From assembly GCA_035571115.1 (NCBI GenBank), contig DATMKR010000057.1, forward strand, positions 4,231-68,230: DNA of 64,000 nt, given 5' to 3'. Of the stretch, positions 1-64,000 are shown piece after piece (within the stretch, counting starts at the first letter, position 1; every line of letters begins with the position of its first letter). Under the pieces are notes generated by a model. It was given only the letters and a program-made list of their open reading frames with translations, made no database searches and was not told where the DNA came from. The stretch is from Candidatus Acidiferrum sp. GTDB lineage: Bacteria > Vulcanimicrobiota > Vulcanimicrobiia > Vulcanimicrobiales > Vulcanimicrobiaceae. The translations under genes and the position numbers were made by a program.

Positions 1-262
1 GAAACGGAAGGATGCAGATGTCGTATCGCCGCGGCCTCAGGTCCGAGAGCGCCCCGAGTGCGTCGGCCGCGGTCGGGCGCAAGGGCAGCTGCGTGACGTT
101 CTTCACGATGCCCAGCGCCCGCAGATATTCGCTCACCGGTGGGTGCATCGTCAGGGCATCGACCGACCACGAGTCGCGGCGCAGGCCGCGTAGAATCGGG
201 CTGCAAGCCAGCGCATCACCGAGCCCTGGCAGCAAGATCGCCAGTGCGGTACCTCGAGCCAA
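1..262 (-). CDS. Glycosyltransferase family 9 (heptosyltransferase-like), N-terminal part; gene runs off the left edge
   Basis: Not in the ORF track. Minus-strand translation from TTG at 262 reads MARGTALAILLPGLGDALACSPILRGLRRDSWSVDALTMHPPVSEYLRALGIVKNV..., which resembles the GT9 N-terminus (LGDxxxxxPxLRxL). It starts 6 nt after the stop of the upstream GT2 gene. Confidence 0.5.
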   Translation of the reverse strand, partial: MARGTALAILLPGLGDALACSPILRGLRRDSWSVDALTMHPPVSEYLRALGIVKNVTQLPLRPTAADALGALSDLRPRRYDICILPF

Positions 263-268
263 CCGGGT

Positions 269-1120
269 TTACTCTCCGACGGGGATAGGAATGACGATTT
301 CGTGCGAGCCGGCGCGATCGATCTTGTTTGAGAAACGCTTCGGCTGGTCGTAGTAGCGCAAGATGCGCATCCGATAGAAGATCGCCAGCGTGTCCACGAA
401 AACGTTCCAGACGGCCGCCAGCCGAAGCCGGCTGCAGACCCGGTTGAAGTTCACCACCACCGGCGCCTCGACGATGCGATAGCCGAAGTGATGGACGTTT
501 GCGAGCAGCTCGAGGTCGAAGGCAAATCGCTTGACTAAAACTCGCGGCAGCACCTTTTCGAGCACTTCCCGCTTGAAGAGTTTGATGCCGGTCTGCGTAT
601 CGCGCACCGGCAATCCGAAGAGCGACCGCACCAACATGAAATAGAAGAAACTGTAGATCCGTCTCAGACGCGGATACTCCACTTTCGATTGCGGATGGAA
701 CTTCGAACCAATCACTACGTCGGCGCCGCGCGAATTCATAATCGCGAAGAAATTCTCGAGTTGCTCGGGGTGCAAATCCATATCGGCGTCGAGGAACGCG
801 ACGTACTCGCCTTTCGAATAAGCGGTACCGCAAATGAGCGCGTTGCCTTTGCCTTTGTTGCGCCGGCACCGCACGATACGAACGCATTCGGGCCAGGCGC
901 GCAACGCGTCGATCGCGGCGGTGTGCGTTCCGTCCAGGCTTCCGTCGTCGACGACGACGATCTCGAAATTAATCCCGAGCCCGCGCATCGTTTCGACGGT
1001 TTCACACACGTTCTCGGCAATTGATTGAGCCTCGTTATATGCAGGCATCAAGATCGAGAGCATGGTTCGGGAGGCTTGGCGGTCGTAAAAAGTCGCGCCT
1101 CCCGGCGGAAAGTTGATCAT
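269..1120 (-). CDS. Glycosyltransferase family 2
   Basis: 283 aa ORF with GT-A motifs: LSILMPAYNEAQSI, VVVDDGSLDGT, FLDADMDL. An alternative start exists at Met 1063. Confidence 0.8.
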   Translation of the reverse strand: MINFPPGGATFYDRQASRTMLSILMPAYNEAQSIAENVCETVETMRGLGINFEIVVVDDGSLDGTHTAAIDALRAWPECVRIVRCRRNKGKGNALICGTAYSKGEYVAFLDADMDLHPEQLENFFAIMNSRGADVVIGSKFHPQSKVEYPRLRRIYSFFYFMLVRSLFGLPVRDTQTGIKLFKREVLEKVLPRVLVKRFAFDLELLANVHHFGYRIVEAPVVVNFNRVCSRLRLAAVWNVFVDTLAIFYRMRILRYYDQPKRFSNKIDRAGSHEIVIPIPVGE

Positions 1121-1128
1121 AGTTAATA

Positions 1129-2673
1129 TTACGCGATCGGGGCTTCGCGGTTTTCCGGCGGGCTAACGAGATTACGCTCGAACTTCGCGACGATCGTGTG
1201 CCAGGCGAGGTCGAGCTCTTCTACGTCAAGCATGCGGGCGAATGCGATGAAAACGGTTCCGCCTATTGCGATCTGCCCGAAAAGGAACCAGGCACGCGAG
1301 GCCAGCGTCGCTTCGGGCGTCACACCCAACGCGCCGATCCAATGCAGTGCCGCGAGCATCGCCAGCGAGCAGACCGCGATTTTTCCGATCGAGATGACGA
1401 GCGCGCCCCAGTCGATGCCCGAAACGAGCCTCGCGGTCAGCATCAGCAGGAGCACGGCCTGCACCGTCTGGCTCGTCGAGTTTGCGAGCAAGAGTCCCCG
1501 CGCCCCCAGACCGGGAAGCCACACCAACGAAAGCAACACGTTGAGGACGACGGTCATGACCGAGATCGTGACCGGCCAGAGCGTTTCGCGGCAGGCAAAG
1601 CAGCAACGGGTCAATACGACGTTCGCACCCAGCGCGACTAAACCAAACGCGGCGTAGGGCAGCAGTCCGGCAGTTAAATCGGTGGCGCCGGCCTGAAAGG
1701 TTCCGCGTTCGAAGAGCGCCTGCACTAACGGGTGGGAGAGAACGATCAAGGCACAGGCGGACGGAATGGTGATGAAGTTCACGAGACGTAAACCGGTAAC
1801 GACGCTGCGCGCCACACCGCGGCGGTTCTCTCGGGCAAACTGCGCGGCGAGCAAGGGGAAGATCACGGTCGCAATGGCCGCCGCAAAGATCTGCTGAGGA
1901 AAGTTAACGAGCTTCGTTGCGTAGTTCATGCCGGCGATGTATCCGGGCGCGAGCGTCGACGCGAAGAAACGGTCGAAGAAAAGGGCGAGTTGACCCGCCG
2001 CCGACCCGACGATGATCGGCCCGAGCAAGACCCAGATCTTCTTCAGCCCGGGATGGTGGAGATCGATGATCGGCCGGTACTTGCCGATCGAGAGAAAGGA
2101 TGGCAGCTGAACGAGCATCTGCGCGGTTAAGCCCAGCGCGGTCCCGACGACGAGAGCGTAGATTCCCATGCCGTGGCTGAGCAAGACGACGCAAGCGATC
2201 GTCACGATGTTGACGGCCACGCCGACGAGGGCCGCGGATCGGAAGCGATGGTAGGCGTTGAGCATCGCCGACAGCACGCCGCTCAGACTGACGGCGACGA
2301 TGCTGGGCATCAGCCAGCGAGTCATCCTGATCGCGACGCCCATCTGCGGCGCCGGGAACCCGTGGGCGATGATCGGCACGTACCAGCGTGCTGTAAAGAA
2401 GCCGACGATAGCGCAGCCCGTAACGACGATCGCCAGAATGTTGAGCGTCGTACTCGCCAAGCGCCAAGCTTCGTCTTCCTCATGGTTGGCGAGATACTCG
2501 GAGAACGTCGGAACCAGCACGCTCACCAGCGCGCCGTTGAAGACGCCAAAGAGGATAGTCGGGATCGTCGCCGCGGCGAGAAAGGTATCCATCTCCCAGC
2601 GCGTCCCATAATAGCGCGCGCTGACGACCTCGCGCATGAAGCCAAGCAGCGTCGACGCAAAGGTGGCTCCCAT
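1129..2673 (-). CDS. murJ: Lipid II flippase MurJ/MviN family
   Basis: 514 aa polytopic membrane ORF. The N-terminus LLGFMREVVSARYYGTRWEMDTFLAAATIP matches the MurJ signature. The N-terminus looks about 15-20 aa short, and the in-frame upstream sequence (RHRISIAGSTFFI) has no ATG/GTG/TTG, so the start is uncertain. Confidence 0.8.
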   Translation of the reverse strand: MGATFASTLLGFMREVVSARYYGTRWEMDTFLAAATIPTILFGVFNGALVSVLVPTFSEYLANHEEDEAWRLASTTLNILAIVVTGCAIVGFFTARWYVPIIAHGFPAPQMGVAIRMTRWLMPSIVAVSLSGVLSAMLNAYHRFRSAALVGVAVNIVTIACVVLLSHGMGIYALVVGTALGLTAQMLVQLPSFLSIGKYRPIIDLHHPGLKKIWVLLGPIIVGSAAGQLALFFDRFFASTLAPGYIAGMNYATKLVNFPQQIFAAAIATVIFPLLAAQFARENRRGVARSVVTGLRLVNFITIPSACALIVLSHPLVQALFERGTFQAGATDLTAGLLPYAAFGLVALGANVVLTRCCFACRETLWPVTISVMTVVLNVLLSLVWLPGLGARGLLLANSTSQTVQAVLLLMLTARLVSGIDWGALVISIGKIAVCSLAMLAALHWIGALGVTPEATLASRAWFLFGQIAIGGTVFIAFARMLDVEELDLAWHTIVAKFERNLVSPPENREAPIA

Positions 2674-2770
2674 GATAAAGAATGTGGAGCCGGCGATGGA
2701 GATGCGATGGCGCGGTTTACCCCGAGCGTGGTCGAGGGGCTCGCGCTGCGGAACCGCCCGCAGGTACGGC

Positions 2771-3424
2771 TTAATGCGCTCCGTCCCTCCGTAGGACGGC
2801 CGGAACGGTCTTGGCGATGATGAGCAGATCCCCGAGCGGCGTCCACGAATCCACGTAGCGATTATCGAGCTCCATCCAATGCTCGAACGAAACGTCGCTG
2901 CGGCCGTTGATCTGCCAAAGGCAGGTGACGCCCTGCGGAACGCTCAGCCGGCGCAGTGCGATTGCATCGTAGTGCTCGACTTCGCTCGGCAAAGCGGGGC
3001 GGGGACCCACGAGCGACATATCGCCGAGCACGACGTTGACGAGATTCGGCAGCTCGTCGATACTCGTGCGCCGGAGAAAGCGGCCCAGTGGATGAAGCCG
3101 GGGATCGTTGCGGATCTTAAAGACCGGGCCGTCGACTTCGTTGAGATGCATAACGCTGTGGCGCAGCGCGTGCGCGCCGTTGACCATCGTGCGCAGCTTG
3201 AACATCTTGAAGCGGCGTCCGTGCATGCCGACACGTTCCTGCGGAAAAAACGGCGTACCTCCGGTAACGCACGCGATCGCGAGCGCCGACAGAATTACAA
3301 CCGGCGCGCTGATGACGAGCAGAAGGCCGCCCGCTACGACGTCGATCCATCGTTTGAGCGTCGGCCACGATTCCGGAACCTCGCGCTCGCCCGCAACGCT
3401 AAGGGTCAATTGCATCGCGTTCAA
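2771..3424 (-). CDS. Small (PglC/WbaP C-terminal-like) polyprenyl-phosphate phosphoglycosyl transferase
   Basis: 217 aa with one N-terminal membrane helix, then PFFPQERVGMHGRRFKMFKLRTM ... SIDELPNL ... GDMSLVGPRP, the bacterial sugar transferase motifs. Confidence 0.8.
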   Translation of the reverse strand: MNAMQLTLSVAGEREVPESWPTLKRWIDVVAGGLLLVISAPVVILSALAIACVTGGTPFFPQERVGMHGRRFKMFKLRTMVNGAHALRHSVMHLNEVDGPVFKIRNDPRLHPLGRFLRRTSIDELPNLVNVVLGDMSLVGPRPALPSEVEHYDAIALRRLSVPQGVTCLWQINGRSDVSFEHWMELDNRYVDSWTPLGDLLIIAKTVPAVLRRDGAH

Positions 3425-4539
3425 CTCAACAGCGCCCGCTCGACGGTATGCCCCACGAGGTCGAGTCCTTCGATTTCGCCCAGCATCTTTCCGGGAGAGG
3501 GACTCAAATGGATGAAGGGCACGTACTCGCGCGTGTGGTCGGACCCCGGCGCGGTCGGATCGCAGCCATGGTCGGCCGTGAGGATCAACTCGTCTCCCGG
3601 CCGCAAGAGCGCTTCGAGCGCGGGTAAGCGCGCATCGAACTCCTCAAGAGCCGTACCGTAGCCGCGGACGTCCCGGCGATGGCCAAACTTCGAATCAAAG
3701 TCGTTGAGATTCGTGAAAATGAAGCCGTTGTCGACATGGTTTAGCAACGTTAACGTCTTCTCCATCGCGTCGTCGTTGTCGGCGGCGCGTAGCGTTGACG
3801 AAATTGACCGACCGCAGTAGATATCCGATATCTTACCGACTGCGTGAACCTCGATATCCCCCGCTCCGAGTCGATCGATCAGGTTGGGGGGCGGAGCGAC
3901 CGCATAGTCTCGCCGATTCGGCGTCCGGCGGAAAGCCCCCGGTTTCCCCACAAAGGGCCGGGCGATGACCCGGTTGACGTTATGGGGGGGCCCGAGCATC
4001 TCACGGGCCTTCTCGCTCCAGTCGTAAAGCCGATTCAACGGTACCACGTCTTCGTGCGCGGCGATTTGGAAGACCGAGTCGGCCGAAGTATAAAGGATGG
4101 GGCGCCCGGATGCCATGTGGGCGGCACCGAGCTCGTCGATGATCTCGGTCCCCGAGGCCGGGATGTTTCCGAGCGGCAGCTTGCCGGTAATTTGCGCGAA
4201 TGCCTCGACGATTTCGGCCGGAAACCCGTTTGGGTAGGTAGGGAACGGCACGTTCGTAACGATCCCCATCATCTCCCAATGCCCGGTAATCGTGTCTTTG
4301 CCGCGGCTTCGTTCGCGAAGACGCGCCACCCGCGCGCGCGGATCGGATACGGCCCCAACGCCGGGAACGGATGTCAGGAGCCCGAGCCCCAGAGCTTCCA
4401 GGTGGGGAATGTGCAACGAACCCAAGCGGCGCGCGACGTTGCCGATCGTGTTGGCCCCCGGCGCATCGCCATAACGATCGGCATCGTCCATCGCGCCGAC
4501 GCCGCCCGAGTCGATAACAATGGCGACCACTCGCTTCAT
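3421..4539 (-). CDS. deoB: Phosphopentomutase
   Basis: 372 aa with VVAIVIDSGGVGAMDDA ... GKDTITGHWEMMG ... LILTADHGCDPT, the DeoB metalloenzyme motifs. It overlaps the downstream sugar transferase start by 4 nt. Confidence 0.85.
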   Translation of the reverse strand: MKRVVAIVIDSGGVGAMDDADRYGDAPGANTIGNVARRLGSLHIPHLEALGLGLLTSVPGVGAVSDPRARVARLRERSRGKDTITGHWEMMGIVTNVPFPTYPNGFPAEIVEAFAQITGKLPLGNIPASGTEIIDELGAAHMASGRPILYTSADSVFQIAAHEDVVPLNRLYDWSEKAREMLGPPHNVNRVIARPFVGKPGAFRRTPNRRDYAVAPPPNLIDRLGAGDIEVHAVGKISDIYCGRSISSTLRAADNDDAMEKTLTLLNHVDNGFIFTNLNDFDSKFGHRRDVRGYGTALEEFDARLPALEALLRPGDELILTADHGCDPTAPGSDHTREYVPFIHLSPSPGKMLGEIEGLDLVGHTVERALLS

Positions 4540-4621
4540 CAGACTTTAATCCGCCGTTGCGTTCTTCGGAGCCTTTCGACCTTGAAAGACACGCGTTGCG
4601 GCCGTCGAAACGCTTGCGGCT

Positions 4622-6520
4622 GTGCCACGAATAGCATTGTCGGCGGCGATCTCGATACTGATGCTAATTCTCGCAAGCGCTGCAGCGCGCGCGCAAAGCA
4701 CGCCGACGACGGTTCTCTATCTGAAGGCGAAATCGATCAATTTCTACTACGATCGTTTCTTGCTCGAAGCCGACGGCAACGTGCGCCTGCGGACGAGCGA
4801 CGGCTTCACCGTAACCGGCGATGCGTTCACGATGGACCTCAAGCTCAACCGTTTTATGGTCGCGGGACACGTGACGCTGCACGATCCCAGCGGCACGGTG
4901 AGCGGCGCGGCGATCTCGGATTTCCTCGATTTTAAGCGTATTTACTTCGTTCCGGTCACGAGCGAACCCGACCGCTGGACGTTTCTCAACGGCGACCTCG
5001 CGCACCCCGCCAAAGGGCGGGTGATGCCCGGCGACGTCTTCTACTTTCCCCCGATCACGACCCATCCGGACATGTCCGGCACGGGCGCCATCATCGGCAG
5101 CAAATCGTACGTGCGCTTCGTCGGCGCCGTGGCGTACGTCAACGGCGTCGGCGTCCCGCTGGGAAGCAACGTCGTCAGCTTCTCCACGAACCAATATCTC
5201 GCGCAAAACTCGCTCTCGGGTGCCACGGCCGACATCACGTGGCAAGTAGCCGGCAGCCCGAATGCATTAACGGCGCTCCATTTGCGGTACGATCCGACGT
5301 ACAAGCTCTATGGCTCGGTGGAACAGCATTTCGTGGGCGATCACGAGTACGCGATCTTGTCGGTGAATCCCGCGACGCGCGCGGAGAAATGGTGGAATGC
5401 CATGCTGTACGAAAAGCTCGGCAGCCGCTTCCAGATTCAGAGTTTTACGCAATATTACGCGCAACAGAACTATCTCCAGCTGCCGCGGGCGGCGCAACAG
5501 ACGACCTGGATCAACGCCACCTACGCGTTTCCGCATTCCTACGTAACGGCCACCTCGCAGCTGGTCAACTACAACCTCCTGGGACCCGGCTCGCTCGAGG
5601 TTCCCAAGGCGCTCGGCGGCAGCCTCGCACACCCGACGTATCTGCAGTTGACGGCCAACAGCTTTCAAAACAAAATCGCCACGCTGCCGCTTTATGAAAA
5701 CATCTATGAGGGATACGGCTTCGCGCACGACTCGGTGGGCTCGCAGTATCTGAACGGCTTTTCGCCATACTGGCCGATGGGCGGCAAGCCGTTCGCGCCG
5801 ATCACCGTGCCCGGCTTGCAGGCGTACGGAGCTCTCTGCAAAGTTCAACCGTCGAAGTTTTACCAGTACTACTGCCCCACCTACACGACGATCTACAACA
5901 CGGTTCTGGGCTTCAATCTCTACACGCCGTCGCTCAAGCTCAACCACCCCGACAGCCCGTATCAAGAGTACTACTTCAACGCCTCGTTCAACAAACAGCG
6001 CCAGTGGAACTCGCTGCCGCACTATATCGACAACACGAATACGACCCTGACGATCAGCCGCCAGCCCTCGCGGTCGCTCCACATGTACGCCGGCTACGAG
6101 ATTCAAAACATCGGCGACCACTACATCAACGGGGGCTACGAGCAATGCACGGGTCCCGGCACGACGTACTGCCCGGATAGTTTCACGTCGTTTCGCGGCG
6201 TCGCGACCTTGCGCACGACCAGCTTCGGATTCAACGACACGCCGACGCCGACGTTTAATTTCTCGCTGCTCGTTCGGCATCACCAAGACTTTCCAATTCC
6301 GGTGCCGGGGCTCTTCGCGTTTCCTGCGAACAACATTCTCGGCCAGCCGCTCTATTCGTGGTGGCTGGGACAGCCGCCGTATGACGCGACCGGCGATATC
6401 CGCTTCAAGGTTCTTCCTCACACGCTCGCCGATATCTCGCGAACGCTCTACTGGTATGGCAATCCGTACCGGGCGCAATACTGGCAGCAAAACTTCGTGA
6501 TTCAGCTGCTCCCGATATGA
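4622..6520 (+). CDS. Secreted OstA/LptD-like outer-membrane protein (divergent)
   Basis: GTG start and a signal peptide (ILMLILASAAARAQS). The N-terminal region LKAKSINFYYDRFLLEADGNVRLRTSDGFTVTGDAFTMDLKLNRFMVAGHVTLHDPSGTVSG fits the OstA/LptA beta-jellyroll pattern. The long Tyr/Asn/Thr/Gln-rich C-terminal part is consistent with a beta-barrel. Confidence 0.55.
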   Translation: MPRIALSAAISILMLILASAAARAQSTPTTVLYLKAKSINFYYDRFLLEADGNVRLRTSDGFTVTGDAFTMDLKLNRFMVAGHVTLHDPSGTVSGAAISDFLDFKRIYFVPVTSEPDRWTFLNGDLAHPAKGRVMPGDVFYFPPITTHPDMSGTGAIIGSKSYVRFVGAVAYVNGVGVPLGSNVVSFSTNQYLAQNSLSGATADITWQVAGSPNALTALHLRYDPTYKLYGSVEQHFVGDHEYAILSVNPATRAEKWWNAMLYEKLGSRFQIQSFTQYYAQQNYLQLPRAAQQTTWINATYAFPHSYVTATSQLVNYNLLGPGSLEVPKALGGSLAHPTYLQLTANSFQNKIATLPLYENIYEGYGFAHDSVGSQYLNGFSPYWPMGGKPFAPITVPGLQAYGALCKVQPSKFYQYYCPTYTTIYNTVLGFNLYTPSLKLNHPDSPYQEYYFNASFNKQRQWNSLPHYIDNTNTTLTISRQPSRSLHMYAGYEIQNIGDHYINGGYEQCTGPGTTYCPDSFTSFRGVATLRTTSFGFNDTPTPTFNFSLLVRHHQDFPIPVPGLFAFPANNILGQPLYSWWLGQPPYDATGDIRFKVLPHTLADISRTLYWYGNPYRAQYWQQNFVIQLLPI

Positions 6521-6523
6521 TGC

Positions 6524-6575
6524 GTCCTTCGACGGGGCTCAGGATGACAGCGCTAACGAGGCTCAGGACGACAAC
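6524..6575. repeat. Copy of the GC-rich palindromic repeat family (CCTTCGAC..GCTCAGGATGACA)
   Basis: The sequence is gtccttcgacggggctcaggatgacagcgctaacgaggctcaggacgaca, immediately after the lptD-like stop. The same core occurs at 22.9, 39.4, 41.9 and 47.3 kb. Confidence 0.5.
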
Positions 6576-7422
6576 GGTGACGGTGCTGTCGCTGGTGCTC
6601 GCGACTCTGCTCGTGGCCGCCGCCCCTACCGTTATCGTCAGCGGACAGCTGCTTGCCTATCAAGACGGCTTCGTCTTCTTCACGACCGGCGACGGCTTTC
6701 GCGTCGCGCCCGGCATCGTGATCCACGACGCGAAAACCGGCGGCACCACCCAGCTCGTGCCTGCGCCGCGCATCTGGGCCCGCGCCACTTTTGACGCCAC
6801 CGGCACCGTTACCGAACTCGATCTCTCGCGGGCGCCGTTGCCGCCCGAAGGGAACTTCGACGACGTGACGCGCTTCGCGGTTGCGGCGTCGTCGCCGGCG
6901 CCGAATCCGGATCTGCTCGCATATCAGAGTCTCGCCACACCGGCGCCCGGCCAGAGCGCCCCGGCAAACGTGAGCTACTCGGGCAAGCCGGTGCTCGTGA
7001 CGTTCATCGTGCAGGTCCCACCGACAACGCCGCTTACCTCGAGCGTTTACATCTCGACCGATCAAAGTGCATGGAGCGCACAAGCGATCCCCATGGACCG
7101 AATCGACGCGCTGCACTATGAGATCACGCGCCGGTATCCCTCGGGCACGATCTTTCACTATCTTTACGACCGCGGATCGCTTCAGTCGGAGGAGATCGCA
7201 CAGAACGGCCTCAATCGCAAACCACGCGATTTCATCGTCCCCGATGCCGACGTGCGTGTAGTTCGCGACACGGTTTACGGATGGCAAGACCAAGTGCCGG
7301 GAAGCATCAATCAGCAGCAGCCGCAGATCATGCCGACGCCCTACAACCCCGCACCGTTCCCAAATCTTCCGCCGGGAAAGCCTCCCGAACCGCCGCCCCA
7401 AAAGGCCCCACCGGCGCGCTAA
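6544..7422 (+). CDS. Secreted protein of unknown function with a Pro-rich C-terminus
   Basis: The track ORF starts at 6517 (ATGA overlap with the lptD-like stop). The Met at 6544 gives a cleaner signal peptide, MTALTRLRTTTVTVLSLVLATLLVAAAP. The central part (VLVTFIVQVPPTT..VYISTDQSAWSAQAIPMDRID..HY) is vaguely like a carbohydrate-binding Ig-type module. The start is uncertain. Confidence 0.6.
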   Translation: MTALTRLRTTTVTVLSLVLATLLVAAAPTVIVSGQLLAYQDGFVFFTTGDGFRVAPGIVIHDAKTGGTTQLVPAPRIWARATFDATGTVTELDLSRAPLPPEGNFDDVTRFAVAASSPAPNPDLLAYQSLATPAPGQSAPANVSYSGKPVLVTFIVQVPPTTPLTSSVYISTDQSAWSAQAIPMDRIDALHYEITRRYPSGTIFHYLYDRGSLQSEEIAQNGLNRKPRDFIVPDADVRVVRDTVYGWQDQVPGSINQQQPQIMPTPYNPAPFPNLPPGKPPEPPPQKAPPAR

Positions 7423-7473
7423 AGCGGACGACGATCCAGGGATGGCTCACGTCCGGGCCAACTTCGGGATTGC

Positions 7474-8832
7474 ATGAAGCGGCGGCCGGGAACCGATGTT
7501 TATAATGCGCTGGTCTGGGCGCTCTTTCTGGCGCTCGCATCGACGCTCTGCGTCATCGCCCACTGGCGTTACACGATCTTTCGCAACGACGTCGATCTCG
7601 GCATCTTCACCCAGGTGATCGCCGGCCTGGGGCACGGCTTTTCGAGCACCGCAGAGGGCGGAGTAAATCATCTCCTGGTTCATTGGTCTCCGATCGTCGC
7701 CACGGCGTGGCCGTTTGTGCGCGCTTTTGGTCCCGTTGGGCTCGAGTATTTCCAGGCTATCCTTGTCGCGGCAGTCATCTTCCCGATTTGGGGTTTGGCG
7801 CGAGCCAGGTTGCGCCCAGTCCCCGCGCTCGCGTTGGTCGCCGTCGCGGCACTCTATCCAATTCTGTGGGCAAACGGCGTCGGGGATTTTCACGAGATGG
7901 CCTTCGTGCCGCTCCTCTCCGCGACGCTGGTCTACGCTCTAGACCGGCGCCGCTGGTCGATGAGCATCGTGACGGCCCTGCTCCTGGCTTGCACGAAGGA
8001 GGACCAGTTCGTCGTTCTGGCGGTAAACGGCTTGCTCTTTGCGGCGACGGCGCGCTCGGACGTTCGAGCGGCGCGCATTGGATGGAGCATCTCCGGCTTA
8101 GCGATCGTAATGGCATTTGTATACTTCGGAGTCGTACGCCAAGCGCTAAACTCGCACGTGCCGTATCAGTCGCTCGAATTCTTCAACTGGGCCGGCGCTC
8201 ACGGCGGAGGGCAAAGTTTCGCATGGGCCGTGGTGCTTCCACGGATGCGCTACGTTTTGATAATCCTGGCCCCGCTGGCCTTCCTGCCATGCGTTTCTCG
8301 GTATGGACTCTTCTTGATTCCGGGATTCGTCGAAATCTTCGCCGCCCATCAGCCGGTCACGATCGTGCCGGGCGCGCACTACAGCGCGCTGCTGACGGGT
8401 TACGCGCTGGCGGGATTCGTCGATGGCGCTTCTCGATTAAGCCGGAACAAACCACGGCTCGCTACGGGGCTCGTCGTTGCGGCGGCGGCAGTTTCGATAT
8501 GCGTCGCCATTTTCGCGAGTCCGATGGAGTATTGGTACTACCTTTACCGGCCTCCGAACGCGCACGACGTGCTCCTCGAAGCGACTCTGAGGCGACTACC
8601 GCGGCAGGTAGATGTTGGGTCCGAAGATGAAATCTTTGCACACTTAGGCCTCGATCCGAACGCCTCCATCAACTTTAACCACCAGCGATGGTTCGTTTAC
8701 GACCGAACGCACTATTCGGAGCACTGGAAGAAAATCGACGCGCCGGCCGTAGGACGAGCACTCGCCCGCAAGGAGTATTCCGTGATTCGCGACCGCGACG
8801 GCATCGTAGTTCTCGAACGATCGGGCTCTTGA
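7474..8832 (+). CDS. Polytopic membrane protein, DUF2079-like
   Basis: 452 aa with many TM helices. The N-terminal FRNDVDLGIFTQVIAGLGHGF...NHLLVHWSPIV resembles the DUF2079 family as I remember it. Confidence 0.55.
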   Translation: MKRRPGTDVYNALVWALFLALASTLCVIAHWRYTIFRNDVDLGIFTQVIAGLGHGFSSTAEGGVNHLLVHWSPIVATAWPFVRAFGPVGLEYFQAILVAAVIFPIWGLARARLRPVPALALVAVAALYPILWANGVGDFHEMAFVPLLSATLVYALDRRRWSMSIVTALLLACTKEDQFVVLAVNGLLFAATARSDVRAARIGWSISGLAIVMAFVYFGVVRQALNSHVPYQSLEFFNWAGAHGGGQSFAWAVVLPRMRYVLIILAPLAFLPCVSRYGLFLIPGFVEIFAAHQPVTIVPGAHYSALLTGYALAGFVDGASRLSRNKPRLATGLVVAAAAVSICVAIFASPMEYWYYLYRPPNAHDVLLEATLRRLPRQVDVGSEDEIFAHLGLDPNASINFNHQRWFVYDRTHYSEHWKKIDAPAVGRALARKEYSVIRDRDGIVVLERSGS

Positions 8833-9281
8833 ACGTCTACCGGAAACTTGCGGCTCCGGCGCTGGGATTGCTCGCCGCCTGCTCGTTGATCGCCGTCGCC
8901 CGTGCTCAGGTTCCTTCGCCGCTTCCCGGCGTCTCGGCGGCACCTTCGCAAATGCCGTCGCCGGCACCGACGCCGACGATCGCCATTCTGCCACCGGACG
9001 CAGCGCCGCAGATTCTCTGGTGGCGCCTGAGCTCGACCACGCCGCAGGCCGGAGATACCCTTTCCGTCGTCGTGCTCACTTCTTCGAACGTTGCCAGCGT
9101 CGAACTAAGAATCGGCGGCTACGCGTTCAATTTGCCAAAGACCGACGTCGGTCACTTCGAAGGCGGCTACGTCGTTCCCCAGCTTCCGTTCTTCGTAAGC
9201 CACCAGCTGCTCATGTGGATCATCGCGCGAAACACCGCCGGCGTTCCGGTTGAGAACAGCGTCGAGATCCAAGTTCGCTAG
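8829..9281 (+). CDS. Small lipoprotein with a conserved C-terminal beta-rich domain; paralogue of 10712-11281
   Basis: TTG start at 8829 overlaps the upstream stop (TTGA). Signal/lipobox is LGLLAAC. The C-terminus PPDAAPQIL...SSNVASVELRIGGYAFNLPKTDVGHF...IARNTAGVPVENSVEIQVR aligns by eye with the C-terminus of the 10712-11281 product. Confidence 0.6.
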   Translation: MNVYRKLAAPALGLLAACSLIAVARAQVPSPLPGVSAAPSQMPSPAPTPTIAILPPDAAPQILWWRLSSTTPQAGDTLSVVVLTSSNVASVELRIGGYAFNLPKTDVGHFEGGYVVPQLPFFVSHQLLMWIIARNTAGVPVENSVEIQVR

Positions 9282-9290
9282 GAGGGTTCG

Positions 9291-10715
9291 CTAGTCGTTA
9301 TCCGGCGGCCGCGTATCGAGCGGCTGCTTAATGAAATAGTCTGCGTCGTATGCAGCTTTAATCTTGACGAACTTGCGCGGCGGCCGGTTGAAATCGAAGC
9401 AATCGGCTTGCGGTGACTTGGCGCGCTTGTCGCTGGCGGAGAGTCGCGCCAAACCGAACTGATCTTCGACGAATCTTAGAATGCTGCCGTGCTCGTAGTG
9501 CGTGTGCGAAACGAACCCTCGTTTTGCATATGGTGAAATAATCAGCAGCGGAAGGCGATATCCCAGCCCATCGTTGTCGACGTAGGCGGGCGGCTCCGGA
9601 TCGTACCAGCCGCCGGGGTCGTCCCAGAAGATGAAGATCGCGGTGGAGCTCCAAAACTGCGATTCGCCGATCGCATTGACGAGCGATGCGACCCAAGAGG
9701 GGCCCGTATCGGAACCGTTGCCGCCGTGATCGGAGTTTACGTACGTCGGCGTGACCCACGTCACCGCCGCAAGAGTGCCGTCCTTCACGTCGCTTAGGAA
9801 CTGTTGCGGCGGCGATTTAACGTCGGCGTTCCAGTCCGGACCGTAGCAAATGTGCTTGATGGTCTGGTAAGCGCTCCAAATCGCGGTGCGCTCGTCGTTG
9901 CCGTCCAGCTTGGGATCGCTGCCGCTACCGCAGAGGGTCCCGCTGCCCTTGGTTCCGAGGGGAACTGCGTAGAAGGCCCACGGCAAGCCTGCGGCGTCGA
10001 GCTCGTCGCCAAGCGTCGGAGGGTCCCAGCAAGGGAAGACCGAGCCGGTATCGTTTGTATTACGCTTCGCACCAAGGACTCCGACCGCATCGCCTGGGGC
10101 GCCCGGACAGCCCCACCCTTCGTCGGGATAGTCGTACGTATGGTCGGGATTGACGCCCGCGATGATATATTGGTGCGAGATAAAGCTGCTGACGTCGAAG
10201 TTCGAAGCGTACATCTCGTCAGCCAAAACGAACTGCCTCGCCATAGAAAAATATGGCGCCGTCTGCTTTCGGGGCACGTAACTATACGGCGGGTTCGCAT
10301 TCGGGCACCTCGGTTTTCCTGAGGCGCTACAGCCCCACACCTCATTGTCGAAGCCGTTCATCCGGCACTTGGTGCCTGGGATCTTCCCCGTGCCGTTACA
10401 CGATGCAAAGTACCCCTTGGCATTATGCTCGAGATCCCACTTTGTCGCGATCGTAACCGGCTGCAACTCGATTTTCTCGCCATTCGTGTTGTATCCATAC
10501 GTTGCCGTTTTGGCGCCCGGATAGCCGTAAAAAAGATTGTTAAAACTGCGATTCTCTTGAACGATGATGACGATGTGCGCAATCTTGCTCTGCGTTGCGT
10601 GCCGCGAGGCCGTCGGTGAGCTTCGCTGGTTGGGGACTGCCAGACCGGGCGACGCAGCGATGCCGCCGCACCCACCGAGAATCGCCGCGACCGCTATCGT
10701 CACCTGACGAATCAT
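9291..10715 (-). CDS. PLC/AcpA-family phosphoesterase lipoprotein (paralogue A)
   Basis: The start is taken at MIRQVTIAVAAILGGCGG (lipobox). Family motifs are IAHIVIIVQENRSFNNLFYGYPG and GYRLPLLIISPYAKRG. The ATGA overlap with the upstream lipoprotein gene supports this start. The track's longer ORF to 10805 is rejected. Confidence 0.85.
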   Translation of the reverse strand: MIRQVTIAVAAILGGCGGIAASPGLAVPNQRSSPTASRHATQSKIAHIVIIVQENRSFNNLFYGYPGAKTATYGYNTNGEKIELQPVTIATKWDLEHNAKGYFASCNGTGKIPGTKCRMNGFDNEVWGCSASGKPRCPNANPPYSYVPRKQTAPYFSMARQFVLADEMYASNFDVSSFISHQYIIAGVNPDHTYDYPDEGWGCPGAPGDAVGVLGAKRNTNDTGSVFPCWDPPTLGDELDAAGLPWAFYAVPLGTKGSGTLCGSGSDPKLDGNDERTAIWSAYQTIKHICYGPDWNADVKSPPQQFLSDVKDGTLAAVTWVTPTYVNSDHGGNGSDTGPSWVASLVNAIGESQFWSSTAIFIFWDDPGGWYDPEPPAYVDNDGLGYRLPLLIISPYAKRGFVSHTHYEHGSILRFVEDQFGLARLSASDKRAKSPQADCFDFNRPPRKFVKIKAAYDADYFIKQPLDTRPPDND

Positions 10716-11281
10716 CGAACGGTCAAAGGTATCGTGCGTTCGACCGCATCCCCGCGAGTGTTTTTTGCAATGACGCGCATCGTAAACGTTCCGCGAATGA
10801 ACCACGGCAGCGGCGCGACTTTGTACGTGAGCGCAAAGCGTCCCACGCCAGTTTTCGCGAGGGTCATTGCATAGCCCCCAATGCGAGCCTGCACGCTGGC
10901 GACGTTCGAGGTCGTAACGACCCTGCCGGAGACCGTGTCACCCGGTTGGACGGTCGTCTCGCTTACCGCGACCGCAAGAATCTGTGGTGCGGCGTCGGGG
11001 GGAAGGCGAGGAACTTTGACCGCAAGCCTGGGCGGCGTGGCGACGGGCGACGGTGGTGCCGTCGTCGTTCGCGAGGCCGATGACGGGCTGGGAAGCCCCG
11101 CAGCTGGGGCCGTGCTCCGGGCGGGGACGACTCCCGCTTTCCCGGCGGCGCTCCGCGAAACGGCCGCCGGCGGCCGGGTTCGCGACGTCGGCTGCCCCCC
11201 GCTTGGTGCGGCCGCATGGGCGCAGCCGGCAAGCCAGAGCGAAGCCGCGCCGATGGCCAGGGCCGAACGGGCGTTAGGCAT
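10712..11281 (-). CDS. Lipoprotein with a Pro/Ala/Ser-rich linker and conserved C-terminal domain; paralogue of 8829-9281
   Basis: Start at MPNARSALAIGAASLWLAGC (lipobox). The C-terminus is PPDAAPQILAVAV...TTSNVASVQARIGGYAMTLAKTGVGRF...IAKNTRGDAVERTIPLTVR. Its stop overlaps the phosphoesterase start. Confidence 0.65.
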   Translation of the reverse strand: MPNARSALAIGAASLWLAGCAHAAAPSGGQPTSRTRPPAAVSRSAAGKAGVVPARSTAPAAGLPSPSSASRTTTAPPSPVATPPRLAVKVPRLPPDAAPQILAVAVSETTVQPGDTVSGRVVTTSNVASVQARIGGYAMTLAKTGVGRFALTYKVAPLPWFIRGTFTMRVIAKNTRGDAVERTIPLTVR

Positions 11282-11357
11282 GCGCCCTAGTTCTTGGAGC
11301 CCGCGCACTTTCCGCTCGGGGTGACAACGGCGGTGAGGTGTTGAAAACTCCTGCGGC

Positions 11358-12314
11358 ATGGCCGATTCTGCACGCCCCACCTTTAGCATCGTGGTCCCCC
11401 TGTATAACGAAGCCGAAAACGTTGCGCCGCTGCTGGCGCGAATCTCGGCGGCGATCGAGCCGCTAAGAGCACAGTTCGATCACGAGATCGTGCTGGTGAA
11501 CGACGGCAGCACCGACGGCACGCTTGCCGCGATCCGCGCCGAAATGCACCGGCGGACTCAGACCGTGCTGGTCAACCTGTCGCGCAACTTCGGCCATCAG
11601 CTCGCGGCGACCGCCGGAATCGAAATCGCGACGGGCGACGCGGTGATCTTAATGGACGGAGACTTGCAAGATCCGCCCGAGCTGATCGAGGATTTTCTGC
11701 GAAAGTGGCGCGAGGGCTACGACGTCGTGTACGCGGTTCGCCGCACTCGCAAAGGCGAGAGCCGTTTCAAACTCTTGACCGCGCGAGCGTTCTACCGAAT
11801 TATCAAACGCCTGACCAAAATTGCGATTCCACTGGATACCGGAGACTTTCGGTTGATGAGCCGGCGGGCTGTCGAAGCCGTCCGGCGACTGCCCGAACGC
11901 CATCGCTTTCTTCGTGGAATGGTAAGCTGGGTTGGATTCAACCAGGCCGCGATCGAGTACGATCGTGACGTACGCTACGCCGGCGAGACGAAGTATCCAC
12001 TCTCCAAGATGCTTCGCTTCGCGATGGACGGCATCACCTCGTTCTCCGACGTCCCGCTGCGCTTTGCATCCTATTTCGGGTTCACGGTCAGCGTCATCGC
12101 CTTCGTCTACGCGGTGGTCGTCATCGTGATGAAAACGTTCAGCCTGAAGCCGGCATTCTACACGCCGGGATGGGCCTCGACGATCGTCGCCGTTCTCTTT
12201 CTGGGCGGCGTGCAGCTGATGAGCCTCGGCATCCTCGGTGAGTATCTCGGACGCGTCTATGACGAAGTCAAAGGCCGCCCGCTCTATATCATCAGCGACA
12301 TCGAACGATCTTGA
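11358..12314 (+). CDS. Polyprenyl-phosphate glycosyltransferase (GT2, DPM1/GtrB/ArnC-like)
   Basis: 318 aa with FSIVVPLYNEAENV, LVNDGSTDGT, LMDGDLQDPPE, plus two C-terminal TM helices typical of GtrB/ArnC-type enzymes. Confidence 0.85.
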   Translation: MADSARPTFSIVVPLYNEAENVAPLLARISAAIEPLRAQFDHEIVLVNDGSTDGTLAAIRAEMHRRTQTVLVNLSRNFGHQLAATAGIEIATGDAVILMDGDLQDPPELIEDFLRKWREGYDVVYAVRRTRKGESRFKLLTARAFYRIIKRLTKIAIPLDTGDFRLMSRRAVEAVRRLPERHRFLRGMVSWVGFNQAAIEYDRDVRYAGETKYPLSKMLRFAMDGITSFSDVPLRFASYFGFTVSVIAFVYAVVVIVMKTFSLKPAFYTPGWASTIVAVLFLGGVQLMSLGILGEYLGRVYDEVKGRPLYIISDIERS

Positions 12315-13612
12315 CGTATCGTCCGGTCGTCGACCACGTCGCCGTTCCGATTCCCCTCGATCCGTTCTCCGCCGTCCTCTTCGTCGCCGCATTCCTTGCC
12401 GCCGCGCTGCTCACGGCGCGGCGCCCCGCATACGGACTCTGTGCGCTGCTCCTGGCGACGCCGCTTGCCTTCGCGCACGATCTTGCGGCGACGACGATCA
12501 CGCTGCCCAAGTGCGTCCTGCTCGGCGTGCTGCTGGGTCTGACGACCTATGCCGGCGTCGCGGGCATGTTGCGCCGGCGCCCGGCGCCTCTGCTTCTCGG
12601 AGCGCTCGCGTTCTACATACTCGCGACCGCGCTCACGATACTGGACGCAGCGCATCCGGCCGCGGTCATTCGCGAGACGCTCAAATGGGTCGAGTACGCG
12701 GCGGTCTTCGTCGCGGCGTATTGCTCCTATGCCCTCGACGCCGACGATGCGGCACTCGTCGCCGCTGCGGCCGCCGCCGGCATCATCGTTGCGCTCTCGG
12801 CGCTCGCTCAAGAGATCGCCGGCGCGCCGTCGGGACTCTACGTCGGCGCCGCGATCGTTCCGCGCATCGCGGGCTTACTCGAAGGTCCGAATCAACTCTC
12901 GGCTTATTGCACGATCGCCGTCGCGACGCTCGGAGCGTGGTCGCTCGTTCGACGAACAGCCTTACTCGACGTCGCGCTCGGGCTCGTGGTTTTTGCCGAC
13001 ATCTTAACGTTCTCGCGCGCGGGCATCGTCTCACTCCCGATCGTTGCCGGGGTCGTCGTACTTTGGGCCGGCCGTAAAGCATGGCCCGCGCTGCGCCCCG
13101 CGATGGTGGGCGCCATCGCCGGGGTTGCCGGTGCGGTTTGGTGGGCAATTTACGCGGATACGCCGGGCATACTGCGCGTTTCGCTCGCATCGAGCGCCTA
13201 CGCGGGCGGCGTCGGCAATCGCGACGAGTTGTGGGGAGCGGCCTTGCGCATGTGGCGCGATTACCGCCTTTTCGGCGTGGGAGCGGGCAACTTCGAGCTC
13301 GACTTGCCGGAGTACGGCGTGTACGGCGTTCGCACCCATGCCAACAGCTGGTACCTGCAATCCCTGGCGGAGGGCGGGATCGTACTGTTCTCGGCGACCC
13401 TTACGATGGTGGCTGCATCGATCGGAGCGTTCCTCGAAAAGCCTTTCGTCGCGCGCTTGCGCGCGCAATCGCCGTGGGTTATTGCCGCGCTGGCAGCGAG
13501 TGTGGCACTGGCGCTGCATCAGATCGTCGACGACTTCGTCTTCTACCCCAAAGTCGGCGGCGCGTGGTTCTTGCTGCTCGGGATCGCCGCCGCGGCCTTC
13601 GCTGCGGAGTGA
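12311..13612 (+). CDS. O-antigen ligase/polymerase-like (Wzy_C-type) membrane protein
   Basis: TTG start overlaps the upstream stop (TTGA). It is polytopic, with a FSRAGIVSLP loop and a GVGAGNFELDLPEYG segment typical of O-antigen ligase family proteins. Confidence 0.7.
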   Translation: MTYRPVVDHVAVPIPLDPFSAVLFVAAFLAAALLTARRPAYGLCALLLATPLAFAHDLAATTITLPKCVLLGVLLGLTTYAGVAGMLRRRPAPLLLGALAFYILATALTILDAAHPAAVIRETLKWVEYAAVFVAAYCSYALDADDAALVAAAAAAGIIVALSALAQEIAGAPSGLYVGAAIVPRIAGLLEGPNQLSAYCTIAVATLGAWSLVRRTALLDVALGLVVFADILTFSRAGIVSLPIVAGVVVLWAGRKAWPALRPAMVGAIAGVAGAVWWAIYADTPGILRVSLASSAYAGGVGNRDELWGAALRMWRDYRLFGVGAGNFELDLPEYGVYGVRTHANSWYLQSLAEGGIVLFSATLTMVAASIGAFLEKPFVARLRAQSPWVIAALAASVALALHQIVDDFVFYPKVGGAWFLLLGIAAAAFAAE

Positions 13613-14823
13613 CCGCCGCACCCGCGCCGCTCGTCGTCGTAACCAACTGGGGCTTCGGGGGCGTTCCGCTGCTCGGCGGAGTCTTGCTGGTCTGCGCCGT
13701 GGGCGCCGTTGCATACTGGCTGGCGTTGCGGCAAACGCGCCCCGCTCCGTTGAAATCGGTATGCGCCGTGGCCGCGGTTGCGCTCGCGGCCGCGTGGTTC
13801 GTGCCCGTTCTTTTCTCAAGCGACGTCTACGCATACGCGGCCTATGGAGAGATGGCGCGAATCGGACTCAACCCATACGCGCTCGCCCCGGCCGACGCTG
13901 GCGACGCGCTCCTGCGCGCCGCACGAGTCCAGTGGGTGACGGCATTCCCGATCTGTTTGTACGGACCGGCCTTCGTCGCGTTGGCTAAGTCCTTAGTGAC
14001 GACGCTTGCGCCGTGGGGTCCGCTGGCGCAGCTCGACGCGTTCCGCGTGGCGGCGAGCGCGGCGTTTCTGCTCTGCGTGCCGTTGGCTTATTGTGCCTTT
14101 GCGGGCGATCGCACGCAGCGACTGCGCGCCGCGGCGACGATCGGACTGAATCCGGCCGCGATTTGGTGCGCGGCGGAGGGGCACAACGACGCGATCGCGC
14201 TAGCCGTGGTGCTCGCGGGATTCGTCCTCGTCCGCCGGCGACTCTTCAATGCCGGCGCCGCGGTCGTCGCGCTCTCTTCCACGATCAAATCGCCCGGCAT
14301 GGCGGCCGCGATCGGGCTGGCAATCGTCGAGCGACGCGCGCGCGTCGGTGCGCTTGCGGGCATCGCGATTGCGATCGCCCTCTCGTATCCCTTTATCGCG
14401 GGCGTTGCGACGCAACTTGCGCCACATGGAACGTACGCACCGCAAGCCTCGCTGCAGGCGATCTTTCGGCCGCTGGGAGCCTTCGTTTCGTGCGCGGCCG
14501 CGCTTGTCGCCGCTGCTCTGTTGGCCGGGCGCGGCGTCGCGTTGCTTCGCGGGCGATTTATAGAAGGATGGATCTGGCTTGGCTTGGCCGCCTGGGTGCT
14601 GGTGCCAAACCCCTACCCATGGTATGGACTCTGGCTCGTCGCGGTCGCCGGCCTCGCTCCACGATCGCGCGCCGGAGCCGTCGCGATCCTCTTATCGCTG
14701 ACCGCACTGCTGCGCTACGTCCCCGACGCGATCGCAATCCCCAGCCCACCGGTCACCGTTGCGCTCGGCATCGTGGCAGCACTTCCGTTGCTGGGGCTCT
14801 GCTATAATGAGCGACCCGCATGA
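13609..14823 (+). CDS. Polytopic membrane protein, GT-C-like glycosyltransferase candidate (family unresolved)
   Basis: GTG at 13609 overlaps the upstream stop (GTGA). The product starts VTAAPAPLVVVTNWGFGGVPLLGGVLLVCAV and has many TM helices and a SSDVYAYAAYGEMARIGLNPYA loop. The upstream part of track ORF 13081-14823 is an Arg-rich artefact. Confidence 0.55.
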   Translation: MTAAPAPLVVVTNWGFGGVPLLGGVLLVCAVGAVAYWLALRQTRPAPLKSVCAVAAVALAAAWFVPVLFSSDVYAYAAYGEMARIGLNPYALAPADAGDALLRAARVQWVTAFPICLYGPAFVALAKSLVTTLAPWGPLAQLDAFRVAASAAFLLCVPLAYCAFAGDRTQRLRAAATIGLNPAAIWCAAEGHNDAIALAVVLAGFVLVRRRLFNAGAAVVALSSTIKSPGMAAAIGLAIVERRARVGALAGIAIAIALSYPFIAGVATQLAPHGTYAPQASLQAIFRPLGAFVSCAAALVAAALLAGRGVALLRGRFIEGWIWLGLAAWVLVPNPYPWYGLWLVAVAGLAPRSRAGAVAILLSLTALLRYVPDAIAIPSPPVTVALGIVAALPLLGLCYNERPA

Positions 14824-17800
14824 CCGCGCACCTAACCGCCGCGTCCCCCGTCGACTCCGCTGGGGGCGACGCTGCGAAAGATCTCCTGGCGAAGCTGACC
14901 GAGTCGAACCGCGCCTTTGCGAGCACGCTCGAACGATTGAAGTCGCTGCGCCGCATCGCCGGAAAGAAGCCGGGCGGATATGCCCTGCACGAAACGATCG
15001 CCGCAGCCCGGCCGGCGCTGCTGGCGGCGTTGCACGCCGAGCTGGGCGGCTGCCTGCTGGTCGTGCTTCCGACTCCGGATGCGGCGGAACGAAGCTTCGC
15101 GGATCTGCTGTACTACCTCGAGGACTGCAGCGAACGCATCGCGCTGGTTCGGTCGCGCGACGAAGCGCTTGGCGCGATCGAAACCCCGTCGGAGCGCAGC
15201 GCGCGAATGACTTTGCTGGCCGATCTCGCCGATGGCGCCCCGCGAATCGTCTTGGCCCCGATCGCCGCGGTTCGTCAGCGTTTGATGTCGCGCTCGCGCT
15301 TCGACGAGCTCCGCTTCACACTGCGATCGGGCGATGAGGCCGGTTGGGAACGTTTGCAGCGACGGCTCTTCGACCTCGGCTACGTGCGGTGCGACGTAGT
15401 CAGCGCGGTCGGCGAGTACGCCGTACGCGGCGGAATTATCGACCTTTTTGCCGCTACCGCCGATTCGCCCGCGCGGATCGAGTTTTTGGGCGACGCGATC
15501 GAATCGCTGCGAACCTTTTCGATCGAATCGCAGCGCAGCACTACGTCGATCGATCGGCTCGAAATAACGCCTTGGGAAGATCCGGCTACCCAAAACGCGC
15601 AGAACTTTGGGAGCGAAACCATTTTCGATTATCTACCCTCCGACGCCACGGTCGTGCTGGAAGAACCGTCCACGATCACCGCAGTCGCCAACGCGCTCGA
15701 CGAAGAACGCAATCGGGAGCGGCACACGCTGCTCGCCGACGAGGATGCCGGCGAAGCGCTGCGTGCCGAGCTTTCTGCGACGCCGATTTCGCTGCACGAT
15801 GTGGGCGCGCTCGTCGCAGCGCATGCGACGCTCGTCTTCCCCGGCACGATCGAGACGGGCGAGCACGGAACGGATTGGGCGCCGCCGGCCGTCGAGTCGT
15901 TTGTTTTCGAATGCCGGCCGGTCGAACATTTCAACCGCCAGCTCGGGCTTTTCACCGAAGCCATGCGCGAATGGGTCGCCAACGGGGAGCACGTCTTCAT
16001 TGTGAGCGCCGCGGTTTCGCGCACGATCGACCTCTTACAGGCGGCGCAAATTGACGTCGGCGTGCGGGCGCGAGGAAGCGTGCTGGTCGATCATGGATCG
16101 ATCGAGTCGGGCTATTGGATGCCGAGCCTGCGGCTGCGCGTGCTGGGAGATCGCGAGATCTTCGGAGCGCCGCCCAAGCGCGTCAAGATGCGCGCCATCA
16201 AGGAAGGCGTGCCCGTCACGCTGGCAGATCTGCGCGTCGGCGATTATGTCGTGCATGCGGTGCACGGCATCGGCCAATATCTCGGCCTGCGCGCCGAGAC
16301 GATTCTCGGCGCGATGCAAGATTATCTCGATCTGCGCTACGCCGGGAGCGATCGGATGCTGGTGCCGGTCACGCAGATGCATCAGATCGCGAAGTACTCG
16401 GCCGCCGAAGGGCAAAGCCCTCGACTCTCCAAGATGGGCGGCGCCGACTGGGCGCGGACGAAAACGCGCGTCAGCGAGTCGCTGGCGAAAGTTGCCGACG
16501 AGCTCGTCAAGCTCTACGCCGAACGCGAGATGTCGCGCGGCTTCGCCTTCAGCCCCGACACCACGTGGCAGGCCGAGATGGAGGAGGCCTTTCCGTACGA
16601 ACCAACGCCCGACCAGCAGAAAGCCTTCGACGCGACCAAATCCGATATGGAGTCCGCGCGGCCGATGGACCGGCTCATCTGCGGCGACGTCGGCTATGGG
16701 AAGACCGAGGTAGCGATGCGCGCCGCGTTCAAAGCGATCGCGGACAAGAAGCAGGTCGCGGTGCTGGTGCCGACGACGCTGCTGGCCGATCAGCACTTCC
16801 GCACCTTCAGCGCGCGTTTCGGCGCCTTTCCGGTGCGCGTCGAAGAGCTCTCGCGTTTCACTTCAAAACCCGATCAGAAACGGATTTTGCAAGATCTCGC
16901 GCAAGGGAAGGTCGACGTCGTCATCGGTACGCACCGGCTGTTGCAAAAAGACGTCGCGTTTGCCGATCTCGGCTTGATCGTCATCGACGAAGAGCAGCGC
17001 TTCGGAGTCATGCACAAGGAACGACTCAAGGGATACCGCGCGAGCGTGGACGTCTTGACGCTCTCGGCGACGCCGATTCCGCGCACCCTGCACATGTCGC
17101 TGATGGGCGTCCGCGATCTGTCGCTGATCCAGACGGCGCCGAAGAACCGGATGTCGATCAAGACGCTCGTCGTGCCGGCCAGCGATGCCGTAGTGCAGCG
17201 CGCGATCGCCGCCGAGCTCGACCGCGGCGGCCAAGTTTACTACCTGCACAACCGGGTGGAATCCATCTACGCCGTGCGTAACGCGCTCGAGCGGCTCTCG
17301 CCTCGCGCGCGCATCGGCGTCGGGCACGGCCAGATGCGAGAATCGGAACTCGAACCCGTGATGCAGCGATTCATCGACCGCGATCTCGACGTGCTCGTCG
17401 CGACGACGATCATTGAGAACGGAATCGACATTCCCAACGTCAACACGATGATCGTCAGCGATTCCGACCGATTCGGGCTGGCGCAGCTCTACCAGCTTCG
17501 CGGTCGAGTCGGACGCTCGAATCATCAGGCCTATTGTTATCTGCTCTACCAGGGGCACAAAGCACTTACCGAAGAGGCGAAGGCACGGCTCGAGGCAATC
17601 CGGGAATTCGCGCACTTGGGATCGGGCTTGCAGATCGCGATGCGCGATCTCGAAATTCGCGGGGCCGGCAACCTGCTGGGATCGGCGCAGTCCGGTTTCA
17701 TTGCGTCGGTCGGGTTCGACACCTACTGCGAACTCTTAGCCCAGGCGATCGCGCAGCGGCGCGGGGGGCCCGCTGCCCTCGAAGAACGCCGCGAAGCCGT

Positions 17801-18212
17801 GATCGACGTGAAGATCGACGCGTTCATTCCCAACGACTACATTGGCCAGGTTTCGCAGAAGATCGCCATCTACCAGCAGCTGGCGAAGGCTCGTACGCAA
17901 GAGGAGGTCGAAGAGGTCGCGGCCGGCGTGCGGGACCGCTTCGGCGCCTTCCCGCTACCCCTCGCGAACCTGGTGGAGCTGACCAAACTGCGCGCGGTGG
18001 CACTGCGGAAGCGCGTCACCAGGGTCGTCGTGGACGAGCGCCGGCTCACTCTCGGCGTCGGGTCGGGTTTCGAGCTCGATCCCGCAGCCGTACCGAAGCT
18101 CCAGGCCCTTACCAAGAACCGCTTCCGCTTCACCGACGGCCGCATTCTCGTCGACCTGCCAGGCAACCATAACTGGATGCCGCTCCTCCGAAAACTGCTG
18201 GAAGCCCTATAG
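14820..18212 (+). CDS. mfd: Transcription-repair coupling factor
   Basis: 1130 aa with TPDQQKAFDATKSDMES..MDRLICGDVGYGKTEVAMRAAF, DEEQRFGV, and helicase motifs through QLRGRVGRS. ATGA overlap with the upstream gene. Confidence 0.95.
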   Translation: MTAHLTAASPVDSAGGDAAKDLLAKLTESNRAFASTLERLKSLRRIAGKKPGGYALHETIAAARPALLAALHAELGGCLLVVLPTPDAAERSFADLLYYLEDCSERIALVRSRDEALGAIETPSERSARMTLLADLADGAPRIVLAPIAAVRQRLMSRSRFDELRFTLRSGDEAGWERLQRRLFDLGYVRCDVVSAVGEYAVRGGIIDLFAATADSPARIEFLGDAIESLRTFSIESQRSTTSIDRLEITPWEDPATQNAQNFGSETIFDYLPSDATVVLEEPSTITAVANALDEERNRERHTLLADEDAGEALRAELSATPISLHDVGALVAAHATLVFPGTIETGEHGTDWAPPAVESFVFECRPVEHFNRQLGLFTEAMREWVANGEHVFIVSAAVSRTIDLLQAAQIDVGVRARGSVLVDHGSIESGYWMPSLRLRVLGDREIFGAPPKRVKMRAIKEGVPVTLADLRVGDYVVHAVHGIGQYLGLRAETILGAMQDYLDLRYAGSDRMLVPVTQMHQIAKYSAAEGQSPRLSKMGGADWARTKTRVSESLAKVADELVKLYAEREMSRGFAFSPDTTWQAEMEEAFPYEPTPDQQKAFDATKSDMESARPMDRLICGDVGYGKTEVAMRAAFKAIADKKQVAVLVPTTLLADQHFRTFSARFGAFPVRVEELSRFTSKPDQKRILQDLAQGKVDVVIGTHRLLQKDVAFADLGLIVIDEEQRFGVMHKERLKGYRASVDVLTLSATPIPRTLHMSLMGVRDLSLIQTAPKNRMSIKTLVVPASDAVVQRAIAAELDRGGQVYYLHNRVESIYAVRNALERLSPRARIGVGHGQMRESELEPVMQRFIDRDLDVLVATTIIENGIDIPNVNTMIVSDSDRFGLAQLYQLRGRVGRSNHQAYCYLLYQGHKALTEEAKARLEAIREFAHLGSGLQIAMRDLEIRGAGNLLGSAQSGFIASVGFDTYCELLAQAIAQRRGGPAALEERREAVIDVKIDAFIPNDYIGQVSQKIAIYQQLAKARTQEEVEEVAAGVRDRFGAFPLPLANLVELTKLRAVALRKRVTRVVVDERRLTLGVGSGFELDPAAVPKLQALTKNRFRFTDGRILVDLPGNHNWMPLLRKLLEAL

Positions 18213-18354
18213 CCCTCGTCGTTCTAAAGTGGGTCGAAGGCCCCCGAGGTTCCCCTTGAGCGAAGGAACGGGGGCACGGCGCGCGAACGAGCCCGCCGTG
18301 ATGCGGGGCTCCGAGCCTCGCGTACTACGCACTATTATCCAATCGGAGCAATGA

Positions 18355-19350
18355 ATGTCGAAAGTCCAACGCCTCACCGTAGGCCTGGCCGCCCTTCTCT
18401 TCGGCACGTCGCTAGCGGCGTGCGCGGGCGGCGGTACCGTCGCGACGGTGAACGGCCAACCGATCAGCGAGTCCGCATTTAACACAAAGCTGGAAGGGAC
18501 GCCGATGGCGCGCACGGTCTTGCAGCAAATGGTGCAAGACGCGTTGATCGAACAATACGCCAAGAACAATAACATCAACGTCACCGATGCCGAGATCAGC
18601 GCGCGCGAAGACCAGATCAAGCAGAACTTTCCAGCCGGCTCGTGGGACGAGATGCTGAAGTCGCGCGGCCTTTCCGAAGACGACGTTCACGCCGCGCTGC
18701 GCGAGCAGCTCATCCTCGACAAGGCGCTGGGTTCGCAAGTGAAGATCGCGCCGGCCCAGATCAAGGATTACTTCGACAAGAATCACGCCACGTTCGATAA
18801 GCCCGAGCAAGTAACGGCCCGTCACATCTTGGTGCCGAACTTGGCCGAAGCGCAGAAAGTCGAGCAGCTTCTCAAGTCCGGACAGAGCTTTGCCGACGTT
18901 GCCAAGCAATATTCGACCGATCCCGGCAGCAAGGACAAAGGCGGCGACCTAGGCACCTTCAAGAAAGGGCAGATGGTACCGGCATTCGATAAGGTAGCGT
19001 TCTCGGCGCCGATCAACGCAATTAGCGCGCCGGTGAAATCGCCATTCGGATATCACATCATTCAAGTCGAAGCGCGCATTCCGGGGCAGACGGCAACGCT
19101 GGCCAGCGCGACGCCGCAGATCACCGATACCTTGCGCCAGCAGCAAGAGGCGCCGCTGATTCAGCCGTTCCTCCAGGGCCTGCAGCAGAAAGCCGATATC
19201 AAGGTCAACAATCCGACCTTTGCCGGTCTCTTCGCGACGCCGATGCCTCCAGGAGGAATGGGCGCTGCGGCGGGTTCGGCTGCGCCGAGTGCAGCGGCTT
19301 CGCCCGCGGCTAGCGCCCCGGCCGCTTCGCCCGCGCCCTCTTCGACGTAA
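18355..19350 (+). CDS. PrsA/SurA-like parvulin peptidyl-prolyl isomerase lipoprotein
   Basis: Lipobox LFGTSLAAC. Parvulin domain: ARHILV...DKGGDLGTFKKGQMVPAFDKVAF...SPFGYHIIQVE. Ala/Ser/Pro-rich tail. Confidence 0.8.
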   Translation: MSKVQRLTVGLAALLFGTSLAACAGGGTVATVNGQPISESAFNTKLEGTPMARTVLQQMVQDALIEQYAKNNNINVTDAEISAREDQIKQNFPAGSWDEMLKSRGLSEDDVHAALREQLILDKALGSQVKIAPAQIKDYFDKNHATFDKPEQVTARHILVPNLAEAQKVEQLLKSGQSFADVAKQYSTDPGSKDKGGDLGTFKKGQMVPAFDKVAFSAPINAISAPVKSPFGYHIIQVEARIPGQTATLASATPQITDTLRQQQEAPLIQPFLQGLQQKADIKVNNPTFAGLFATPMPPGGMGAAAGSAAPSAAASPAASAPAASPAPSST

Positions 19351-19409
19351 ATCTCGCACGCGGCGGTGTCCTCACCGGGACACCGCCGCGCGGTTGCGAA
19401 GGACGCGGC

Positions 19410-20597
19410 GTGTTGGTTCGCATCGCGGGTCTCGGACCGGGTGATCCCGGGCTGCTGACCATTGGCAGCCTCGACGCGCTGCGTGCGATCGGTAAGGCCG
19501 TCGCCCTGCTCGCACCGCCGGATTTGACGGCCTATCTCGAACGCAGCGGCGTCACGATCGTTCGTGACGCGGTGGACGACCCGGCCCTCTTCGTGCGCGG
19601 AAGTTCCGAGGAGATCGGACATTTCGCGGATCGACTCTGCAGCGGGAAATACGGCGAAACGCTCGCTCTGGGCGTACTTGGAAACCCCCTCTCCGATTTT
19701 CCGGGCCTCCCTTCGCTGCTGCGGCTTTTGGAATCGCGAGGCGTCGCCACGCAGATCGTACCCGGCGTTCCGCGCGCGACGCTCTCCGCGTCGATCGCGA
19801 TGCCGCTGGTGCCGCTGCCGCCACAGTCGGCGCACTACTCGTGGGACGACTTAGTCGAGATCATGGCTCGTTTGCGCATGGGGTGCCCGTGGGATCGCGA
19901 GCAGACGCACCGCACGCTCGCTCCGTACCTGATCGAAGAGACGTACGAGGTGGTCGAGGCGATCGAAGGGCCGCACCTCGACGCCCTTTGCGAGGAGCTG
20001 GGCGACTTGCTCTTGCAGGTGCTCTTTCACGCGCAGGTCGCCATGGAGGTTGGAAAGTTCAGCATCGCCGACGTGGTGGACGCGCTCTCCAACAAGATGG
20101 TCCGCCGTCATCCGCACGTCTTCGGCGATGCGGTCATCGAAGACGTGGACGCGCAATGGCGGAGTTGGGAGAAGCTCAAAGCGCTGGAAAAAACCGGGCG
20201 CCAGCGTAAGAGCCGCCTCGACGGAATTCCCGCCCAGCTCGGCGCGCTGCAGCGCGGTCAGCGCATGCAGGAGAAGGCCGCACGCGTCGGCTTCGACTGG
20301 CCGAACGCGGCTGGAATTTTGGAAAAGCTCTCTGAGGAGCTGGGCGAGCTTGCCGAGGCGCGTCGCCTACCCCAAGACGATCCCAGCGTACGCGAAGAAC
20401 TCGGCGACGTTTTCTTCACCCTGGTCAATCTGTCGCGCGCATTGGGCATCGACGCCGAGACGGCGATGCGCGAAGCCAACGAAAAGTTCCACAAACGTTT
20501 TTCCTTCATGGAAGAGCGTGCGACGAAAAACGGAAAGAGCATTTCGGATCTCTCGTTCGACGAACTCGAGGCACTATGGCAACTGGCGAAGATTTGA
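19410..20597 (+). CDS. mazG: MazG nucleoside triphosphate pyrophosphohydrolase with an N-terminal tetrapyrrole-methylase-like domain (YabN-type)
   Basis: 395 aa. The N-terminus is [15 protein letters not shown]. Tandem MazG repeats are present: [28 protein letters not shown] and [22 protein letters not shown]. Confidence 0.85.
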
Positions 20598-20974
20598 ACG
20601 CAAAGCTTCGGGTGCGCATGAGCGCGCTCGACGCGCACTATGGCGGGAATCTCGTCGACGGAGCACGCGTGCTCGCACTCTTCGGCGACGTTGCAACGGA
20701 GCTGTTGATTCGAATGGACGGCGATGAGGGACTGTTTGCCGCCTACGATAGCGTCGAGTTCCTCGCGCCGGTCTTCGCCGGCGACTTCATCGAAGCGCAG
20801 GGCCGCATCGTCGAGGCCGGCAAGACGTCGCGCCGCATGGAGTTCGAAGCCCGCAAAGTGATCGCTGCGAGGCCGGAAATCGGTGAAAGCGCCGCCGACA
20901 TACTCGATCCGCCGGTGCTCGTCTGCCGCGCCTCGGGCACGTGTGTCACTCCAAAAGCGAAGAAAAGAAAGTAG
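20576..20974 (+). CDS. Hotdog-fold protein, 3-aminobutyryl-CoA ammonia-lyase (Kal)-like
   Basis: 132 aa with [66 protein letters not shown], which matches my memory of Kal-type hotdog proteins. It overlaps the mazG end by 22 nt. Confidence 0.55.
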
Positions 20975-20976
20975 GG

Positions 20977-22365
20977 CTAGACGAGGCGTTCGTGCGTTTT
21001 GCGCTTCCAAACGAACTCGTAGTATGAGAACTGCAGCGCCAGCACGACGCAGTAGGCAGCGGGATAACCGAGCCACACGCCGTCGAGTCCGATGCGGTGC
21101 ATCAGGATCCACGCGACCGGCACTTCCACGCCCCAGATGGCAACGATGCCGTTGATCGTCGGCCAAAGCACGGTGCCGCTCCCGCGCATGAGGCCGCTGA
21201 GCACGGCAGAGTTTCCGAACAAGAGATAGCTCCACAGCGTGATCATCAGCAGTTGGTGCGCGATCGTCAGAGTGTAGTGGTCGGTAATGAACCAACCCAG
21301 AATGAACCAGGCGCACAGGTAGCAGACGGCGATGATGATGCCGCCGACGACGTAGTTCAAGCCGACTGCCGAGCGAATAACGCTCCCGAGCTTATCTTCG
21401 CGGCGCGCCCCGATGCATTGCGCGCCGAAGATCGAAGCCGCGATGCCGATCGAGATCGCGGGGAACTGTACGTAGCTGACAACCTGATTGACCGCTCCGT
21501 AGGCCGCCGTCGCGCTCGATCCAAAACGATTGACGAACGAGATGACGGCAATTTCAGCAAGGGAGACCATCATCACTTGAATGCCGGTCGGGACGCCGAT
21601 CCGCAAGACGGTGCCGAGAATTTGCCAATCGATCCCCATATCGACCAGGGTCTCGCGGTCAAACTGGAGCGGGTGGTGTTTGCGCCGGAGGTAGAGGAGG
21701 AGCCATGCGAAGGCCGCCGAGTTGGCGATAAGTCCGGAAACTGCTGCGCTCACGACGCCGAGCTTCGGCAATCCGAAGACTCCAACGATAAAAAGCGGCG
21801 TGATGACGATGGCCAGTAAGCTCGAAACGATAAGGGCATAGAACGGCGTGGCCGAATCGCCGGTGCCCCGCAAGATCGTCGCATAGACGAAATACACGAA
21901 AAAGACCGGCATCGACAGGAAAGCGACGCGCGCGTAGGCGTCCGACTGCGCGATGATATCAGGCGGCGTTGCCAGCCATTTGAGAATCGTCGGTGAGCCG
22001 AAATATCCCAGCACCGCGACGATGATGCCGAGATAGAGGGCCGCCCCCGTGACGGTCCCGGCGATCTTCTTGACCTTGTGGAAGTCCTTAGCGCCGAAGG
22101 CCTGCCCGATGAGAACGCTGCTTCCGCTCGAGACGCCGAAGACGAACGAAAAGAGCAAGAAGATGATGGGAAAGACCGCCGAGATCGCGCCGAGCGCTTG
22201 AGTCGAAATCAACCGGCCGATCCAGATGCTGGCCATCGTTTGCGATGCCGATTGTAAGACGTTGCTCAGCATCAGAGGCACCAGAAAAACGAGGAGGATC
22301 TGCCACATCGGCTTGCCCTCCTCGAAAATGTTCACCCCGCGTTGCTGCGGTCGCGCTTGCGCCAA
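20977..22365 (-). CDS. MATE family efflux transporter
   Basis: 462 aa, 12-TM pattern. N-terminus LLVFLVPLMLSNVLQSASQTMASIWIGRL is typical of NorM/DinF-type MATE proteins. Confidence 0.85.
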   Translation of the reverse strand: MAQARPQQRGVNIFEEGKPMWQILLVFLVPLMLSNVLQSASQTMASIWIGRLISTQALGAISAVFPIIFLLFSFVFGVSSGSSVLIGQAFGAKDFHKVKKIAGTVTGAALYLGIIVAVLGYFGSPTILKWLATPPDIIAQSDAYARVAFLSMPVFFVYFVYATILRGTGDSATPFYALIVSSLLAIVITPLFIVGVFGLPKLGVVSAAVSGLIANSAAFAWLLLYLRRKHHPLQFDRETLVDMGIDWQILGTVLRIGVPTGIQVMMVSLAEIAVISFVNRFGSSATAAYGAVNQVVSYVQFPAISIGIAASIFGAQCIGARREDKLGSVIRSAVGLNYVVGGIIIAVCYLCAWFILGWFITDHYTLTIAHQLLMITLWSYLLFGNSAVLSGLMRGSGTVLWPTINGIVAIWGVEVPVAWILMHRIGLDGVWLGYPAAYCVVLALQFSYYEFVWKRKTHERLV

Positions 22366-22377
22366 ACTGCGAACCCC

Positions 22378-22854
22378 TTACTCTGTTGCCAGCACTTCGT
22401 AAATCTCCTTGCGCGTCTTGTCGAGCAACTCGCGCACGCGCTCGATGCTTTCGGGCTTGGAAGTATAGCCGAGCTGTGAAACCGCCTGTATCAGTCGAGA
22501 CGCCGAATCGCGCATTTGCGCCCGCCGGTCCCGCGTGCCCTCTTCTTCGCCGTCATCTTCAAAAAAGCGACCGATGTCGGCCCAGCGCTCTTCCATCATT
22601 TTTCGTCCTTTCTCCGTGAGTTCGTAGATGCGGCGCCCCTCCTCGTCGCGGCCGGCGATGAAACCGGCCGCCTCGAGCGCCGCGAGCAGCGGATAGACCG
22701 AACCGGCGCCCCCCGCCCAACCCTTCTCCCGTATCTCGCGAATCAAGTCGTAACCGTGCCGCGGCATCTCGCCGAGCAGTTTGAGCAGGGCAAACTTAAG
22801 GATTCCACGCTTTAGCCGCCGCATTCCGTGCCGGCGCATTCCCCATCTTTGCAT
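22378..22854 (-). CDS. PadR family transcriptional regulator
   Basis: LKFALLKLLGEMPRHGYDLIREIREKGW...GSVYPLLAALEAAGFIAGRDEEGRRIYELTEKG is a PadR winged helix. The start is placed at Met 22854 because codons upstream of it (track start 22890) coincide with a near-consensus promoter. Confidence 0.8.
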   Translation of the reverse strand: MQRWGMRRHGMRRLKRGILKFALLKLLGEMPRHGYDLIREIREKGWAGGAGSVYPLLAALEAAGFIAGRDEEGRRIYELTEKGRKMMEERWADIGRFFEDDGEEEGTRDRRAQMRDSASRLIQAVSQLGYTSKPESIERVRELLDKTRKEIYEVLATE

Positions 22855-22862
22855 TTGCGAAT

Positions 22863-22890
22863 AGTATACGATATATCGCGATACTGTCAA
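22863..22890 (-). promoter_or_regulatory. Sigma-70-type promoter of padR with an embedded 10-bp palindrome
   Basis: On the minus strand: TTGACA (22890-22885), a 16-nt spacer gTATCGCGATAtatcg, then TATACT (22868-22863). The ATG at 22854 begins 9 nt after the -10, implying a leaderless or near-leaderless mRNA. TATCGCGATA (22874-22883) is a perfect palindrome. Confidence 0.5.
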
Positions 22891-22896
22891 TGCCCC

Positions 22897-22975
22897 ATCC
22901 TTCGTCCTTCGACCCTTCGACCCTTCGGCAAGCTCAGGGCAGGCTGAGCTCAGGGCAGGCTGAGCTCAGGGTGAC
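22897..22975. repeat. Copy of the GC-rich repeat family with internal short tandem duplications
   Basis: The sequence is ccttcgtccttcgacccttcgacccttcggcaagctcagggcaggctgagctcagggcaggctgagctcagggtgac. CCTTCGAC is iterated and GCTCAGGGCAGGCTGA is duplicated. It is related to the in-frame ileS copy at 41.8 kb. Confidence 0.5.
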
Positions 22976-23023
22976 CCTCCAGGGGTGACAACGTTAGGTC
23001 GGCCGACGGCGAACTCTGGCGGT

Positions 23024-23296
23024 GTGCGGTTGGACAAGTTCATGAAGGTCTCGCGGTTGGCGAAGCGGCGAAGCGAGGCGCACGAGGCCTTGGAGCACGG
23101 ACGCATCACCAGGGACGGAAAGCCGCTCAAGCCGGGCTATCGAGTTAAGCCTGGAGACGTTCTCGAGATCCACTACGCGACGAGGCTCGTGACGGTCCGC
23201 GTGCGCGAAGTTCCGTTGCGCGTCACGCCGGCCACGAAGCCGGCCGAGCTTTACGAGATTCTCGACTCGCGGCGGGACGAGGCAGAGTGGATATGA
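23024..23296 (+). CDS. rqcP: S4-domain RNA-binding protein, YabO/RqcP-like
   Basis: From GTG 23024 the product reads VRLDKFMKVSRLAKRRSEAHEALEHGRITRDGKPLKPGYRVKPGDVLEI... It aligns along its length with my memory of B. subtilis YabO (MRLDKFLKVSRLIKRR...). The track start at 22985 is probably too far upstream. Confidence 0.7.
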   Translation: MRLDKFMKVSRLAKRRSEAHEALEHGRITRDGKPLKPGYRVKPGDVLEIHYATRLVTVRVREVPLRVTPATKPAELYEILDSRRDEAEWI

Positions 23297-24159
23297 TCTC
23301 GGCCGACACGAAGGACGCGCTCGCGCGCGAGCTTCCCGACGAGCGTCATTGCCGCGATTCATTGCTCGCCGGACTCTGCGTGTACGGCAGCATCGACGGC
23401 CACTTTGTGACGCATCGCAACGCCGTCGCGCGCCTATTTTGGTCGCTGCTGGAAGAGCGCAAGCTTCACGTCATCGAGACACGCGCTCCCACCCGGCTGC
23501 AACGCTTACCGACCTTCGCAGTGAGATTGCCGCAACGGCTGCGCGCGATGCCGCCCAAACCCGTACGCAAGTGCGATCGTTTGGTCGAAGTGCGCGCCGC
23601 TTTTTTGGCGTGCGGCTCGCTGGCGGCGGGAGCACGCGGTTACCATCTCGAGTTCGTCGTCCGTGACGAAGGTGTCGCGGCGCGCTTGAGGTGGATGTTG
23701 CGCAGCAACGGGGTCGCGGCAAAAGAGACGCACCGGAAGGGACGAGCCGTTCTCTATCTCAAGGATTTCGACGCGATCGCGGAGCTCCTGACGCGCATCG
23801 GCGCTTTCGCAGCGGTGCTGCGGCTGGAGGACGTGCGCGCCTTGCGCGAGACCAAGAACCGCATTCATCGCCTGGTGAATACCGAGGCGGCGAACCTGCA
23901 GCGCAGCGCCCAAGCCGGTGCCCAACAGCGGCGCGTCATCGAGTTTTTGCAGAGCGCCTACGGTTTGTCGCGGCTCTCGCCGCCGCTGCGCGAAGTCGCC
24001 GAGCTTCGCCTGCGTCATCCCGAGGAGTCGCTTACGGAGCTGGGTCGCCGCTGCAATCCGCCCATCGGCAAACCGACCGTGAGCAGCCGGCTGGGCGCGT
24101 TAACCAAGTTGGCCGGCAACCTGCGAGGCATGCAGGGGAGCGCGAAAGCGGCCCGGTAA
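23287..24159 (+). CDS. whiA: DNA-binding protein WhiA
   Basis: 290 aa with LAGLCVYGS, HLEFVV (degenerate LAGLIDADG-like domains), and a C-terminal HTH ESLTELGRRCNPPIGKPTVSSRLGALTKLA. It sits in the classical position upstream of gap. Confidence 0.9.
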   Translation: MDMISADTKDALARELPDERHCRDSLLAGLCVYGSIDGHFVTHRNAVARLFWSLLEERKLHVIETRAPTRLQRLPTFAVRLPQRLRAMPPKPVRKCDRLVEVRAAFLACGSLAAGARGYHLEFVVRDEGVAARLRWMLRSNGVAAKETHRKGRAVLYLKDFDAIAELLTRIGAFAAVLRLEDVRALRETKNRIHRLVNTEAANLQRSAQAGAQQRRVIEFLQSAYGLSRLSPPLREVAELRLRHPEESLTELGRRCNPPIGKPTVSSRLGALTKLAGNLRGMQGSAKAAR

Positions 24160-24168
24160 ACGCGGCTC

Positions 24169-25182
24169 ATGCGCATCGGAATCAACGGCTTCGGCCGCAT
24201 CGGGCGAAACTTCACCAAAGCGATCGCGGAACGCCATCCGGAAATCGAGATCGCCGCCGTAAACGACCTCATGCCTGCAACGGAGTGCGCGCACCTCTTT
24301 AAATACGACAGCAACTACGGCATCTACGGCGGCAGCGTGAGCGCCGGCGACGCAACGCTCTCCATCGACCGGCAGAGCATCCGCGTCTTTGCCGAGCGCG
24401 ACCCCGGAAAAATTCCCTGGCGCGATCTGGGTGTCGACATTGTCGTCGAGTCGACCGGCCTCTTCACCGATGCGGCCAAGGCTCGCGCGCATATCGATAG
24501 CGGCGGCGCGAAAAAAGTCATCATCTCCTCCCCGGCAAAGGGCGAAGACATCACGATCGTGCTGGGCGTAAACGACCGCCGCTACGACCCGCAGAAACAT
24601 AACGTCATCTCCAACGCATCGTGTACGACGAACTGTTTGGCCACCGCCGTGAAGCCGGTCGTCGAAGAGCTCGGCTGGGTCAAGGGTTTCATGACGACGA
24701 TCCACTCCTACACCAACGATCAGAACGTGCTCGATGGACCGCAACGGGATCCTCGCCGTGCGCGAAATGCCGCGACCAACATCATTCCAACCTCGACTGG
24801 CGCTGCGAAAGCACTTTACCTGACGATTCCGGAAGTCGAAGGCACCTTCGACGGCTTTTCGCTCCGCGTCCCGACGCCGACGGTATCGATGATCTACCTC
24901 GTCGCGCAAACGAAACGTCCGACGACGAAGGAGCAACTCAATGCGCTGTTGCGCCGCGCGGCGGAGGGCGAGATGAGCAAGTACGTCGCCTATACCGAAG
25001 AAGAGCTCGTCTCGAGCGACTATAAAAAGAATCCGAACAGCTCGATCATTGACTCAAGGCTCAGCAATGCCAACGGCGACCTCATCCAAATTGCCGCCTG
25101 GTACGACAACGAATGGGGCTATTCGTGTCGCCTCGCAGAGCTGACCGCTTTGGTCGGGTCGACGATTCCAGCCGCGCAGTAG
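24169..25182 (+). CDS. gap: Glyceraldehyde-3-phosphate dehydrogenase, type I
   Basis: MRIGINGFGRIGRNF ... SNASCTTNCLA ... WYDNEWGYS. Confidence 0.95.
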   Translation: MRIGINGFGRIGRNFTKAIAERHPEIEIAAVNDLMPATECAHLFKYDSNYGIYGGSVSAGDATLSIDRQSIRVFAERDPGKIPWRDLGVDIVVESTGLFTDAAKARAHIDSGGAKKVIISSPAKGEDITIVLGVNDRRYDPQKHNVISNASCTTNCLATAVKPVVEELGWVKGFMTTIHSYTNDQNVLDGPQRDPRRARNAATNIIPTSTGAAKALYLTIPEVEGTFDGFSLRVPTPTVSMIYLVAQTKRPTTKEQLNALLRRAAEGEMSKYVAYTEEELVSSDYKKNPNSSIIDSRLSNANGDLIQIAAWYDNEWGYSCRLAELTALVGSTIPAAQ

Positions 25183-26369
25183 TGGCCTTTCGACGCCTGC
25201 AAGAGTGCGACGTTCGCGGCAGGCGCGTTCTCGTGCGCGAAGATTTGAACGTCCCGCTCAACCGCGAGACCGGTGAGATTGCCGACTATGGCCGCGTCGA
25301 CGCTGCGCTGCCGACGCTGCGCTGGCTGCACGAACGCGGCGCGAAAACGATCGTGCTTTCGCATCTCGGGCGGCCCGACGGCAAACCGGATCCAAAGCTC
25401 TCTTTGCGGCCGGTCGCGCGAGCGCTTTCGGAACGCTTGGACGTTCCCGTCGGCTTTGCCCCCGACTGCGTCGGCGAGGCCGCCGAAAGCGCGGTCGCCA
25501 AGCTGCGCGACGGCGACGTGCTTTTGCTCGAAAACGTCCGCTTCCATGCCGGCGAAGAACGCAACGATCCCGGGTTCGCCCAGCAGCTTGCAAAACTGGG
25601 CGATCTCTACGTAAACGACGCCTTTGCGACGGCGCATCGCGCACATGCGTCGACGGAAGGAATCGCGCATCTGCTTCCAAGCGCCGCCGGCCTTTTGATG
25701 CAAGCCGAGTTGTCGGCCCTCTCACGTCTGACCGACCGTCCTGCCAGGCCCTTCGTCTGCGCCGTCGGCGGTGCGAAGATCAAGGACAAGATCGCCATGC
25801 TGGAGCGTTTGAGCGAACTGGTCGACGCTTTTTGCATCGGCGGCGGTATGGCGAATACGCTGCTCGCGGCTCGCGGGGTCGGTGTCGGCACGTCGCTGCG
25901 CGACGACGATCTCGAGCCGGCGCGCCGAATCCTGGCGGCGATCGAAGAACGCCGAGTCGATCTCCATCTGCCGACCGATGCGGTCGTGGCGCCCTCGGTG
26001 GAGGCGGAGGACCGGGCTCACGTCGTTCCGATCGAAGCCGTCGGTGAGGAGATGATTCTCGACATCGGTCCTGCAAGCGCGCAGACGTATGCGAACGCAA
26101 TCGAAGTCGCCAAGACGATCGTTTTTAACGGCCCGATGGGCGTCTATGAGAGACCGGCCTATCGCCGCGGAACGCAGGTAGTCGGCGATGCAATCGCGCG
26201 CGCGACGGAGGCCGGGGCGACCAGCGTCGTCGGCGGCGGCGACGCCGCCGCGGCAGCGCACTTGCTGGGCTTCGCCTCCAAAATGACCTACGTTTCGACC
26301 GGCGGGGGCGCCACGCTGGAGTTCTTGGAAGGCAAACGACTGCCCGGAGTCGTCGCGCTTGAACGTTAG
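25182..26369 (+). CDS. pgk: Phosphoglycerate kinase
   Basis: GTG at 25182 shares 1 nt with the gap stop. The product starts VAFRRLQECDVRGRRVLVREDLNVPL and contains HLGRPDG and GGGDAAAA. The track start at 25113 lies inside gap and is rejected. Confidence 0.9.
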   Translation: MAFRRLQECDVRGRRVLVREDLNVPLNRETGEIADYGRVDAALPTLRWLHERGAKTIVLSHLGRPDGKPDPKLSLRPVARALSERLDVPVGFAPDCVGEAAESAVAKLRDGDVLLLENVRFHAGEERNDPGFAQQLAKLGDLYVNDAFATAHRAHASTEGIAHLLPSAAGLLMQAELSALSRLTDRPARPFVCAVGGAKIKDKIAMLERLSELVDAFCIGGGMANTLLAARGVGVGTSLRDDDLEPARRILAAIEERRVDLHLPTDAVVAPSVEAEDRAHVVPIEAVGEEMILDIGPASAQTYANAIEVAKTIVFNGPMGVYERPAYRRGTQVVGDAIARATEAGATSVVGGGDAAAAAHLLGFASKMTYVSTGGGATLEFLEGKRLPGVVALER

Positions 26370-27105
26370 AACGATCCTCGCGGGCAACTGGAAGATGCAC
26401 AAGACTGCGCCCGAGACGGCCGCGTTCTTCGATGCGTTCCTGCCCCGCATCGCGCCGATTGCAGCAGAAATCGAGATCGTCGTCGCGCCCGCGTTTACGT
26501 CGCTGCAGTTGGCGAGCGAGTTCCTGCGGGGCACGCGCGTGCGCCTGGGCGCGCAGACGATGCATTGGGAGCTGCAAGGAGCCTTCACCGGCGAAGTGAG
26601 CGCGCCGATGCTGCGGGCGCTCGGGGTCTCGCACGTGATCCTCGGGCACTCGGAACGGCGCGCCTATTGTGACGAAACCGATCGTACGGTCAACTTGAAG
26701 GTACGTACGGCGCTCGCGCAGGGCTTGACGCCGATCGTCGCCGTCGGCGAGACCCTCGACGAGCGCCGCGCCGGCGCGACGGACGACCGTATCCTATCGC
26801 AGACACGCGCTGCATTTGACGGCGTACCCGCAGCCGATCTCTCGAAGGTAGCGATCGCATACGAACCTATCTGGGCGATTGGCACCGGCCAGAGCTGCGA
26901 CCCCGACGAAGCCAATAGGGTAATGGCGACGATTCGCCATGCGATCGACGGCTTGGGTGGAACGCCAATTCTCTACGGCGGAAGCATGACGGCGGCGAAC
27001 GTTGCGTCGTACATGCAATGCTCCGATATCAACGGCGGTTTGGTCGGAGGTGCGTCGCTCGATCCCGAGGGTTTCGCGGCACTGATCGCGCGAGCCGTGT
27101 CATAG
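26359..27105 (+). CDS. tpiA: Triosephosphate isomerase
   Basis: TTG start. Motifs: ILAGNWKMHKT, GHSERR, AYEPIWAIGTG. Confidence 0.9.
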   Translation: MNVRTILAGNWKMHKTAPETAAFFDAFLPRIAPIAAEIEIVVAPAFTSLQLASEFLRGTRVRLGAQTMHWELQGAFTGEVSAPMLRALGVSHVILGHSERRAYCDETDRTVNLKVRTALAQGLTPIVAVGETLDERRAGATDDRILSQTRAAFDGVPAADLSKVAIAYEPIWAIGTGQSCDPDEANRVMATIRHAIDGLGGTPILYGGSMTAANVASYMQCSDINGGLVGGASLDPEGFAALIARAVS

Positions 27106-27119
27106 CGTACCGGCCCGTT

Positions 27120-28658
27120 GTGTTGTGCGTGCTCGACGGCTGGGGATGCCGGGATGCCACGCACGGCAATGCGATCGCGGCGGCAAACCTGCCACATTGG
27201 CGGGCGCTCTTCGAGCGCTATCCGCACACGATGCTGCGCGCGTCGGGCGAAGCGGTAGGTCTTCCCGAGGGCGTCATGGGCAACAGCGAGGTCGGCCATA
27301 TGAACCTTGGGAGCGGGCGCGTCGTGCCGCAAGGCGTCACGCGGATCGACGCCGAGATCGCATCGGGCGAGTTCGCGAAGAACGATACGCTGCTCCAGGC
27401 GATTTCGCACGTCGGGCGCCAAGGCAAAACGCTTCATTTAATGGGCCTGCTCTCCGACGGGCAAGTTCATAGTTCGATCGTCCATCTCTTCGCTTTAATC
27501 GATGCCGCCGTCGGAGCCGGCGTCCGGTTTGCCGTGCACTGCTTTCTCGACGGACGCGACACGCCGCCGCGCTCGGCGATGATTTACGTTGGACGCCTCG
27601 AGGAAAAACTCGCCGCGGTCGGCCGCGCCGGCGCAATAGCCAGCGTTACCGGACGATTCTACGCCATGGATCGCGACCTGCGCTGGGAACGTACGCAGCT
27701 TGCTTACGATCTGCTTTCGCAGGGTCGCGCGCAATTCCGCACCGCCGACGCGCTTTGCGCCGTCCGCGACGGCTACGCGCGGGGGGAAGATGACGAGTTC
27801 GTACTACCGACGATCGTCGGAGAGCCGCGCCCCACTCAAGACGGTGACGCAATCATCTTCTTCAATTTCCGCCCGGACCGCGCGCGTCAGTTGACGACGG
27901 CGTTCAACGCCGGGACGACGCTGTACTACAACGGCGGCTTCGATGCATTCGCGACCAGGACATATCGCGATCCTTACTTCGCGACGATGACGAAGTACGA
28001 CGAGAGCTACACCAATCCGGTACTCTTCGGCCCGCGCCCGCAGCACGAGACGTTCGGCAAGGTCCTCGCGCGGACGGGCTTACGGCAGTTGCGACTCGCC
28101 GAAACCGAGAAGTACGCCCACGTTACCTATTTCTTCAACGGCGGCCGCGAGGACCGTTTCGCGGGTGAAGACCGCGAGCTAATCCCCTCGGACCGCTCGG
28201 TGGCGACGTACGATCTCGCACCGGCGATGCGCGCGCGAGAGATCACGAATGCCGCCGTCAACGCGATCGCGAGCGGACGTTACGACGCAATCGTCATGAA
28301 CTATGCCAACGCCGACATGGTCGGCCATACCGGCAAGTGGGAGCCAACGATCGAGGCCGTCGAAGTCATCGACGAATGCTTGCCGCGGCTGGTTGACGCG
28401 ACGCTTCGCGCGAACGGCCTCCTCGCGATTACGGCCGATCACGGCAACGCCGAAACGAAGCTCGACGAGCAGAACCATCCTCTCACGGCGCACACGACCA
28501 ACCCGGTGCCTTTGGTTCTTGTCGCTAACGGCTTGCATGGAAGCCTCGCAAGCGGCGGCAAACTGGGCGACGTCGCGCCAACATTGCTGAGCCTCATGGG
28601 CCTTCCAATTCCCAACCAAATGACCGGGGTGAATCTTTTCGGCGCCTCACACTCCTAG
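27120..28658 (+). CDS. gpmI: 2,3-bisphosphoglycerate-independent phosphoglycerate mutase
   Basis: Motifs: VLCVLDGWG, GNSEVGHMNLGSGR, ADHGNAE. The start is uncertain: the only canonical candidates after the tpiA stop are GTG 27120 and TTG 27123, directly at the conserved N-terminus. The track start at 27018 lies inside tpiA. Confidence 0.85.
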   Translation: MLCVLDGWGCRDATHGNAIAAANLPHWRALFERYPHTMLRASGEAVGLPEGVMGNSEVGHMNLGSGRVVPQGVTRIDAEIASGEFAKNDTLLQAISHVGRQGKTLHLMGLLSDGQVHSSIVHLFALIDAAVGAGVRFAVHCFLDGRDTPPRSAMIYVGRLEEKLAAVGRAGAIASVTGRFYAMDRDLRWERTQLAYDLLSQGRAQFRTADALCAVRDGYARGEDDEFVLPTIVGEPRPTQDGDAIIFFNFRPDRARQLTTAFNAGTTLYYNGGFDAFATRTYRDPYFATMTKYDESYTNPVLFGPRPQHETFGKVLARTGLRQLRLAETEKYAHVTYFFNGGREDRFAGEDRELIPSDRSVATYDLAPAMRAREITNAAVNAIASGRYDAIVMNYANADMVGHTGKWEPTIEAVEVIDECLPRLVDATLRANGLLAITADHGNAETKLDEQNHPLTAHTTNPVPLVLVANGLHGSLASGGKLGDVAPTLLSLMGLPIPNQMTGVNLFGASHS

Positions 28659-28747
28659 AAAAATTCATGCAAATCACAGGCGCCCTTACGGTGCCGTTCA
28701 GGAACGTGTGAGAGCATACCGTGGAAGGCTAAGAGGAGGATTCCACG

Positions 28748-28864
28748 ATGCAGTGCCACCGTAAAGAAATCCACGATGTCCTAATCTTCGCACGCGGCTT
28801 GACCTTTTTCATCTTTGTCGGCGCTGCCACGGTCGCAATCGCGCTCGCGGCGCACCTTCACTAG
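28748..28864 (+). CDS. Candidate small membrane protein (38 aa)
   Basis: Not in the track because it is under 60 aa. A strong SD AAGAGGAGGA ends 7 nt before the ATG. The product is MQCHRKEIHDVLIFARGLTFFIFVGAATVAIALAAHLH, with one hydrophobic helix. Confidence 0.35.
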   Translation: MQCHRKEIHDVLIFARGLTFFIFVGAATVAIALAAHLH

Positions 28865-28966
28865 CGCGGCGTGCAAAACTTACGAGACCCTATGCGAGGC
28901 GCGGATGGCCGCGCCGCAAGAGCGCACTCTCGAGCTCCGCCTCCGCGCGGCCGGAAGGGAGGGAGG

Positions 28967-29272
28967 TTACGAGACTCGATAGCAACCGCTCGGATCGACT
29001 TGAACGCAGCGGTTGCCAACCATAATCGAACGGATTCGATGATCCCAAAACGAGAGCACTCGGACGATAGCGGGCCGCAGTTTGGCGATAAGCTCCCGCG
29101 CCCGCTGCGACACGGCAACGGCGTCCTTAACCCAGCGCGGATGGTCGTGTGGCAGGAGTGCGGTCTCGAGCTCGGCTTGCGCAACAGCCGGAACGACGGC
29201 CTCGGAGCGCCCCGCCTCGAGCCGAGCGGAGAGCGCGGCCGGTGTTTCTTCGAGCTCAATACGGCGCAGCAT
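28967..29272 (-). CDS. Hypothetical protein downstream of fliA
   Basis: This is the best-looking of three overlapping ORFs here, and the other two are Arg/Ser/Pro-rich. It starts at Met 29272 (MLRRIELEETPAAL...) and overlaps the fliA end by 17 nt. No recognisable family. Confidence 0.3.
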   Translation of the reverse strand: MLRRIELEETPAALSARLEAGRSEAVVPAVAQAELETALLPHDHPRWVKDAVAVSQRARELIAKLRPAIVRVLSFWDHRIRSIMVGNRCVQVDPSGCYRVS

Positions 29273-29930
29273 GAGAGTCTCGTTTAAGCTTGGCAATTGC
29301 GCTCAAATGCAGTTGCGACGCGCGCTGCGGTGAGATTGCCAAACGTTTCCCAACGCAGCGCAGTGAGTTCCCTTTAAAATAGTGCAGCAGCACGACCTCG
29401 CGCTGGCGCGGCGACAGGCCCGAGATTAGCTCCACGAGCCGCGCGCTTTCGGACCGGCGCTCCACGATCCGCGCCGGGTCGTCGCTCCAGTCGTGGACAA
29501 GCGATTCTCCCAACGGCAGCGGCGCATCGAGAGAGAGCGGCTGACCGCGATAGGCTGCGGCAATGGCGCGGCGATATCCGGGGTAACGCTGCTCCATCTC
29601 GTTTGAGGTCGGAACCGCGCCGAGGGCAGCCGCGAGCGAGTACCGCCGGTTCTCGCCGTCGCGCACGATCCGGCGAGCTCGCTCAGAGACCGGATCCATG
29701 CGACGGATTCCGTTGAGCATGGCGCCGACGACGAGGCGTCTCGCGTAGTCGCAGAGCTCAGGCCCACGGTGCGGATCGAACGAATCGACGGCGCGGATCA
29801 AGCCGACGGATCCATCGCCGACGAGATCGTCGAGATCGAAGTTCGGCACGAGCCGCTTGAGCCGTCGAGCAAGTTTTTTCACAATCGGCAGCAAGTCTCG
29901 GATCTGCTCGTCGCGGTCGCCGGGGCTCAT
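29256..29930 (-). CDS. fliA: Flagellar sigma factor FliA/WhiG (sigma-28 type)
   Basis: 224 aa. Region 2: DDLVGDGSVGLIRAVDSFDPHRG. Region 4: LSPRQREVVLLHYFKGNSLRCVGKRLAISPQRASQLHLSAIAKLK. Confidence 0.8.
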   Translation of the reverse strand: MSPGDRDEQIRDLLPIVKKLARRLKRLVPNFDLDDLVGDGSVGLIRAVDSFDPHRGPELCDYARRLVVGAMLNGIRRMDPVSERARRIVRDGENRRYSLAAALGAVPTSNEMEQRYPGYRRAIAAAYRGQPLSLDAPLPLGESLVHDWSDDPARIVERRSESARLVELISGLSPRQREVVLLHYFKGNSLRCVGKRLAISPQRASQLHLSAIAKLKRDSHAAPY

Positions 29931-30121
29931 CGTGCGCCCTCTAAGCGAGAGGCGACCAAGGCTGCGAATCCCTCACCATCGCTGCGTGCGATTTCTTGTG
30001 CCAAGAGCTGCAGCTCGTAATCCCCGAGCATCCCGCCGCCCACGATCAGCGGACGAAGCATCGGAGCGAGCAGGATCGACTCGAGCATCTCGCCCGCGCG
30101 GCGTGCCGCGACGCTATCCAC
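29927..30121 (-). CDS. Rod-binding (FlgJ N-terminal-like) protein
   Basis: 64 aa, GTG start. RRAGEMLESILLAPMLRPL...LGDYELQLLAQEIARSDGEGFAALVASRL fits the rod-binding domain pattern. ATGA overlap with the fliA start. Confidence 0.5.
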   Translation of the reverse strand: MDSVAARRAGEMLESILLAPMLRPLIVGGGMLGDYELQLLAQEIARSDGEGFAALVASRLEGAR

Positions 30122-30398
30122 GCTGCAGGTCGTCGACGACGCGCAGCATCTCGTCGGCCGTCCGAACGTCGTTAGGCGTGCATATAAAAAGCGGACGATG
30201 GACCATGCAGAAATCTTACGGAGCGGTCGTTACGGTGCCGTTATCGCGGCGTTGCGCGCAAACGAACGCCACGGCGCTTAGCTCTTCCCAATTCTCTGTG
30301 ACCGCCATTGCGCTATCGCCGCTCCAGAAAGGCTCTTATGTTTGGGTGCGGGTGCTAAGATAAACTTGGACGATTCCACAAAAAAAGGAGGAATTTTT

Positions 30399-30872
30399 AT
30401 GAAGAACGCAGCTGCGCTCGCCCTTATAGCGGCATCGCTCACGCTGACGGTTACCCTTCCCGCACGATCGGCAACGGGAATGGAAGCCATGCAGTACTAC
30501 GTCGGAACGTGGTCGTGCACCGGCAGCACAGTCGGTAAACAACCTTTCCATTTTTCGCTGAGGTACGCCATGAACGGCGGCATTTTGCGCAGCTGGCTCT
30601 CTGCGAATGGATACGTCCAAAGCGGCTCGCTAACGTATGATTCGAAGAACCATCGTTACATAAATGCCGCCGTCGCCAGCGATGGTACTTGGTTTGTCGC
30701 TTACGCGACCATCAGCGGAACGGCGGAAAGTTCTATTGACCACGTTACCAGCGAGGGAAAGTTGGGACGCCTGATAATCGTGCGCACCAGCAATACGCGA
30801 TTCGCTTCTACCGGTTATCCGGCCGTATCGGATGGGAAAGCTTTTTTTAAAGCGACCTGCCGGAAATCGTAA
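30399..30872 (+). CDS. Secreted hypothetical protein
   Basis: ATG at 30399 is preceded by AAAGGAGG with 8-nt spacing in a locally AT-rich stretch. The signal peptide is MKNAAALALIAASLTLTVTLPARSA. The beta-rich mature part may be lipocalin/DUF1579-like, which is unverified. Confidence 0.6.
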   Translation: MKNAAALALIAASLTLTVTLPARSATGMEAMQYYVGTWSCTGSTVGKQPFHFSLRYAMNGGILRSWLSANGYVQSGSLTYDSKNHRYINAAVASDGTWFVAYATISGTAESSIDHVTSEGKLGRLIIVRTSNTRFASTGYPAVSDGKAFFKATCRKS

Positions 30873-30874
30873 TG

Positions 30875-31603
30875 CTACGTCCGCTGCAGATTGTTGGCAA
30901 TGCGCAGCATCTCATCGGCCGCTTGAACGCCTTTTGCGTTGGCTTCGTAGGCGCGCTGCGCGGTAAGAATTTGCATCATCGCGTCGATGATCGTGACGTT
31001 CGACTCTTCGAGCATCCCGAAGTGCAGCTTCGGGCCATCCACCGAACCGGGGATGACTTCCCTTGGCTTTCCCGACTCGGGCGTCGCTTCAAAAATCGCG
31101 CCGTCGAGCGCTCGCAAATGCTCCGGCGCCGCGAACTCCGCAAGACGGATGTGACCGAGCGTGCGGCTTCCCCCCGTAAACGTCGCCCGAACGCTTCCGT
31201 CGCCGGCAACGCTTACGCTAAGCGCGTCGGTGGGAATCGCGATGCCCGCAAGACGATAATCCGCAGCGTTGCGCAGCGTTCCATCCGCGCCGCGCGAGAA
31301 CTCGCCATCGCGCGTATAGAATCGGTGCCCGTGGCCGTCGAGCACCGTGAAAAAACCAGGGCCGTCGATCGCAAGATCGAACGGACCGGCGCTTCGAGCC
31401 AGTTTGCCCTGAGCGAAGAGCACCCGCGAACCGAGCGCTACCGTTCCAACCCCCCTTCCGCCAGGCGCGATCAGCTCCGCAAAGCCTTGCGCCGATCCCT
31501 TGAAGCCGACGACCCCGGCGTTGGCTAAGTTATCGGCAATCGTATCGAGGTTCCGCTGCTGAGCCGCCATGCCGCTGGCAGCGGCGAAGAGCGCAAGATC
31601 CAT
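30875..31603 (-). CDS. flgG: Flagellar basal-body rod protein FlgG
   Basis: N-terminus: ASGMAAQQRNLDTIADNLANAGVVGFKGS. C-terminus: VTIIDAMMQILTAQRAYEANAKGVQAADEMLRIANNLQR. Confidence 0.85.
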   Translation of the reverse strand: MDLALFAAASGMAAQQRNLDTIADNLANAGVVGFKGSAQGFAELIAPGGRGVGTVALGSRVLFAQGKLARSAGPFDLAIDGPGFFTVLDGHGHRFYTRDGEFSRGADGTLRNAADYRLAGIAIPTDALSVSVAGDGSVRATFTGGSRTLGHIRLAEFAAPEHLRALDGAIFEATPESGKPREVIPGSVDGPKLHFGMLEESNVTIIDAMMQILTAQRAYEANAKGVQAADEMLRIANNLQRT

Positions 31604-31616
31604 ACCGGCACGCTCC

Positions 31617-32183
31617 CTATTTTACGCGGGCCGCATCGGCCGACTTCTGACGCGTAGCATCGATCGCGGCGACCGCTTTCTCCGCGCTCTCGAAAGAACG
31701 CTCCGCGGAGAGCACGGCGATCATCTCGGCGATCGCATCGACCGCGGGACCTTCCAAGAATCCGCTCCGTACGCGGCTGGTCGAAGGAAGACCGAGCGCG
31801 TGCGCGTCGACGACGCCGCCCGATGGAACGTGCAGCACGTTGCGGAGCCCCAGTACCACGCGTCCCCGGCCGTCATGCAGCGTTCCATCGGCTTCGTGGA
31901 CGAACGCCCCGGCTCTCGTCTCGCTCACGCGGCCCGCCGAATCGCGAACGCGGAACGCGCCGCCGCCGAGAATCGCGAGATCGAAATCGCGACCCGTGTG
32001 CCGCAACGCGCCGCCTTCGCCCGAGCTCCGTCGCGCAATCGTGACCCCGAGCGCGGTCAGGAAGCCCCGCGCATCGATGCGGCGAAACCCGTCGGTTGAA
32101 ACGTTCGCGAGATTTTCGGTCGCGATTTCAAGGCGCGTTCGGGCCGCGACCATTGCGCTGGCCGCCCATGCAATTCCGTCCAT
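31617..32183 (-). CDS. flgF: Flagellar basal-body rod protein, FlgF-like (short)
   Basis: N-terminus: AASAMVAARTRLEIATENLANVSTDGFRR. C-terminus: AIAEMIAVLSAERSFESAEKAVAAID. At 188 aa it is shorter than typical FlgF. Confidence 0.7.
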   Translation of the reverse strand: MDGIAWAASAMVAARTRLEIATENLANVSTDGFRRIDARGFLTALGVTIARRSSGEGGALRHTGRDFDLAILGGGAFRVRDSAGRVSETRAGAFVHEADGTLHDGRGRVVLGLRNVLHVPSGGVVDAHALGLPSTSRVRSGFLEGPAVDAIAEMIAVLSAERSFESAEKAVAAIDATRQKSADAARVK

Positions 32184-32227
32184 GCGCGCATGGTAGCGAA
32201 GCGTGTTGGCCGAATCGTTTCCGCACG

Positions 32228-32590
32228 ATGACCGGGTTGCGGTTCCTCACGCATGCGATTGTGGCGACACTCGCCGTGGCGTGCAGCTCGCCGTCGGCGC
32301 GGGAACGCACCGACGACGCCGAGCTCGCCGCGGTCGCCCCACTCAAAGCGCAGTATTCCGGCGTGGTGATGGGCTTCGATATCCGGCCGCCGAACACGTT
32401 GATCGTCAGCCTGGACTTACAGAGCTACCTTGACATGGATGACGACGCCGTCGCCGCGATGCAGCGAACCGCGCTGCTCCGCTGGCGCTCTGCTTGGAAA
32501 TCGGGCCATCCGCATGCGCATGGACTGGTGCACGTCCGCTTTATCGATTTTATCGGCCGCAAGGTCGCCACATTGACAGCGGACACTTAG
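32228..32590 (+). CDS. Hypothetical lipoprotein
   Basis: Start at Met 32228 (MTGLRFLTHAIVATLAVACSS, lipobox). The upstream part of track ORF 32096 overlaps flgF antisense and is rejected. Confidence 0.5.
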   Translation: MTGLRFLTHAIVATLAVACSSPSARERTDDAELAAVAPLKAQYSGVVMGFDIRPPNTLIVSLDLQSYLDMDDDAVAAMQRTALLRWRSAWKSGHPHAHGLVHVRFIDFIGRKVATLTADT

Positions 32591-32600
32591 TGGCCCGCAA

Positions 32601-33653
32601 CTAGAGTCTGTCGAGAACCCCTTGCGTGAAGGCGCGCGTCGATACCGGGGCGCCGGAACGCGCCACGTCGGCGGTTCGCAAGCCGTCGGCGTAGGCGCGG
32701 TCGACGGCGCGCTCGATTCGAGCGGCAGACGAATCGTCGGCAAGGCTGTGGCGTAGCAACATTGCGGCGGACAGAATCGCTGCCGTTGGATTTGCAACGT
32801 CCCTGCCGGCCAAATCGGGCGCGGTGCCGCCGATCGGCTCGTACAGGCCAAACTGTCGGCCAGGCGTGCCCTGCGAGCCGAGACTGGCGCTAGGGAGCGT
32901 CCCGAGCGAACCGGTGAGAATCGCGGCCTCGTCCGAAAGGATGTCGCCAAACATATTCTCGGTGACGATCACGTCGAAGTCGCCCGGCCGCGCCACGAGC
33001 TGCATCGCCGCGTTGTCCACGAGCAGATGCTCGAGACGCACGTCGGGATACTGCGCCGACATCTGGGTGACGACTCGCCGCCATAGCCGCGACGTCTCCA
33101 AGATATTCTGCTTATCCACCGACGTGACGTGCTTTCGCCGCGCGCGCGCCAGATCGAAGGCGATGCGTGCGATGCGCTCGATCTCCGGTGCGCGATAGAT
33201 CATCGTGTCGACCGCCTCCTCGACGCCGTCCACGGTTCGTTGTTCCTTGGGCCGGCCGTAATAGATGCCGCCGGTCAGCTCGCGCACGACGAGCAGGTCA
33301 AGACCGCGCACGATCTCGGGCCGCAGCGACGAGGCGTCTTCGAGCCCAGGAAAGACGCGCACGGGCCGCAAGTTCGCGTAGAGCTCGTAGTCGCGCCGCA
33401 ACAAGAACAACGCGTACTCGGGGCGTTGTGCCAGAGGAAGTCCGTCGTACTGCGGCAAGCCGACGCTGCCGAAGAGGATCGCATCGCTGCGATCGCAGAG
33501 CGCTCGAGTCTCCGGCGGCAGCGCGGGGAGTCCGGCGGCAAGCGCCGCCGCACCGACCGGCGCCCCCGTACACTCGACGTCGGGGCGGACGCGCCGTAAA
33601 ACCTCAGCGGAACAGTCGATGACCTCCGGGCCGATTCCGTCGCCCGGCAGCAA
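32601..33653 (-). CDS. leuB: 3-isopropylmalate dehydrogenase family
   Basis: Motifs: LLPGDGIGPEV, LFGSVG, LYANLRP, RELTGGIYYG, ENMFGDILSDE. A TTG at 33653 is proposed as the start directly before LPGDGIGPE. The longer track ORF to 33797 overlaps divIVA and is rejected. Confidence 0.8.
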   Translation of the reverse strand: MLPGDGIGPEVIDCSAEVLRRVRPDVECTGAPVGAAALAAGLPALPPETRALCDRSDAILFGSVGLPQYDGLPLAQRPEYALFLLRRDYELYANLRPVRVFPGLEDASSLRPEIVRGLDLLVVRELTGGIYYGRPKEQRTVDGVEEAVDTMIYRAPEIERIARIAFDLARARRKHVTSVDKQNILETSRLWRRVVTQMSAQYPDVRLEHLLVDNAAMQLVARPGDFDVIVTENMFGDILSDEAAILTGSLGTLPSASLGSQGTPGRQFGLYEPIGGTAPDLAGRDVANPTAAILSAAMLLRHSLADDSSAARIERAVDRAYADGLRTADVARSGAPVSTRAFTQGVLDRL

Positions 33654-33663
33654 CGCGACGCTA

Positions 33664-34218
33664 TTAATAGACGGTGATGCGCTTGGTATCGTCGTGTTTG
33701 AGCGGAGGCTCGACCGGCGTGCTGTTTTCGGCCGGCGCGGCGGGGGCCTGGATCCCGCCGTTGCTTCCCGCGCCCTCAGTGCGTTCGAGCAGTGCAAGAT
33801 GCGTCATCAGCAGGCTGCGCAGCTCGCTCTTGGCCTTCTCCGTAGCTTCAACCGCCCGCTGCTGCTCGCGCCGAACGTCGGAGATCGTATCGCTGTAGCC
33901 GGCGATCTCGCGCTCGTTGGCCAGCCGCGCCTGTTCTCGGATGAGATCGGCCTCTTTATGCGCCGACGCTTTGACCTCGTCCGCCGTGCGCTGAGCGAGC
34001 ACCAAGGTGTTTTGCAGCGACTCTTCGATCGCTTTGAAATGACTCACGCGCTCCTTGAGGTCCGCGATCTCCGCCTCGAGAGCCGCCCGCTGCTGTGCCT
34101 CGTCTTCGAGCGTCTCGATGATTTCGTCGAGAAACTTATCGACGTCGGCGCGTTCGTAACCTTGAAGCGCCTTCTTGAAACTCTTGTGTTGTATGTCGAC
34201 CGGTGTGATCTTTTCCAT
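33664..34218 (-). CDS. divIVA: Cell-division protein DivIVA
   Basis: MEKITPVDIQHKSFKKALQGYERADVDKFLDEIIETLE followed by coiled-coil sequence. Confidence 0.9.
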   Translation of the reverse strand: MEKITPVDIQHKSFKKALQGYERADVDKFLDEIIETLEDEAQQRAALEAEIADLKERVSHFKAIEESLQNTLVLAQRTADEVKASAHKEADLIREQARLANEREIAGYSDTISDVRREQQRAVEATEKAKSELRSLLMTHLALLERTEGAGSNGGIQAPAAPAENSTPVEPPLKHDDTKRITVY

Positions 34219-34229
34219 CGCTCCGTGTC

Positions 34230-34643
34230 CTACGGTCTATTGCCCATGAAATCGAAGGTGCCGTCGGCCATCATCGAGTCGCGCAAACCTGCGGCATTGA
34301 CGACGATGCCGGCCGGTACGACTAGGTAAATGGACTCGGCGAGCTTCTGGATTTTGCCGTCGATCGTGTAAGCGACCCCCGAGGTAAAATCCACGACGCG
34401 CTGCAAGAGCGTTCGATCGGCGTTTTGCAAATTCATGATGACGACCTGCCGGTTCCGCAGCGAGTCGGCGATTTCCACGACATCTTGGTAGCTGCGCGGT
34501 GAGTAGACGCTCACCTGCGTGCCACCGCGACGTCCGGCGGTCGACAGCGGTACGACGCGCCCCGACGGCACCTCGTCCTCATAAAACTCGTCTTCGTCGT
34601 CGCGAATCGAAAAAAACGAGCCGATCTTGCTAAACACGCTCAC
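34230..34643 (-). CDS. sepF: Cell-division protein SepF
   Basis: GTG at 34643 is preceded by GGGAGG. The product starts VSVFSKIGSFFSIRDDEDEF and contains VSVYSPRSYQDVVEIADSLRNRQVVIMNL. It overlaps the yggS stop. Confidence 0.85.
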   Translation of the reverse strand: MSVFSKIGSFFSIRDDEDEFYEDEVPSGRVVPLSTAGRRGGTQVSVYSPRSYQDVVEIADSLRNRQVVIMNLQNADRTLLQRVVDFTSGVAYTIDGKIQKLAESIYLVVPAGIVVNAAGLRDSMMADGTFDFMGNRP

Positions 34644-35317
34644 CTGTACCTCCCATCTGTGCGCGGGCCAAAGAGCGCCTCTCCGATGCGCACCATCGTC
34701 GAGCCGGCTCGCAGCGCTTCGCGCCAATCTCCCGACATACCGATGGAAAGCGTACTTCCACCTATGCGTGCCAAGGTCTTGGCAGCGAGCTCGAATGCGC
34801 GCGATATTGCGTCGCTGTCGGCGCCCAGCGGTCCCATTGCCATCACGCCCTCGAGGCGCAAGCTCGCCTGGCCTCGGAGCGTTTCGGCGAGCCGGTCGGC
34901 TTCATCGGGACGACAGCCAAAGCGATCGGAGGGCGTGATGTTGAGTTGCAGTAGCACCGGCAGCGTCGCGCCTAGGTCTTGCGCCGCCCTTCCCAGCGCT
35001 ATGCCCGCTTCGGCCCGATCGACGCTCTGAACGACGTCGAACGTCGCTGCTATCGCTTTCGCCTTGTTACTCTGTATGTGGCCGACGAAATGCTTGCGAA
35101 CGGCAGGCAGCAGCGGAAACTTGCGGCGCGCCTCTTGGAGGTAGCTCTCGCCGAGATCGGTCAGGCCCGCCTCGATCGCCTGGGCAATTAATTCCGGGGG
35201 CTGGCGCTTGCCGACCCCGACCAGCGTGACGCCGCCTGGATCGCGCCCCTCCCTCCGCGCTTCTTCATCGATGGCGCTTCGCAGCGCCCGGTAACGTTCC
35301 CCGACCCCTTGCCTCAT
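34640..35317 (-). CDS. yggS: YggS-family pyridoxal-phosphate homeostasis protein
   Basis: Motifs: VTLVGVGKRQP, HFVGHIQSNKAK, LSIGMSGDW, GSTMVRIGEALFG. Confidence 0.85.
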   Translation of the reverse strand: MRQGVGERYRALRSAIDEEARREGRDPGGVTLVGVGKRQPPELIAQAIEAGLTDLGESYLQEARRKFPLLPAVRKHFVGHIQSNKAKAIAATFDVVQSVDRAEAGIALGRAAQDLGATLPVLLQLNITPSDRFGCRPDEADRLAETLRGQASLRLEGVMAMGPLGADSDAISRAFELAAKTLARIGGSTLSIGMSGDWREALRAGSTMVRIGEALFGPRTDGRYR

Positions 35318-36162
35318 CCACGCGCCGGGCGGACCGGTCTGGCGTCGGTGCGGGGGCCCGGCCGGGTCGCGCAGTAGGCGATTCCGATCACCCCCACGAC
35401 GATCATCGGTAGGGCGTAGAGCTGGCCGCCGGTGAGGCCCATCCAGCTAAAATCGGTCTGCCGCCACATCTCTGCGATCGTTCGCGTGATCCCGTAGCAC
35501 GTGAACCAGGTCCACGCGACGACGCCGTCTTTGGGTTTGAGCCGGTAGACGATCAAGAGGATCGGCAGCGTCAGGATGTCGAGAATCGCCTCGTAGATCT
35601 GCGAAGGATGACGATATGCCACTGCGCCCGGCGCGGAGGGAAAGACCATGCACCAGGGGCGGTCGGGACGGCAGACGTCCCCCCACAGCTCGTCGTTGAT
35701 GAAGTTCACGATTCGCACCAGAGTGATGCCGACCGGCAGCATCATCACGACTTCGTCGCCGACGACCACGTATTTCAGACCCGGATGCTGCCGAATGAAC
35801 AGCCAGATCGCCACCAGCACGCCGATCAATCCCCCGTGGAAGGCCATCCCGCCGTTCCAGACCGCGATGAAATTGACCGGGTTGGAAAAATAGAACGAGG
35901 CGTCGTGCTTGCTGATGATGTCGTTGATGACGAAGAAGGTTCGCCCGCCGACGAGTACGCCGATCAGCGCGTAGAAGAGAAAATCCTGAATCTGCTGCTT
36001 CGTGAGCCCCAGGCGGCGCAGCCCGGCCGGACGGCTCATCCACAGATAGACGCAGAGGAACGCCACCAAATAGGCGATGCCGTACCAATGGATGCCGAAA
36101 CGCGGACCGAGATGAATCGCGACCGGGTCGATGTTTGTCGGATAGGTGAACCAGTGCTGCAT
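35314..36162 (-). CDS. lgt: Prolipoprotein diacylglyceryl transferase
   Basis: Motifs: IHWYGIAYLVAF, GMAFHGGLIGV, HPSQIYEAI. Polytopic. Confidence 0.9.
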   Translation of the reverse strand: MQHWFTYPTNIDPVAIHLGPRFGIHWYGIAYLVAFLCVYLWMSRPAGLRRLGLTKQQIQDFLFYALIGVLVGGRTFFVINDIISKHDASFYFSNPVNFIAVWNGGMAFHGGLIGVLVAIWLFIRQHPGLKYVVVGDEVVMMLPVGITLVRIVNFINDELWGDVCRPDRPWCMVFPSAPGAVAYRHPSQIYEAILDILTLPILLIVYRLKPKDGVVAWTWFTCYGITRTIAEMWRQTDFSWMGLTGGQLYALPMIVVGVIGIAYCATRPGPRTDARPVRPARG

Positions 36163-36182
36163 TTATAACAATCTTTTGACTG

Positions 36183-36914
36183 ATGACCGCGACGACACAT
36201 ATCACCGCCGGCATCGCCTTCCTTGCGGGCCTCGTTTCCTTCGTTTCGCCGTGCGTCCTTCCGATGGTGCCGGCCTACCTCTCGCTGCTCACGGGAGAGA
36301 GTCTGGAAGACCTCAAGAACGAGCCGACCGCTCGGGCGCGCCTGCAAACGATGGCACACGCCGTCGCGTTCGTCGCCGGATTCAGCCTAATTTTCGTCGG
36401 ATTGGGCCTCAGCGCGAGCGCGATCGGCGGAGCGCTAGCTGCAAACCGCGTGCTGATCGCGCAGCTCGGAGGCGTGCTCGTCGTCGTTTTGGGCTTGCAC
36501 ATGATGGGCATGCTGCGCATTCCCGTGCTGATGATGGACGCGCGTCTGCACCTTCAACACGACCGGCGCACGCTGTGGACCTCCGGCCTGGTCGGCATCG
36601 CGTTCGCAGCCGGCTGGTCGCCTTGCATTGGCCCGATTCTCGCCGGGATTCTGGCCATTGCGTCGCAACAGCACAGCGCTGCTGCCGCAGTGCTGCTTTC
36701 TTGTTACTGTCTCGGGTTGGCGCTGCCGTTCCTCGCAACCGCAATGGCAATCGGCGTCGTTCTCCCGTTGCTCGCCCGCATCAAATCTTCGCTGCCCGTG
36801 ATCGAGTTTGCATCCGGTGCATTTCTCGTCGTCGTCGGTCTAATTCTCGTCAACAATGCGTTCCTCAACGTCGCAGGATGGTTCTATCAATTTGTACCGC
36901 AACCGAATCTTTAG
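36183..36914 (+). CDS. ccdA: Cytochrome c biogenesis thiol-disulfide transporter CcdA/DsbD family
   Basis: FLAGLVSFVSPCVLPMVPAYLS and a second SPCIGPIL motif. Six TM helices. Confidence 0.8.
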   Translation: MTATTHITAGIAFLAGLVSFVSPCVLPMVPAYLSLLTGESLEDLKNEPTARARLQTMAHAVAFVAGFSLIFVGLGLSASAIGGALAANRVLIAQLGGVLVVVLGLHMMGMLRIPVLMMDARLHLQHDRRTLWTSGLVGIAFAAGWSPCIGPILAGILAIASQQHSAAAAVLLSCYCLGLALPFLATAMAIGVVLPLLARIKSSLPVIEFASGAFLVVVGLILVNNAFLNVAGWFYQFVPQPNL

Positions 36915-37380
36915 CCTAAAGCAGACGCTCGTCATCGCGGCCGCGGCGATCGCCGTGCTCTGGGCGGACCAATACACAAAGCACCTAATCGTTAACCTCT
37001 GCTTCCCCGACGTCCCCGCGTGCCGTACGATCATCCCGAATTTCTTGAGATGGACGTACGAGCGCAACGTCCACGGCGCGTTCGGCCTCTTCGGCAGCAG
37101 CGCCGTGATGCTGATCGGGATGGCGATCGTCGTGCTCGTGCTCTTTTGGTTCAGCTTCCGGGAGGCCGCAGCGCGTTCGCAGACCGTTCGGATTGCGTTC
37201 GGGATGATCGTCGGCGGAGCGATCGGCAATGTCGTCGATCGTCTCCACTACGGGTACGTGATCGACTTCATCGACTTTTACCGCATCTGGCCGAATATCT
37301 TCAACGTTGCCGATTCTTGCATCACCATCGGCGTCGGCCTTCTGCTGCTCTCGAGCCTTGTTGCACGTCGTCACGGCTGA
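36856..37380 (+). CDS. lspA: Lipoprotein signal peptidase II
   Basis: Motifs: ADQYTKHLI, NVHGAFGLFG, GGAIGNVVDRLHYGYVIDFIDF, FNVADSCITIG. The start is uncertain: ATG 36856 overlaps ccdA by 59 nt, and TTG 36892 is an alternative. Confidence 0.8.
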   Translation: MRSSTSQDGSINLYRNRIFSLKQTLVIAAAAIAVLWADQYTKHLIVNLCFPDVPACRTIIPNFLRWTYERNVHGAFGLFGSSAVMLIGMAIVVLVLFWFSFREAAARSQTVRIAFGMIVGGAIGNVVDRLHYGYVIDFIDFYRIWPNIFNVADSCITIGVGLLLLSSLVARRHG

Positions 37381-38263
37381 GCAAGCCGGGAAACGCACCG
37401 ACGTCCTCGTCGCTTGGCTCTCGGGGGTTTCGCGAACCCTCGTAACGCAAACCGCTCGGCGGGGAGAGGTTCTCGTCAACGGCAGCCCTGCCAAACCCAG
37501 CCGCCTGTTAGAAACCGGCGACGTGCTCGAGTTCGAAATTGCACAGCCGCCCGCGCTCGTAGCGCGGCCCGAACCGATTCCGCTCGACGTCGTTTACGAA
37601 GACGACGATCTGCTCGTCATCAATAAAGATGCCGGAATGGTGTCGCATCCGGCGCACGGTACGACGAGCGGGACGCTGGTCAACGCGCTGCTCGCACACG
37701 TCCAGGCAAGCCTTCCCGGCGATCTGCTGCGCCCCGGACTCGTCCACCGGCTCGATCGCGACACCTCCGGCCTGCTCGTCGTCGCGAAGCGCGAAGAGAG
37801 CCTGCGCGCTCTCGGCCTCGCAATGAAAGCGCGCCGCATCGAGCGCGAGTATCTCGGACTCGTGCGCGGCATCCCGCAGCACCCGCTCGGCACGATCGAA
37901 GGACCGATCGGACGCGATCCGCGCAATCGTCTGAGGTTCGCGATCGTCGCCGACGGCAAACCCGCCCTGACGCACTACGAGGTGCGTGAAGCCTTTGCGG
38001 CGCACTCCGAGTTGCTCTTTCGCCTCGAAACCGGCAGAACGCACCAGATTCGCGTGCACATGGCCGGGATCGGCCATCCGATCCTCAACGATCCGCTCTA
38101 TGGCAAGATTGAATCGCGGTTCGAGCTTCGGGGACAGGCGCTGCATGCGTGGCGGCTTGCGTTTCGCCACCCACGCACCGACGAAGCGCTGTCATTTGAA
38201 GCTGCGCCTCCTCGCGAGTACATGCAGGCTCGCGCGCTCGTAAGCAGCAACAAGAATGTTTGA
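37361..38263 (+). CDS. rluD: RluA-family 23S rRNA pseudouridine synthase (RluD-like)
   Basis: S4 domain, then HRLDRDTSGLLVVAK and GRTHQIRVH. A TTG at 37361 is proposed as the start, since the track ATG at 37307 lies inside lspA. Confidence 0.85.
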   Translation: MHVVTAEQAGKRTDVLVAWLSGVSRTLVTQTARRGEVLVNGSPAKPSRLLETGDVLEFEIAQPPALVARPEPIPLDVVYEDDDLLVINKDAGMVSHPAHGTTSGTLVNALLAHVQASLPGDLLRPGLVHRLDRDTSGLLVVAKREESLRALGLAMKARRIEREYLGLVRGIPQHPLGTIEGPIGRDPRNRLRFAIVADGKPALTHYEVREAFAAHSELLFRLETGRTHQIRVHMAGIGHPILNDPLYGKIESRFELRGQALHAWRLAFRHPRTDEALSFEAAPPREYMQARALVSSNKNV

Positions 38264-39368
38264 GCTTCTCGCTAAAGACGGTAACGCGCGGCGCGGGCGG
38301 CTGCAGCTCGCGCACGGAATCGTGGAGACGCCGTGTTTTATGCCGGTGGGGACGGCGGGGACGGTCAAGGGATTGACGCCGGCCGAGCTGGTGGAAGCGC
38401 AGTCGCAGATCGTGCTTGCGAACACGTATCATCTCTGGTTGCGGCCCGGACTGGAGACGATCGAGCGCGCAGGCGGCCTCCATGCATTTATGGCTTGGGA
38501 ACGGCCAATTCTTACGGATTCGGGCGGCTTTCAGGTTTTCAGTTTGGAGAGCAGGCGTGAGGTCGATGACGACGGCGTCACGTTTCGGTCGCATCTTGAT
38601 GGGAGCGAGCATCGGTTCACGCCCGAGAACGTTGTCGCGTTTCAAGAGGCCGTCGGGAGCGATGTTGCGATGGCGCTCGATGTGTGCGTGAAGCTTCCCG
38701 CGGCGCGTGACGCGCTCGAAGAGTCGGTGCGTCTGACGACCCTCTGGGCTCAGCGCTCCGCCGCCGCGCGCACGGTGCCGGCGACGGCGCTCTTTGGGAT
38801 CGTACAAGGCGGGTTAGAGCCGGCGTTGCGAGAGCGCAGCGCGCGCGAGTTGGTGGCGCTCGATTTTCCTGGGTACGCGATCGGTGGACTCTCCGTCGGC
38901 GAGACGCGCGAGCAGATGTACGCGACCGCACGCGTAACGGCGGCGATACTTCCGAAAGAGAAGCCCCGCTATCTCATGGGCGTCGGGACCGTTCGCGACC
39001 TTCTGGAAGCGATCGATGCCGGGCTGGATCTCTTCGACTGCGTCTACCCGACGCGCTGTGGACGCAACGGACGCGCGATGACTCACGACGGCGAGCTCAA
39101 CCTCTTCAATGCCGCCTTCACGCGCGATTTCGCGCCGGTCGATCCGCGCTGCGACTGCGACACCTGCACGACCTTCTCGCGCGCGTATCTCTCCCATCTC
39201 TTCCGCAGCAAGGAGATGCTCGGGCCGCGCCTGCTCTCGCATCACAACGTGTATCTCGTCAACGCGCTGATGCGCGAAGCACGCGCGGCGATCGAGGCGC
39301 GGGAGTGGACGAACTTTCGGGAATGCCGGCGTGGGTGGCTGGGTCATCCTTCGACAGGCTCAGGATGA
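38256..39368 (+). CDS. tgt: Queuine tRNA-ribosyltransferase
   Basis: Motifs: TDSGGFQVFSL, LFGIVQGG, DCVYPTRCGRNG, and the zinc site CDCDTCTTFSRAYLSHL. The last roughly 8 codons and the stop lie in repeat-derived sequence. Confidence 0.9.
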   Translation: MFELLAKDGNARRGRLQLAHGIVETPCFMPVGTAGTVKGLTPAELVEAQSQIVLANTYHLWLRPGLETIERAGGLHAFMAWERPILTDSGGFQVFSLESRREVDDDGVTFRSHLDGSEHRFTPENVVAFQEAVGSDVAMALDVCVKLPAARDALEESVRLTTLWAQRSAAARTVPATALFGIVQGGLEPALRERSARELVALDFPGYAIGGLSVGETREQMYATARVTAAILPKEKPRYLMGVGTVRDLLEAIDAGLDLFDCVYPTRCGRNGRAMTHDGELNLFNAAFTRDFAPVDPRCDCDTCTTFSRAYLSHLFRSKEMLGPRLLSHHNVYLVNALMREARAAIEAREWTNFRECRRGWLGHPSTGSG

Positions 39369-39380
39369 CATCGACAAGCT

Positions 39381-39795
39381 CAGGATGACACTGGGAGTCC
39401 AAATTCCTCAGCGTCTGCGCGAAGCGCAGTCCTGAGCAAGGCTCCTGAGCTTGGCGAAGGGGCCGAGTCGAAGGGTCAGGATGACACTGGGAGTCCAAAT
39501 TCCTCAGCGTCTGCGCGAAGCGCAGTCCTGAGCAAGGCTCCTGAGCTTGGCGAAGGGGCCGAGTCGAAGGGTCAGGATGACACTAGGAGTCCAAATTCCT
39601 CAGCGCCTGCGCGAAGCGCAGTCCTGAGCGAGGCTCCTGAGCTTGGCGAAGGGGCCGAGTCGAAGGGTCAGGATGACATCGACAGCATGACACTAGGAGT
39701 CCAAATTCCTCAGCGTCTGCGCGAAGCGCAGTCCTGAGCAAGGCTCCTGAGCTTGGCGAAGGGGCCGAGTCGAAGGGTCAGGATGACACTGGGAG
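39381..39795. repeat. Tandem array of a 96-bp unit (4 full copies plus a partial copy)
   Basis: Units start at 39381, 39477, 39573 and 39669, with a partial unit at 39779. Units 1 and 2 are identical. Unit 3 differs at 3 positions. Unit 4 carries a 14-nt insertion. Each unit contains the hairpin CTGCGCgaaGCGCAG and the motifs TCCTGAGCAAGGCTCCTGAGC and GTCAGGATGACAC. Confidence 0.9.
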
Positions 39796-42600
39796 GGCGC
39801 GCACGACGCGCGTGCAATCCGCGCAAATATCGGGATGATCGGGATCCTCGCCGAGCTCCCGGTACTTCCAACACCGCACGCACTTGGCTCCGTCCGCGGG
39901 CAATAACTCGAAGGCTTCCGCTTCGCCCGAGCTCAGCGTCAACTGGGAGACGACCAACGCCTCACGCAGGTTGTCGCCAAGCGCGAGCAGCCGCTTGTAG
40001 ACCGCGGGGGGCACCGTAAGGCGCACCTGCGCCTCGAAGTCGCGCGGCTCCGCCGACGCCGCCACTCGGGCGCGCAGGGCGCGCAGTTGGCGCCAGAGCA
40101 CGAGGTCGCTTTCCGCGGCAGCGTTTCGGGACCGGTTTACATCGAAGGAACTGTCGAAAACGCTTTCGGTCCGCTCTCGGCGCCATTGGGGAAGATGCTG
40201 CCACGCCTCCTCCGCGGTAAACGAAAGCACGGGCGCGACCGTCGTGAAAAATCGCGTCGCGATGTAGAGCAGCGCCGACTGTGCGCTGCGGCGGCGTGGA
40301 TCGCCGGCAGCGCGCGAGTAGAGCGGATCCTTGAGCGCGTCGAAAAAGAGGCTCGACATCGAGCTTTCGAACTCGACGATGCGCAGATAGGCATCGTGTA
40401 TCTCGCAGGAATCGTACGCCTCTTTAACGCCGGCGACGAACGCGTCGGTCACGCTGCAGGCAAGCCGGTCGATCGGCTCCATCGCTTCGCGCGCGACGAC
40501 GTCCGCGGCGGAAAGGTCCTCCAGATTCGAGAGCATGAAGCGCATGCGATTTCGCAGGTTTCGGTAGACGCGTCCGACTTGGTCGACGACGTTGGGCCCG
40601 AAGCGCACGTCGTCGATGGGCTCGACCGAGGCAGCCCACAACCGTAAGACGTCGGCGCCCCAGCGGGCCATCGCATCGCTCGCGTCGATGCCGGTTCCCC
40701 GCGATTTCGACATGGGGCGGCCTTCTTCGTCGTTCACCCAGCCGTTCTTCATCACGCGCCGGTACGGCGCGCGGCCTTTGATCGCGACGGCCGTGATGAG
40801 CGAGCTGCGAAACCAGCCTCGGAACTGATCGCCGCCCTCGAGAACGAGGTCGCTCGGCCACGGCATCCCATCGCGTCCCAGCACGGCGAGGTGGGTCACT
40901 CCCGACTCAAACCAAATGTCGACGACGTTCTTCTCTTTTTCGAGATCGCAACCACCGCAGCGCGGACAGACGAAGCCGTCGGGAAGATAGGTCTGCACCG
41001 GATCGCTCCACCACGAACCTGCGCCGGCCTCGGCAAAACGTTTCGCGGCAATGCGCGCCACGCGCGGATCGAGGATCGCCTCGGCGCACTCTTTGCAGAC
41101 TAAGGACGGAATCGGCGTTCCCCACGTTCGCTGCCGCGAAAGACACCACTCGGGATGCGTTTCGATCATCTGCCGCTGGCGCGCACGCCCCCATTGCGGC
41201 GCGTACTCGACTGCGTCGGTCGCGTCGAGCGCACGCTGGCGAAGCAGGTTTTGATCCATCGCGAGAAACCACTGCGCCGTCGCGCGGAAAATCACGGGAT
41301 TGTGACAGCGCCAGCAATGTGGATAGGAATGCTGGTACTCCGCCGCGCTCCACAGCGCACCGCTCGCGCGCAAGTCGTCGACGATGCGCGCATTGGCCGC
41401 GAAAATGTTCATGCCGGCGTAGGGCCCGGCCTCGGCCGTAAAACGGCCGGCCGCATCGACCGGATTGAGAATCGGCAGACCGTATTTCATTCCCGTATCG
41501 AAATCGTCGGCCCCGTGCCCGGGCGCAGTGTGAACTGCTCCCGTCCCGGTCTCGAGGTCCACGTACGGCGCGAGCACGATCGTCGAATCGCGCTCCATGA
41601 ACGGATGGCGCACGGCGAGTCCGTCGAGCCGTTCGCCAAGTGCGCGGCCAATCAGCGTCGCCTCTGCGAATCGCTCGCCCAGCGCGCGTTGCGCGAGCGC
41701 CTCGGCGACGATCAGCATCTCGCCGTCCACGCGATAGAGCCCGTAGGTCGCGTCGGCGCGCAAAGCGATGGCCACGTTTGCCGGAAGCGTCCACGGCGTC
41801 GTCGTCCAGATGAGGAATGAGACTGGGATCGCAGTGTCACCCTGAGCCAGCCTGCCCTGAGCGCTGTCGAAGGGAAGGGCGACACTGCCAGCGCCATCAT
41901 GCTTCGGCGGGCTCAGCATGACACCGAGGATCCGTTCCCGCTGCTCGTCGTTCGCGGCGAAGCGAACGTAGATCGAAGGTGACGTGCGCTGCTCGTACTC
42001 GATCTCGGCCTCCGCCAGCGCCGTCTCGTCGTGGACGCACCAGAGCGTCGAGCGCAAACCCTTATAGATTTGTTGGCGCTCGGCCAGATCGGCAAGCGCG
42101 TTTACGATCGTTGCTTCAAAAGAGGGATCGATCGTGCGGTACGGATGGTCGAGGAAGCCGAAGGTACCCATCCGCCTCCGCTGCTCTCGTTGACGCTCGA
42201 GCCAGTAGAGAGCGCGTTCTTTGCACTGCGCGCGCAGTTCGAGCGGATCGACGGCGTGAAAATCCTTGATTCCCAAATACTTGAGCGTTTCGTACTCGAT
42301 GGGGAGTCCGTGCATGTCCCAGCCGGGAACGAACTTCGCGTACTTCCCGTCGAGCAGTGCGATCTTCACGAACATGTCCTTGAGCACCATGTTTAGGAAA
42401 TGGCCCATGTGCAGCTCGCCGTTCGCATACGGCGGCCCGTCGTGCAAAATCCACGCACCGCTCGGCGCGTTGCGCTCCAAGCGCCGTTCGTACGTACCTT
42501 GCTCGTTCCACCACGCGACGCGCTGCGGCTCTCGCTTGGAAAGATCCGCCTTCATCGGAAAGGCGGTCTTCGGCAGATTCAACGTGTTCCGGTAATCCAT
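39778..42600 (-). CDS. ileS: Isoleucine--tRNA ligase (type 1)
   Basis: Start at MDYRNTLNLPKTAFPMKADL (ATG 42600, TGATG overlap with the csaB stop). Motifs: PYANGELHMGH, WTTTPWTLPAN, KMSKS-like RPMSKSRG, and a C-terminal Zn motif CVRCWKY...CADC. The 124-aa upstream extension in the track (to 42972) is an artefact. Confidence 0.95.
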   Translation of the reverse strand: MDYRNTLNLPKTAFPMKADLSKREPQRVAWWNEQGTYERRLERNAPSGAWILHDGPPYANGELHMGHFLNMVLKDMFVKIALLDGKYAKFVPGWDMHGLPIEYETLKYLGIKDFHAVDPLELRAQCKERALYWLERQREQRRRMGTFGFLDHPYRTIDPSFEATIVNALADLAERQQIYKGLRSTLWCVHDETALAEAEIEYEQRTSPSIYVRFAANDEQRERILGVMLSPPKHDGAGSVALPFDSAQGRLAQGDTAIPVSFLIWTTTPWTLPANVAIALRADATYGLYRVDGEMLIVAEALAQRALGERFAEATLIGRALGERLDGLAVRHPFMERDSTIVLAPYVDLETGTGAVHTAPGHGADDFDTGMKYGLPILNPVDAAGRFTAEAGPYAGMNIFAANARIVDDLRASGALWSAAEYQHSYPHCWRCHNPVIFRATAQWFLAMDQNLLRQRALDATDAVEYAPQWGRARQRQMIETHPEWCLSRQRTWGTPIPSLVCKECAEAILDPRVARIAAKRFAEAGAGSWWSDPVQTYLPDGFVCPRCGGCDLEKEKNVVDIWFESGVTHLAVLGRDGMPWPSDLVLEGGDQFRGWFRSSLITAVAIKGRAPYRRVMKNGWVNDEEGRPMSKSRGTGIDASDAMARWGADVLRLWAASVEPIDDVRFGPNVVDQVGRVYRNLRNRMRFMLSNLEDLSAADVVAREAMEPIDRLACSVTDAFVAGVKEAYDSCEIHDAYLRIVEFESSMSSLFFDALKDPLYSRAAGDPRRRSAQSALLYIATRFFTTVAPVLSFTAEEAWQHLPQWRRERTESVFDSSFDVNRSRNAAAESDLVLWRQLRALRARVAASAEPRDFEAQVRLTVPPAVYKRLLALGDNLREALVVSQLTLSSGEAEAFELLPADGAKCVRCWKYRELGEDPDHPDICADCTRVVRALPVSS
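41819..41925. repeat. Repeat-family copy embedded in frame in ileS
   Basis: The minus strand reads ggtgtcatgctgagcccgcc...cccttcgacagcgctcagggcaggctggctcagggtgacact and encodes GVMLSPPKHDGAGSVALPFDSAQGRLAQGDTAIPVS just before IWTTTPWT. It closely resembles the intergenic copy at 22.9 kb and has inverted termini GTCATGCTGAGC / GCTCAGGGTGAC. Confidence 0.5.
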
Positions 42601-43697
42601 CACTCGTCGTCCAAGAGCTCGCCGAGGACCTCGAAGTTTCGCTCTGCGGCCGCCTGGACAACCGGGAGGCGCTGCGCCAACGCAGCCGAGAGACGATCGC
42701 GCTCGGAGACGAGCCGGTCGACGAGCGCGTCGATCGCGCCGTCGCTCGGGCGCGGTCTGCCTGGAATCCAGAGCGGCTGCAAAGGATAGTCGAGATCCTC
42801 GCAGAGCGCCGTCACTTTCGGATCGTACGGTATGGCGAGAAATGGGACGGCGAAGCGCGCGGCGAGAACCAGCGCGTGCAGACGCATACCGATCGCGAGG
42901 CGAGCGCCCTGTAAAATCGCGGCTGCCTTTTCGAGCGTGCACTCGGGAAGCAGCACGGGCGCCGACGAGCAAGCGCGAATGACGTCGGTCGACAGGGCAG
43001 CATCGGGCGCGCCTCCCAACGGCAAAAAGGCCGCACGCACGTTGTGGCGGTCTGCGAGGCGATCGACGGCCCGCGCGAGGACGGGTATCCCATCCCGGAA
43101 CGATGCGGCCTTTCGCACGCTGATCACGGCATAGGCGCCGCTCTCCGGCCCGAGGCCGTCGGCCGCAAGATCGTCACGCGCTGCAGGCCGGTCGTACAAA
43201 AAGACGGGATCCGCGGTGCGCTCGACCGGCGCGCCGGGCAAGAGATCCTTGAGCAAACGCAGCGACCGCTCGTCGCGCACGGTTGCCCGATCGAGGCCCC
43301 TGCAGAAGCCTCGCACCACCCAGCGCCCCCAAAAATCGAGCGGTCCGATGGATTGAGCGAAGATCATCGCTTTGCGTCCGCTGCGAATCGCTTCGCGCAA
43401 AACCGCAGCGTAATAGAGCAGGCTGCGCAGGCTCGTTTCGTTTTGCAAGAGACCTCCGCCGCCGGAGAGCACGACGTCGGCCCGTCCGATGGCGGTGCGA
43501 ACGGCGCGCCAATCCCATCGAGCCGTCGCGTCGACGCGATAGGCGGCTGCGGTACGCTGAGGTGTTGCCGATAGCACTTCGATCGATGCCGCGGGAAAGT
43601 CACGGCGCAGACGCTCGACGATCACCTCGAGCAGCGCCTCGTCGCCCAAATTGCCAAAGCCGTAATAGCCGGAGATCAGTACGCGCGCCCTTTCGAC
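42600..43697 (-). CDS. csaB: Polysaccharide pyruvyl transferase CsaB
   Basis: Motifs: VLISGYYGFGNLGDEALLEVIVERL, VVLSGGGGLLQN. The start is unresolved: no ATG/GTG/TTG lies in frame between the upstream gene's stop (43727) and the conserved N-terminus. The track ORF to 44351 is an Arg-rich overlap artefact. Confidence 0.75.
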   Translation of the reverse strand, partial: VERARVLISGYYGFGNLGDEALLEVIVERLRRDFPAASIEVLSATPQRTAAAYRVDATARWDWRAVRTAIGRADVVLSGGGGLLQNETSLRSLLYYAAVLREAIRSGRKAMIFAQSIGPLDFWGRWVVRGFCRGLDRATVRDERSLRLLKDLLPGAPVERTADPVFLYDRPAARDDLAADGLGPESGAYAVISVRKAASFRDGIPVLARAVDRLADRHNVRAAFLPLGGAPDAALSTDVIRACSSAPVLLPECTLEKAAAILQGARLAIGMRLHALVLAARFAVPFLAIPYDPKVTALCEDLDYPLQPLWIPGRPRPSDGAIDALVDRLVSERDRLSAALAQRLPVVQAAAERNFEVLGELLDDE

Positions 43698-43726
43698 GGA
43701 GCCTGTCCCCGGCGTGGAAGAAGGCC

Positions 43727-45730
43727 TCAGGACAAACTCCGGCGGTAGAGGCTGCGTCGATAGATCCAGATCAGCGCCGCCCCGACGATCGCGCCCGCGA
43801 CGAGCCCATTGAGGATTCGCAAGACCGAAATCTCGAGCGGGGTGTGCAGGTGCGAAAACGTGTCGATAACGTCGCCAATCCCGACCCCGATGCAGAGCGC
43901 CAAGAGCCAGCCTACCGCGCGCCGGTGCGGCGGCAGCAAGGCCGGCAGTACCATCATGGCGGGAACGCCGATCAAGAACTCCTTGAAGCGAGGACGGACG
44001 CTCAGCGTGGCGGTCAGGAGATGGCGAAACGCGAGCTCGAAGGGCGAAGGCGAGACTTCGCTGTCGTTGCCGCTGCGCACGAGCATCAGCGCGCCGGCGG
44101 CAACGATCGCGATCCCCGCCAAGAGCTGATAGGTCAGGACCGGCGAGAGAAAGACGTCCCGCGGCCGCTCGACGCCCGAGCCGAAACGCCGGTCGAACAG
44201 GTAGAGCGCCAGCGCGATGAGCGGCGGCAGCGCCAGGACGAGCCGGACGCCTCGGAAGCGCTCGATCTCCTCCATTGCCAGCGGCGCGCTCATGACGCCG
44301 ACGACGACGAGCGCGCCGAGCAGCGCGACGCCCGTCGCCGCGAGGGTCCAACCAAGGCTGCGGACGAGCTGAGTGCCGGCGCCGCTCGCGGGCGTTTCAT
44401 TCCAGGCCGGGATCAAAATCAAGATTGCCGCGGTCGCGAAGAGCAGCGCGCCGGCGAGCGCGATGGCGGAGCGCGCGAATGCGTCGTGATGCGTCAGTAC
44501 TCCCGCGAGGTACAGCGCGATCGTCGCGCCGTAAGCGATGACGGCAATTCGACGCCCGTACAAGCCGAAGAATTCGAGCAGCAGCACGAAAATCGACGGG
44601 ACGGCTAGCGCCGCCAGCCCTACCAGAACCCGATTGTTGCCGCGATACGCAGGAATCGGCGTGGCCCGCCCCAGACGAAAACCGCCGGCGCGCAGCTGAT
44701 CCGCGATCTGCTTGACCATTTCGACATTGGTCGCCTCGACCGAAAGATCTCCATCTTGGTGCGCCCACGGACGCAAGTACGCGACTCGGACGTTGCGTTC
44801 GCGAACGCCCAAGACGTATCGCGCGACAACCTCGTCGAGCTTGAGCTTATCCAGTTCGGTTTTCGCGATAGCCTGAACGCGAACCGTCCGGCCGGGAATG
44901 AGCCGCGCAAGGGTGTCGTTGCCCTTCTGCACTTGACTGGGATCGTACGTCTCGATCGACCCGAAGTTGAAGAGGTGACGTTTGAAGGCTTCCGCCGTAT
45001 CCTCCAGATGATCGGGATAACCGGCAACCGCATTGCTCAACCCGGAGAAGATAACCGTCGAGACCTTCGGGTCGTAGGCAAGCACATCGTCGAAAAGCGC
45101 TTCGATCTGCGGCGCGCGAAAACGCTCGTCATTTTGAAAACGCGGAACAACCAGTAGCCCGAGCCGGTGTGCCAGCGCGATTTCGTCCGTTGGGATGCCT
45201 AAGCCGATCGCGTCGAAGTAGTCGATTTGCGTCCGGACCTCGATAAGCCAGGGGCGAGTCGCCCGCAAGACCCGCACGCTCTTGGGGCTAAAATGCAACG
45301 AAAGCTGGGCCAAATAACGTCGATACGTCGAGGAATCCGATACCAGGAGATAGATGGCCCCGGCGTCGACGCGCCGGCCGGCGACCAAGGAGGCCAGCAA
45401 GGGATCGCGGAGCGGGGAGAGTCGCGACTGATTGAGGAGCGCCGCCCCGGTCGTCGCATAAGACTTTCCGTTGTAGCCGACGTTCGCGCCGAGCTCTTCG
45501 GTGAGGGCCAGCGAGGTTAGGCCCGCACGCCGCAGCGCGATCAGGAATGCGGCGGGATTATAGTTGTACGAGCGCGCGAGAGCATCGAGATCGCTGAAAT
45601 CCATGGCGAGTTCGACGCGGTTTGCGTGCGATTCCGTGCGAAGGCGAAATCCCGCGACGGCCAGCGAGGCGATTAGTGCGACGAGCAAGACGACGGCCGC
45701 GTAGCGCGTCCTGGGAGTAAAAAGAGTCAC
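43727..45730 (-). CDS. Large membrane protein, DUF5693-like (csaB-associated)
   Basis: 667 aa with an N-terminal TM helix, a roughly 330-aa extracytoplasmic domain, then about 8 TM helices. The family assignment comes from memory of csaB neighbourhoods and is not verified. Confidence 0.6.
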   Translation of the reverse strand: MTLFTPRTRYAAVVLLVALIASLAVAGFRLRTESHANRVELAMDFSDLDALARSYNYNPAAFLIALRRAGLTSLALTEELGANVGYNGKSYATTGAALLNQSRLSPLRDPLLASLVAGRRVDAGAIYLLVSDSSTYRRYLAQLSLHFSPKSVRVLRATRPWLIEVRTQIDYFDAIGLGIPTDEIALAHRLGLLVVPRFQNDERFRAPQIEALFDDVLAYDPKVSTVIFSGLSNAVAGYPDHLEDTAEAFKRHLFNFGSIETYDPSQVQKGNDTLARLIPGRTVRVQAIAKTELDKLKLDEVVARYVLGVRERNVRVAYLRPWAHQDGDLSVEATNVEMVKQIADQLRAGGFRLGRATPIPAYRGNNRVLVGLAALAVPSIFVLLLEFFGLYGRRIAVIAYGATIALYLAGVLTHHDAFARSAIALAGALLFATAAILILIPAWNETPASGAGTQLVRSLGWTLAATGVALLGALVVVGVMSAPLAMEEIERFRGVRLVLALPPLIALALYLFDRRFGSGVERPRDVFLSPVLTYQLLAGIAIVAAGALMLVRSGNDSEVSPSPFELAFRHLLTATLSVRPRFKEFLIGVPAMMVLPALLPPHRRAVGWLLALCIGVGIGDVIDTFSHLHTPLEISVLRILNGLVAGAIVGAALIWIYRRSLYRRSLS

Positions 45731-45782
45731 GAAGCGAGTGCTTTCGACCAGCAGCGGAGTTTTTCTGCCACCGAATCACAGA

Positions 45783-45805
45783 AGGGCTCGCCATAGGCGA
45801 GCCCT
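45783..45805 (-). terminator. Possible stem-loop terminator downstream of the enoyl-CoA hydratase gene
   Basis: AGGGCTCGCC-ata-GGCGAGCCCT is a perfect 10-bp stem. The downstream U-tract on the minus strand is weak (ttctgtgattc). Confidence 0.3.
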
Positions 45806-45962
45806 CCTGCCGTCGCGTATGCGCGGTTCCCTTTTTGTCGGGCCACGCATACCGGGTGTGGGCGACGCTCGTTGTGTCATCGCGTACGCTCGCTGCCCAT
45901 GAATCGAGTGACGCGGAAGCACGGCCTTCAAGGGTAGCAGATTATTACCTTCAGGGGAAGCG

Positions 45963-46745
45963 TTACCATTTCGGCGCGCGCTTTTCCAGAAATGCGCTGA
46001 TGCCTTCGCGTGCATCGGCCTCGAGCGCGTTTGTGGTCATCACTCCTTTGGTGTAATCGTACGCGGATGCTTGATCTAGATCGACCTGCGCATAAAACGC
46101 CGCTTTGCCGATGCCGACGACCGTCGCGCTAGCCGACGCGATTTCGCGCGCAAGCGCAAGCGTCTCGGCATGGAGGCTCTCCGGCGCAACGACGCGATTG
46201 ATCAACCCCCAGTCGAGTGCCGTCTGCGCGTCGATCGGCTTGCCGGTAAGCAGCATCTCCATTGCGCGCTTGCGCCCGATCGCACGCGACAGCGGCACCA
46301 TCGGCGTACTGCAAAAGAGGCCGATGCGCACGCCCGGAGTGGCGAACGTGGCCTCCCTCGACGCAACGGCGAGGTCGCACGCGGCCACCAGCTGGCAGCC
46401 CGCGGCGGTCGCGACCTTTTCGACCTCCGCGATAACCGGTTGCGGAACGGTCGCGATGCGCGCCATCAAAGCGACGCAGGCGTCGAAGATGACGCGATAC
46501 GTCTCGACGTCGCGGTCGAGCAGTTCGCGCAGGTCGTGACCCGCGCTAAAGGCGGGGCCCTCTCCTCGCAGGACGATGGCGCGAACGGCGGCGTCTTGCC
46601 CGGCTGCGGCCAGCGCGCCCTCGAGCTCACGCATCATACTTAATGAGAGCGCGTTGCGTTTTTCGGGGTGGTTCATGGTGATGACGGCGACCTCGCCGTC
46701 ACGCGCTGCCGTGATTTCGATGTACGCGGGGTTTACCGTGGGCAT
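45963..46745 (-). CDS. Enoyl-CoA hydratase/isomerase (crotonase) family
   Basis: Start at MPTVNPAYIEITAARDGEVAVITMNHPEKRNALS. Also GEGPAFSAGHDLRE. The track extension to 47090 overlaps the upstream gene in another frame. Confidence 0.8.
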   Translation of the reverse strand: MPTVNPAYIEITAARDGEVAVITMNHPEKRNALSLSMMRELEGALAAAGQDAAVRAIVLRGEGPAFSAGHDLRELLDRDVETYRVIFDACVALMARIATVPQPVIAEVEKVATAAGCQLVAACDLAVASREATFATPGVRIGLFCSTPMVPLSRAIGRKRAMEMLLTGKPIDAQTALDWGLINRVVAPESLHAETLALAREIASASATVVGIGKAAFYAQVDLDQASAYDYTKGVMTTNALEADAREGISAFLEKRAPKW

Positions 46746-46750
46746 TCTCA

Positions 46751-47287
46751 CTACCTCGGGGGCGACGGGGATGGCGACGGCGAGGCCGGCGGTGATGGCG
46801 GGGCCGACGGCGAGGGCGCCGGCGGTGATGGCAGGGCCGACGGCGCCGCGGAGGGCATCGCCGCGCGCGCTGCTTTCGCCCACGGCGGGTCGGCCTTCGT
46901 CGACACGCCGTGGTGCAGGGAGGCGCGGCTCTGGGCTGCGTATCGGGAATGCGGAAAGTGCACCTTCACGTAGACGTAGAGCCTCACGGCGTGTTCGCGT
47001 GCAACGTCGCCGGGAAGTTCGGCATAGAGCGCTGCGAGAAGAAGCCCCGTCGACGCGAGCCACGGATCGTTTGGGTAACGCGCGGCCCAATGATCGAACG
47101 AATCTTCCGTTAGAAGCAGCAGATGCTCCGCCTGTTCGGGGAGGAGGTGATGCGTCTCGTATCGCTGCTTGAGCTGCATCGTTTCATAGCGGACGCGCAG
47201 CGCGCTCATATTTAGTTTGCCGAAGTATTCGTCGGCCGGCGCGTTCGTGACGGCAAGTTGGGAGAGCAGGACGACGCACGTAAGCAT
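46751..47287 (-). CDS. Hypothetical protein with a Pro/Ser-rich C-terminal tail
   Basis: 178 aa with a short hydrophobic N-terminus (MLTCVVLLSQLAVTNA) and a PSPPAPSPSAPPSPPASPSPSPSPP tail encoded by a 33-bp tandem duplication. No family recognised. Confidence 0.5.
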   Translation of the reverse strand: MLTCVVLLSQLAVTNAPADEYFGKLNMSALRVRYETMQLKQRYETHHLLPEQAEHLLLLTEDSFDHWAARYPNDPWLASTGLLLAALYAELPGDVAREHAVRLYVYVKVHFPHSRYAAQSRASLHHGVSTKADPPWAKAARAAMPSAAPSALPSPPAPSPSAPPSPPASPSPSPSPPR

Positions 47288-47310
47288 GTCCGGCTTTACC
47301 CACGCCGCGG

Positions 47311-47422
47311 CCCTTCGACAAGCTCAGGAGCCTTGCTCAGGATGACAATGGGCGATGACGGCCCTTCGACGCGGCCCCTTCGACAAGCTCAGGAGCCTTG
47401 CTCAGGATGACAATGGGCGATG
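47311..47422. repeat. Perfect 47-bp direct repeat (two copies, 65-bp period) of the repeat family, abutting tRNA-Val
   Basis: cccttcgacaagctcaggagccttgctcaggatgacaatgggcgatg occurs at 47311-47357 and 47376-47422. The last 9 nt of copy 2 are the 3' acceptor end of tRNA-Val. Confidence 0.85.
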
Positions 47423-47486
47423 CAGGACTTGAACCTGCGACATCCTCCTTGTAAGGGAGGCGCTCTCCCAGCTGAGCTAATCGCCC
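47414..47486 (-). tRNA. tRNA-Val (anticodon TAC)
   Basis: The reverse complement GGGCGATTAGCTCAGCTGGGAGAGCGCCTCCCTTACAAGGAGGATGTCGCAGGTTCAAGTCCTGCATCGCCCA folds as a canonical 73-nt cloverleaf: 7-bp acceptor stem, GCTC/GAGC D stem, CCTCC/GGAGG anticodon stem with loop CTTACAA, and GCAGG/CCTGC T stem. CCA is not encoded. Confidence 0.9.
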
Positions 47487-47565
47487 ACGCTTGCTAGCGC
47501 GTAACCCTTCGGCCGAACCGGTTTCTTTTACTTCACGGAGCGCCGGGTTGCTGTGGGAGGTTTAG

Positions 47566-48009
47566 TTGCGCATCACGCCAGGGCAATTCGTATTAACGAG
47601 AACAGCATTGAAGACTCATTTTCGCGCAGACTACACAAGCGAGATCGGGAACGTCGCTCTGGCGCGAAGCAGCGTGGCCAAATTCGCGAGCGCCTGCGGT
47701 TTCTCCGACTGCGAGGTTGCGGATATCCGGCTCGCCGCCGGTGAGGCGTTGAGCAACGCCGTCGAGCATGGAAGCGGGATGCCGTCTGCCGGCTTCACCG
47801 TCGATTGCGGCTTCGATGGCATCGAGCTTCTGATCGAGATCCAAGACAACGGCGCTGGGTTCTGCGCACCAGAGATTCGAAGCACCATCGAGCCCGACCA
47901 GCGAGGCCGCGGCTTCGGAATCTTCCTCATGCGCCGCCTGATGGACGACGTCGTCTTTGGAGGCAATGGGTCGATTGTCCGCTTAATCCGCCGCCAAAGA
48001 AAGCACTGA
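47566..48009 (+). CDS. Anti-sigma regulatory factor (RsbW/SpoIIAB-type Ser/Thr kinase, HATPase_c)
   Basis: TTG start, 6 nt after GGGAGG. Motifs: AAGEALSNAVEHG (N-box), IQDNGAGF (G1), GRGFGIFLMRRLMD (G2). Confidence 0.7.
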   Translation: MRITPGQFVLTRTALKTHFRADYTSEIGNVALARSSVAKFASACGFSDCEVADIRLAAGEALSNAVEHGSGMPSAGFTVDCGFDGIELLIEIQDNGAGFCAPEIRSTIEPDQRGRGFGIFLMRRLMDDVVFGGNGSIVRLIRRQRKH

Positions 48010-48117
48010 GAAAGGAAGCCTGGATTTGGCCTAGCTCATCGTCGCCTCGGGGCTCATTTACCGTAGTAAACTTCACCCCTCGGCTCCTCGATCTAGACCA
48101 AATCCAGGCTTCCTTTC
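48010..48117. repeat. 108-bp element with 25-bp terminal inverted repeats (24/25 match)
   Basis: GAAAGGAAGCCTGGATTTGGcCTAG (48010-48034) pairs with CTAGaCCAAATCCAGGCTTCCTTTC (48093-48117), with a 58-nt spacer. It nearly fills the convergent intergenic gap between the anti-sigma kinase and ctp genes. Confidence 0.7.
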
Positions 48118-48128
48118 ACGGATGTGAT

Positions 48129-49478
48129 CTACGTTTTGGTTGCGATCTTTTTCTGCAAGAGCGAGATGGCGGCGCTTAGTTGCGCGTCGCGGGCAATGTC
48201 CCCAAAGCGAGCGTCGCGAGGTTCGTCGACGGCAATGTCCGGATCGATGCCGCGTAGATTTATGTCGTGCCGATTCGGCGTCAGGTAGTGGGCGGTCGTG
48301 ATCTTGATCGCGGCTCCATCTGGGAGCGGCGTCAGCGTCTGCATCACGCCTTTACCGAACGTGCGGGCGCCGATCAACATCGCAATGCCGTCGTCTTGCA
48401 GAGCTCCGGCTGTAATCTCCGACGCCGACGCGGTGTATTGGTTCACGAGGACGGTGAGCGGAAGCGCAATCGACGGATCGTCGTCGGCGTGGATTGTGGT
48501 GTCGCGCCGGCCACGCTCCTCGACGGTTAACAGCGCCTTATTGGCGATGAAACGCGAGCTGATGTCGAGCGCGGAATCGACGTAGCCGCCGCCGTCGTTG
48601 CGCAAATCGAGCACGAGCGCCTTTGCACCCTGCTGGTTCAGGCGCGTGATTGCGGCATCGAACTCCGTGGGCGTCGATCGTCCGAAGGCCATGACCCAAA
48701 CGTAGCCGATGCCGCCACTCAACATCTTGTAGATGACGGTCGGAGGCTGGACGTCTTCGCGCGTGATCGAGACGACCGACGTTGCGCTCGAGTGCGTCAC
48801 AGTTACCGCTACGACAGTGCCGGCTTTGCCTCGCAGCAGCGAACTGACCCCGTCGACCGTGAGCCCCTTCGTCGGCGAGCCATTTACGGCCGTAACGAGA
48901 TCGCCAACGGCAAGGCCGGCGCGCTCGGCGGGCGTGCCGGGGAGCACGTACGTGATGCGAACGAAACCCGTCGCGGTGTCGGGCTGGATCATCACGCCGA
49001 TGCCGCCGATGCGCGCCGGATCGAGCGCCTCGTTAAACGCCTTGAACTCGGCCGGAGTGAAAAACTGCGTGTAGCGATCGTTAACGGCCTTAGCCATCGC
49101 ATTGATGGCAGCGTAAGCGAAATCGTCCGGTGAGGCGTTTGCCGCGCGAGCCGCGGCTGCAATCGCATCGTCGAGTTCGGCGACCGTCGCGTCGCGATCG
49201 GATTCGACGTGAAGCGCGGGTGCGGCGATTGGAGTGCCGGCCTTGCGCGCCGCATCCGCCAAAGCTCCGCTTGCGGCGGCGAGGAGCGTGCGCGGTTCGA
49301 CCTTTTCGTAGTAAGTCGTCGTCAAAAGGCGATAACTCTCGGAGACGTCTCCAGCCAGCTGATAAGGGAGCACTTCGCCGGCCGGTGCGGCACCGAACCA
49401 GATGAGAGCCGCCGCACACAGGGCGGCATACCGAACGAGCTCGCGCTTAAACATCATCGTCCTTTCTTCGTTACCCAA
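48129..49478 (-). CDS. ctpA: S41 family C-terminal processing peptidase
   Basis: PDZ region: GIGVMIQPD...VLPGTPAERAGLAVGDLVTAVNG. Also LVLDLRNDGGGY, and the catalytic region VLVNQYTASASEITAGAL...GARTFGKG. Confidence 0.85.
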   Translation of the reverse strand: MGNEERTMMFKRELVRYAALCAAALIWFGAAPAGEVLPYQLAGDVSESYRLLTTTYYEKVEPRTLLAAASGALADAARKAGTPIAAPALHVESDRDATVAELDDAIAAAARAANASPDDFAYAAINAMAKAVNDRYTQFFTPAEFKAFNEALDPARIGGIGVMIQPDTATGFVRITYVLPGTPAERAGLAVGDLVTAVNGSPTKGLTVDGVSSLLRGKAGTVVAVTVTHSSATSVVSITREDVQPPTVIYKMLSGGIGYVWVMAFGRSTPTEFDAAITRLNQQGAKALVLDLRNDGGGYVDSALDISSRFIANKALLTVEERGRRDTTIHADDDPSIALPLTVLVNQYTASASEITAGALQDDGIAMLIGARTFGKGVMQTLTPLPDGAAIKITTAHYLTPNRHDINLRGIDPDIAVDEPRDARFGDIARDAQLSAAISLLQKKIATKT

Positions 49479-49519
49479 TCTCAGAACGCTTTGGAACGTT
49501 AATTTGTCTCATCTATGCT

Positions 49520-50467
49520 TCATCGCGAGGCCGCGCGGCGCAATCGGTCCATGATGGCCAGGCCGAGTCCGCTCTCCGTCACCGGCGCCGCATCGATCCG
49601 CTCGAGGCCTAAGGCGTCGAGAGCGTGCAGCATCTCGAAAAGCGTCGCCGCGGCTTCGCGCAAATCGCCTCGCCGCGAAAGGGTTCGCGAGGCCGAGTAG
49701 CCCTCGTACGCATCCCGCAGCGTAATGACGCCGGCACGGCGGCGTTCGCGTTCGGGAACGAGCTTGGGATCGATCAGCCGCAGCGGCGTTGCCGGGGCGT
49801 AGTGTTGCGCGAGCTGGCCGGGCGCTCGCACCGCCGAGGCACGAGTCGCGCGCTCCAGCGGACCGATTGCGGCTTCGATCTTCTCCACGGCGATCGCGCC
49901 GGGACGAAGCAGGACCGGCCGCGGCTCCAGGGCGACGATCGTGGACTCGATCCCGTGCATCGTCGCGCCGCCGTCGAGAATCAGATCGACGCGATCGCCA
50001 AGCATTCGCGCAACGTGCTCGGCCCGCGTTGGGCTCAGGCGTCCGAAGGGGTTCGCGCTTGGCGCTGCCAGGGGAGACCCGACCGCCTCGAGCAGCGCCC
50101 GAGCGACCGGATGGTCGGACATCCGCACGGCAACCGTCGAAAGGCCGGCTGTTACCAGCCCCGGCACGGCCGGCCGTTTTGCGAGCACGAGCGTCAACGG
50201 ACCGGGCCAGAAGCGTTCGATCAGCGTTTCGCCGGACGCCGGAACGGCCGAGACGACCTCCTCAAGCATCGAGCGATCGGCCACGTGCACGATCAGCGGG
50301 TCGAACGACGGGCGCCCTTTGATCTCGAAGATTCGAGCGACGGCTCGAGCATCGAAGGCCAGCGCGCCGAGGCCGTAAACGGTCTCGGTGGGAAAAGCCA
50401 CGACCCCGCCTTGCCGCAGCAGCACCGCGGCGCGGGCGATTGAGTCGCGCGTAGCCGGCAGCAACAC
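49520..50467 (-). CDS. tsaC: L-threonylcarbamoyladenylate synthase (Sua5/YwlC type, with C-terminal Sua5 domain)
   Basis: Motifs: GGVVAFPTETVYGLGA, SAPSANPFGRLSPT. The 315-aa length fits the two-domain Sua5 form. Confidence 0.85.
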   Translation of the reverse strand: MLLPATRDSIARAAVLLRQGGVVAFPTETVYGLGALAFDARAVARIFEIKGRPSFDPLIVHVADRSMLEEVVSAVPASGETLIERFWPGPLTLVLAKRPAVPGLVTAGLSTVAVRMSDHPVARALLEAVGSPLAAPSANPFGRLSPTRAEHVARMLGDRVDLILDGGATMHGIESTIVALEPRPVLLRPGAIAVEKIEAAIGPLERATRASAVRAPGQLAQHYAPATPLRLIDPKLVPERERRRAGVITLRDAYEGYSASRTLSRRGDLREAAATLFEMLHALDALGLERIDAAPVTESGLGLAIMDRLRRAASR

Positions 50468-50536
50468 CGGCTAGCCCCAGCGACCGCTCGCCCGGGAAGG
50501 GATGGCTCCCGAACCCGGACCATTAGATAGAGAGGT

Positions 50537-51880
50537 ATGGGCGATCAAAATCGGATGGTGTGGTGCTGCCTTCTCAGCGCCATGCTGACGGCGTGCGGCG
50601 GCGGTTCCACTCCAGCAGGCGGAGGGCCATTCGAGCCTCCGCCCCCCGCCAAACAGGGTAACTACTTCAAGCATATCGTGATCTTGATTCAAGAAAATAG
50701 GACGTTCGACAATCTCTTCGCGACCTTTCCGGGCGCGGACGGCACCAGGTCCGGCAAGACACACAACGGCAAGATTCTACTGCGGGCCGGCGACCTCGAG
50801 AGCGAGGTCTCGCCCAACAACGGCTACAACTGCTGCTGGCAGCGCGATTGGAACCGCGGCAAGATGAACCACTTCGACCTCGTGCGTATCGGCAGAGTGC
50901 CGGGCACCTTCGTCTATCAATACGTCCATCCGGATCAGATCGCGCCGTACTGGGATTTGGCCAAGCAATACGTGCTTTCGGATCACATGTTCCAAACTCA
51001 AGGCAGCGGAAGTTTCACCGCGCACCAGGATCTGATTCGCGGCGATACCGCCATCAACGAGACGTCCAACCTGATCGATTTTCCAACCGGCGGCGCAGAC
51101 CAGCCGTGGGGCTGCGACGCGAACCCGGGCACGAGGACGTCGCTCATTACCGCGGACAATAAATACTCCGGCAACGTCGGACCGTTTCCGTGCCTAACGT
51201 ATGCTACGCTGCGCGATCTGCTCGACCCAAAGGATATCTCGTGGCGCTACTACGCGCCCGCGGTCGGAGGCAACTTCGGCGGTAATCTTTGGAATGCATT
51301 CGATGCCATCAAAGCGGTGCGGTACGGGCCGGAATGGACGACGAACGAGGCCAATCCGGAGACGAGAGTCTTCACCGACATTTCGCGCGATACGCTTCCG
51401 TCGGTTGCGTGGGTGATTCCCGACTATCAGAACTCCGATCATCCCGGAGACAACTCCGACACCGGTCCCTCGTGGGTCGCACAAGTCGTCAACGCGATCG
51501 GCCAAAGCCCGGCCTGGAAGACGACGGCCATCGTGATCGTGTGGGACGACTGGGGCGGATGGTACGATCACGTCCCGCCGCCGGGTCCGCATCGCTACGG
51601 CGGCCTCGGCTTCCGCGTGCCGGCCATCGTCGTTTCGCCGTATTCGAGACCCGGCTACGTCTCTCACAATATTTACCAGTTTGGAAGCATCATAAAGTTC
51701 GTCGAGGAAAACTGGCAACTCCCGAGCCTCGGAACGACGGATAAGACCTCCGCGAGCTTCATTAAAGATTTCTTTGACTTCACGCAGCACCCGCGCAAGT
51801 TCGTTCCAATCGGCTCGAAGTATTCCAGGTCATTTTTCTTGCATCAACTACCGTCGAACCAACCGGTCGACTCCGAGTAA
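50537..51880 (+). CDS. PLC/AcpA-family phosphoesterase lipoprotein (paralogue B)
   Basis: Lipobox LSAMLTAC. Motifs: [74 protein letters not shown]. Confidence 0.85.
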
Positions 51881-51898
51881 AGATAACTGGGATTACCC

Positions 51899-53242
51899 AT
51901 GTCGCACGAATCGAAGCGTCACGCGCGCTCCACACAATGGAAGAATAGCGCCGGTAGCGAAGGTCAGTCTTGGCTTTATATGCGTACGATCGAAAGCGTC
52001 TCCGATCCCCAAGCCTCGGCCGCCGCCGGCGCCGCACCCGATATGCGCCTGCGCGCGGTACCGGTGGTCTTGTCGGATTTCCAAACCGTCCAAATGACGC
52101 CACCGCGCGAACAGGACGAACTCAAAAGGATTCAGGCCCATTTCATGACGCTCGCGCAATGCGCGCAAAAGGGCCTGACCTCGCCCGAAGATCGGCAGCG
52201 TTTGGCGCGCACGATCGAAGAGCGCATGGCGCGCTACGGCGCTTCGAGCGAGCACATCGCGCGCCGCCAAGTCAGCGTTCTCACCTCGCGCTTCGTCGTG
52301 CCTCGGCCGGACAGCCCAACCGAGAACGTCGCGCGCTACGGCGATTTACGGGCTTCGACGGGCGAAGCCCTCGACGAACGCATGACCCTCTTCGAAGAGG
52401 TCGCGTGTGACGTTTTCGAACGCGTCTACCCCGATGCAACGGCACAAGCGCCCGACGACATCGTCCACGTGAGCTGCTCGGGTTACATTTCCCCCAGCCC
52501 GGTGCAAACTTTTCTTTCGCGCCGGAAATGGCTGCGCACCGGTGTCACGCACTCGTACCACATGGGATGCTACGGCGCCTTTCCGGCGATTCGCACCGCC
52601 GTCGGGCTCGTCGGCTCGTCTTACGATTCGCTGCCGAAGCCAAAACGCCGCGTGGATCTCGTGCACACGGAGTTTCTTTCGCTGCATTTCGATTTGCTTG
52701 GCGAAGAAGCAGACAACTTCGTTACGTCGACGCTCTTCGCCGACGGCTTCATTAAGTATTCGGCCTATCCGGAGTTTGCCCGCGGCGGACGAAGCGGCTT
52801 GAAAATCCTGGCCATCGAAGAATACATACTGCCGGACTCGTTACCGGAGATGACCTTGCGGCCGGGACCGCTGCAGTTCGACATGTCGTTATCAAAAAAG
52901 GTGCCGTTCATGATTCGCGACTCGATCGGCGACTTCATCGCGTCGATCTGCGGTCAGGTCGGCCTCGATTTCGAGCGTGAAAAGGCAACGATGGCATTTG
53001 CAATCCATCCGGGTGGCCCGGCAATCCTCAATCAAATTCGCAGCAAGCTGGGCATCGAAGAGTCGCAGATCGCCCTGAGCAGAAAAGTGCTTAACGAGCA
53101 CGGCAACATGGCCTCGGCGACGGCGCCGCACATTTGGCAGGCGATCGTAGAATCGCCGGAGATTCCCGTGGGCTCGAAGGTGTTGAGTATGGCGTTTGGG
53201 CCAGGCTTGACGGTCATCGGGGCCCTTTTCGAGAAAGTCTAG
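51899..53242 (+). CDS. Type III polyketide synthase (chalcone/stilbene synthase superfamily)
   Basis: The catalytic triad context is present: Cys in SYHMGCYGAF, His in AIHPGGPAIL, Asn in EHGNMASAT, plus the MAFGPGLT loop. The start is uncertain: Met 51899, 51980 or 52043. The longest choice gives an unusually long N-terminus. Confidence 0.8.
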   Translation: MSHESKRHARSTQWKNSAGSEGQSWLYMRTIESVSDPQASAAAGAAPDMRLRAVPVVLSDFQTVQMTPPREQDELKRIQAHFMTLAQCAQKGLTSPEDRQRLARTIEERMARYGASSEHIARRQVSVLTSRFVVPRPDSPTENVARYGDLRASTGEALDERMTLFEEVACDVFERVYPDATAQAPDDIVHVSCSGYISPSPVQTFLSRRKWLRTGVTHSYHMGCYGAFPAIRTAVGLVGSSYDSLPKPKRRVDLVHTEFLSLHFDLLGEEADNFVTSTLFADGFIKYSAYPEFARGGRSGLKILAIEEYILPDSLPEMTLRPGPLQFDMSLSKKVPFMIRDSIGDFIASICGQVGLDFEREKATMAFAIHPGGPAILNQIRSKLGIEESQIALSRKVLNEHGNMASATAPHIWQAIVESPEIPVGSKVLSMAFGPGLTVIGALFEKV

Positions 53243-53250
53243 GCCCCACA

Positions 53251-54414
53251 ATGGCAACAACACAAACGGCAAAGCCCCAGAAGTTTTCGGTGCCGGCCCC
53301 TTTCTATTGGGGAGTGAAAGGCGTCCATGCAGCCGCGCCGCTCTTCGTTGCGCTGGGAAATCTCGAGACGAAGATGTTACAACGCCGGCTCGCCGGGCGA
53401 TCCGTTGACCGACCCGTGTATATTTGCGGGCTTCCACGAGCGGGGACGACGATCACGCTGCAGATGCTCAGCGAGCATCCCGACGTCGTCACCCACAAGT
53501 ACGCCGATTTCTTGATGCCGTACATGCCGTACGTCTGGAACCAGGTCTTTCCACGCATTCCCGTCGACGCTATGCGCAAACCCGTGCCCCGCATTCATCG
53601 CGACCGCATCGAAGTGACGCGCGACAGCGCCGAAATGGGCGAGGAGATCCTGTGGGAGCACTTCTTTCCGCACATTCACGATGAGTCGAACTACAGCGTG
53701 CTCGACGGCACGACGTCGAATCCGGCCTTCGAAAGCTTCTACGTCGATCATCTCAAGAAGCTGGCACTGGTACGCGGACGGAACCGCTACATCAGCAAGG
53801 CGATTATGTGCGTCGTTCGCATGCAATACCTGCGCCGAATCTTTCCCGACGCGCGCTTCCTCCTCTACGTGCGCAATCCAATCGATCACATCGCGTCGAT
53901 GATCAAGCAAGACCGCATCTGGGCGGAGATCGAGAAGAGCGACCCCCGCCAAATCGAGATCATCGAGCTGACCGGGCACCACGAGTTCGGGCCGCATCAA
54001 GTGATGGCCAACGTCGGCAACCCCGACGAGCTGCGTGAGATCCGCCGGCTCTTCGACGCCGGCCAGTGGGGGCTGTCGCGCGCCCGCTATTGGGCCTACG
54101 TTTATGGTTTCGTCGCCAGCCAGCTGCAGGCGGACCCGGAGCTGGCGCGGCGCGTCTGCATCGTGCGCTACGAGGATCTCTGCTCGGATTCGCTCCCGAC
54201 GATCGACCGCATTCTCGAACACGCCGGCCTAGCCGCCGAGCCGTTCGCGCAAACGCGCGAAGCCTACGGTAAGAAACTCTCATTCCCCGACTACTATAAG
54301 CCCGTCTTTAGTGCGCAAGAGCTTGCGGAGATCACGAGCGTAACCGGCGGTGTCGCCGAGTATTTCGGCTACGACGTCGGGACGATCGCACGGCGAGTCG
54401 AGGCGCTTACGTAG
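53251..54414 (+). CDS. Sulfotransferase family protein
   Basis: Start at MATTQTAKPQ. The PAPS 5'-phosphosulfate-binding loop is YICGLPRAGTTITLQML and the 3'-phosphate motif is LLYVRNPIDHIASMI. The track start at 53134 lies inside the PKS gene and is rejected. Confidence 0.7.
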   Translation: MATTQTAKPQKFSVPAPFYWGVKGVHAAAPLFVALGNLETKMLQRRLAGRSVDRPVYICGLPRAGTTITLQMLSEHPDVVTHKYADFLMPYMPYVWNQVFPRIPVDAMRKPVPRIHRDRIEVTRDSAEMGEEILWEHFFPHIHDESNYSVLDGTTSNPAFESFYVDHLKKLALVRGRNRYISKAIMCVVRMQYLRRIFPDARFLLYVRNPIDHIASMIKQDRIWAEIEKSDPRQIEIIELTGHHEFGPHQVMANVGNPDELREIRRLFDAGQWGLSRARYWAYVYGFVASQLQADPELARRVCIVRYEDLCSDSLPTIDRILEHAGLAAEPFAQTREAYGKKLSFPDYYKPVFSAQELAEITSVTGGVAEYFGYDVGTIARRVEALT

Positions 54415-55934
54415 TGCGGCTCGCGCCGATCGGCGTGGCCGTGCTCGCGAGCGTCGCGCTGTCCGCCTGCGGCGGCGCGAGCATTCCCGGCACGGCGGCG
54501 CTGCCGGCGGTCCATCACCGCACTTCGAGCAGCTCGCCGATCCAGCACGTCATCATCGTGATTCAAGAGAATCGCAGCTTCGACGACCTATTCGCCACGT
54601 TTCCAAACGCCGACGGAACGACCACCGGCACGGGCGAGCCGATGCCAAAAGCGGAAGCATCGACTTGCGCGAAAGACAACCAGCAGGTGGTCACGCAGTC
54701 GAAGCCGGCCGTTTCGCTGACGAAGGTCTCGCTCATCGGCGTGGGATTCCCGAAATTCAAAAACGGCGGCGGCAAGCTCGTGTCGTTTGGCGAGGGCACC
54801 GATCTTCCGCACGTGTACGGATGGTACGCCATAACGCCGTTTTTGGATGAATACGACAACGGCAAGATGGACGGCTTCGACCGGGAAGGTTCGGGAGCGA
54901 ACGGCAACGGCTCGACGCTTTGCACCTACCCGTACCAGTACGTGAATCCCGGCGCGATTAAGGAGTACTGGGATCTAGCGCAGCAATACGTGCTCGCGGA
55001 CAAGACGTTCCAGACACAAGGCAGCGGATCGTTCACCGCACATCAGGATCTGATCGCGGGCGGCACCGTCGTCAACTATACCTACGGCGGCTACACCGAC
55101 GACAGCGTGATCGATAATCCTTCGTTCTGGCCGTGGGGATGCGACGCACCGCACGGGGTGGTGACGTCGTTGATCACGACGAACCTGCAATACCTGCAGT
55201 TCAAAGGGCCCTTTCCGTGTTTGGGCTACGAAACGATGCGCGATCTCCTCGACGCGAAGTCGGTCTCCTGGAAATACTATGCAGAGCAGGTGAAGGGCGG
55301 GAACGCCGGCCTTTGGAGCGCCTTCGACGCGATCAAAGCCGTCCGCGATAGTAAGGAATGGACGACCAACGTCACCACGAGCCCGAACGTGATCTTTCAA
55401 GATATTAAGGCCGGCAGTCTCCCTGCCGTCTCCTGGGTCACGCCCATTGGAGAGAACTCCGACCATCCCGATGAGAAGGGAGCGGGGGGCAAATACGTCG
55501 ACAACGGCCCGTCGTGGGTCGCCAACGTCGTCAATCAGATCGGCGAGAGTCAGTACTGGAACTCGAGCGCGATCGTGGTTCTCTGGGACGACTGGGGCGG
55601 CTTCTACGATCACGTTCCTCCCCCGTGCCTGTACAAGTCGCAATGCCGCGACAACCAAGGCGGCTTGGGATTCCGCGTTCCGATGATCATCGTGTCGCCT
55701 TACGTGAAGGCGCACGTCGAGCACACGCAGTACGAGTTCGGCAGCATTCTGAAGTACATTGAAGACAACTGGGACCTGGGGTCGCTCGGCACGACCGACC
55801 AGCGCGCGACGAGCATCGGAAACGTCTTCAACTATAGTCAGAAGCCGCGCAAGTTCAAAGTGATCCCGGCAGCCCTTCCGTTATCGTTCTTCTTACATCA
55901 GAAGCCGTCGGGCGCACCACCCGATACCGAATAG
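54414..55934 (+). CDS. PLC/AcpA-family phosphoesterase lipoprotein (paralogue C)
   Basis: GTG start shares 1 nt with the sulfotransferase stop. Lipobox VALSAC. Motifs: [59 protein letters not shown]. Confidence 0.85.
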   Translation: MRLAPIGVAVLASVALSACGGASIPGTAALPAVHHRTSSSSPIQHVIIVIQENRSFDDLFATFPNADGTTTGTGEPMPKAEASTCAKDNQQVVTQSKPAVSLTKVSLIGVGFPKFKNGGGKLVSFGEGTDLPHVYGWYAITPFLDEYDNGKMDGFDREGSGANGNGSTLCTYPYQYVNPGAIKEYWDLAQQYVLADKTFQTQGSGSFTAHQDLIAGGTVVNYTYGGYTDDSVIDNPSFWPWGCDAPHGVVTSLITTNLQYLQFKGPFPCLGYETMRDLLDAKSVSWKYYAEQVKGGNAGLWSAFDAIKAVRDSKEWTTNVTTSPNVIFQDIKAGSLPAVSWVTPIGENSDHPDEKGAGGKYVDNGPSWVANVVNQIGESQYWNSSAIVVLWDDWGGFYDHVPPPCLYKSQCRDNQGGLGFRVPMIIVSPYVKAHVEHTQYEFGSILKYIEDNWDLGSLGTTDQRATSIGNVFNYSQKPRKFKVIPAALPLSFFLHQKPSGAPPDTE

Positions 55935-55937
55935 CTC

Positions 55938-57296
55938 GTGAAGCCGCTGGCCTTTGCCGCCGCTGCTTTCATCCTCGGTGCGTGCAATGCCGGAACATCG
56001 CAGGGCGTGCCGAGTGTGCTTGCGGTCCGGCCGATATCGAGATCGCACAGCTCGCCGATCTCGCACATCGTCCTCATCGTTCAGGAGAACCGGACGTTTA
56101 ACAATCTTTTCGCCACGTTCCCCGGAACCGTCGGTACGACGACCGGCAAAGAGCTCGTCGGCGGTAAGGTCAAGTCAATAAATCTCACCGAAGTACCTCT
56201 CGAATCCCCGAAGACGCTTCGCCACACGTACACCGGCTATAGGATCGGCTATAACGGCGGGCAGATGGACGGCTTCAATCTGATCCGCTTTCTAACCAGC
56301 GGAAAGTATGAAGGCGCTCTTCCTTATGAGTACGTCGACCCTGCGGACGTCGCGCCCTATTGGGCTATCGCAACCGATTACGCGATTGCGGACCATATGT
56401 TCACGACCCAAGGCAGCTCCAGCTTTCCAGCCCACCAGGATCTGATCCGCGGCGGTACGGCCATCGATCCGACGGAGAGTCTCATCGACGACCCCGACAA
56501 GACGCCGTGGGGCTGCCCCGCGCCGCCCGGCACGACGACCGAGCTCATCACGACCACGCTGAAATACGAAAGACACGGCCCGCCTCCGTGCACGTCGGAT
56601 TTTCCCTCGTCAGGAAACTACGATACGCTGCAAGAGTTGCTGGATGCGAAACACGTATCGTGGAAATACTATACGCCCGCATATGAGGGCAATACCGGCG
56701 CGATGTGGAACGCCTTCACGGTCATCGCTTCAGTCTTCGACAATAAGACGGAGTGGAACGCCCACATCTCGCAGCCCGAAACGAATATCTTTACCGATAT
56801 CTCCAACGGCGCGCTGCCGTCGATGTCGTGGGTGATCCCGGACGCCTTCAACTCCGATCATTCCGGCTATAAATCCGACACCGGGCCGTCCTGGGTGGCA
56901 AGCGTCGTGAACGCGATCGGTCAGAGCTCGTACTGGAACTCCACCGCAATCGTGATCGTATGGGACGACTGGGGCGGTTTCTACGACGAAGTCGAGCCGC
57001 CGAAACCCGACAATCAGGGCGGTCCGGGCCTCCGCGTGCCGATGCTGATCGTCTCGCCCTATGTCGGGCAAAACGAAATATCGCACAAAACGTTCGAGTT
57101 CGGAAGCATCGTCCGATTCATCGAAGATACATGGAACCTGGGACGCCTCGGAACCACCGACGAGACGACGAAAAGCATCGCCTCGATGTTCGATTTCAAC
57201 CAGTCCCCGCGGTCCTTTATCACGATTCCGTCGAAACACTCGAAGGCGTTCTTCCTTCACCAAAAGCCGTCCGGCTTGCCCGTCGACGACGAATAG
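55938..57296 (+). CDS. PLC/AcpA-family phosphoesterase lipoprotein (paralogue D)
   Basis: GTG start 3 nt after the upstream stop. Lipobox FILGAC. Motifs: [59 protein letters not shown]. Confidence 0.85.
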   Translation: MKPLAFAAAAFILGACNAGTSQGVPSVLAVRPISRSHSSPISHIVLIVQENRTFNNLFATFPGTVGTTTGKELVGGKVKSINLTEVPLESPKTLRHTYTGYRIGYNGGQMDGFNLIRFLTSGKYEGALPYEYVDPADVAPYWAIATDYAIADHMFTTQGSSSFPAHQDLIRGGTAIDPTESLIDDPDKTPWGCPAPPGTTTELITTTLKYERHGPPPCTSDFPSSGNYDTLQELLDAKHVSWKYYTPAYEGNTGAMWNAFTVIASVFDNKTEWNAHISQPETNIFTDISNGALPSMSWVIPDAFNSDHSGYKSDTGPSWVASVVNAIGQSSYWNSTAIVIVWDDWGGFYDEVEPPKPDNQGGPGLRVPMLIVSPYVGQNEISHKTFEFGSIVRFIEDTWNLGRLGTTDETTKSIASMFDFNQSPRSFITIPSKHSKAFFLHQKPSGLPVDDE

Positions 57297-58637
57297 TCAT
57301 TGCTCGTCGGGGATTTGACCGTCGTTGGCTTGGCGCAGGAAGAAATCCGGCCCCTTCGGCGCTTTGATCGGAACGAACGTGCGCGGCTTCTGCGAGAAAT
57401 CGAAACAATCGGCCGCCGGAGAGGTCGCGCGGGTGTCGGCCCGGGTCAGCTGAGCTAGGCCGAACAAGTCTTCAGCAAAGCGTAAAACGCTCGCCGTCTC
57501 GTAAGGCACGTGCGAGACGTAGTTCTGCTTCGCATACGCAGAGATCACGATGAGCGGAACGCGGAAACCCAGACTGTCGTAATCCTTAAACGGCGGCGGC
57601 ACGGGGTCGTAGGTGCCGCCCCAATCGTCCCACTGAACGAAGACCGCGGTCGAATCCCAGAACTTGCTCTCGCCCACTGCGTTCACCAATGAAGTCACCC
57701 ACGACGGCCCGAGGCCGCCGCCGCAGGCCAGATGGTCGGAGTCTGGGCAGAGTGGCGTGATCCACGTGAAGCTCGCGAGTTTTCCCGCTTTGATGTCGCG
57801 CAAGAAGCGCTTCTGCGGTATGACGATGTCTTTCTTCCAGTCGGGTCCGTTGAAGATGTGCTTGACGGCCTGATATCCCGACCAAAAGCCGCCCAAGGGC
57901 CGCTTGTAACTGCTCGTGTAGAAGCGCCACGGGAGACCGGCGCCGTCCAGTTCGTCGCCCAGTGTCTGATAACGGAAACACGGGACTTGACCGGGGCCGT
58001 AGGCGCGCTTGTGCGTGAGCGTCTGGACCATGTCGTTGGAGCCGCCTTCGCAGCCCCACGGGCCGTCGGGCACGTCGACGCTGGAGTCCGCCTGCGCGGC
58101 AATGATATACTGATGCGCCACAAAACTCTCGTCGAGCTGCGACGCGTGCATGTGATCGGCCAAGACAAACTCGCGCGCCATATCCCAATACGGTTTGGTT
58201 TCGCTTCGCGGAACGTAAACGTACTGGCCGTTCTTGGGCCCCTCGTACACTTGTTCTAAATTGAAGCCGTCCATTCGGCAATGGGTTCCGGGCAGTTTGC
58301 CCGTTCCATGGCATGCAGAGAACATTGCGTGCGCCGAGTGATCGATCTCGTACCTCGTGCTCAGGCTAACTGGTTGAAGCGCGATCGTTTTTCCCAAAGA
58401 GTTCTTGCCGCTCGTGACCGTCGTGGCGCCCGGATACCCCATAAAAAGATCGTTGAAGCTGCGGTTTTCCTGTACGATGTAAACGACGTGTTGAATTTTT
58501 CCCGTGCCGGTGAAGCCGAGCGTCTGCGTCAGATCGCCGCCGGCAGGTGCCGGCAGCGCGGCGTGTGACTGGAAAGCGCAGGCCGAGAGTGCCGCGCAGG
58601 CCGTCGCCCAAAGCGCAGCCCAATAAAGCTTCCGCAT
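57297..58637 (-). CDS. PLC/AcpA-family phosphoesterase lipoprotein (paralogue E, same subfamily as A)
   Basis: Start at MRKLYWAALWATACAALSAC (lipobox). Motifs: HVVYIVQENRSFNDLFMGYPG, GTHCRMDGFN (compare GTKCRMNGFD in A), GFRVPLIVISAYAKQN. The stop codon abuts the stop of paralogue D with no intergenic nucleotide. Confidence 0.85.
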   Translation of the reverse strand: MRKLYWAALWATACAALSACAFQSHAALPAPAGGDLTQTLGFTGTGKIQHVVYIVQENRSFNDLFMGYPGATTVTSGKNSLGKTIALQPVSLSTRYEIDHSAHAMFSACHGTGKLPGTHCRMDGFNLEQVYEGPKNGQYVYVPRSETKPYWDMAREFVLADHMHASQLDESFVAHQYIIAAQADSSVDVPDGPWGCEGGSNDMVQTLTHKRAYGPGQVPCFRYQTLGDELDGAGLPWRFYTSSYKRPLGGFWSGYQAVKHIFNGPDWKKDIVIPQKRFLRDIKAGKLASFTWITPLCPDSDHLACGGGLGPSWVTSLVNAVGESKFWDSTAVFVQWDDWGGTYDPVPPPFKDYDSLGFRVPLIVISAYAKQNYVSHVPYETASVLRFAEDLFGLAQLTRADTRATSPAADCFDFSQKPRTFVPIKAPKGPDFFLRQANDGQIPDEQ

Positions 58638-58893
58638 AATTTTGCTAACGTTCAAATTCGTTATGCATTCTTCCCTGCGGCGACCTTGCCGAGCGCGTGC
58701 TTGGAAACCAAAACATCGCGTCTGCAAGCAGGCAAGCCGACATGGTACTGGCACGCTCTTCCACGCGACACGGGCCGACCCAAGACGTTCCTAGGCGATG
58801 ACCAAAAGAGAGGGAGGCTACCCTGAGGTGCCCCCCTTTGCGATTATCCAGACCAGCTGGATCGTTTATGTCTCCTCAAATAAGGCGCGCGGT

Positions 58894-59997
58894 TTATAGG
58901 TTCTTGTTCGTGGGCGAGAAGCCGGCAGCTTCGGTGTAGCCCGTACCTTCGAGGCCGTTATTGAAACTATAGAGATACTTGATACCCGTGGGCGCATACT
59001 TGTAGACATCGACGTCGCTGTTGGTGACGTCACCGATGGCGACCTCATTGCCCTTCGCGTTGAGGTTGCCAAAAATTGAGGCACCCTCGAGGGTCGAGGA
59101 GCTGACGACCTTGCACTTCGGGTTGCAGCCACTGTATACGTACAGCGCGCCCGTCACATCGATCGAGACCAAGTTGCCCTTCGCGTCGAAGAAAAGACCG
59201 CCAAAACCCGCGTTCTTCGTGCCGGTTGCAACCGCGCCGCTACCCTTGCAGCCCTTCCAATAGACCAAGACAAAACCAGTCGTCGTCGAGGTGGCTCCCG
59301 ACATCCAACAGTCGCCTTTGGCGTCCGCGGCGATGCCTCCGCCATATCCCGTAATGGCCGAGTTCGTCACCGGTGCGCCGCAGCTGCTCGTCTTGAGCGA
59401 GCAAATCAGGACATCACCAGTTTGGGAGTCGGTGGCTAAGATTTCTCCGACGTAGATCGAGTCTTTCGTGGCGTCGAAGCTCTTGGCGTCGGACGCTTGA
59501 CCGTTTGTGTCGTCGATTGATCCGAGAAGCTTTCCGCATAGCTTGGGACCTCCGTAAACATTGATTGACGGTTCCGAGCTTGCGTTGCTTGCCGACGGAA
59601 GGATCAGGTTCTGCTTGAGATCGACGCCCCAACCATTTATTGCATAACCATCGATCGTACAGGTCGGCGCACTGTTCTTGCTGTCCGGATTAGGATAAGC
59701 GTTGATGAGGCCTTCCGCGTCCGAGGTAGGGCTGCTGTAGAATTCGCTACCATAAAGGCCGCCCGCCGACTTCTTCTTTTTATCCGGGAACGCCGTTCCA
59801 AGATGCAAGCGCTGTATGCCGGTAGGGCGCATCCATGCCGCTACCAAGCTGATCGGCACACGGTTGTTGGCTTGCGCAACGCGTGATGGCGAAGTAAGGC
59901 TCGGAACTGAACCGCTCTGCCCGGACAGATTGCCGGCGCAAGCGGCGAGAAGCCCAACACCGACCGCTGTACAGAGCGCCGAAGTAAAGTAACGCAT
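58894..59997 (-). CDS. Lipoprotein with a beta-propeller-like repeat architecture, unknown function
   Basis: Start at MRYFTSALCTAVGVGLLAAC (lipobox). Blade-like segments recur (FFDAKGNLVSIDVTGALYVYSG, AKGNEVAIGDVTNSDVDVYKY). It is Ser/Thr/Gly/Asn-rich and has visibly lower GC than its surroundings. Confidence 0.6.
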   Translation of the reverse strand: MRYFTSALCTAVGVGLLAACAGNLSGQSGSVPSLTSPSRVAQANNRVPISLVAAWMRPTGIQRLHLGTAFPDKKKKSAGGLYGSEFYSSPTSDAEGLINAYPNPDSKNSAPTCTIDGYAINGWGVDLKQNLILPSASNASSEPSINVYGGPKLCGKLLGSIDDTNGQASDAKSFDATKDSIYVGEILATDSQTGDVLICSLKTSSCGAPVTNSAITGYGGGIAADAKGDCWMSGATSTTTGFVLVYWKGCKGSGAVATGTKNAGFGGLFFDAKGNLVSIDVTGALYVYSGCNPKCKVVSSSTLEGASIFGNLNAKGNEVAIGDVTNSDVDVYKYAPTGIKYLYSFNNGLEGTGYTEAAGFSPTNKNL

Positions 59998-60261
59998 CAG
60001 GGAGTCTCCTTGGACGTGACGAGAAGTGTGGCTGCTAGAACCCCGACGGAACGACGCTGCCGCTCGAACGAGATCCGAGGTGAGGCGTTCGGAGGGTACC
60101 GGTGCCACCGTTTGACTGCTCGATGAGGCCCAGAACATCCTGCACAAGTGTCACCTGCGCCAGACGAGGTACGTGCTTACTTAGGTTGCTAGACTCAAGA
60201 GCACTGCTCGGCGTGATCGCTTCGCCGTTGCTGCGATGCCCGGGCGCCTTTTCTGAAAATA

Positions 60262-60293
60262 AAAAACGAGCCCGCCGTAGCGGGCTCGTTTTG
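60262..60293 (-). terminator. Rho-independent terminator (structurally bidirectional)
   Basis: aaaACGAGCCCGC-cgta-GCGGGCTCGTttt. The minus strand reads the hairpin followed by TTTTTTATTTTC, 30 nt after the stop of the 60324-61367 gene. Confidence 0.75.
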
Positions 60294-60323
60294 TTCCTTC
60301 GTTAGGAACTGATGGAGAGGAGC

Positions 60324-61367
60324 TTACTTGTCGACCGAGACGCCAATCGGCTCGGAGAGACCGCTGGCTGTGCTGACGGGAGAACCGCCGGCAGGGTACG
60401 CGAAGGAGGTAGCATCTGCGTCACCGGCGTTTGCGGTGAGAACGAACTTCCCGTCTTGCCAGTCTTGGACTGGATCCGAGACGTCGCTAAGAGCAATCGT
60501 ACCGACTTCGGTGCCGGTCGATCCGCTGACGGTGTACTGATCGATGGAGTCCGTGTCCTGGTCGAGGATGTCGATATCCTTACCAGCGATCGTCACGCCG
60601 CCCGGGAACTCCGGAAGGACGTTCAACGAGATGGCGGTGCCAGTCGTGGCGCCTGGGGCAATTTCGCAGAGTCCAATGCCGCTATCGGAGAGCGTCGCGA
60701 AGCCGTCGACCCAGATGTTGCCCTTCTTGTCGTAGGCGATGAAGTAGTACTTAGCCAGGTTGGGGCAGGTCGCCACGGTCGGCGTGCCTTTTCCGCCCTT
60801 GAAGATTTCGACGTTGCCGTTGCCATCGCTGGTCGAGATGATGTCGGAAACGGCGACGTCGCCCTTCTTGTCGACCGAGCAGCCTACCGGATATTCGCCT
60901 GAGATGGTCAGGCTGTTCGAAGATGTGGCAGAGCCGTTCGCGAATTCGAGGACGTTGGATTCGCCAGTGTTGGTGACCCAAGCGTCTTTCTTGTGCGCGC
61001 AAGCACCCTGCGGTTCAGAAGTGCCGGAGGTGTCGGTGCCAACTAGGCTGCCGAACATGCCTTTGCTGAAATCGTAGACATAGATCGTGTTGTCACCAGA
61101 GTCGGCGATGTAGGCAAATCCGCCCTTGGCTTTCCGATCGGGCGAAACTCTGGAGGGTCCGTGGATGGCGTGCAGGATACCGTTGTGGGCGACGCTGGTC
61201 GCCGACAAGCCGTGACCCGCTGCCGGGGTGACGCCCGATGCGCCCATGCCGCCGGTTTGGCCGCCGTTGCTGCATCCGGCAAGAATGCCGGCCGCTGCGA
61301 TCGCGCCCAAGGCGTACTTGGACAGACTCGAGATGTTCATTATAGAAATTTGCTCCATTTCTTTCAT
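60324..61367 (-). CDS. Lipoprotein with a beta-propeller-like repeat architecture, unknown function
   Basis: Lipobox AAGILAGC. Repeats resemble NHL/YncE-type blades: FAYIADSGDNTIYVYDF, DKKGDVAVSDII, YDKKGNIWVDGF. The start is Met 61367 or Met 61340. Confidence 0.6.
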   Translation of the reverse strand: MKEMEQISIMNISSLSKYALGAIAAAGILAGCSNGGQTGGMGASGVTPAAGHGLSATSVAHNGILHAIHGPSRVSPDRKAKGGFAYIADSGDNTIYVYDFSKGMFGSLVGTDTSGTSEPQGACAHKKDAWVTNTGESNVLEFANGSATSSNSLTISGEYPVGCSVDKKGDVAVSDIISTSDGNGNVEIFKGGKGTPTVATCPNLAKYYFIAYDKKGNIWVDGFATLSDSGIGLCEIAPGATTGTAISLNVLPEFPGGVTIAGKDIDILDQDTDSIDQYTVSGSTGTEVGTIALSDVSDPVQDWQDGKFVLTANAGDADATSFAYPAGGSPVSTASGLSEPIGVSVDK

Positions 61368-61651
61368 GAAAGTGTGAATGGGGGGTCGTCAAGCTCTCTC
61401 GGGAAGCGTGACTGGGGACTCCGTGGCAGGCAGACCGCTGGGCATGAAGGGCGAGTAACGAACGCCGGCTCCCGCAAGCCGCAACGGACTACATTGATAT
61501 GGGGCTCCCGTGCACGGCCCTTGGCGCTTTCTGAGGCTCTCCCCTGCCGTAAAGTCTCGCGATTAATTATTTTTGACCGACTTTTTTTTCGCTTTGCTTC
61601 TTACGCCCGCCGAGCAAGCTGGGCCCACCTAGCAGGCGACTTCCTGGGCTC

Positions 61652-63064
61652 CTAGCCCTCGGCAATGCTTGTCACCGCCTTGACCAGTGAGTCCTTGCCC
61701 TGGGTCGCCGTTCGAAATGCCATCAGCCCATAGTCCAACACCTCGGGAAGGCGCCGCAGGTACCCCGTCAGGAAGCGCCTCGATAGCAACTTTCTCGGAG
61801 AAAGATACTCCGCCTCGAAGAGCAGCAGGAGGTTCGCGACGATAAAATGACGCATCGCGCTGCCGCGTTTGATGTGCACGCGCCAGCGCTTGGAGATGTC
61901 GACGTTGGTAAACACGGTGTTTCGCAATGACGCCGAAAGAACCGCCGGCGAGACCGTGATGGCGCTGTCGTAGACGGCAGGCATCCGCGCCGATCGCGTA
62001 ATCGTCGAGTCGCCGAAGTCGACGCACCAGTACTCGAGCTGCGGCTTTTCGACCGTGAAGAGCCAGCGCGTCCTACGCGTGAACGGCCGTAGGAGCCGCG
62101 TTGCCTTGAAGAACTTCGTAAAGTAGTTCGAAAAATCATCGAAGGCGATCTGCTTCTCGGCTTCCGATCGGTAGACTTTTTCGAGACGTTCGTTCTCTTC
62201 GACGGCGCGCTGCTCGGCGTAGCCAACCATGTCGACGACCATGCCATCTTCGGCGATACTGAAACCAGACTCTGGCGACCAGCGACTCCCGGGCGGCATC
62301 AGCACGAGCGAGGCCGACGGAACGCGCGAAGCATTGGCTTCGAAATACTCTTTCATCTCCGGCCCCGAGACCAAGAATCGATTCTCGTCGCGCACCTCGC
62401 GATGCAAATGGCAAATTCCACTCGCAAACGGGATTGCATAGCGCGGACACATCTGTTGTGCGGCGGCGACGAACGCTTCCATGTACGTCCGGGCGTCGAC
62501 GGGCAAACGATCGGCGGGGTCCTCGAACGTATAGCGTGTGGGGTACGACCATGCCGGGGAGTGGCTGCGCAAAATGAAGTCAACCTTCGGATACTTCCTG
62601 CGGAACATGCGCCAGGTCGAAGGCAGCGGCTTGGCATCGTTGAGATCGACCAAGACCGTACCGTCGGCCTCGACGACCGCTACGCTATCGTCCTGAAAGC
62701 TGATTTGATAACTCGTCAGCGTGAAGCCCGGGGCGAGCTCGACGCTCTTGCCGTGCGGAAGCTCGACGATCCGCTCGAATCCGATGTCGGCGAGCTGTTC
62801 GCGCAAACCCGAAATCGGGAAACGGGGCACGATGACCGTCGTCGTCTTCGCGAACTTCTTGAGCGTTCGCGGATCGAAATGGTCAAAATGCCAGTGCGTT
62901 ATATAGACGTAGTCCGCGCCAAAGAGGTCCGGCTCGAAGACGGGAGGCGGTGCGTGCCACCAGGACGACCAGTAGGTCGGTTCGTTCAACCAGGGATCGA
63001 TGATCAGTCGCTTGCCGCGAGCCTTGACGTCGAGACAGGCGTGGCTGACGATACTAAAATCCAT
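61652..63064 (-). CDS. Metallo-beta-lactamase-fold protein (UlaG/NAPE-PLD-like N-terminal domain) with an uncharacterised C-terminal half
   Basis: MDFSIVSHACLDV...LIIDPWL...YVYITHWHFDHFD is the HxHxDH metal motif. The remaining roughly 250 aa have no recognisable family. Confidence 0.6.
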   Translation of the reverse strand: MDFSIVSHACLDVKARGKRLIIDPWLNEPTYWSSWWHAPPPVFEPDLFGADYVYITHWHFDHFDPRTLKKFAKTTTVIVPRFPISGLREQLADIGFERIVELPHGKSVELAPGFTLTSYQISFQDDSVAVVEADGTVLVDLNDAKPLPSTWRMFRRKYPKVDFILRSHSPAWSYPTRYTFEDPADRLPVDARTYMEAFVAAAQQMCPRYAIPFASGICHLHREVRDENRFLVSGPEMKEYFEANASRVPSASLVLMPPGSRWSPESGFSIAEDGMVVDMVGYAEQRAVEENERLEKVYRSEAEKQIAFDDFSNYFTKFFKATRLLRPFTRRTRWLFTVEKPQLEYWCVDFGDSTITRSARMPAVYDSAITVSPAVLSASLRNTVFTNVDISKRWRVHIKRGSAMRHFIVANLLLLFEAEYLSPRKLLSRRFLTGYLRRLPEVLDYGLMAFRTATQGKDSLVKAVTSIAEG

Positions 63065-63109
63065 AGCTGCGGCTCTTTCGGCAGGCTTTTGCGGTCTCCC
63101 CGAGGCGCG

Positions 63110-63799
63110 CTACTCCATCGTTCGAAGTGCGATGGCTCCGGTCGTCGTGGTCAATTGAATGCGCGCAGTCCCCAATCCTAACTTACCGCTTGCCCGCACG
63201 CCAACCACGTTCTCCCGGCTCTGCACGATTCCGGGCGCGTCGCTGGAAAAGCTGCCGACCGTACTCACCGCGTTGACGGTCGCGCTGCTTTCGCGCGCGA
63301 TTCGCAACGTGACCGTGCCCGTCGTCGCGCGCAAGTCGATCGAGCGATCTCCGTCGACCCGGCCGAGAGTTGCGTCGATCGTTCCCGTCTGCGTCTCGAC
63401 GCTGACGTTGCCGGTAACGCCGCCGACGGAGACCGAACCGGCAACGTTGCCGACCTGAACTGAGGCGCCGGCGGGAACCGAGATATGGTAACGCACGCCG
63501 CCGGAATGGTTGCCGCCCGCGTAGGTCGTGACGACGAAAATGCCGTCACCCTCCCGGTTGACGTTGATGGTGACGCTGCGCAACTCTGAAGCGTCGTAGC
63601 CGTACTTGGTTGCGGCGATATTCACCTCCGGTTTGGCCCAGGCCACGATCGCAACGGTTCCAGCAATATTATCGACGTGAACGATCGGCGTCGCACCGCT
63701 GTCGATGGCTCGATGGAACTGTTCGTGAACGCGCTCGCCGAACGACCCGGCGCACGCGCAGAGCGCCAGCAGCGCACAGGAGCCAATCGCCCGAATCAT
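63110..63799 (-). CDS. DUF4097-like beta-strand repeat protein (putative adhesin fold), lipoprotein
   Basis: Lipobox LLALCAC. Iterated segments: GNVAGSVSVGGVTGNVSVETQTGTIDATL ... DLRATTGTVTLRI ... TTTGAIAL. Confidence 0.65.
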   Translation of the reverse strand: MIRAIGSCALLALCACAGSFGERVHEQFHRAIDSGATPIVHVDNIAGTVAIVAWAKPEVNIAATKYGYDASELRSVTINVNREGDGIFVVTTYAGGNHSGGVRYHISVPAGASVQVGNVAGSVSVGGVTGNVSVETQTGTIDATLGRVDGDRSIDLRATTGTVTLRIARESSATVNAVSTVGSFSSDAPGIVQSRENVVGVRASGKLGLGTARIQLTTTTGAIALRTME

Positions 63800-63868
63800 A
63801 CGGCCGCTTCTGCGGGTTCGTTGGGGTGGATTCCTCCGCGAAGGTATCCGCGTACGACGCGAGCGAGA

Positions 63869-64000
63869 CTAGGGCGCGAGGAAAATATGCTCGTGGGCGG
63901 AGCAGTTCGACGCGCCGGCCAGACACTCGAACCGAAGTACCGGTTTCGCCTCGCCGCCTAAGGGCAGGCCGTAGACGTCGAGTTCTCCGTCGGTCGTTTG
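63869..64000 (-). CDS. C-terminal end of an unidentified protein; gene continues beyond the right edge
   Basis: Not in the track because there is no Met in the window. The minus strand reads ...QTTDGELDVYGLPLGGEAKPVLRFECLAGASNCSAHEHIFLAP-stop. Its composition is protein-like, unlike the two Arg-rich track ORFs here. Confidence 0.35.
   Translation of the reverse strand, partial: QTTDGELDVYGLPLGGEAKPVLRFECLAGASNCSAHEHIFLAP

Follow-up and report, generated by a model that had tools for sequence, protein, structure and literature searches.

The five GC-rich palindromic loci in the window (the whole 64,000-nucleotide stretch analysed here) are copies of one dispersed repeat family, and this hairpin repeat is the commonest in the genome of the source, a soil bacterium. 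Ssn nucleases and Ssn-related motifs (SRM; NTS/dRS3 of Neisseria) were described by Chenal et al. 2025 (Nat Commun 16:2388, PMC11893778). Judged from sequence, the present repeats are probably the hairpin motif that is cognate to one such nuclease, a small, single-domain GIY-YIG protein of the Ssn type; the family most likely belongs among the Ssn nuclease/hairpin systems because its hairpin brackets the gene for a tiny GIY-YIG nuclease. The original prediction, of one REP/MITE-type family at five loci, missed the GIY-YIG partner, the TGTCAY strand signature, the polar arrays of half-sites and the presence of the core in many phyla.

The claim of a single family at five loci that recurs throughout the genome was borne out by motif counts. 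The 22-nt core as first written has two matches in the window at ≤2 mismatches, both within 39348-39389, and most copies in the window are partial or variant forms of it. The half motif GCTCAGGRYGAC, at ≤1 mismatch, occurs 16 times in the window versus 1.7 expected, a count equalled in none of 100 shuffles; 13 of the 16 matches fall in the five loci, and the remaining three (at 2321, 11314 and 53069) are chance-like. Genome-wide, GCTCAGGRYGAC has 285 copies at ~169 loci in 2.79 Mb, the commonest 11-mer is TCAGGATGACA (290 copies), and TGAGC-N2-GTCGAA is found 213 times versus ~3.6 expected; the ~169 loci hold 245 repeat cores. The exact motif was counted in 18 genomes of the genus (Ca. Cybelea, Eremiobacterota), 16 of which have it, and in 12 from outside the genus, none of which does; within the genus its copy number runs from 0 to 120 among species. 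The TGAGC/GTCGAA core also occurs in a dozen or more phyla, with an interior that is identical at 29-73% GC. Both copy number and site occupancy vary among relatives, as would be expected if the element were mobile or unstable.

The conserved unit is strand-specific and reads 5'-TGTCAY-NN-TGAGC-X-GTCGAA-N'N', where the NN and N'N' positions covary and X ranges from 2 nt to a hairpin of ~60 nt. In a model of the fold, the TGAGC/GTCGAA interior can be drawn as a T:A pair, tandem G.A/A.G and a G:C pair, closed by a 5-nt loop or by the variable hairpin X. Elements are as short as 22-27 nt. That the palindromes contain hairpins is upheld by covariation in 140 sequences: the three core-adjacent pairs are paired in 137-140 of the 140, with 59, 36 and 15 double changes, and the hairpin exceeds shuffled sequence in stability (z ~ -3). 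The 5' GTCA is at least 90% conserved, though its partner is unpaired in 40-58% of sequences, and it resembles the oriented HGTCWY flank of the published SRMs. The conserved parts are the hairpin interior and this one-sided GTCA rather than a pair of equivalent ends. Tandem expansion is locally rampant and differs from locus to locus, and the arrays are polar, with 5' half-sites accumulating upstream of one complete hairpin. Among 86 arrays, a complete hairpin is the 3'-most unit in 78 and the first unit in 11; in other phyla the counts are 9 and 2 of 10.

The single small (~95 aa) GIY-YIG gene of the genome lies outside the window, on the minus strand at G000:C125:403-786. Its product, the C125 protein, matches Pfam PF01541 (E 2e-16), with the GIY-YIG domain at residues 4-76 of a ~95-aa conserved core and no other Pfam domain; a search against NCBIfam gave no match, and the best matches among solved structures are UPF0213 proteins (PDB 1ZG2, 1YWL; E 8e-11). 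The gene sits between inverted repeat copies with their TGTCAY ends facing outward: GTCATCCTGAGC..GTCGAAGGATGAC copies upstream and a CCTTCGAC..GCTCAGGATGACA array downstream. The same bracket, GTCAYCCTGAGC-X-GTCGAAGG ... CCTTCGAC-X'-GCTCAGGRTGACA, surrounds the gene at all 18 homologue loci of the genus, and for each gene X' of the right flank is the reverse complement of X of the left flank (18 of 18). The flanks have inverted-repeat scores of 42-202 at 17 of these loci and of 29 at L147, where a contig end cuts the upstream flank. Homologues with the same bracket occur in Verrucomicrobiae (Verrucomicrobiota), in Crocinitomicaceae (Bacteroidota) and in a Clostridia MAG, one Bacteroidota locus (L183) having its flanking units in reversed orientation. 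Between the repeat ends only the GIY-YIG gene was seen, with no transposase gene, and it is the only gene that the repeat consistently brackets.

Close homologues of the nuclease (54-92% identity) are found in 14 of the 18 genus genomes, and the other genera searched yielded distant matches only (29-42%). The gene is carried by all eight genus genomes that have >20 motif copies; in four genomes with 5-14 copies a close homologue was not found, two of them being only 77% and 85% complete. UPF0213-like GIY-YIG genes have inverted-repeat scores of ≤23 and form a separate clade (support 99/95). The nucleases whose flanks carry TGAGC/GTCGAA do not form a monophyletic group inside the repeat-flanked clade (3 changes). 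Y7, Y17, G19, R27, H31 and E65 are invariant in 27 homologues. Its size, fold, flank architecture and separation from UPF0213 suggest that the C125 protein probably belongs to the Ssn clade.

The repeat could instead be a passive, slippage-prone palindrome that is spread by recombination and gene conversion alone, with the nuclease flanks a favoured landing site that has no enzymatic link to it. The rampant, locus-specific tandem expansion would suit such a palindrome, as would a Nitrospirota MAG that has 116 canonical SRM-like hairpins and in which a small GIY-YIG gene was not found. This is nevertheless improbable, given that an interior identical across 29-73% GC and a dozen or more phyla requires a sequence-specific constraint, that each nuclease gene has in its right flank the reverse complement of its left-flank X, and that the motif and the close nuclease homologues share a genus-level distribution.

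The copies in the window are collected in Table 1. As originally claimed, the repeat lies at gene ends and yields translatable peptides. Of the six frames in which the unit can be read, four are open and the other two contain TGA (PSTGSG-stop and SS-stop). The claims that it supplies the last codons and stops of both tgt and ileS also hold. The tgt gene (Pfam TGT, E 1e-148) ends GHPSTGSG-TGA inside the repeat, with its stop at 39366-39368. The composite unit of the neighbouring array consists of the tail TCAGGATGACA, a mini-hairpin CTGCGCGAAGCGCAG and nested TCCTGAGC...GTCGAAGG hairpins, and the last unit of the array gives the final codons and stop (39778-39780) of the minus-strand ileS, such that the C-terminus of this ORF, ALPVSS-TGA, lies inside the repeat. 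The matching gap in the closest relative, G017, has only ~60 nt of repeat, and the array has therefore expanded in the present lineage; its module is also found on contigs C13 and C24.

Table 1. Repeat copies in the window and the tRNA gene that one of them adjoins.
Feature	Position	Strand	Details
Two repeat units, CCTTCGACGGGGCTCAGGATGACA and GCTCAGGACGACA	6524..6575	+	From sequence reading and motif matches
Intergenic copy, both halves tandem-expanded	22897..22975	+	CCTTCGNC x4, AGCTCAGGGCAGGCTG x2.6, end GCTCAGGGTGAC
Complete 27-nt hairpin GTCATCCTTCGACAGGCTCAGGATGAC and 20-nt tandem half-unit	39347..39389	+	Holds tgt end
Tandem array of composite unit	39380..39795	+	96-nt x 4.2; TRF score 685
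Two-hairpin composite copy, in frame in ileS (GVMLSPPKHDGAGSVALPFDSAQGRLAQGDTAIPV)	41819..41925	-	Variable loop before WTTTPWT
Two tandem units	47311..47422	+	65-nt period; abut 3' end of tRNA-Val
tRNA-Val	47413-47487	-	3' end adjoined by repeat

The predicted in-frame segment within ileS is real and is polymorphic among relatives: when 21 relatives are aligned, ~11 species of the genus have no insert at the site, and four genomes (G017, G018, G009 and G011) have different inserts of the family there. The first two units of Table 1 directly follow the conserved ATG 6517 of a secreted-protein gene, and possibly lie in frame within the N-region of its signal peptide or else are the source of an alternative start, ATG 6544; G017 has no repeat at this site and starts at the ATG equivalent to 6517. 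Comparison of insertion sites, as had been proposed, thus reveals differing occupancy. At the site of the intergenic copy G017 also has a copy, with other tandem units, GCTCAGGATGGCATTACCGC. The unit next to tRNA-Val includes a second copy of the final 9-11 nt of the tRNA, and the same site in G017 has one unit, likewise between direct repeats (AATGGGCGATG). A repeat lies ≤60 nt past the 3' end of five of the 48 tRNA genes in the genome, and before the 5' end of none.

Many copies lie just past stop codons or tRNA 3' ends, and this placement, along with the stability of the hairpin over shuffled sequence, might be expected of a structural element that serves the host and is under selection, be it a transcript-end hairpin, an mRNA stabiliser or a protein binding site, with the nuclease gene merely a frequent neighbour. 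Such a role is distinctly improbable. Orientation relative to the adjacent gene is not biased (52:37 after 3' ends, 38:38 before 5' ends), no T-run was found at the hairpins, and the repeat has no Rfam match: within the window only tRNA-Val reaches the gathering score, and a search of 39300-39850 at E up to 10 gave nothing meaningful. Copies also lie within coding sequences, their number runs from 0 to 120 across one genus with varying occupancy of orthologous sites, and chance neighbourhood is not expected to explain a strict nuclease bracket at 18 of 18 loci.

A classical MITE would be a gene-less IS derivative moved in trans by a DDE transposase that acts at terminal inverted repeats, here TGTCATCCTGAGC, and its putative parent IS would have the ends TGTCAYCCTGAGC. 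The inverted termini of the element and its variable presence among relatives agree with this origin, as does the one case, at tRNA-Val, of an 11-nt direct repeat around the element. However, flanking direct repeats of the kind left by target-site duplication are no more frequent around 85 complete copies than in shuffled flanks, conservation falls on the hairpin interior and a one-sided GTCA rather than on two equal ends, elements go down to 22-27 nt, and the sole "parent" that has such ends encodes a GIY-YIG protein instead of a transposase. A MITE is therefore highly unlikely.

The original prediction also proposed a REP/REPIN-type element mobilised by a RAYT, an IS200/IS605-like Y1 HUH transposase. 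The short GC-rich palindrome of the family does recur hundreds of times, for the most part at gene boundaries and frequently in clusters, and REPs too are recognised as ssDNA hairpins (discussion in PMC11893778). Yet the suggested search for a RAYT (PF01797) found no match in the 98.99%-complete genome, with a control search positive in 6 of 14 reference genomes, and the gene consistently bracketed by the repeat is the GIY-YIG gene only. Mobilisation by a RAYT is largely refuted and scarcely tenable. Of the REP/MITE-type label, then, neither named class stands, and the tolerance of translation does, as seen in the in-frame copy in ileS.

If the repeat is the motif of an Ssn-type nuclease, the full element would be the nuclease gene between two inverted units with TGTCAY ends outward, and the ~170 other loci would be gene-less copies of the element ends. 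By analogy with SsnA (PMC11893778), the nuclease would bind the folded hairpin only as single-stranded DNA and would cut a few nucleotides 5' of it, the putative ssDNA substrate of the C125 protein being the hairpin TGTCATCCTGAGCCTGTCGAAGG. That the 5' GTCA is conserved strand-specifically and that arrays grow on the 5' side are indirect hints of such cleavage. Counting against the model, no bias of repeat orientation relative to GC skew was detected (48:44). Repeated nicking followed by faulty repair on the 5' side could lead to the spread of copies and also to polar arrays of 5' half-sites upstream of a complete hairpin. Given that four frames are open and two end in TGA, copies in gene ends would replace C-termini and stop codons, as in tgt and ileS, and copies in permissive loops would persist as in-frame inserts, as in ileS.

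A bolder proposal is speculative and, taken whole, unlikely: that the TGAGC/GTCGAA hairpin is a separate cross-phylum Ssn-type specificity class, and that its nuclease drives a new form of DNA mobility, in which ssDNA is nicked on the 5' side of the hairpin, half-sites are copied into polar arrays by template switching or slipped repair, and gene-less copies are seeded, including in frame in essential genes. If true, this "hairpin spreader", based on a GIY-YIG nuclease acting on ssDNA, would resemble RAYT/REP in its outcome while being unrelated to it.

For the dominant repeat of an uncultured Eremiobacterota genome, this analysis thus offers a candidate enzyme where a REP/MITE label would usually be given. 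The Ssn/hairpin concept of 2025 appears to take in a second class of hairpin, which is very widespread and is missed by the published pattern, and the TGAGC/GTCGAA class is a candidate for a new ssDNA cleavage specificity. How such repeats spread was left open in the Ssn paper (PMC11893778), and the polar arrays and the recurrent in-frame colonisation of the ileS loop provide testable clues. For annotation, the repeats lengthen or truncate real genes and make spurious ORFs, with peptides such as PSTGSG, FDKLRMT, LRQAQDD, VILSLSKDD and HPEPVEG; they also break assemblies.

The Ssn systems have an NTS-ssnA-NTS architecture with inverted hairpin repeats of 20-50 nt, and many nuclease/motif pairs exist across phyla (PMC11893778). 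Neisseria SsnA, for which Y6, Y17 and E64 are essential, binds its hairpin solely in the form of ssDNA and cuts it a few nt to the 5' side, with no activity on dsDNA, RNA or the reverse strand (PMC11893778). The present system likewise has a ~94-95 aa single-domain GIY-YIG gene between inverted 20-50 nt hairpin repeats (at 18 of 18 genus loci and in Verrucomicrobiota, Bacteroidota and Clostridia), gene-less copies that number from tens to hundreds in the gene-carrying genomes, a conserved 5' GTCAT-type flank that sets the orientation of the hairpin, and copy numbers that vary strongly between species of one genus. The published SRM pattern, HGTCWYN(0-2)YYVSBRHN(0-5)WNVSBRGN(0-2)RNCYNB (PMC11893778), recovered the NTS consensus and the canonical hairpins of Nitrospirota loci as controls; in the genome it gave 19 matches versus 13 for a reversed control, none in the repeat family, of which only the 5' TGTCAY fits. 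Whereas the SRM is a perfect ATTCCCGCG/CGCGGGAAT stem, the interior here is an invariant, asymmetric TGAGC/GTCGAA with a variable apex. Only 2% of NTS copies lie inside genes (PMC11893778), whereas 35 of the 169 loci here are inside an ORF and ~55 more overlap an ORF end, by approximate gene calls. A further point of difference is the prominence of polar half-site arrays in the TGAGC/GTCGAA family.

UPF0213/YhbQ-type proteins equal the C125 nuclease in size and fold, but the UPF0213-like genes of its own genome and of sister genera have no inverted-repeat flanks. Like the REP/BIME/REPIN elements of Enterobacteria and Pseudomonas, which are recognised as folded single strands, the family consists of short GC-rich palindromes in hundreds of copies and composite arrays, and, as in REP/RAYT systems, repeats flank the gene for the cognate enzyme. 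Here, however, the partner is a GIY-YIG nuclease, a RAYT not being found in the genome, and to our knowledge no strand-transfer activity is known for a GIY-YIG nuclease. Rickettsia palindromic elements (RPE), of ~100-150 bp and confined to Rickettsia, are similarly inserted in frame in unrelated, even essential genes and translated as extra peptide segments, and a review of them names no mobilising enzyme and makes no mention of GIY-YIG (PMC10969869). In contrast to RPE, the present unit is 22-27 nt long, is found across many phyla and has a GIY-YIG gene as its partner.

The five loci that the original prediction had assigned to one repeat family do belong together, as all of them carry the common words CCTTCGAC and GCTCAGGRTGAC(A) or their complements when the sequence is read directly. 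The strict 22-nt core has just two matches in the window, most copies being either incomplete or expanded. The half motif GCTCAGGRYGAC, with at most one mismatch, occurs 16 times in the window against 1.7 expected, a count reached by none of 100 shuffles; 13 of these matches lie inside the five loci, and the other three are chance-like. In the whole genome (G000; 2.79 Mb in 152 contigs, 62% GC, 98.99% complete, with the window at G000:C57:4231-68230), GCTCAGGRYGAC is counted 285 times, and the commonest 11-mer, TCAGGATGACA, has 290 copies. The robust repeat loci number about 169 and total 12.6 kb; given that arrays coincide with contig breaks, the copy number in this genome is therefore a lower bound. 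Thirteen repeat loci lie within 200 bp of contig ends, and contigs C125 and C55, for example, begin inside arrays. With 285 half motifs and about 169 loci the family therefore recurs well outside the window, rather than being confined to it, the outcome that had been named as telling against a family.

The repeat can be written as TGTCAY-NN-TGAGC-X-GTCGAA-N'N', where X is variable (TGTCATCCTGAGCCTGTCGAAGG is the hairpin strand). Genome-wide, TGAGC-X-GTCGAA is found 213 times with an X of 2 nt and 32 times with an X of 3 nt, against about 3.6 expected per spacing. TGTCATCC precedes TGAGC in 70-90% of copies and GG follows GTCGAA in 81-89%, with ATGAC next in only ~55%. The compact form is the 27-mer GTCATCC-TGAGCYTGTCGAA-GGATGAC. 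Nearest-neighbour DNA folding of the hairpin gives -6.3 kcal/mol (z = -3.3), and the complement is about equal. When copies are anchored by the outer stem only, 12 of the 13 interior positions are invariant across 69 own and 21 other-phyla copies, position 6 being C or T. Covariation was assessed with 140 distinct copies, drawn from many phyla. The three pairs adjoining the interior are paired in 137, 137 and 140 of these, with 59, 36 and 15 double changes (of types CC/GG, GC/GC, GG/CC, AT/AT, AC/GT and GT/AC), and double-change cells fall from 141 to at most 47 in slid controls. In the same copies the outer GTCA is conserved to at least 90%, while 40-58% of sequences leave its would-be partner unpaired; therefore, GTCA is a one-sided sequence signature rather than a stem. 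X may itself be a long hairpin, of up to ~60 nt in Verrucomicrobia, which makes TGAGC/GTCGAA an interior part of a longer hairpin rather than a loop. A plain 7-bp stem with a 13-nt loop was replaced as a view of the repeat for this reason, and because about half of the copies have an unpaired outer arm.

A Y-GA-R context favours tandem sheared G.A pairs in DNA, and both strands of the TGAGC/GTCGAA interior fit it; by inspection, the interior may be drawn as T:A, G.A, A.G and G:C, a proposed pairing that applies to the TGTCAY strand alone. A hammerhead-like reading of CUGAGC...GUCGAA was rejected, since by inspection G8/A9 of the CUGANGA core are unmet. At G000:C27:40250-40330 and in other copies, the hairpin caps a much longer perfect palindrome specific to that copy, such as GGGAAGCTCTGCTAAGGTCGTT-hairpin-AACGACCTTAGC..CAGAGCTTCCC, in which the flanking sequence is itself duplicated in inverted orientation. 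Every 96-nt unit of the tandem array between tgt and ileS contains CTGCGCGAAGCGCAG (e.g., window 39405-39425), and the same module is also present on contigs C13 and C24; its centre, GCGAAGC, is the classic extra-stable DNA mini-hairpin.

The REP/MITE-type reading offered at first is apt in part as a description, but not as to machinery. The cognate REP-associated tyrosine transposase (RAYT) that it had proposed looking for did not appear in a PF01797 search of the 98.99%-complete genome, a search that was positive in six of 14 reference genomes used as a control, and target-site duplications, sought as direct repeats flanking 85 complete copies, are not in excess. Searches of Rfam, at the gathering threshold and at E up to 10, returned only tRNA-Val and noise, with no family. 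Repeats show no preferred orientation with regard to neighbouring genes (52:37 after 3' ends, 38:38 before 5' ends), and no bias was detected against GC skew (48:44, a weak test on 152 contigs). A literature search on the literal motif strings gave only primer coincidences.

A different candidate partner is a GIY-YIG gene. Three PF01541 matches are present in the genome: a 399-aa frame, a 102-aa UPF0213-like gene and the frame on contig C125 listed in the table. NCBIfam has no family for either of the small GIY-YIG proteins. Copies of GTCATCCTGAGC...GTCGAAGGATGAC lie upstream of the C125 gene and an array of GGTCATCCTTCGACAGGCTCAGGATGACA units lies downstream. Close homologues of its protein (54-92% identity) are found in 14 of the 18 other genomes in the genus, which homologue names identify as probably Ca. 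Cybelea (Eremiobacterota), and only distant matches (29-42% identity) in 12 genomes of other genera. The exact motif is in 16 of 18 genomes of the genus versus none of the 12 outside, at 0 to 120 copies per genome, the most being in the window's own genome. In all 18 homologue loci the gene lies between GTCAYCCTGAGC-X-GTCGAAGG on its upstream side and CCTTCGAC-X'-GCTCAGGRTGACA on its downstream side, where X' is the reverse complement of X in each, even when X is a 20-nt hairpin. Inverted-repeat scores of the flanks are 42-202 in 17 of these loci and 29 in the other (L147), whose upstream flank is cut by a contig end; the scores for UPF0213-like genes from this genome and sister genera are at most 23. 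The repeat-flanked nucleases and the UPF0213-like genes form separate clades in a tree (support 99/95), and Y7, Y17, G19, R27, H31 and E65 are invariant in 27 repeat-bracketed GIY-YIG proteins.

The candidate partner gene, and repeat sites compared between the window's genome (G000) and its closest relative (G017)
Feature	Position	Strand	G000	G017
Candidate partner GIY-YIG gene	C125:403-786	-	127-aa frame, conserved core ~95 aa	
Repeat locus	6524-6575		repeat	none
Repeat locus	22897-22975		repeat	repeat with other tandem units
tgt/ileS gap			449 nt	~60 nt
tRNA-Val			additional 65-nt tandem unit	one unit

Insertion sites differ from those of relatives in occupancy and content, as had been proposed for comparison, both at the G017 loci (86-91% nucleotide identity to G000) and at ileS within the genus. 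The repeat at 41819-41925 is translated in frame within ileS, as predicted, in a loop before WTTTPWT. About 11 species of the genus carry nothing at this site (e.g., ...ILNAM-SAV-DFDGKVSFLIWTTTPW), and differing family inserts occupy it in G000, where ~27 residues are added, in G017, as a two-hairpin element, in G011, as a degenerate hairpin of 9 codons, and in G018 and G009. The stop codons of tgt and ileS, also claimed for the repeat, both lie inside it in G000 and in G017. By inspection of the consensus in six frames, four are open (FDRLRMT, LRQAQDD, VILSLSK and HPEPVEG) and two end in TGA (PSTGSG-stop and SS-stop), which accounts for the fusions to gene ends. By rough gene calls, 35 of 169 repeat loci fall within an ORF and about 55 extend across an ORF end; choosing the longest ORF has produced some artefacts among those scored as "5' end" or "internal". 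The tRNA-Val element is bracketed by an 11-nt duplicate of the tRNA 3' end in both G000 and G017, and a repeat lies within 60 nt past the 3' end of five of 48 tRNA genes and before the 5' end of none.

Two further features of the window were noted. The ileS ORF continues for about 120 codons ahead of its likely start (MDYRNTLNLPKT...); this stretch, at 42600-42972 and rich in Arg and Ala, is probably just an open frame in GC-rich DNA. A tandem repeat at 46761-46845 (33 nt x 2.2, also 12 and 18 nt), in the minus-strand ORF 45963-47090, has no relation to the hairpin family.

At least 117 stretches contain the exact 22-mer CCTTCGACARGCTCAGGRTGAC. Among the matches listed, with taxa taken from record titles such that single MAG labels may be wrong, are Bacteroidota, Verrucomicrobiota, Nitrospirota, Chloroflexota, Patescibacteria, Bacillota, Pseudomonadota, Zixibacteria, Calditrichota, Spirochaetota, Binatia, Nitrospinota and others; these include cultured Bacteroidota (Pedobacter, Mucilaginibacter, Aquimarina, Flagellimonas, Croceitalea and Massilibacteroides), and the GC content of the genomes listed is 29-73%. 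Homologues with the same TGAGC/GTCGAA bracket occur in three copies in a Verrucomicrobiae MAG and also in one MAG each of Crocinitomicaceae and Clostridia; other paralogues in these MAGs are bracketed by other GTCAT-plus-hairpin repeats. The Crocinitomicaceae MAG (G031) has six paralogous small GIY-YIG genes (loci L183, L188, L191, L193, L195 and L197), most of them flanked on both sides by inverted hairpin repeats of a class of their own, with only a downstream hairpin seen at L195; the arrangement resembles several nuclease/motif pairs in parallel. A database protein labelled Candidatus Binatia (P0040) is 74% identical to the Cybelea nuclease, suggesting that the element may have been transferred recently between phyla, or that there may be a binning error.

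Repeat arrays are polar. In 86 arrays, each with at least two 5' half-sites (GTCAYCCTGAGC) and with periods mostly of 15-26 nt, a complete hairpin forms the 3'-most unit in 78 and the first unit in only 11, and 27 of 183 non-last units are complete. Arrays from other phyla have the same polarity, with the last unit complete in nine of 10 versus the first in two of 10. Thus, half-sites accumulate 5' of a complete hairpin.

A system with similar architecture has been described by Chenal et al. (2025, PMC11893778). SsnA, a 94-aa GIY-YIG protein of CDD family cd10448 for which Y6, Y17 and E64 are essential, binds the NTS hairpin (CGTCATTCCCGCGMAVGCGGGAATCYRG) solely as ssDNA and cuts a few nt upstream of it, with orientation set by the upstream flank. 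SRM repeats lie on both sides of 42% of SsnA homologues, the layout NTS-ssnA-NTS resembles an insertion sequence, and the means of repeat spread was left open (PMC11893778). The 5' side of the hairpin, where the present arrays grow, is the side on which the SsnA substrate is cut. Array polarity and cut side together hint that nicking by the nuclease, followed by slipped or template-switched repair, could generate the polar arrays. The C125 protein may likewise be an ssDNA nuclease. ComEC and DprA homologues are present in the genome, and therefore ssDNA uptake, the setting in which SsnA acts in Neisseria (PMC11893778), is possible, although their presence is unspecific as evidence.

The published degenerate SRM pattern has 19 matches in the genome, versus 13 for a reversed control, and none in the hairpin family, but it does match canonical hairpins in Nitrospirota loci, beside TGAGC/GTCGAA hairpins. 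As a membership test the pattern was rejected as too narrow, given that it missed every non-canonical flank examined. A Nitrospirota MAG (G035; loci L001 and L109) has 116 canonical SRM-type hairpins, GTCATTCCCCGACTTGATCGGGGAATC, with compensatory variants GCCC/GGGC and CCGG/CCGG, often directly beside TGAGC/GTCGAA hairpins; no intact small GIY-YIG gene was found among its four PF01541 matches, and the MAG therefore gave no canonical-SRM anchor for the nuclease clade. Architecture gives good support to placing the C125 nuclease in the Ssn family, as a probable rather than a proven member. A GIY-YIG nuclease of the Ssn type, paired with a cognate hairpin repeat of a new class, is rather likely to be the best explanation of the repeats; the family has in common with the Ssn/SRM system both the bracket architecture and the 5' TGTCAY signature.

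Follow-up and report, generated by a model that had tools for sequence, protein, structure and literature searches.

Ssn nucleases are GIY-YIG proteins of about 94 amino acids (cd10448) that cut single-stranded DNA beside their own hairpin repeat, the NTS/SRM (Chenal et al. 2025, Nat Commun 16:2388, PMC11893778). The NTS-ssnA-NTS arrangement is similar to that of an insertion sequence, its repeats are present in hundreds of copies clustered around genes, and its authors liken it to the REP/BIME/RAYT systems (PMC11893778). Among REPs, repeat termini can supply stop codons, individual copies can lie within ORFs, and clusters are reiterated in tandem together with flanking DNA (PMC3733652).

Here we describe a tandem array at the junction of the convergent genes tgt and ileS in a Ca. 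Cybelea (Eremiobacterota) MAG of an uncultured soil bacterium (G000; 2.79 Mb, 152 contigs, 99% complete) and compare it with these systems. The window, by which we mean the whole 64,000-nt stretch of DNA that was analysed, corresponds to G000 C57:4231-68230, and all positions given below are those of the window unless another contig is named. We consider it likely that the array is a non-coding, local tandem amplification of a mosaic unit derived from a hairpin repeat that is dispersed through the genus and is the partner of an Ssn-type GIY-YIG nuclease. A repeat/nuclease pairing first described in 2025 would then explain the largest non-coding tandem repeat of this genome, and the Ssn-type pairing would reach into the Eremiobacterota, an uncultured phylum, where a differently built hairpin escapes the published search pattern.

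In its architecture the array shares several properties with the BIME/REP elements of Enterobacteria and Pseudomonas, which, according to two reports (PMC3733652, PMC2817692), are likewise mosaics of palindromes in alternating orientation, combined with other short motifs and reiterated in tandem with flanking DNA; these reports also locate them 3′ of genes in unidirectional or convergent arrangement, with repeat ends supplying stops. The CGTC-tagged REPs (Di Nocera et al. 2013, PMC3733652), which include Neisseria dRS3 and Rickettsia RPE-4/6, resemble the present repeat in having a GTC-type head, in occurring without a RAYT and in several phyla, and in being able to sit within genes and overlap stops. 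In contrast, families 1-4 of these REPs have 8-9-bp stems and 4-5-nt loops (PMC3733652), as against 7 bp and 11-13 nt here, and their tail is CCA-like with a CGTC or TGTC head, whereas here the tail is A-n-TGGGAGG and the head NGTC. The REPIN/RAYT systems offer a further parallel, with a low-copy enzyme gene lying within inverted repeat copies and many non-autonomous copies elsewhere; however, the enzyme is an HUH Y1 protein there and a GIY-YIG protein here, and mobility of the element is putative for both Ssn and the present system.

Structure of the tgt/ileS array

An earlier note on this DNA had described a 96-bp tandem array of about 4.3 copies in the gap between tgt and ileS, and both TRF and an in-register alignment bear this out. 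TRF called a period of 96 nt in 4.2 copies at 39380-39795, with 89% matches and a score of 685, the highest of any non-coding tandem repeat in the genome. It also reported a separate 20-nt repeat of 2.0 copies at 39351-39390 and an additional call of period 110 in 2.0 copies at 39573-39788. The copy count of the array is 4.2-4.3 and its exact period-96 run is 109 nt; the figure of 4.3 copies is a minimum, because a de Bruijn assembler that collapses more than two identical units would also yield two identical units. The identity of units 1 and 2, the three substitutions in unit 3 and the 14-nt insertion at unit 4, all noted previously, were recovered in register (Table 1).

The locus opens with a complete copy of the basic hairpin element, for which the DNA fold is -6.2 kcal/mol, and continues as a mosaic of palindromic modules in which the 96-nt unit holds (+) and (-) hairpin modules together with a further hairpin, hairpin B. 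In units 1 and 2 these modules are the (+) right arm TCAGGATGACA, hairpin B CTGCGCgaaGCGCAG, a (-) variant element GGCTCCTGAGCTTGGCGAAGGGGCC and a degenerate (+) copy GAGTCGAAGGGTCAGGATGACA. The second hairpin of the unit is CTGCGC-gaa-GCGCAG, and CTGCGCGAAGCGCAG was found in four of four units, in agreement with the previous claim of a hairpin in every unit.

Table 1 Features of the tgt/ileS junction and of the nuclease gene; positions refer to the window unless a contig is named
Feature	Position	Strand	Remarks
tgt, queuine tRNA-ribosyltransferase	38256..39368	+	Pfam TGT PF01702, E 1.4e-148
Basic hairpin element, complete	39343..39370	+	Stem GTCATCC 39343-39349, loop TTCGACAGGCTCA 39350-39362, stem GGATGAC 39363-39369, then conserved A
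Half-element copy TCGACAAGCTCAGGATGACA, 20-nt short-period repeat	39371..39390	+	From TRF; unit 1 begins with its last 11 nt
Units 1 and 2 of the 96-nt mosaic repeat	39380..39571 (39380-39475, 39476-39571)	+	Mutually identical
Unit 3	39572..39667	+	Three substitutions relative to units 1/2, at unit positions 14, 35 and 59
14-nt insert TCAGGATGACATCG	39668..39681	+	Ahead of unit 4; left over from the 20-nt half-element repeat with which the locus begins
Unit 4	39682..39777	+	Differs at positions 1, 5 and 14
Terminal partial unit TCAGGATGACACTGGGAG, 18 nt	39778..39795	+	Equals the direct repeat bounding every unit; contains the complement of the ileS stop
ileS, isoleucyl-tRNA synthetase ORF	39778..42972	-	Pfam tRNA-synt_1, Anticodon_1, zf-FPG_IleRS
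Small stand-alone GIY-YIG gene	G000 C125:505-786		PF01541, E 3.2e-16; 94-aa conserved core, sole domain

Both stop codons are supplied by repeat DNA, as had been proposed from the sequence alone. The first hairpin element encodes the last seven codons of tgt and its TGA (39366-39368), and the protein ends in ...WLGHPSTGSG*; in relatives with an empty site it ends in ...FRARWRTSA*. On the opposite side the complement of the ileS TGA occupies 39778-39780, and the final codons (PVSS*) of the IleS protein, which ends in ...RALPVSS*, are repeat-derived.

Two other readings of the repeat were tried and rejected. A stop-free frame continues in phase with tgt past its TGA, as a coding repeat might, but it is without a start codon, and this reading is also countered by the relative L054, in which the TGA of a single hairpin lies at the same place with the end of ileS right behind it. 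A CRISPR was rejected on the absence of unique spacers.

A dispersed hairpin family

The membership of the array in a dispersed repeat family can be observed directly. Its units are mosaics of the hairpin GTCATCC-TTCGACAGGCTCA-GGATGAC, of which there are about 250 genomic copies, often in tandem, and the consensus of the basic module is GGTCATCC-TTCGACAGGCTCA-GGATGACA (238 genomic copies). Depending on the core that is counted, the host genome holds 243-290 copies in 2.79 Mb: GCTCAGGATGAC occurs 243 times, and the 11-mer TCAGGATGACA occurs 290 times against about 1.3 expected, so that the repeat is present far beyond chance. The head NGTC is mostly GGTC, TGTC or CGTC, the stem is of 7 bp, and the 13-nt loop (11-13 nt) is the most conserved part of the hairpin. 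Covariation is seen at stem pair 3, which is T-A in 136 copies and C-G in 43, while stem pair 4 is A-T in 102 and G-T in 56; because of the G-T at this pair, only the TTCGAC strand folds fully, and the fold is strand-specific. These patterns show that the stem is maintained and the hairpin selected as a structure. A scan of 38800-40300 against Rfam 15 with E values of up to 10 gave chance-level matches to eukaryotic lncRNAs only (E >1).

The 257 cores of the genome form 110 clusters, half of them multi-copy, with up to 10 cores each. Crude gene calls place 93 of the 110 outside genes or at the ends of contigs; nine clusters are at contig ends, and contigs of the MAG break at these hairpin arrays. 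The genome has 48 tandem arrays with a length of 100 bp or more; 23 contain the core, with periods of 15-137 nt, and short-period (15-26 nt) arrays of half-elements are common. The 96-nt unit is itself modular: its sub-modules recur at about 70 genomic places, and a 72-84-nt composite is found as single copies at other loci, both in G000 and in other genomes of the genus, with 90-97% identity. Within the window, further copies of the family lie at 6524-6575, 22897-22990, 41819-41925 (inside ileS) and 47311-47422.

A 19-mer pattern of the hairpin was found in 21 of 24 genomes of the same genus and in none of 16 genomes of other genera in the order or class. At least 118 stretches, spanning more than 10 phyla, contain the exact 20-mer CTTCGACAAGCTCAGGATGA; in them the centre is conserved and the outer stem pairs co-vary.

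Association with a GIY-YIG nuclease gene

A profile search of G000 found one small stand-alone GIY-YIG gene, located on contig C125 (Table 1). It is flanked on one side by a 69-nt × 4.6 array of the hairpin, which ranks second among the non-coding arrays of the genome after that at tgt/ileS, and on the other side by at least three copies in inverted orientation. The association is also observed directly across the genus, where homologues of the gene occur in 61 of 91 genomes. Among 30 such loci, (-) elements lie upstream in 22, (+) elements downstream in 23 and both sides are occupied in 21, with just three elements oppositely oriented. The density of elements is 5.06/kb within 300 nt of the nuclease gene vs 0.043/kb farther out, a 117-fold difference. 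These patterns suggest that the repeat family is the partner of an Ssn-type GIY-YIG nuclease gene, and that the unit they form resembles an insertion sequence with hairpin ends.

The C125 protein had no match in NCBIfam, and its best matches in the PDB are the UPF0213 proteins 1ywl and 1zg2 (E 4e-11). N. lactamica NS19, considered as a bridge to Neisseria SsnA, gave a single match, to a gene of the UPF0213/YhbQ type that lacks flanking NTS copies; the Ssn references used for phylogenetic analysis were instead genes with NTS flanks from Povalibacter and Devosia. In a tree of 12 proteins a split (support 99/96) sets the C125 protein, together with these Ssn-like genes, apart from UPF0213/YhbQ, and the C125 protein forms a separate basal branch. 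Homologues elsewhere have related flanks: that of Novosphingobium (53% identity) has the same hairpin type on its flanks, and that of Pedobacter (46% identity) is flanked by a loop variant of the hairpin. A nuclease homologue was detectable at two of the 118 cross-phylum 20-mer loci, at one of them 26 nt from the hairpin, and such a low number is expected if most hairpin copies are non-autonomous; the converse comparison, which starts from the gene and looks at its flanks, was the informative one.

The likeness to the Ssn system, as known from SsnA of Neisseria meningitidis, extends to several features. Both comprise a single-domain GIY-YIG gene for about 94 amino acids lying between inverted hairpin repeats of 20-50 nt, both have hundreds of repeat copies that are mostly intergenic and often clustered, with a directional hairpin, and in both cases one repeat sequence is found across phyla, the canonical NTS 25-mer being as widespread as CTTCGACAAGCTCAGGATGA. 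The present system differs from Ssn in its hairpin, with the 7-bp stem and conserved 13-nt loop, in its host, a member of the Eremiobacterota, and in its long-period tandem arrays of composite units, which are absent from the description by Chenal et al. (PMC11893778). By analogy with Ssn, for which cleavage next to the hairpin is strand-specific and limited to single-stranded DNA, without activity on dsDNA or RNA, the C125 protein is predicted to cut its hairpin as single-stranded DNA. We class the nuclease and hairpin as Ssn-like; the hairpin is of a different build, and the protein lies on a divergent branch.

Several observations stand against our preferred explanation of the array, among them the higher density of clusters in convergent gaps that is described below. 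First, the hairpin departs from the published SRM pattern: a search with HGTCWYN(0-2)YYVSBRHN(0-5)WNVSBRGN(0-2)RNCYNB gave 19 matches vs 13 for a reversed control, none of them in the element or the array. Second, the C125 protein lies on a separate branch, with 33-38% identity to the NTS-flanked Ssn proteins of Povalibacter and Devosia. Lastly, one genome (G023) has 54 copies of the pattern, yet no nuclease homologue was detected in it.

History of the junction among relatives

In most of the relatives examined within the genus, tgt and ileS are convergent without a spacer. Both empty and single-copy alleles of the junction were observed: it is empty, with overlapping stops (GCTTAAGC), in L027, L028, L032 and L033, and it holds exactly one hairpin in L054, which is among the closest relatives (93% tgt identity) and has the same flanks as the window. 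In this single-hairpin allele the hairpin is followed by GATGACAATGGGAGG, which the terminal partial unit of the window shares; the 18-nt TCAGGATGACACTGGGAG that ends every unit likewise comes after the single hairpin of L054. L057 carries a variant hairpin with the compensatory stem GTCACCC/GGGTGAC, and L029, L030, L040, L042 and L045 have other junction fillings. On the tgt tree, filled junctions turn up in three distinct clades and require a minimum of four changes, so that tgt/ileS is a recurrent landing site, filled independently in at least three clades.

The four-copy array is confined to the lineage of the window among the genomes sampled. A comparison of copy number in related genomes, which the earlier note had advised, gave an empty junction or one hairpin in the closest relatives and four copies only in the window; together with the identical or near-identical units, this supports the view, put forward at the same time, that the expansion is recent. 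The proposed origin by slippage or recombination also fits well, given that the 18-nt direct repeat TCAGGATGACACTGGGAG bounding the units suits either slippage or unequal recombination. The array is thus a recent expansion, particular to its lineage, at a hot spot of insertion.

Proposed origin of the array

We propose the following order of events, as the alleles of the relatives would suggest it. The ancestral tgt and ileS would have met with overlapping stops (GCTTAAGC), and a hairpin would then have landed at the junction, replacing the final few codons of both genes; such an insertion would be tolerated because each arm of the hairpin carries a TGA in one frame per strand and so re-terminates both genes. 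Subsequently, a 72-84-nt composite, consisting of hairpin B and an inverted variant hairpin, may have joined the first hairpin. Finally, slippage or unequal recombination between the 18-nt direct repeats would have produced at least four copies, very recently. The array itself would be mainly selfish or neutral.

A more far-reaching version of this proposal, which we regard as speculative and rather doubtful, is that hairpin-ssn-hairpin constitutes an autonomous mobile element whose GIY-YIG single-strand nuclease reads the conserved loop, not the stem. The enzyme would then have generated the tgt/ileS array and would also use it as a substrate: by nicking hairpins that are exposed on single-stranded DNA, it would promote insertion where convergent genes end, along with local tandem amplification. 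The hairpin stack so formed would set up a barrier between two essential genes, against recombination, replication or transcription. The exact 20-mer occurs in more than 10 phyla.

Alternative explanations

The earlier note had suggested that the array could act as a bidirectional terminator/insulator stack or as an mRNA 3′-end stabiliser. A dedicated role of this kind, with the hairpin stack selected for stopping or protecting the transcripts that converge from tgt and ileS, we consider unlikely. The structural part of the suggestion holds: RNA folding of both strands showed that a transcript of either would carry stacked stem-loops, and the array folds far better than shuffles in both cases (z -6.0 and -4.5). 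The array also lies exactly between two convergent essential genes, the G-T stem pairs suit an RNA fold, and REP/BIME elements elsewhere are credited with mRNA stabilisation and termination in two reports (PMC3733652, PMC2817692). However, a search of both strands of 38900-40300 for intrinsic terminators found 0 sites, with no stem followed by a T-run, and the closest relatives manage without a spacer, their stops overlapping. A promoter scan around the array found nothing. The identity of units 1 and 2 favours a very recent and unselected expansion.

The distribution of the family argues further against a dedicated role in transcription. The hairpin is also present inside ileS, around the nuclease gene and in 16 clusters in divergent, promoter-side gaps, and its orientation is unrelated to the direction of the flanking genes (16 clusters co-oriented vs 28 anti-oriented). 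Cluster density does peak in convergent gaps, at 0.35 per kb of gap vs 0.21 in tandem and 0.15 in divergent gaps; this excess is compatible with some functional benefit, and equally with better tolerance of insertions at 3′ ends. Rather than a local device, the array is one locus of a genome-wide, nuclease-linked repeat family, and selfish repeat DNA is a likelier description of it than a purpose-built terminator. The hairpins may still affect the 3′ ends of RNAs from tgt and ileS, in which case the effect would be an incidental by-product.

That the array or its copy number was produced by a short-read assembler from dispersed repeat copies seems very improbable. The concern arises from the 152-contig assembly, whose contigs often end in these repeats (the nine edge clusters), from the presence of the modules elsewhere in the genome, and from the two identical units, which resemble a collapsed cycle. 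Nevertheless, the 14-nt insert and the variants private to units 3 and 4 anchor a linear path through the array, and on either flank it runs into gene ends that are in frame and agree at every base with the single-hairpin allele of L054. Homologous composite arrays are found in near-complete assemblies of relatives, with 108 nt × 3.1 in G052 and 71 nt × 4.2 on a 1.42-Mb contig of G100, so this type of array is genuine. A collapse, moreover, would imply a longer true array and not its absence.

It is scarcely credible that the array is a REP/BIME cluster of the classical kind, moved by a RAYT (IS200/IS605-type Y1) transposase: the short GC-rich palindromes, their high copy number, the mosaic clusters in both orientations and the position at gene 3′ ends with repeat-supplied stops are all as in REPs (PMC3733652), but Y1_Tnp (PF01797) was found neither in G000 nor in any of 61 genomes of the genus, with control genomes scoring positive, the GTAG tetranucleotide tag was not found at the palindrome end, where the consensus head is GGTCATCC, and the gene bracketed by the repeat encodes a GIY-YIG nuclease.

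Repeat-encoded gene ends

The tgt/ileS junction provides a natural series of states, from empty through a single hairpin and variant fillings to the four-copy mosaic array, and this series could be used to study the insertion of a repeat at the overlapping stops of essential genes and its later amplification. It also carries a warning for annotation, as tgt, ileS and many further genes of this genome have C-terminal tails and stops that are encoded by repeats. The real start of ileS is probably downstream of 42972, and the family copy inside this gene (about 41819-41925, with motifs at 41836-41871) is in frame.

Possible co-variation of the nuclease and hairpin

Loci L252-L268, fetched from the genus, carry a second GIY-YIG subclade (66-77% identity), which is flanked on both sides by hairpins that differ in the loop, TTCGACTCCGCTCAGG rather than TTCGACAGGCTCAGG. 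This bracketing of the subclade by its own loop variant suggests that the nuclease and the hairpin change together within the genus. In G023, another genome of the genus, the 19-mer hairpin pattern occurs 54 times, and no GIY-YIG homologue was found at an E-value of 1e-5 in this 97%-complete, 50-contig assembly; either a repeat-flanked GIY-YIG gene was left unassembled, or the repeats outlast the nuclease.

Repeat-encoded protein sequence

In the source genome, contig C125 starts ~125 nt ahead of a 69-nt x 4.6 hairpin array, and the reading frame of its Ssn-like GIY-YIG gene enters the flanking array, resulting in a 127-aa ORF whose C-terminal tail (...GHPSTLRQAQGRLSSG*) is encoded by the repeat. 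Within the window, a family copy lies in frame inside ileS. The longest ileS ORF starts with a TTG at 42972 and overlaps, over 42600-42972, an ORF for a polysaccharide pyruvyl transferase of 583 aa, which occupies 42600-44351 on the minus strand. As the Pfam synthetase domain begins only at residue 151 of the ileS ORF, the true start probably lies downstream of this TTG. Past the tgt TGA, the tgt-phase frame contains no stop for >110 codons and encodes HRQAQDDTGSPNSSASARSAVLSKAPELGEGAESKG repeatedly (39369-39700, + strand); read-through of the TGA, if it occurred, would append a repeat-encoded tail, and this open frame is probably a coincidence of phase.

Positions of the nuclease gene, further repeat-family copies and an adjoining tRNA gene
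Feature	Location	Strand	Details
Ssn-like GIY-YIG gene	C125:505-786	minus	Source genome (G000); within C125:1-1010, locus L237/L240
Single hairpin at gene junction	window 6524-6575		Hairpin at 6528-6548
Family copies	window 22897-22990		CCTTCGAC x3, then AGCTCAGGGCAGGCTG x2.6 + CAGGGTGAC
In-frame copy inside ileS	window 41819-41925		GTCACCCTG at 41836, CCTGAGCGCTGTCGAA at 41856
Variant element CCCTTCGACAAGCTCAGGAGCCTTGCTCAGGATGACAATGGGCGATG	window 47311-47422		Two 47-nt copies
tRNA-Val(TAC)	window 47413-47487	minus	

Other copies and wider distribution

The 47-nt variant element is identical to the minus-strand inner part of the 96-nt unit of the tgt-ileS array, and its second copy extends into the 3' end of the tRNA-Val gene. 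Beyond the genus, the exact Neisseria NTS 25-mer CGTCATTCCCGCGMAVGCGGGAATC was recovered from the genome contigs searched in at least 120 stretches (loci L270-L349) spanning many phyla, among them stretches from Dehalococcoidia, Bacteroidota, Planctomycetota, Terriglobia and Nitrospirota. At these loci the copies often form inverted pairs with 30-60 nt spacing.

Follow-up and report, generated by a model that had tools for sequence, protein, structure and literature searches.

An essential aminoacyl-tRNA synthetase gene, ileS, of an uncultured Eremiobacterota bacterium carries an in-frame, lineage-specific insert that belongs to a family of short palindromic repeats and has a hairpin architecture. 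Very probably, the insert is a REP-like selfish repeat that landed in ileS and is tolerated there as a neutral passenger. Earlier work had already described palindromic repeats in frame, as the RPEs of Rickettsia and as intragenic REPs; what stands out here is the repeated use of one loop. The gene lies in a 64,000-nucleotide stretch of DNA (the window), and the features we describe are collected in Table 1.

An in-frame inverted dimer in ileS

The gene product matches the Pfam families tRNA-synt_1, Anticodon_1, and zf-FPG_IleRS and aligns to IleRS chains in the PDB with E = 2e-205. The gene is read from the minus strand, starting at 42600 and ending with the stop codon at 39778-39780, and its frame is unbroken and colinear on either side of the insert. 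When the protein was aligned to the structures 8C9E and 1FFY, it matched in two blocks (residues 1-218 and 261-934), with 42 residues between them where the two structures have 9, or 33 extra residues. In Eremiobacterota orthologues, the basal loop, counted from YVRF to S-[FVI]LIW, is 23-26 aa long, compared with 47 in the window, and most orthologues are ~22 residues shorter at this loop. Both comparisons confirm the extra length, which a sequence-only reading of the window had put at about 25 aa.

That reading had assigned residues 226-261 to the repeat. Comparison with orthologues supports the repeat origin of the 87 nt at 41836-41922, and the outer residues, G226 and TAIPVS, proved to be ancestral ileS sequence. 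The insert, which has partly decayed and gained 21 nt, is an inverted dimer of a 27-nt unit and encodes VMLSPPKHD-GAGS-VALPFDSAQGRLAQGD. In orthologue L004 the dimer is clean (VMLSLSKHD-GAGS-VALRQAQGD), and the unexpanded 27-nt form of unit A' (VALRQAQGD) is found in both L004 and L048. The GCTCAGGGCAGGCTG module of the ileS A' unit is also tandemly repeated at 22931-22971. Empty-type loops (L011 and L022) have the upstream stem GTCATGCT as well, so the exact insertion boundaries are ambiguous, and these loops may be either naive or scars.

The inverted termini described in the sequence-only reading are present, as GTCATGCTGAGC (41911-41922) and GCTCAGGGTGAC (41836-41847). The 126-nt insert region folds into one long hairpin; the energy of the RNA form is -56.4 kcal/mol (z = -2.7), and that of the DNA form is -29.1 kcal/mol (z = -2.8). 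In L004, the inverted arms are 21 nt long and near-perfect. We rejected an outer stem, GGATC/GATCC, as part of the element; its codons (RIL ... AIP) are ancestral and occur in insert-less orthologues too, and we regard the pairing as coincidental.

Whether the insert is lineage-specific had been left to an alignment of orthologues, which showed that it is: the insert is absent from most orthologues, L024, L001, and L002 (the closest relatives) have it, and a version 21 nt shorter occurs in L004 and L048.

Table 1. Positions of ileS, its insert, and other members of the repeat family (window coordinates)
Feature	Position	Strand	Remarks
Family copy	6526-6572	plus	just past the stop codon (6518-6520) of ORF 4622-6520
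Intergenic member with the same GGGCAGGCTG variant	22899-22989	plus	16-nt unit x2.6, repeats of CCCTTCGA
Perfect 27-nt consensus unit, GTCATCCTGAGCCTGTCGAAGGATGAC	39343-39369	minus	between convergent ileS and tgt
Tandem array, 4.2 copies of a 96-nt composite of family modules	39380-39795		abuts/overlaps the ileS 3' end
Repeat terminus, GTCATCCTGAcc	39776-39787	minus	last ileS codons and TGA stop (ccaGTGTCATCCTGA, PVSS*)
ileS CDS, 940 aa, stop included	39778-42600	minus	HMGH, MSKS, WTTTPWT editing motif, C-terminal zinc finger
Segment of the sequence-only reading, residues 226-261, GVMLSPPKHDGAGSVALPFDSAQGRLAQGDTAIPVS	41818-41925	minus	insert and flanking ancestral codons
Repeat-derived insert proper, 87 nt, 29 codons	41836-41922	minus	defined against the L004 clean dimer and empty-type loops, e.g., L011
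Unit A', opposite orientation, 21-nt internal expansion	41836-41883	minus	GTCGCC CTTCCCTTCGACAGCGCTCAGGGCAGGCTGGCTCAG GGTGAC (VALPFDSAQGRLAQGD)
12-nt spacer between units, GGCGCTGGCAGT (GAGS)	41884-41895	minus	also in L001, L004
Unit A, GTCATGCTGAGCCCGCCGAAGCATGAT (VMLSPPKHD)	41896-41922	minus	3 mismatches to consensus; decayed interior
Two identical 47-nt family copies, 65 nt apart	47311-47422	plus	adjoin tRNA-Val

The 27-nt unit and its other copies

The basic unit of the family is the 27-nt hairpin GTCAYSCTGAGCYTGTCGAAGSRTGAC, in which a stem of 6-8 bp (GTCAYS/SRTGAC) flanks the interior CTGAGCYTGTCGAAG. One orientation encodes V-x-LSLSK-x-D and the other V-x-LRQAQ-x-D. Since the unit is exactly nine codons long and carries TGA in three of its six frames, a copy may either extend a protein in frame or end an ORF; the three stop-free frames read VxLSLSKxD, VxLRQAQxD, and SSFDxLRMT. 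The stem covaries among 125 metagenome copies, with GTCATC/GATGAC in 90 and GTCATG/CATGAC in 35, and no mixed pair was present among the 12 commonest stem pairs listed.

Matches to family motifs in the 64-kb window far exceed chance: 8 for GCTCAGGRYRAC (0.15 expected), 9 for CCTTCGRCARSCTCAGG (0.04 expected), and, allowing up to one mismatch, 16 for GTCAYSCTGAGC (1.4 expected). Besides the ileS insert, the family occupies four mostly intergenic sites in the window. The earlier proposal that an intergenic-type repeat sits in frame just before WTTTPWT holds. The resemblance it had reported to the intergenic element at 22.9 kb is also real: CCTTCGACAGCGCTCAGGGCAGGCTGGCTCAGGGTGAC from ileS and CCTTCGGCAAGCTCAGGGCAGGCTGAGCTCAGGGTGAC from that element have a 15-mer and a 12-mer in common without mismatch, and agree in ~35 of 39 aligned columns.

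Some copies in the window contribute the ends of genes. Read on the plus strand, the unit at 39343-39369 ends tgt, providing its final 8 codons and TGA stop. The ancestral end of ileS (...LQGAA-TAA), which is retained in L001, L003, L055, and L076, has been replaced in the window by a repeat terminus. The copy at 6526-6572 falls inside a listed ORF (6517-7422), whose true start we assume to lie downstream of the copy.

We assessed the generality of the unit by DNA-level search. It is present in metagenome contigs of 30-70% GC, and exact copies on other contigs are in frame within the Pfam domains of a RadA-like protein, a MazG/TP_methylase protein, and a 3-hydroxyacyl-CoA dehydrogenase. Rfam held no family for the repeats, whether at gathering thresholds or at E <= 1, and blastn of the repeat cluster against plasmids gave no match. 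A profile search of a 5.8-billion-protein set with the insert peptide and short flanks returned two insignificant matches only, and literature searches with the unit and peptide strings gave unrelated primer matches or nothing. When the insert in L004 and in the window was compared by eye with empty-type loops, no target-site duplication was seen around it. Nor was a transposase-like ORF apparent in metagenome loci (five with 4-6 unit interiors and L107 with three), where the first 60 residues of ORFs of at least 110 aa were read by eye.

Variation and constraint in the IleRS loop

We scanned 653 kb of Eremiobacterota ileS loci for the family motif. Of the 75 matches, 42 fell in this loop and nearly all others at the 3' end of ileS or beyond the gene; the rest of ileS had none. 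At least 10 clades carry differing unit-derived loop inserts, and at least eight loop alleles occur within a single 90%-identity cluster. L003, L010, L025, and L043 carry the unit GTCATGCTTCGACAGGCTCAGCATGAC without a single difference, although their ileS flanks share 78-82% of all positions and ~60% of third codon positions; with a per-base identity of 0.79, the chance of 27/27 matches is ~0.002. These sequence comparisons argue strongly that the loop is a hot spot of recurrent unit insertion. Programmed variation, which the sequence-only reading had raised, found no support: variation between lineages is very high, but three distinct proteins of the 90%-identity cluster have exactly the window's loop allele.

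The substitution pattern points to relaxed amino-acid constraint on the insert peptide. In pairwise comparisons, which are not phylogenetically independent, non-synonymous:synonymous changes in the insert were 7:1, 6:0, and 5:2. The ileS flanks gave synonymous:non-synonymous counts of 104:23, 136:37, and 128:48, a different pattern from that of the insert (Fisher p = 1e-4). Exaptation of the repeat as a surface loop had been suggested; the predominance of amino-acid-changing substitutions in the insert, against ~4:1 silent changes elsewhere in the gene, instead favors a tolerated passenger that is probably neutral for enzyme function. In the AF2 model, residues 231-250 have a pLDDT of ~50 and lie between blocks at 90 or above, which is weak evidence for disorder because the model is of moderate confidence (mean 75) and has other low-confidence stretches.

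We propose that an inverted dimer (27 + 12 + 27 nt) entered ileS in the linker that leads from the first helix of CP1 to the WTTTPWT β-strand. In the window lineage, one unit has since decayed, and a slippage duplication has lengthened the other by 21 nt. Survival in an essential gene would be limited to stop-free events of a multiple of three nucleotides in a permissive loop, and the 29 encoded residues are predicted to form a flexible Gly/Ala/Ser/Gln-rich surface loop of unconstrained sequence. Hairpins and inverted dimers may favor slippage, deletion, and inversion, and may also allow other copies in the genome to supply new sequence by re-insertion or gene conversion; such dynamics could account for the hypervariability of the loop in the phylum.

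Diversifying selection would also produce an excess of non-synonymous changes. The loop could be a functional, adaptively hypervariable surface element by the editing site, with repeats as its raw material and selection acting, for example, through escape from a toxin, a phage factor, or an IleRS inhibitor, or through tuning of editing. Extreme allele turnover at one site of an otherwise conserved essential enzyme, and the restriction of motif matches inside ileS to that site in the loci scanned, would fit such a role. We nonetheless consider it unlikely. The pooled non-synonymous:synonymous ratio of ~4:1 is the neutral expectation, many lineages thrive with the short basal loop, and the same unit is found in unrelated proteins and mostly between genes. 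Moreover, the variation consists of whole modules and indels, with no diversity-generating machinery or pattern. It is similarly doubtful that the unit is a cross-phylum mobile hairpin with a target preference that recolonises an IleRS loop maintained or exploited by selection. If it were, selfish hairpins would constitute a natural cassette system that diversifies a loop of an essential enzyme.

The hot spot itself would be illusory if a single ancient insertion in the ancestor of the Cybelea-like clade had since been inherited only vertically, with decay and deletion as the sole later changes. The unit begins at the same Val codon in many lineages, and the GTCATGCT kept in empty-type loops (VML, VMH) is possibly a scar. 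Such a history is nevertheless improbable, as it must accommodate 27-mers that are identical despite ~80% identity of the flanks, ~60% third-position identity, and an unconstrained insert. Both orientations of the unit occur, in differing arrangements, and lineages with Phe in place of the Val (L031, L041, L067, and L074) have other start points. In addition, L003 and the window differ by ~5-6% in their flanks, yet their inserts are non-homologous.

The insert is probably translated with the rest of ileS. All alleles kept in short-read and curated assemblies are multiples of three and stop-free, as expected only if the insert is translated. The strong mRNA hairpin (-56 kcal/mol) could suggest instead that the segment is removed from the RNA or spliced from the protein and so is absent from mature IleRS. 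This we regard as very improbable, since signatures of an intein or an intron are missing, Rfam gives no match, and Rickettsia proteins with RPE-1 are expressed in vivo (PMC3733652).

Repeats can mislead assemblers, and this loop has frameshifts in three Nanopore-based relatives, but a chimeric join through the repeat can be dismissed almost entirely: the identical 940-aa protein is present on 7 contigs from several sources (NCBI, JGI, and Logan) and therefore is not a mis-assembly, the independent MAGs L024, L001, and L002 have homologous inserts, and the frame is intact and colinear on both flanks.

Relation to known repeats

The 27-nt palindrome falls within the 20-40 bp of REP units and, like them, is frequently arranged in inverted dimers and lies near ORF 3' ends. 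The family resembles intragenic REPs, which are likewise short palindromes, mostly intergenic and near the 3' ends of convergent genes, often in inverted dimers and occasionally in frame in known genes. In both, ~7-30 residues are encoded and the termini can donate stop codons. They differ in the GTAG/CGTC tag that defines the REP superfamilies, which are mobilised by RAYT (Y1) transposases. We looked for this tag at the end of the unit and found it absent; of 72 copies, 45 have T and 14 have C just before GTCA, and the usual upstream context is CCCAnT-GTCAYCC.

The BIMEs of E. coli are extragenic mosaics of inverted REP pairs. Like the family described here, they have an inverted dimer with a short spacer, clusters between convergent genes, and composite tandem arrays, which in the window are represented by the 96-nt array at 39380-39795. 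Unlike it, BIMEs are extragenic, and they have no sequence similarity to the unit.

To call an in-frame insertion of this type unusual, as the earlier reading did, overstates the case, as palindromic repeats are documented in frame in Rickettsia RPEs and in REPs. The latter include a REP dimer in the isoleucyl-tRNA synthetase of Erythrobacter litoralis (ELI_13550, aa 467-488; supplement of Di Nocera et al., 2013, PMC3733652), rather than in the N-terminal part of CP1 that is affected here. Two Xanthomonas species likewise have different REPs at nearly the same position in recB (PMC3733652); the recurrence in one loop across a phylum that we describe is far more extensive.

According to the accounts given in PMC3733652 and PMC10969869, RPEs lie in frame in many unrelated, often essential genes (Ogata et al., 2000, 2002; Claverie and Ogata, 2003). 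As far as those accounts describe them, RPEs are, like our unit, selfish palindromes inserted in frame that are compatible with the protein fold and encode a conserved peptide, but they are ~100-150 bp long, are confined to Rickettsia, and have no sequence relation to the 27-nt unit or its 66-87 nt dimer. The hosts also differ, since Eremiobacterota are a free-living soil or peat phylum. The analogy is functional only and does not imply membership in RPE-1 to RPE-10.

MITEs such as Correia/NEMIS, ERIC, and Nezha resemble the family in being non-autonomous repeats that are sometimes fused in frame to host ORFs (PMC10969869). They are 70-300 bp long and have terminal inverted repeats and target-site duplications, whereas the unit here is 27 nt and no duplication is visible.

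In the ileS loop, selfish palindromic DNA can be followed clearly along a phylogeny as it reshapes an essential and highly conserved enzyme. The nine-codon element is readable in both orientations, and its frame decides whether it adds a loop or a stop codon. The case constitutes a natural experiment that can reveal where an aminoacyl-tRNA synthetase accepts insertions, and it bears on how length-variable protein loops originate through repeat-driven indels. For annotation, the strings VMLRQAQHD, VILSLSKDD, and SFDKLRMT can serve as flags for repeat-derived sequence. The predicted tryptic peptide of the window's insert is HDGAGSVALPFDSAQGR.

The ileS insert and its repeat unit

Pfam domains of the ileS product are the class-I synthetase core, the anticodon-binding domain and the IleRS zinc finger, and the protein aligns to solved IleRS structures with E = 2e-205. 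By the names on its closest homologues, the host belongs to the Eremiobacterota (Baltobacteraceae / Candidatus Cybelea group). The mechanical ORF continues 124 codons upstream of the start, MDYRNTLNLP (42601-42972); this extension, being Arg/Ala-rich and not present in homologues, is probably not translated.

The sequence-only reading, of a repeat that resembles the 22.9-kb intergenic element and is inserted in frame in ileS, proved correct: a 15-mer and a 12-mer are identical in both. FLIWTTTPWT follows immediately after the segment. Family motifs far exceed chance in the window, with 8 occurrences of GCTCAGGRYRAC (0.15 expected), 9 of CCTTCGRCARSCTCAGG (0.04 expected) and, allowing at most one mismatch, 16 of GTCAYSCTGAGC (1.4 expected). 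The copies other than that in ileS lie between genes or touch only ORF ends.

A comparison of loop sequences at the DNA level, covering 80 ileS loci from species-representative Eremiobacterota genomes, defined the unit as a 27-nt palindrome, GTCAYSCTGAGCYTGTCGAAGSRTGAC. Frame 0 of one orientation reads V-(M/I/T)-LSLSK-(H/G/D)-D, the opposite orientation reads V-(M/I)-LRQAQ-(H/G/D)-D and a third open frame gives SSFD(K/R)LRMT; TGA is present in the other three frames. The clean form is found at locus L004, where unit A, a 12-nt spacer and the oppositely oriented unit A' encode VMLSLSKHD-GAGS-VALRQAQGD, an inverted dimer with near-perfect 21-nt arms. The window carries a dimer of this type in a modified state. 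The expansion within its unit A' repeats the GCTCAGGGCAGGCTG module, which is also in tandem at 22931-22971; with dimer and expansion, the repeat-derived part of ileS therefore comes to 87 nt, or 29 codons. As RNA, the ileS repeat region folds into a single long hairpin of -56.4 kcal/mol, a stability reached by 1 of 200 shuffles. Short internal tandem duplications also mark the intergenic copy at 22899-22989, where AGCTCAGGGCAGGCTG occurs 2.6 times in tandem and CCCTTCGA is repeated as well; slippage there is of the same kind as that behind the 21-nt growth of the ileS copy.

Features of the ileS-tgt region and other family copies (window coordinates)
Feature	Position	Strand	Description
ileS	42600 down to stop codon 39778-39780	minus	encodes 940 aa
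ileS segment with insert	41818-41925	minus	residues 226-261; reads GVMLSPPKHDGAGSVALPFDSAQGRLAQGDTAIPVS
Unit A	41896-41922	minus	3 mismatches to consensus
Unit A'	41836-41883	minus	21-nt internal expansion
ileS end	39776-39795	minus	last 3-5 codons and TGA from repeat terminus ccaGTGTCATCCTGA, PVSS*
96-nt composite of repeat modules	39380-39795		4.2 tandem copies, 89% matches, between ileS and tgt
Perfect consensus unit	39343-39369		410 nt downstream of ileS
tgt (queuine tRNA-ribosyltransferase)	38256-39368	plus	Pfam TGT, 1e-148; convergent with ileS
Other family copy	6526-6572		
Other family copy	22899-22989		
Other family copy	39343-39795 (perfect unit plus composite)		
Other family copies	47311-47422		

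Recurrence at one loop of IleS

Alignment of the window IleS to structures 8C9E and 1FFY is broken into residues 1-218 and 261-934, and the extra loop length proposed from the sequence is borne out (42 residues, versus 9 in 8C9E and 1FFY). Counted from YVRF to S-[FVI]LIW, the loop has a basal length of 23-26 aa across 120 homologous proteins and 74 usable loci from genomes, compared to 47 aa in the window. As to whether the insertion is lineage-specific, which the sequence-only reading had raised, orthologues show that it is common to the window and its closest relatives (L024, L001, L002) and shorter by 21 nt in L004 and L048, while elsewhere in the same 90-96% clade L003, L005, L007 and L076 carry very different unit-derived inserts and L006 and L055 a short loop. 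The loops of the window and L003 cannot be aligned, yet their flanks are only ~5-6% divergent. One 90%-identity cluster holds at least 8 loop alleles of 26-47 aa. In three long-read MAG assemblies (L070, L077, L078), ileS is apparently frameshifted within the loop; sequencing errors at the hairpin may account for this, or the gene may truly be disrupted.

In the AlphaFold2 model of the window IleS (mean pLDDT 75), residues 231-250 score ~50; on one side is a helix predicted with confidence (221-230, pLDDT 92), on the other the WTTTPW strand (261-270, pLDDT 90). This fits a flexible loop, in a model that has further weak stretches elsewhere. Within the window's clade, synonymous to non-synonymous codon differences in the flanks are 104:23, 136:37 and 128:48, whereas non-synonymous to synonymous differences in the 87-nt insert are 7:1, 6:0 and 5:2 (insert versus flanks, window against L024, Fisher's exact test, p = 1e-4). 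The insert thus appears to evolve as an unconstrained peptide; the substitution pattern by itself may also be compatible with diversifying selection on that peptide.

Across 653 kb of Eremiobacterota ileS loci, 42 of 75 motif matches fall in this single loop. The remainder mostly sit at the stop codon of ileS or fall outside it, and none was found elsewhere inside ileS in these loci; three candidates for such matches (L070, L074, L077) were rejected, as all three also lie in the loop. On a tree computed without the loop sequence, unit-derived inserts occupy at least 10 separate clades, mixed among short loops. Simple vertical inheritance of unconstrained sequence cannot explain the unit GTCATGCTTCGACAGGCTCAGCATGAC, identical among L003, L010, L025 and L043 despite ileS flanks of only 78-82% identity (~60% at third codon positions). 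Either a conserved master sequence must have been inserted repeatedly, or other copies in the genome must have served as donors for conversion. Insertion points are clustered, not identical, since in lineages with Phe for Met at the entry point (L031, L041, L067, L074) the units start 3-7 codons further downstream. Mis-assembly is ruled out as the source of the window's insert, because 7 contigs, drawn from NCBI, JGI and Logan, encode exactly the same IleS protein.

Repeat-derived gene ends and neighboring sequences

The ancestral ileS end, ...LQGAA-TAA, is retained in L001, L003, L055 and L076, and in the window, L024, L002, L004, L048 and L007 a repeat terminus provides the final codons together with the stop. 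For this repeat family, the ileS 3' end is therefore a hot spot in addition to the loop. As the tgt terminus, ...HPSTGSG-TGA, has its last 8 codons (GHPSTGSG) and TGA inside the perfect unit, both convergent genes terminate in repeat-derived DNA. The 96-nt composite between them contains a small GC hairpin, CTGCGCGAAGCGCAG.

Two identical 47-nt family copies, 65 nt apart, lie at 47311-47422 beside tRNA-Val (47413-47487, minus strand). Both end with AATGGGCGATG, which in the second copy overlaps the tRNA-Val 3' end, so that the first carries a duplicate of the tRNA-end fragment. Three gene-sized segments (50651-51643, 54525-55703, 56043-57062) are 62-79% identical to one another and could represent tandem paralogues; on the opposite strand, ~10.5 kb into the window, lies a related 54-nt inverted match (10531-10584). 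These segments have no relation to the repeat family.

Comparison with known repeats and spread of the unit

In-frame palindromic repeats are a known phenomenon, first described for Rickettsia palindromic elements (RPEs) and subsequently found for repetitive extragenic palindromes (REPs) of many bacteria (PMC10969869; PMC3733652); the ileS insert is a further case. REPs were reported between convergent genes, with termini that donate stop codons, dimers coding for 20-30 residues and tRNA synthetases among the hosts, including, in the supplement, a CGTC-1 REP dimer at residues 467-488 of Erythrobacter litoralis isoleucyl-tRNA synthetase (PMC3733652). The present family resembles these elements in behavior but is not a member and, unlike tagged REPs, carries no GTAG or CGTC tag. 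It is unrelated to RPEs in sequence and in size. No target-site duplication was seen at the ileS insert. Rfam has no family for these repeats, a search of the accessible literature for the unit or its peptides found no paper, and the family may be undescribed so far. Two points stand out: inserts recur in a single loop of the IleRS editing domain, and a nine-codon unit readable both ways is apparently spread across phyla.

The exact 27-nt unit is present in at least 120 metagenome contigs. Among the matches listed, contig GC is 30-70%, most copies are intergenic and the two variable stem positions are always paired (90 copies with GTCATC/GATGAC, 35 with GTCATG/CATGAC); the commonest stem pairs listed include no mixed one. 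Three in-frame units fall within Pfam domains of unrelated proteins: a RadA-like ATPase (L101, SSFDKLRMT), a MazG/TP_methylase protein (L133, VILSLSKDD) and a 3-hydroxyacyl-CoA dehydrogenase (L187, VILRQAQDD). From their first 60 residues, we take the ORFs of contig L105 to be phage-like in appearance; other contigs, among them L082, with the unit between putative gyrB and putative gyrA, are presumably Bacteroidota-like. Together with the range in GC, these contigs imply a cross-phylum family, whose stem covaries strictly.
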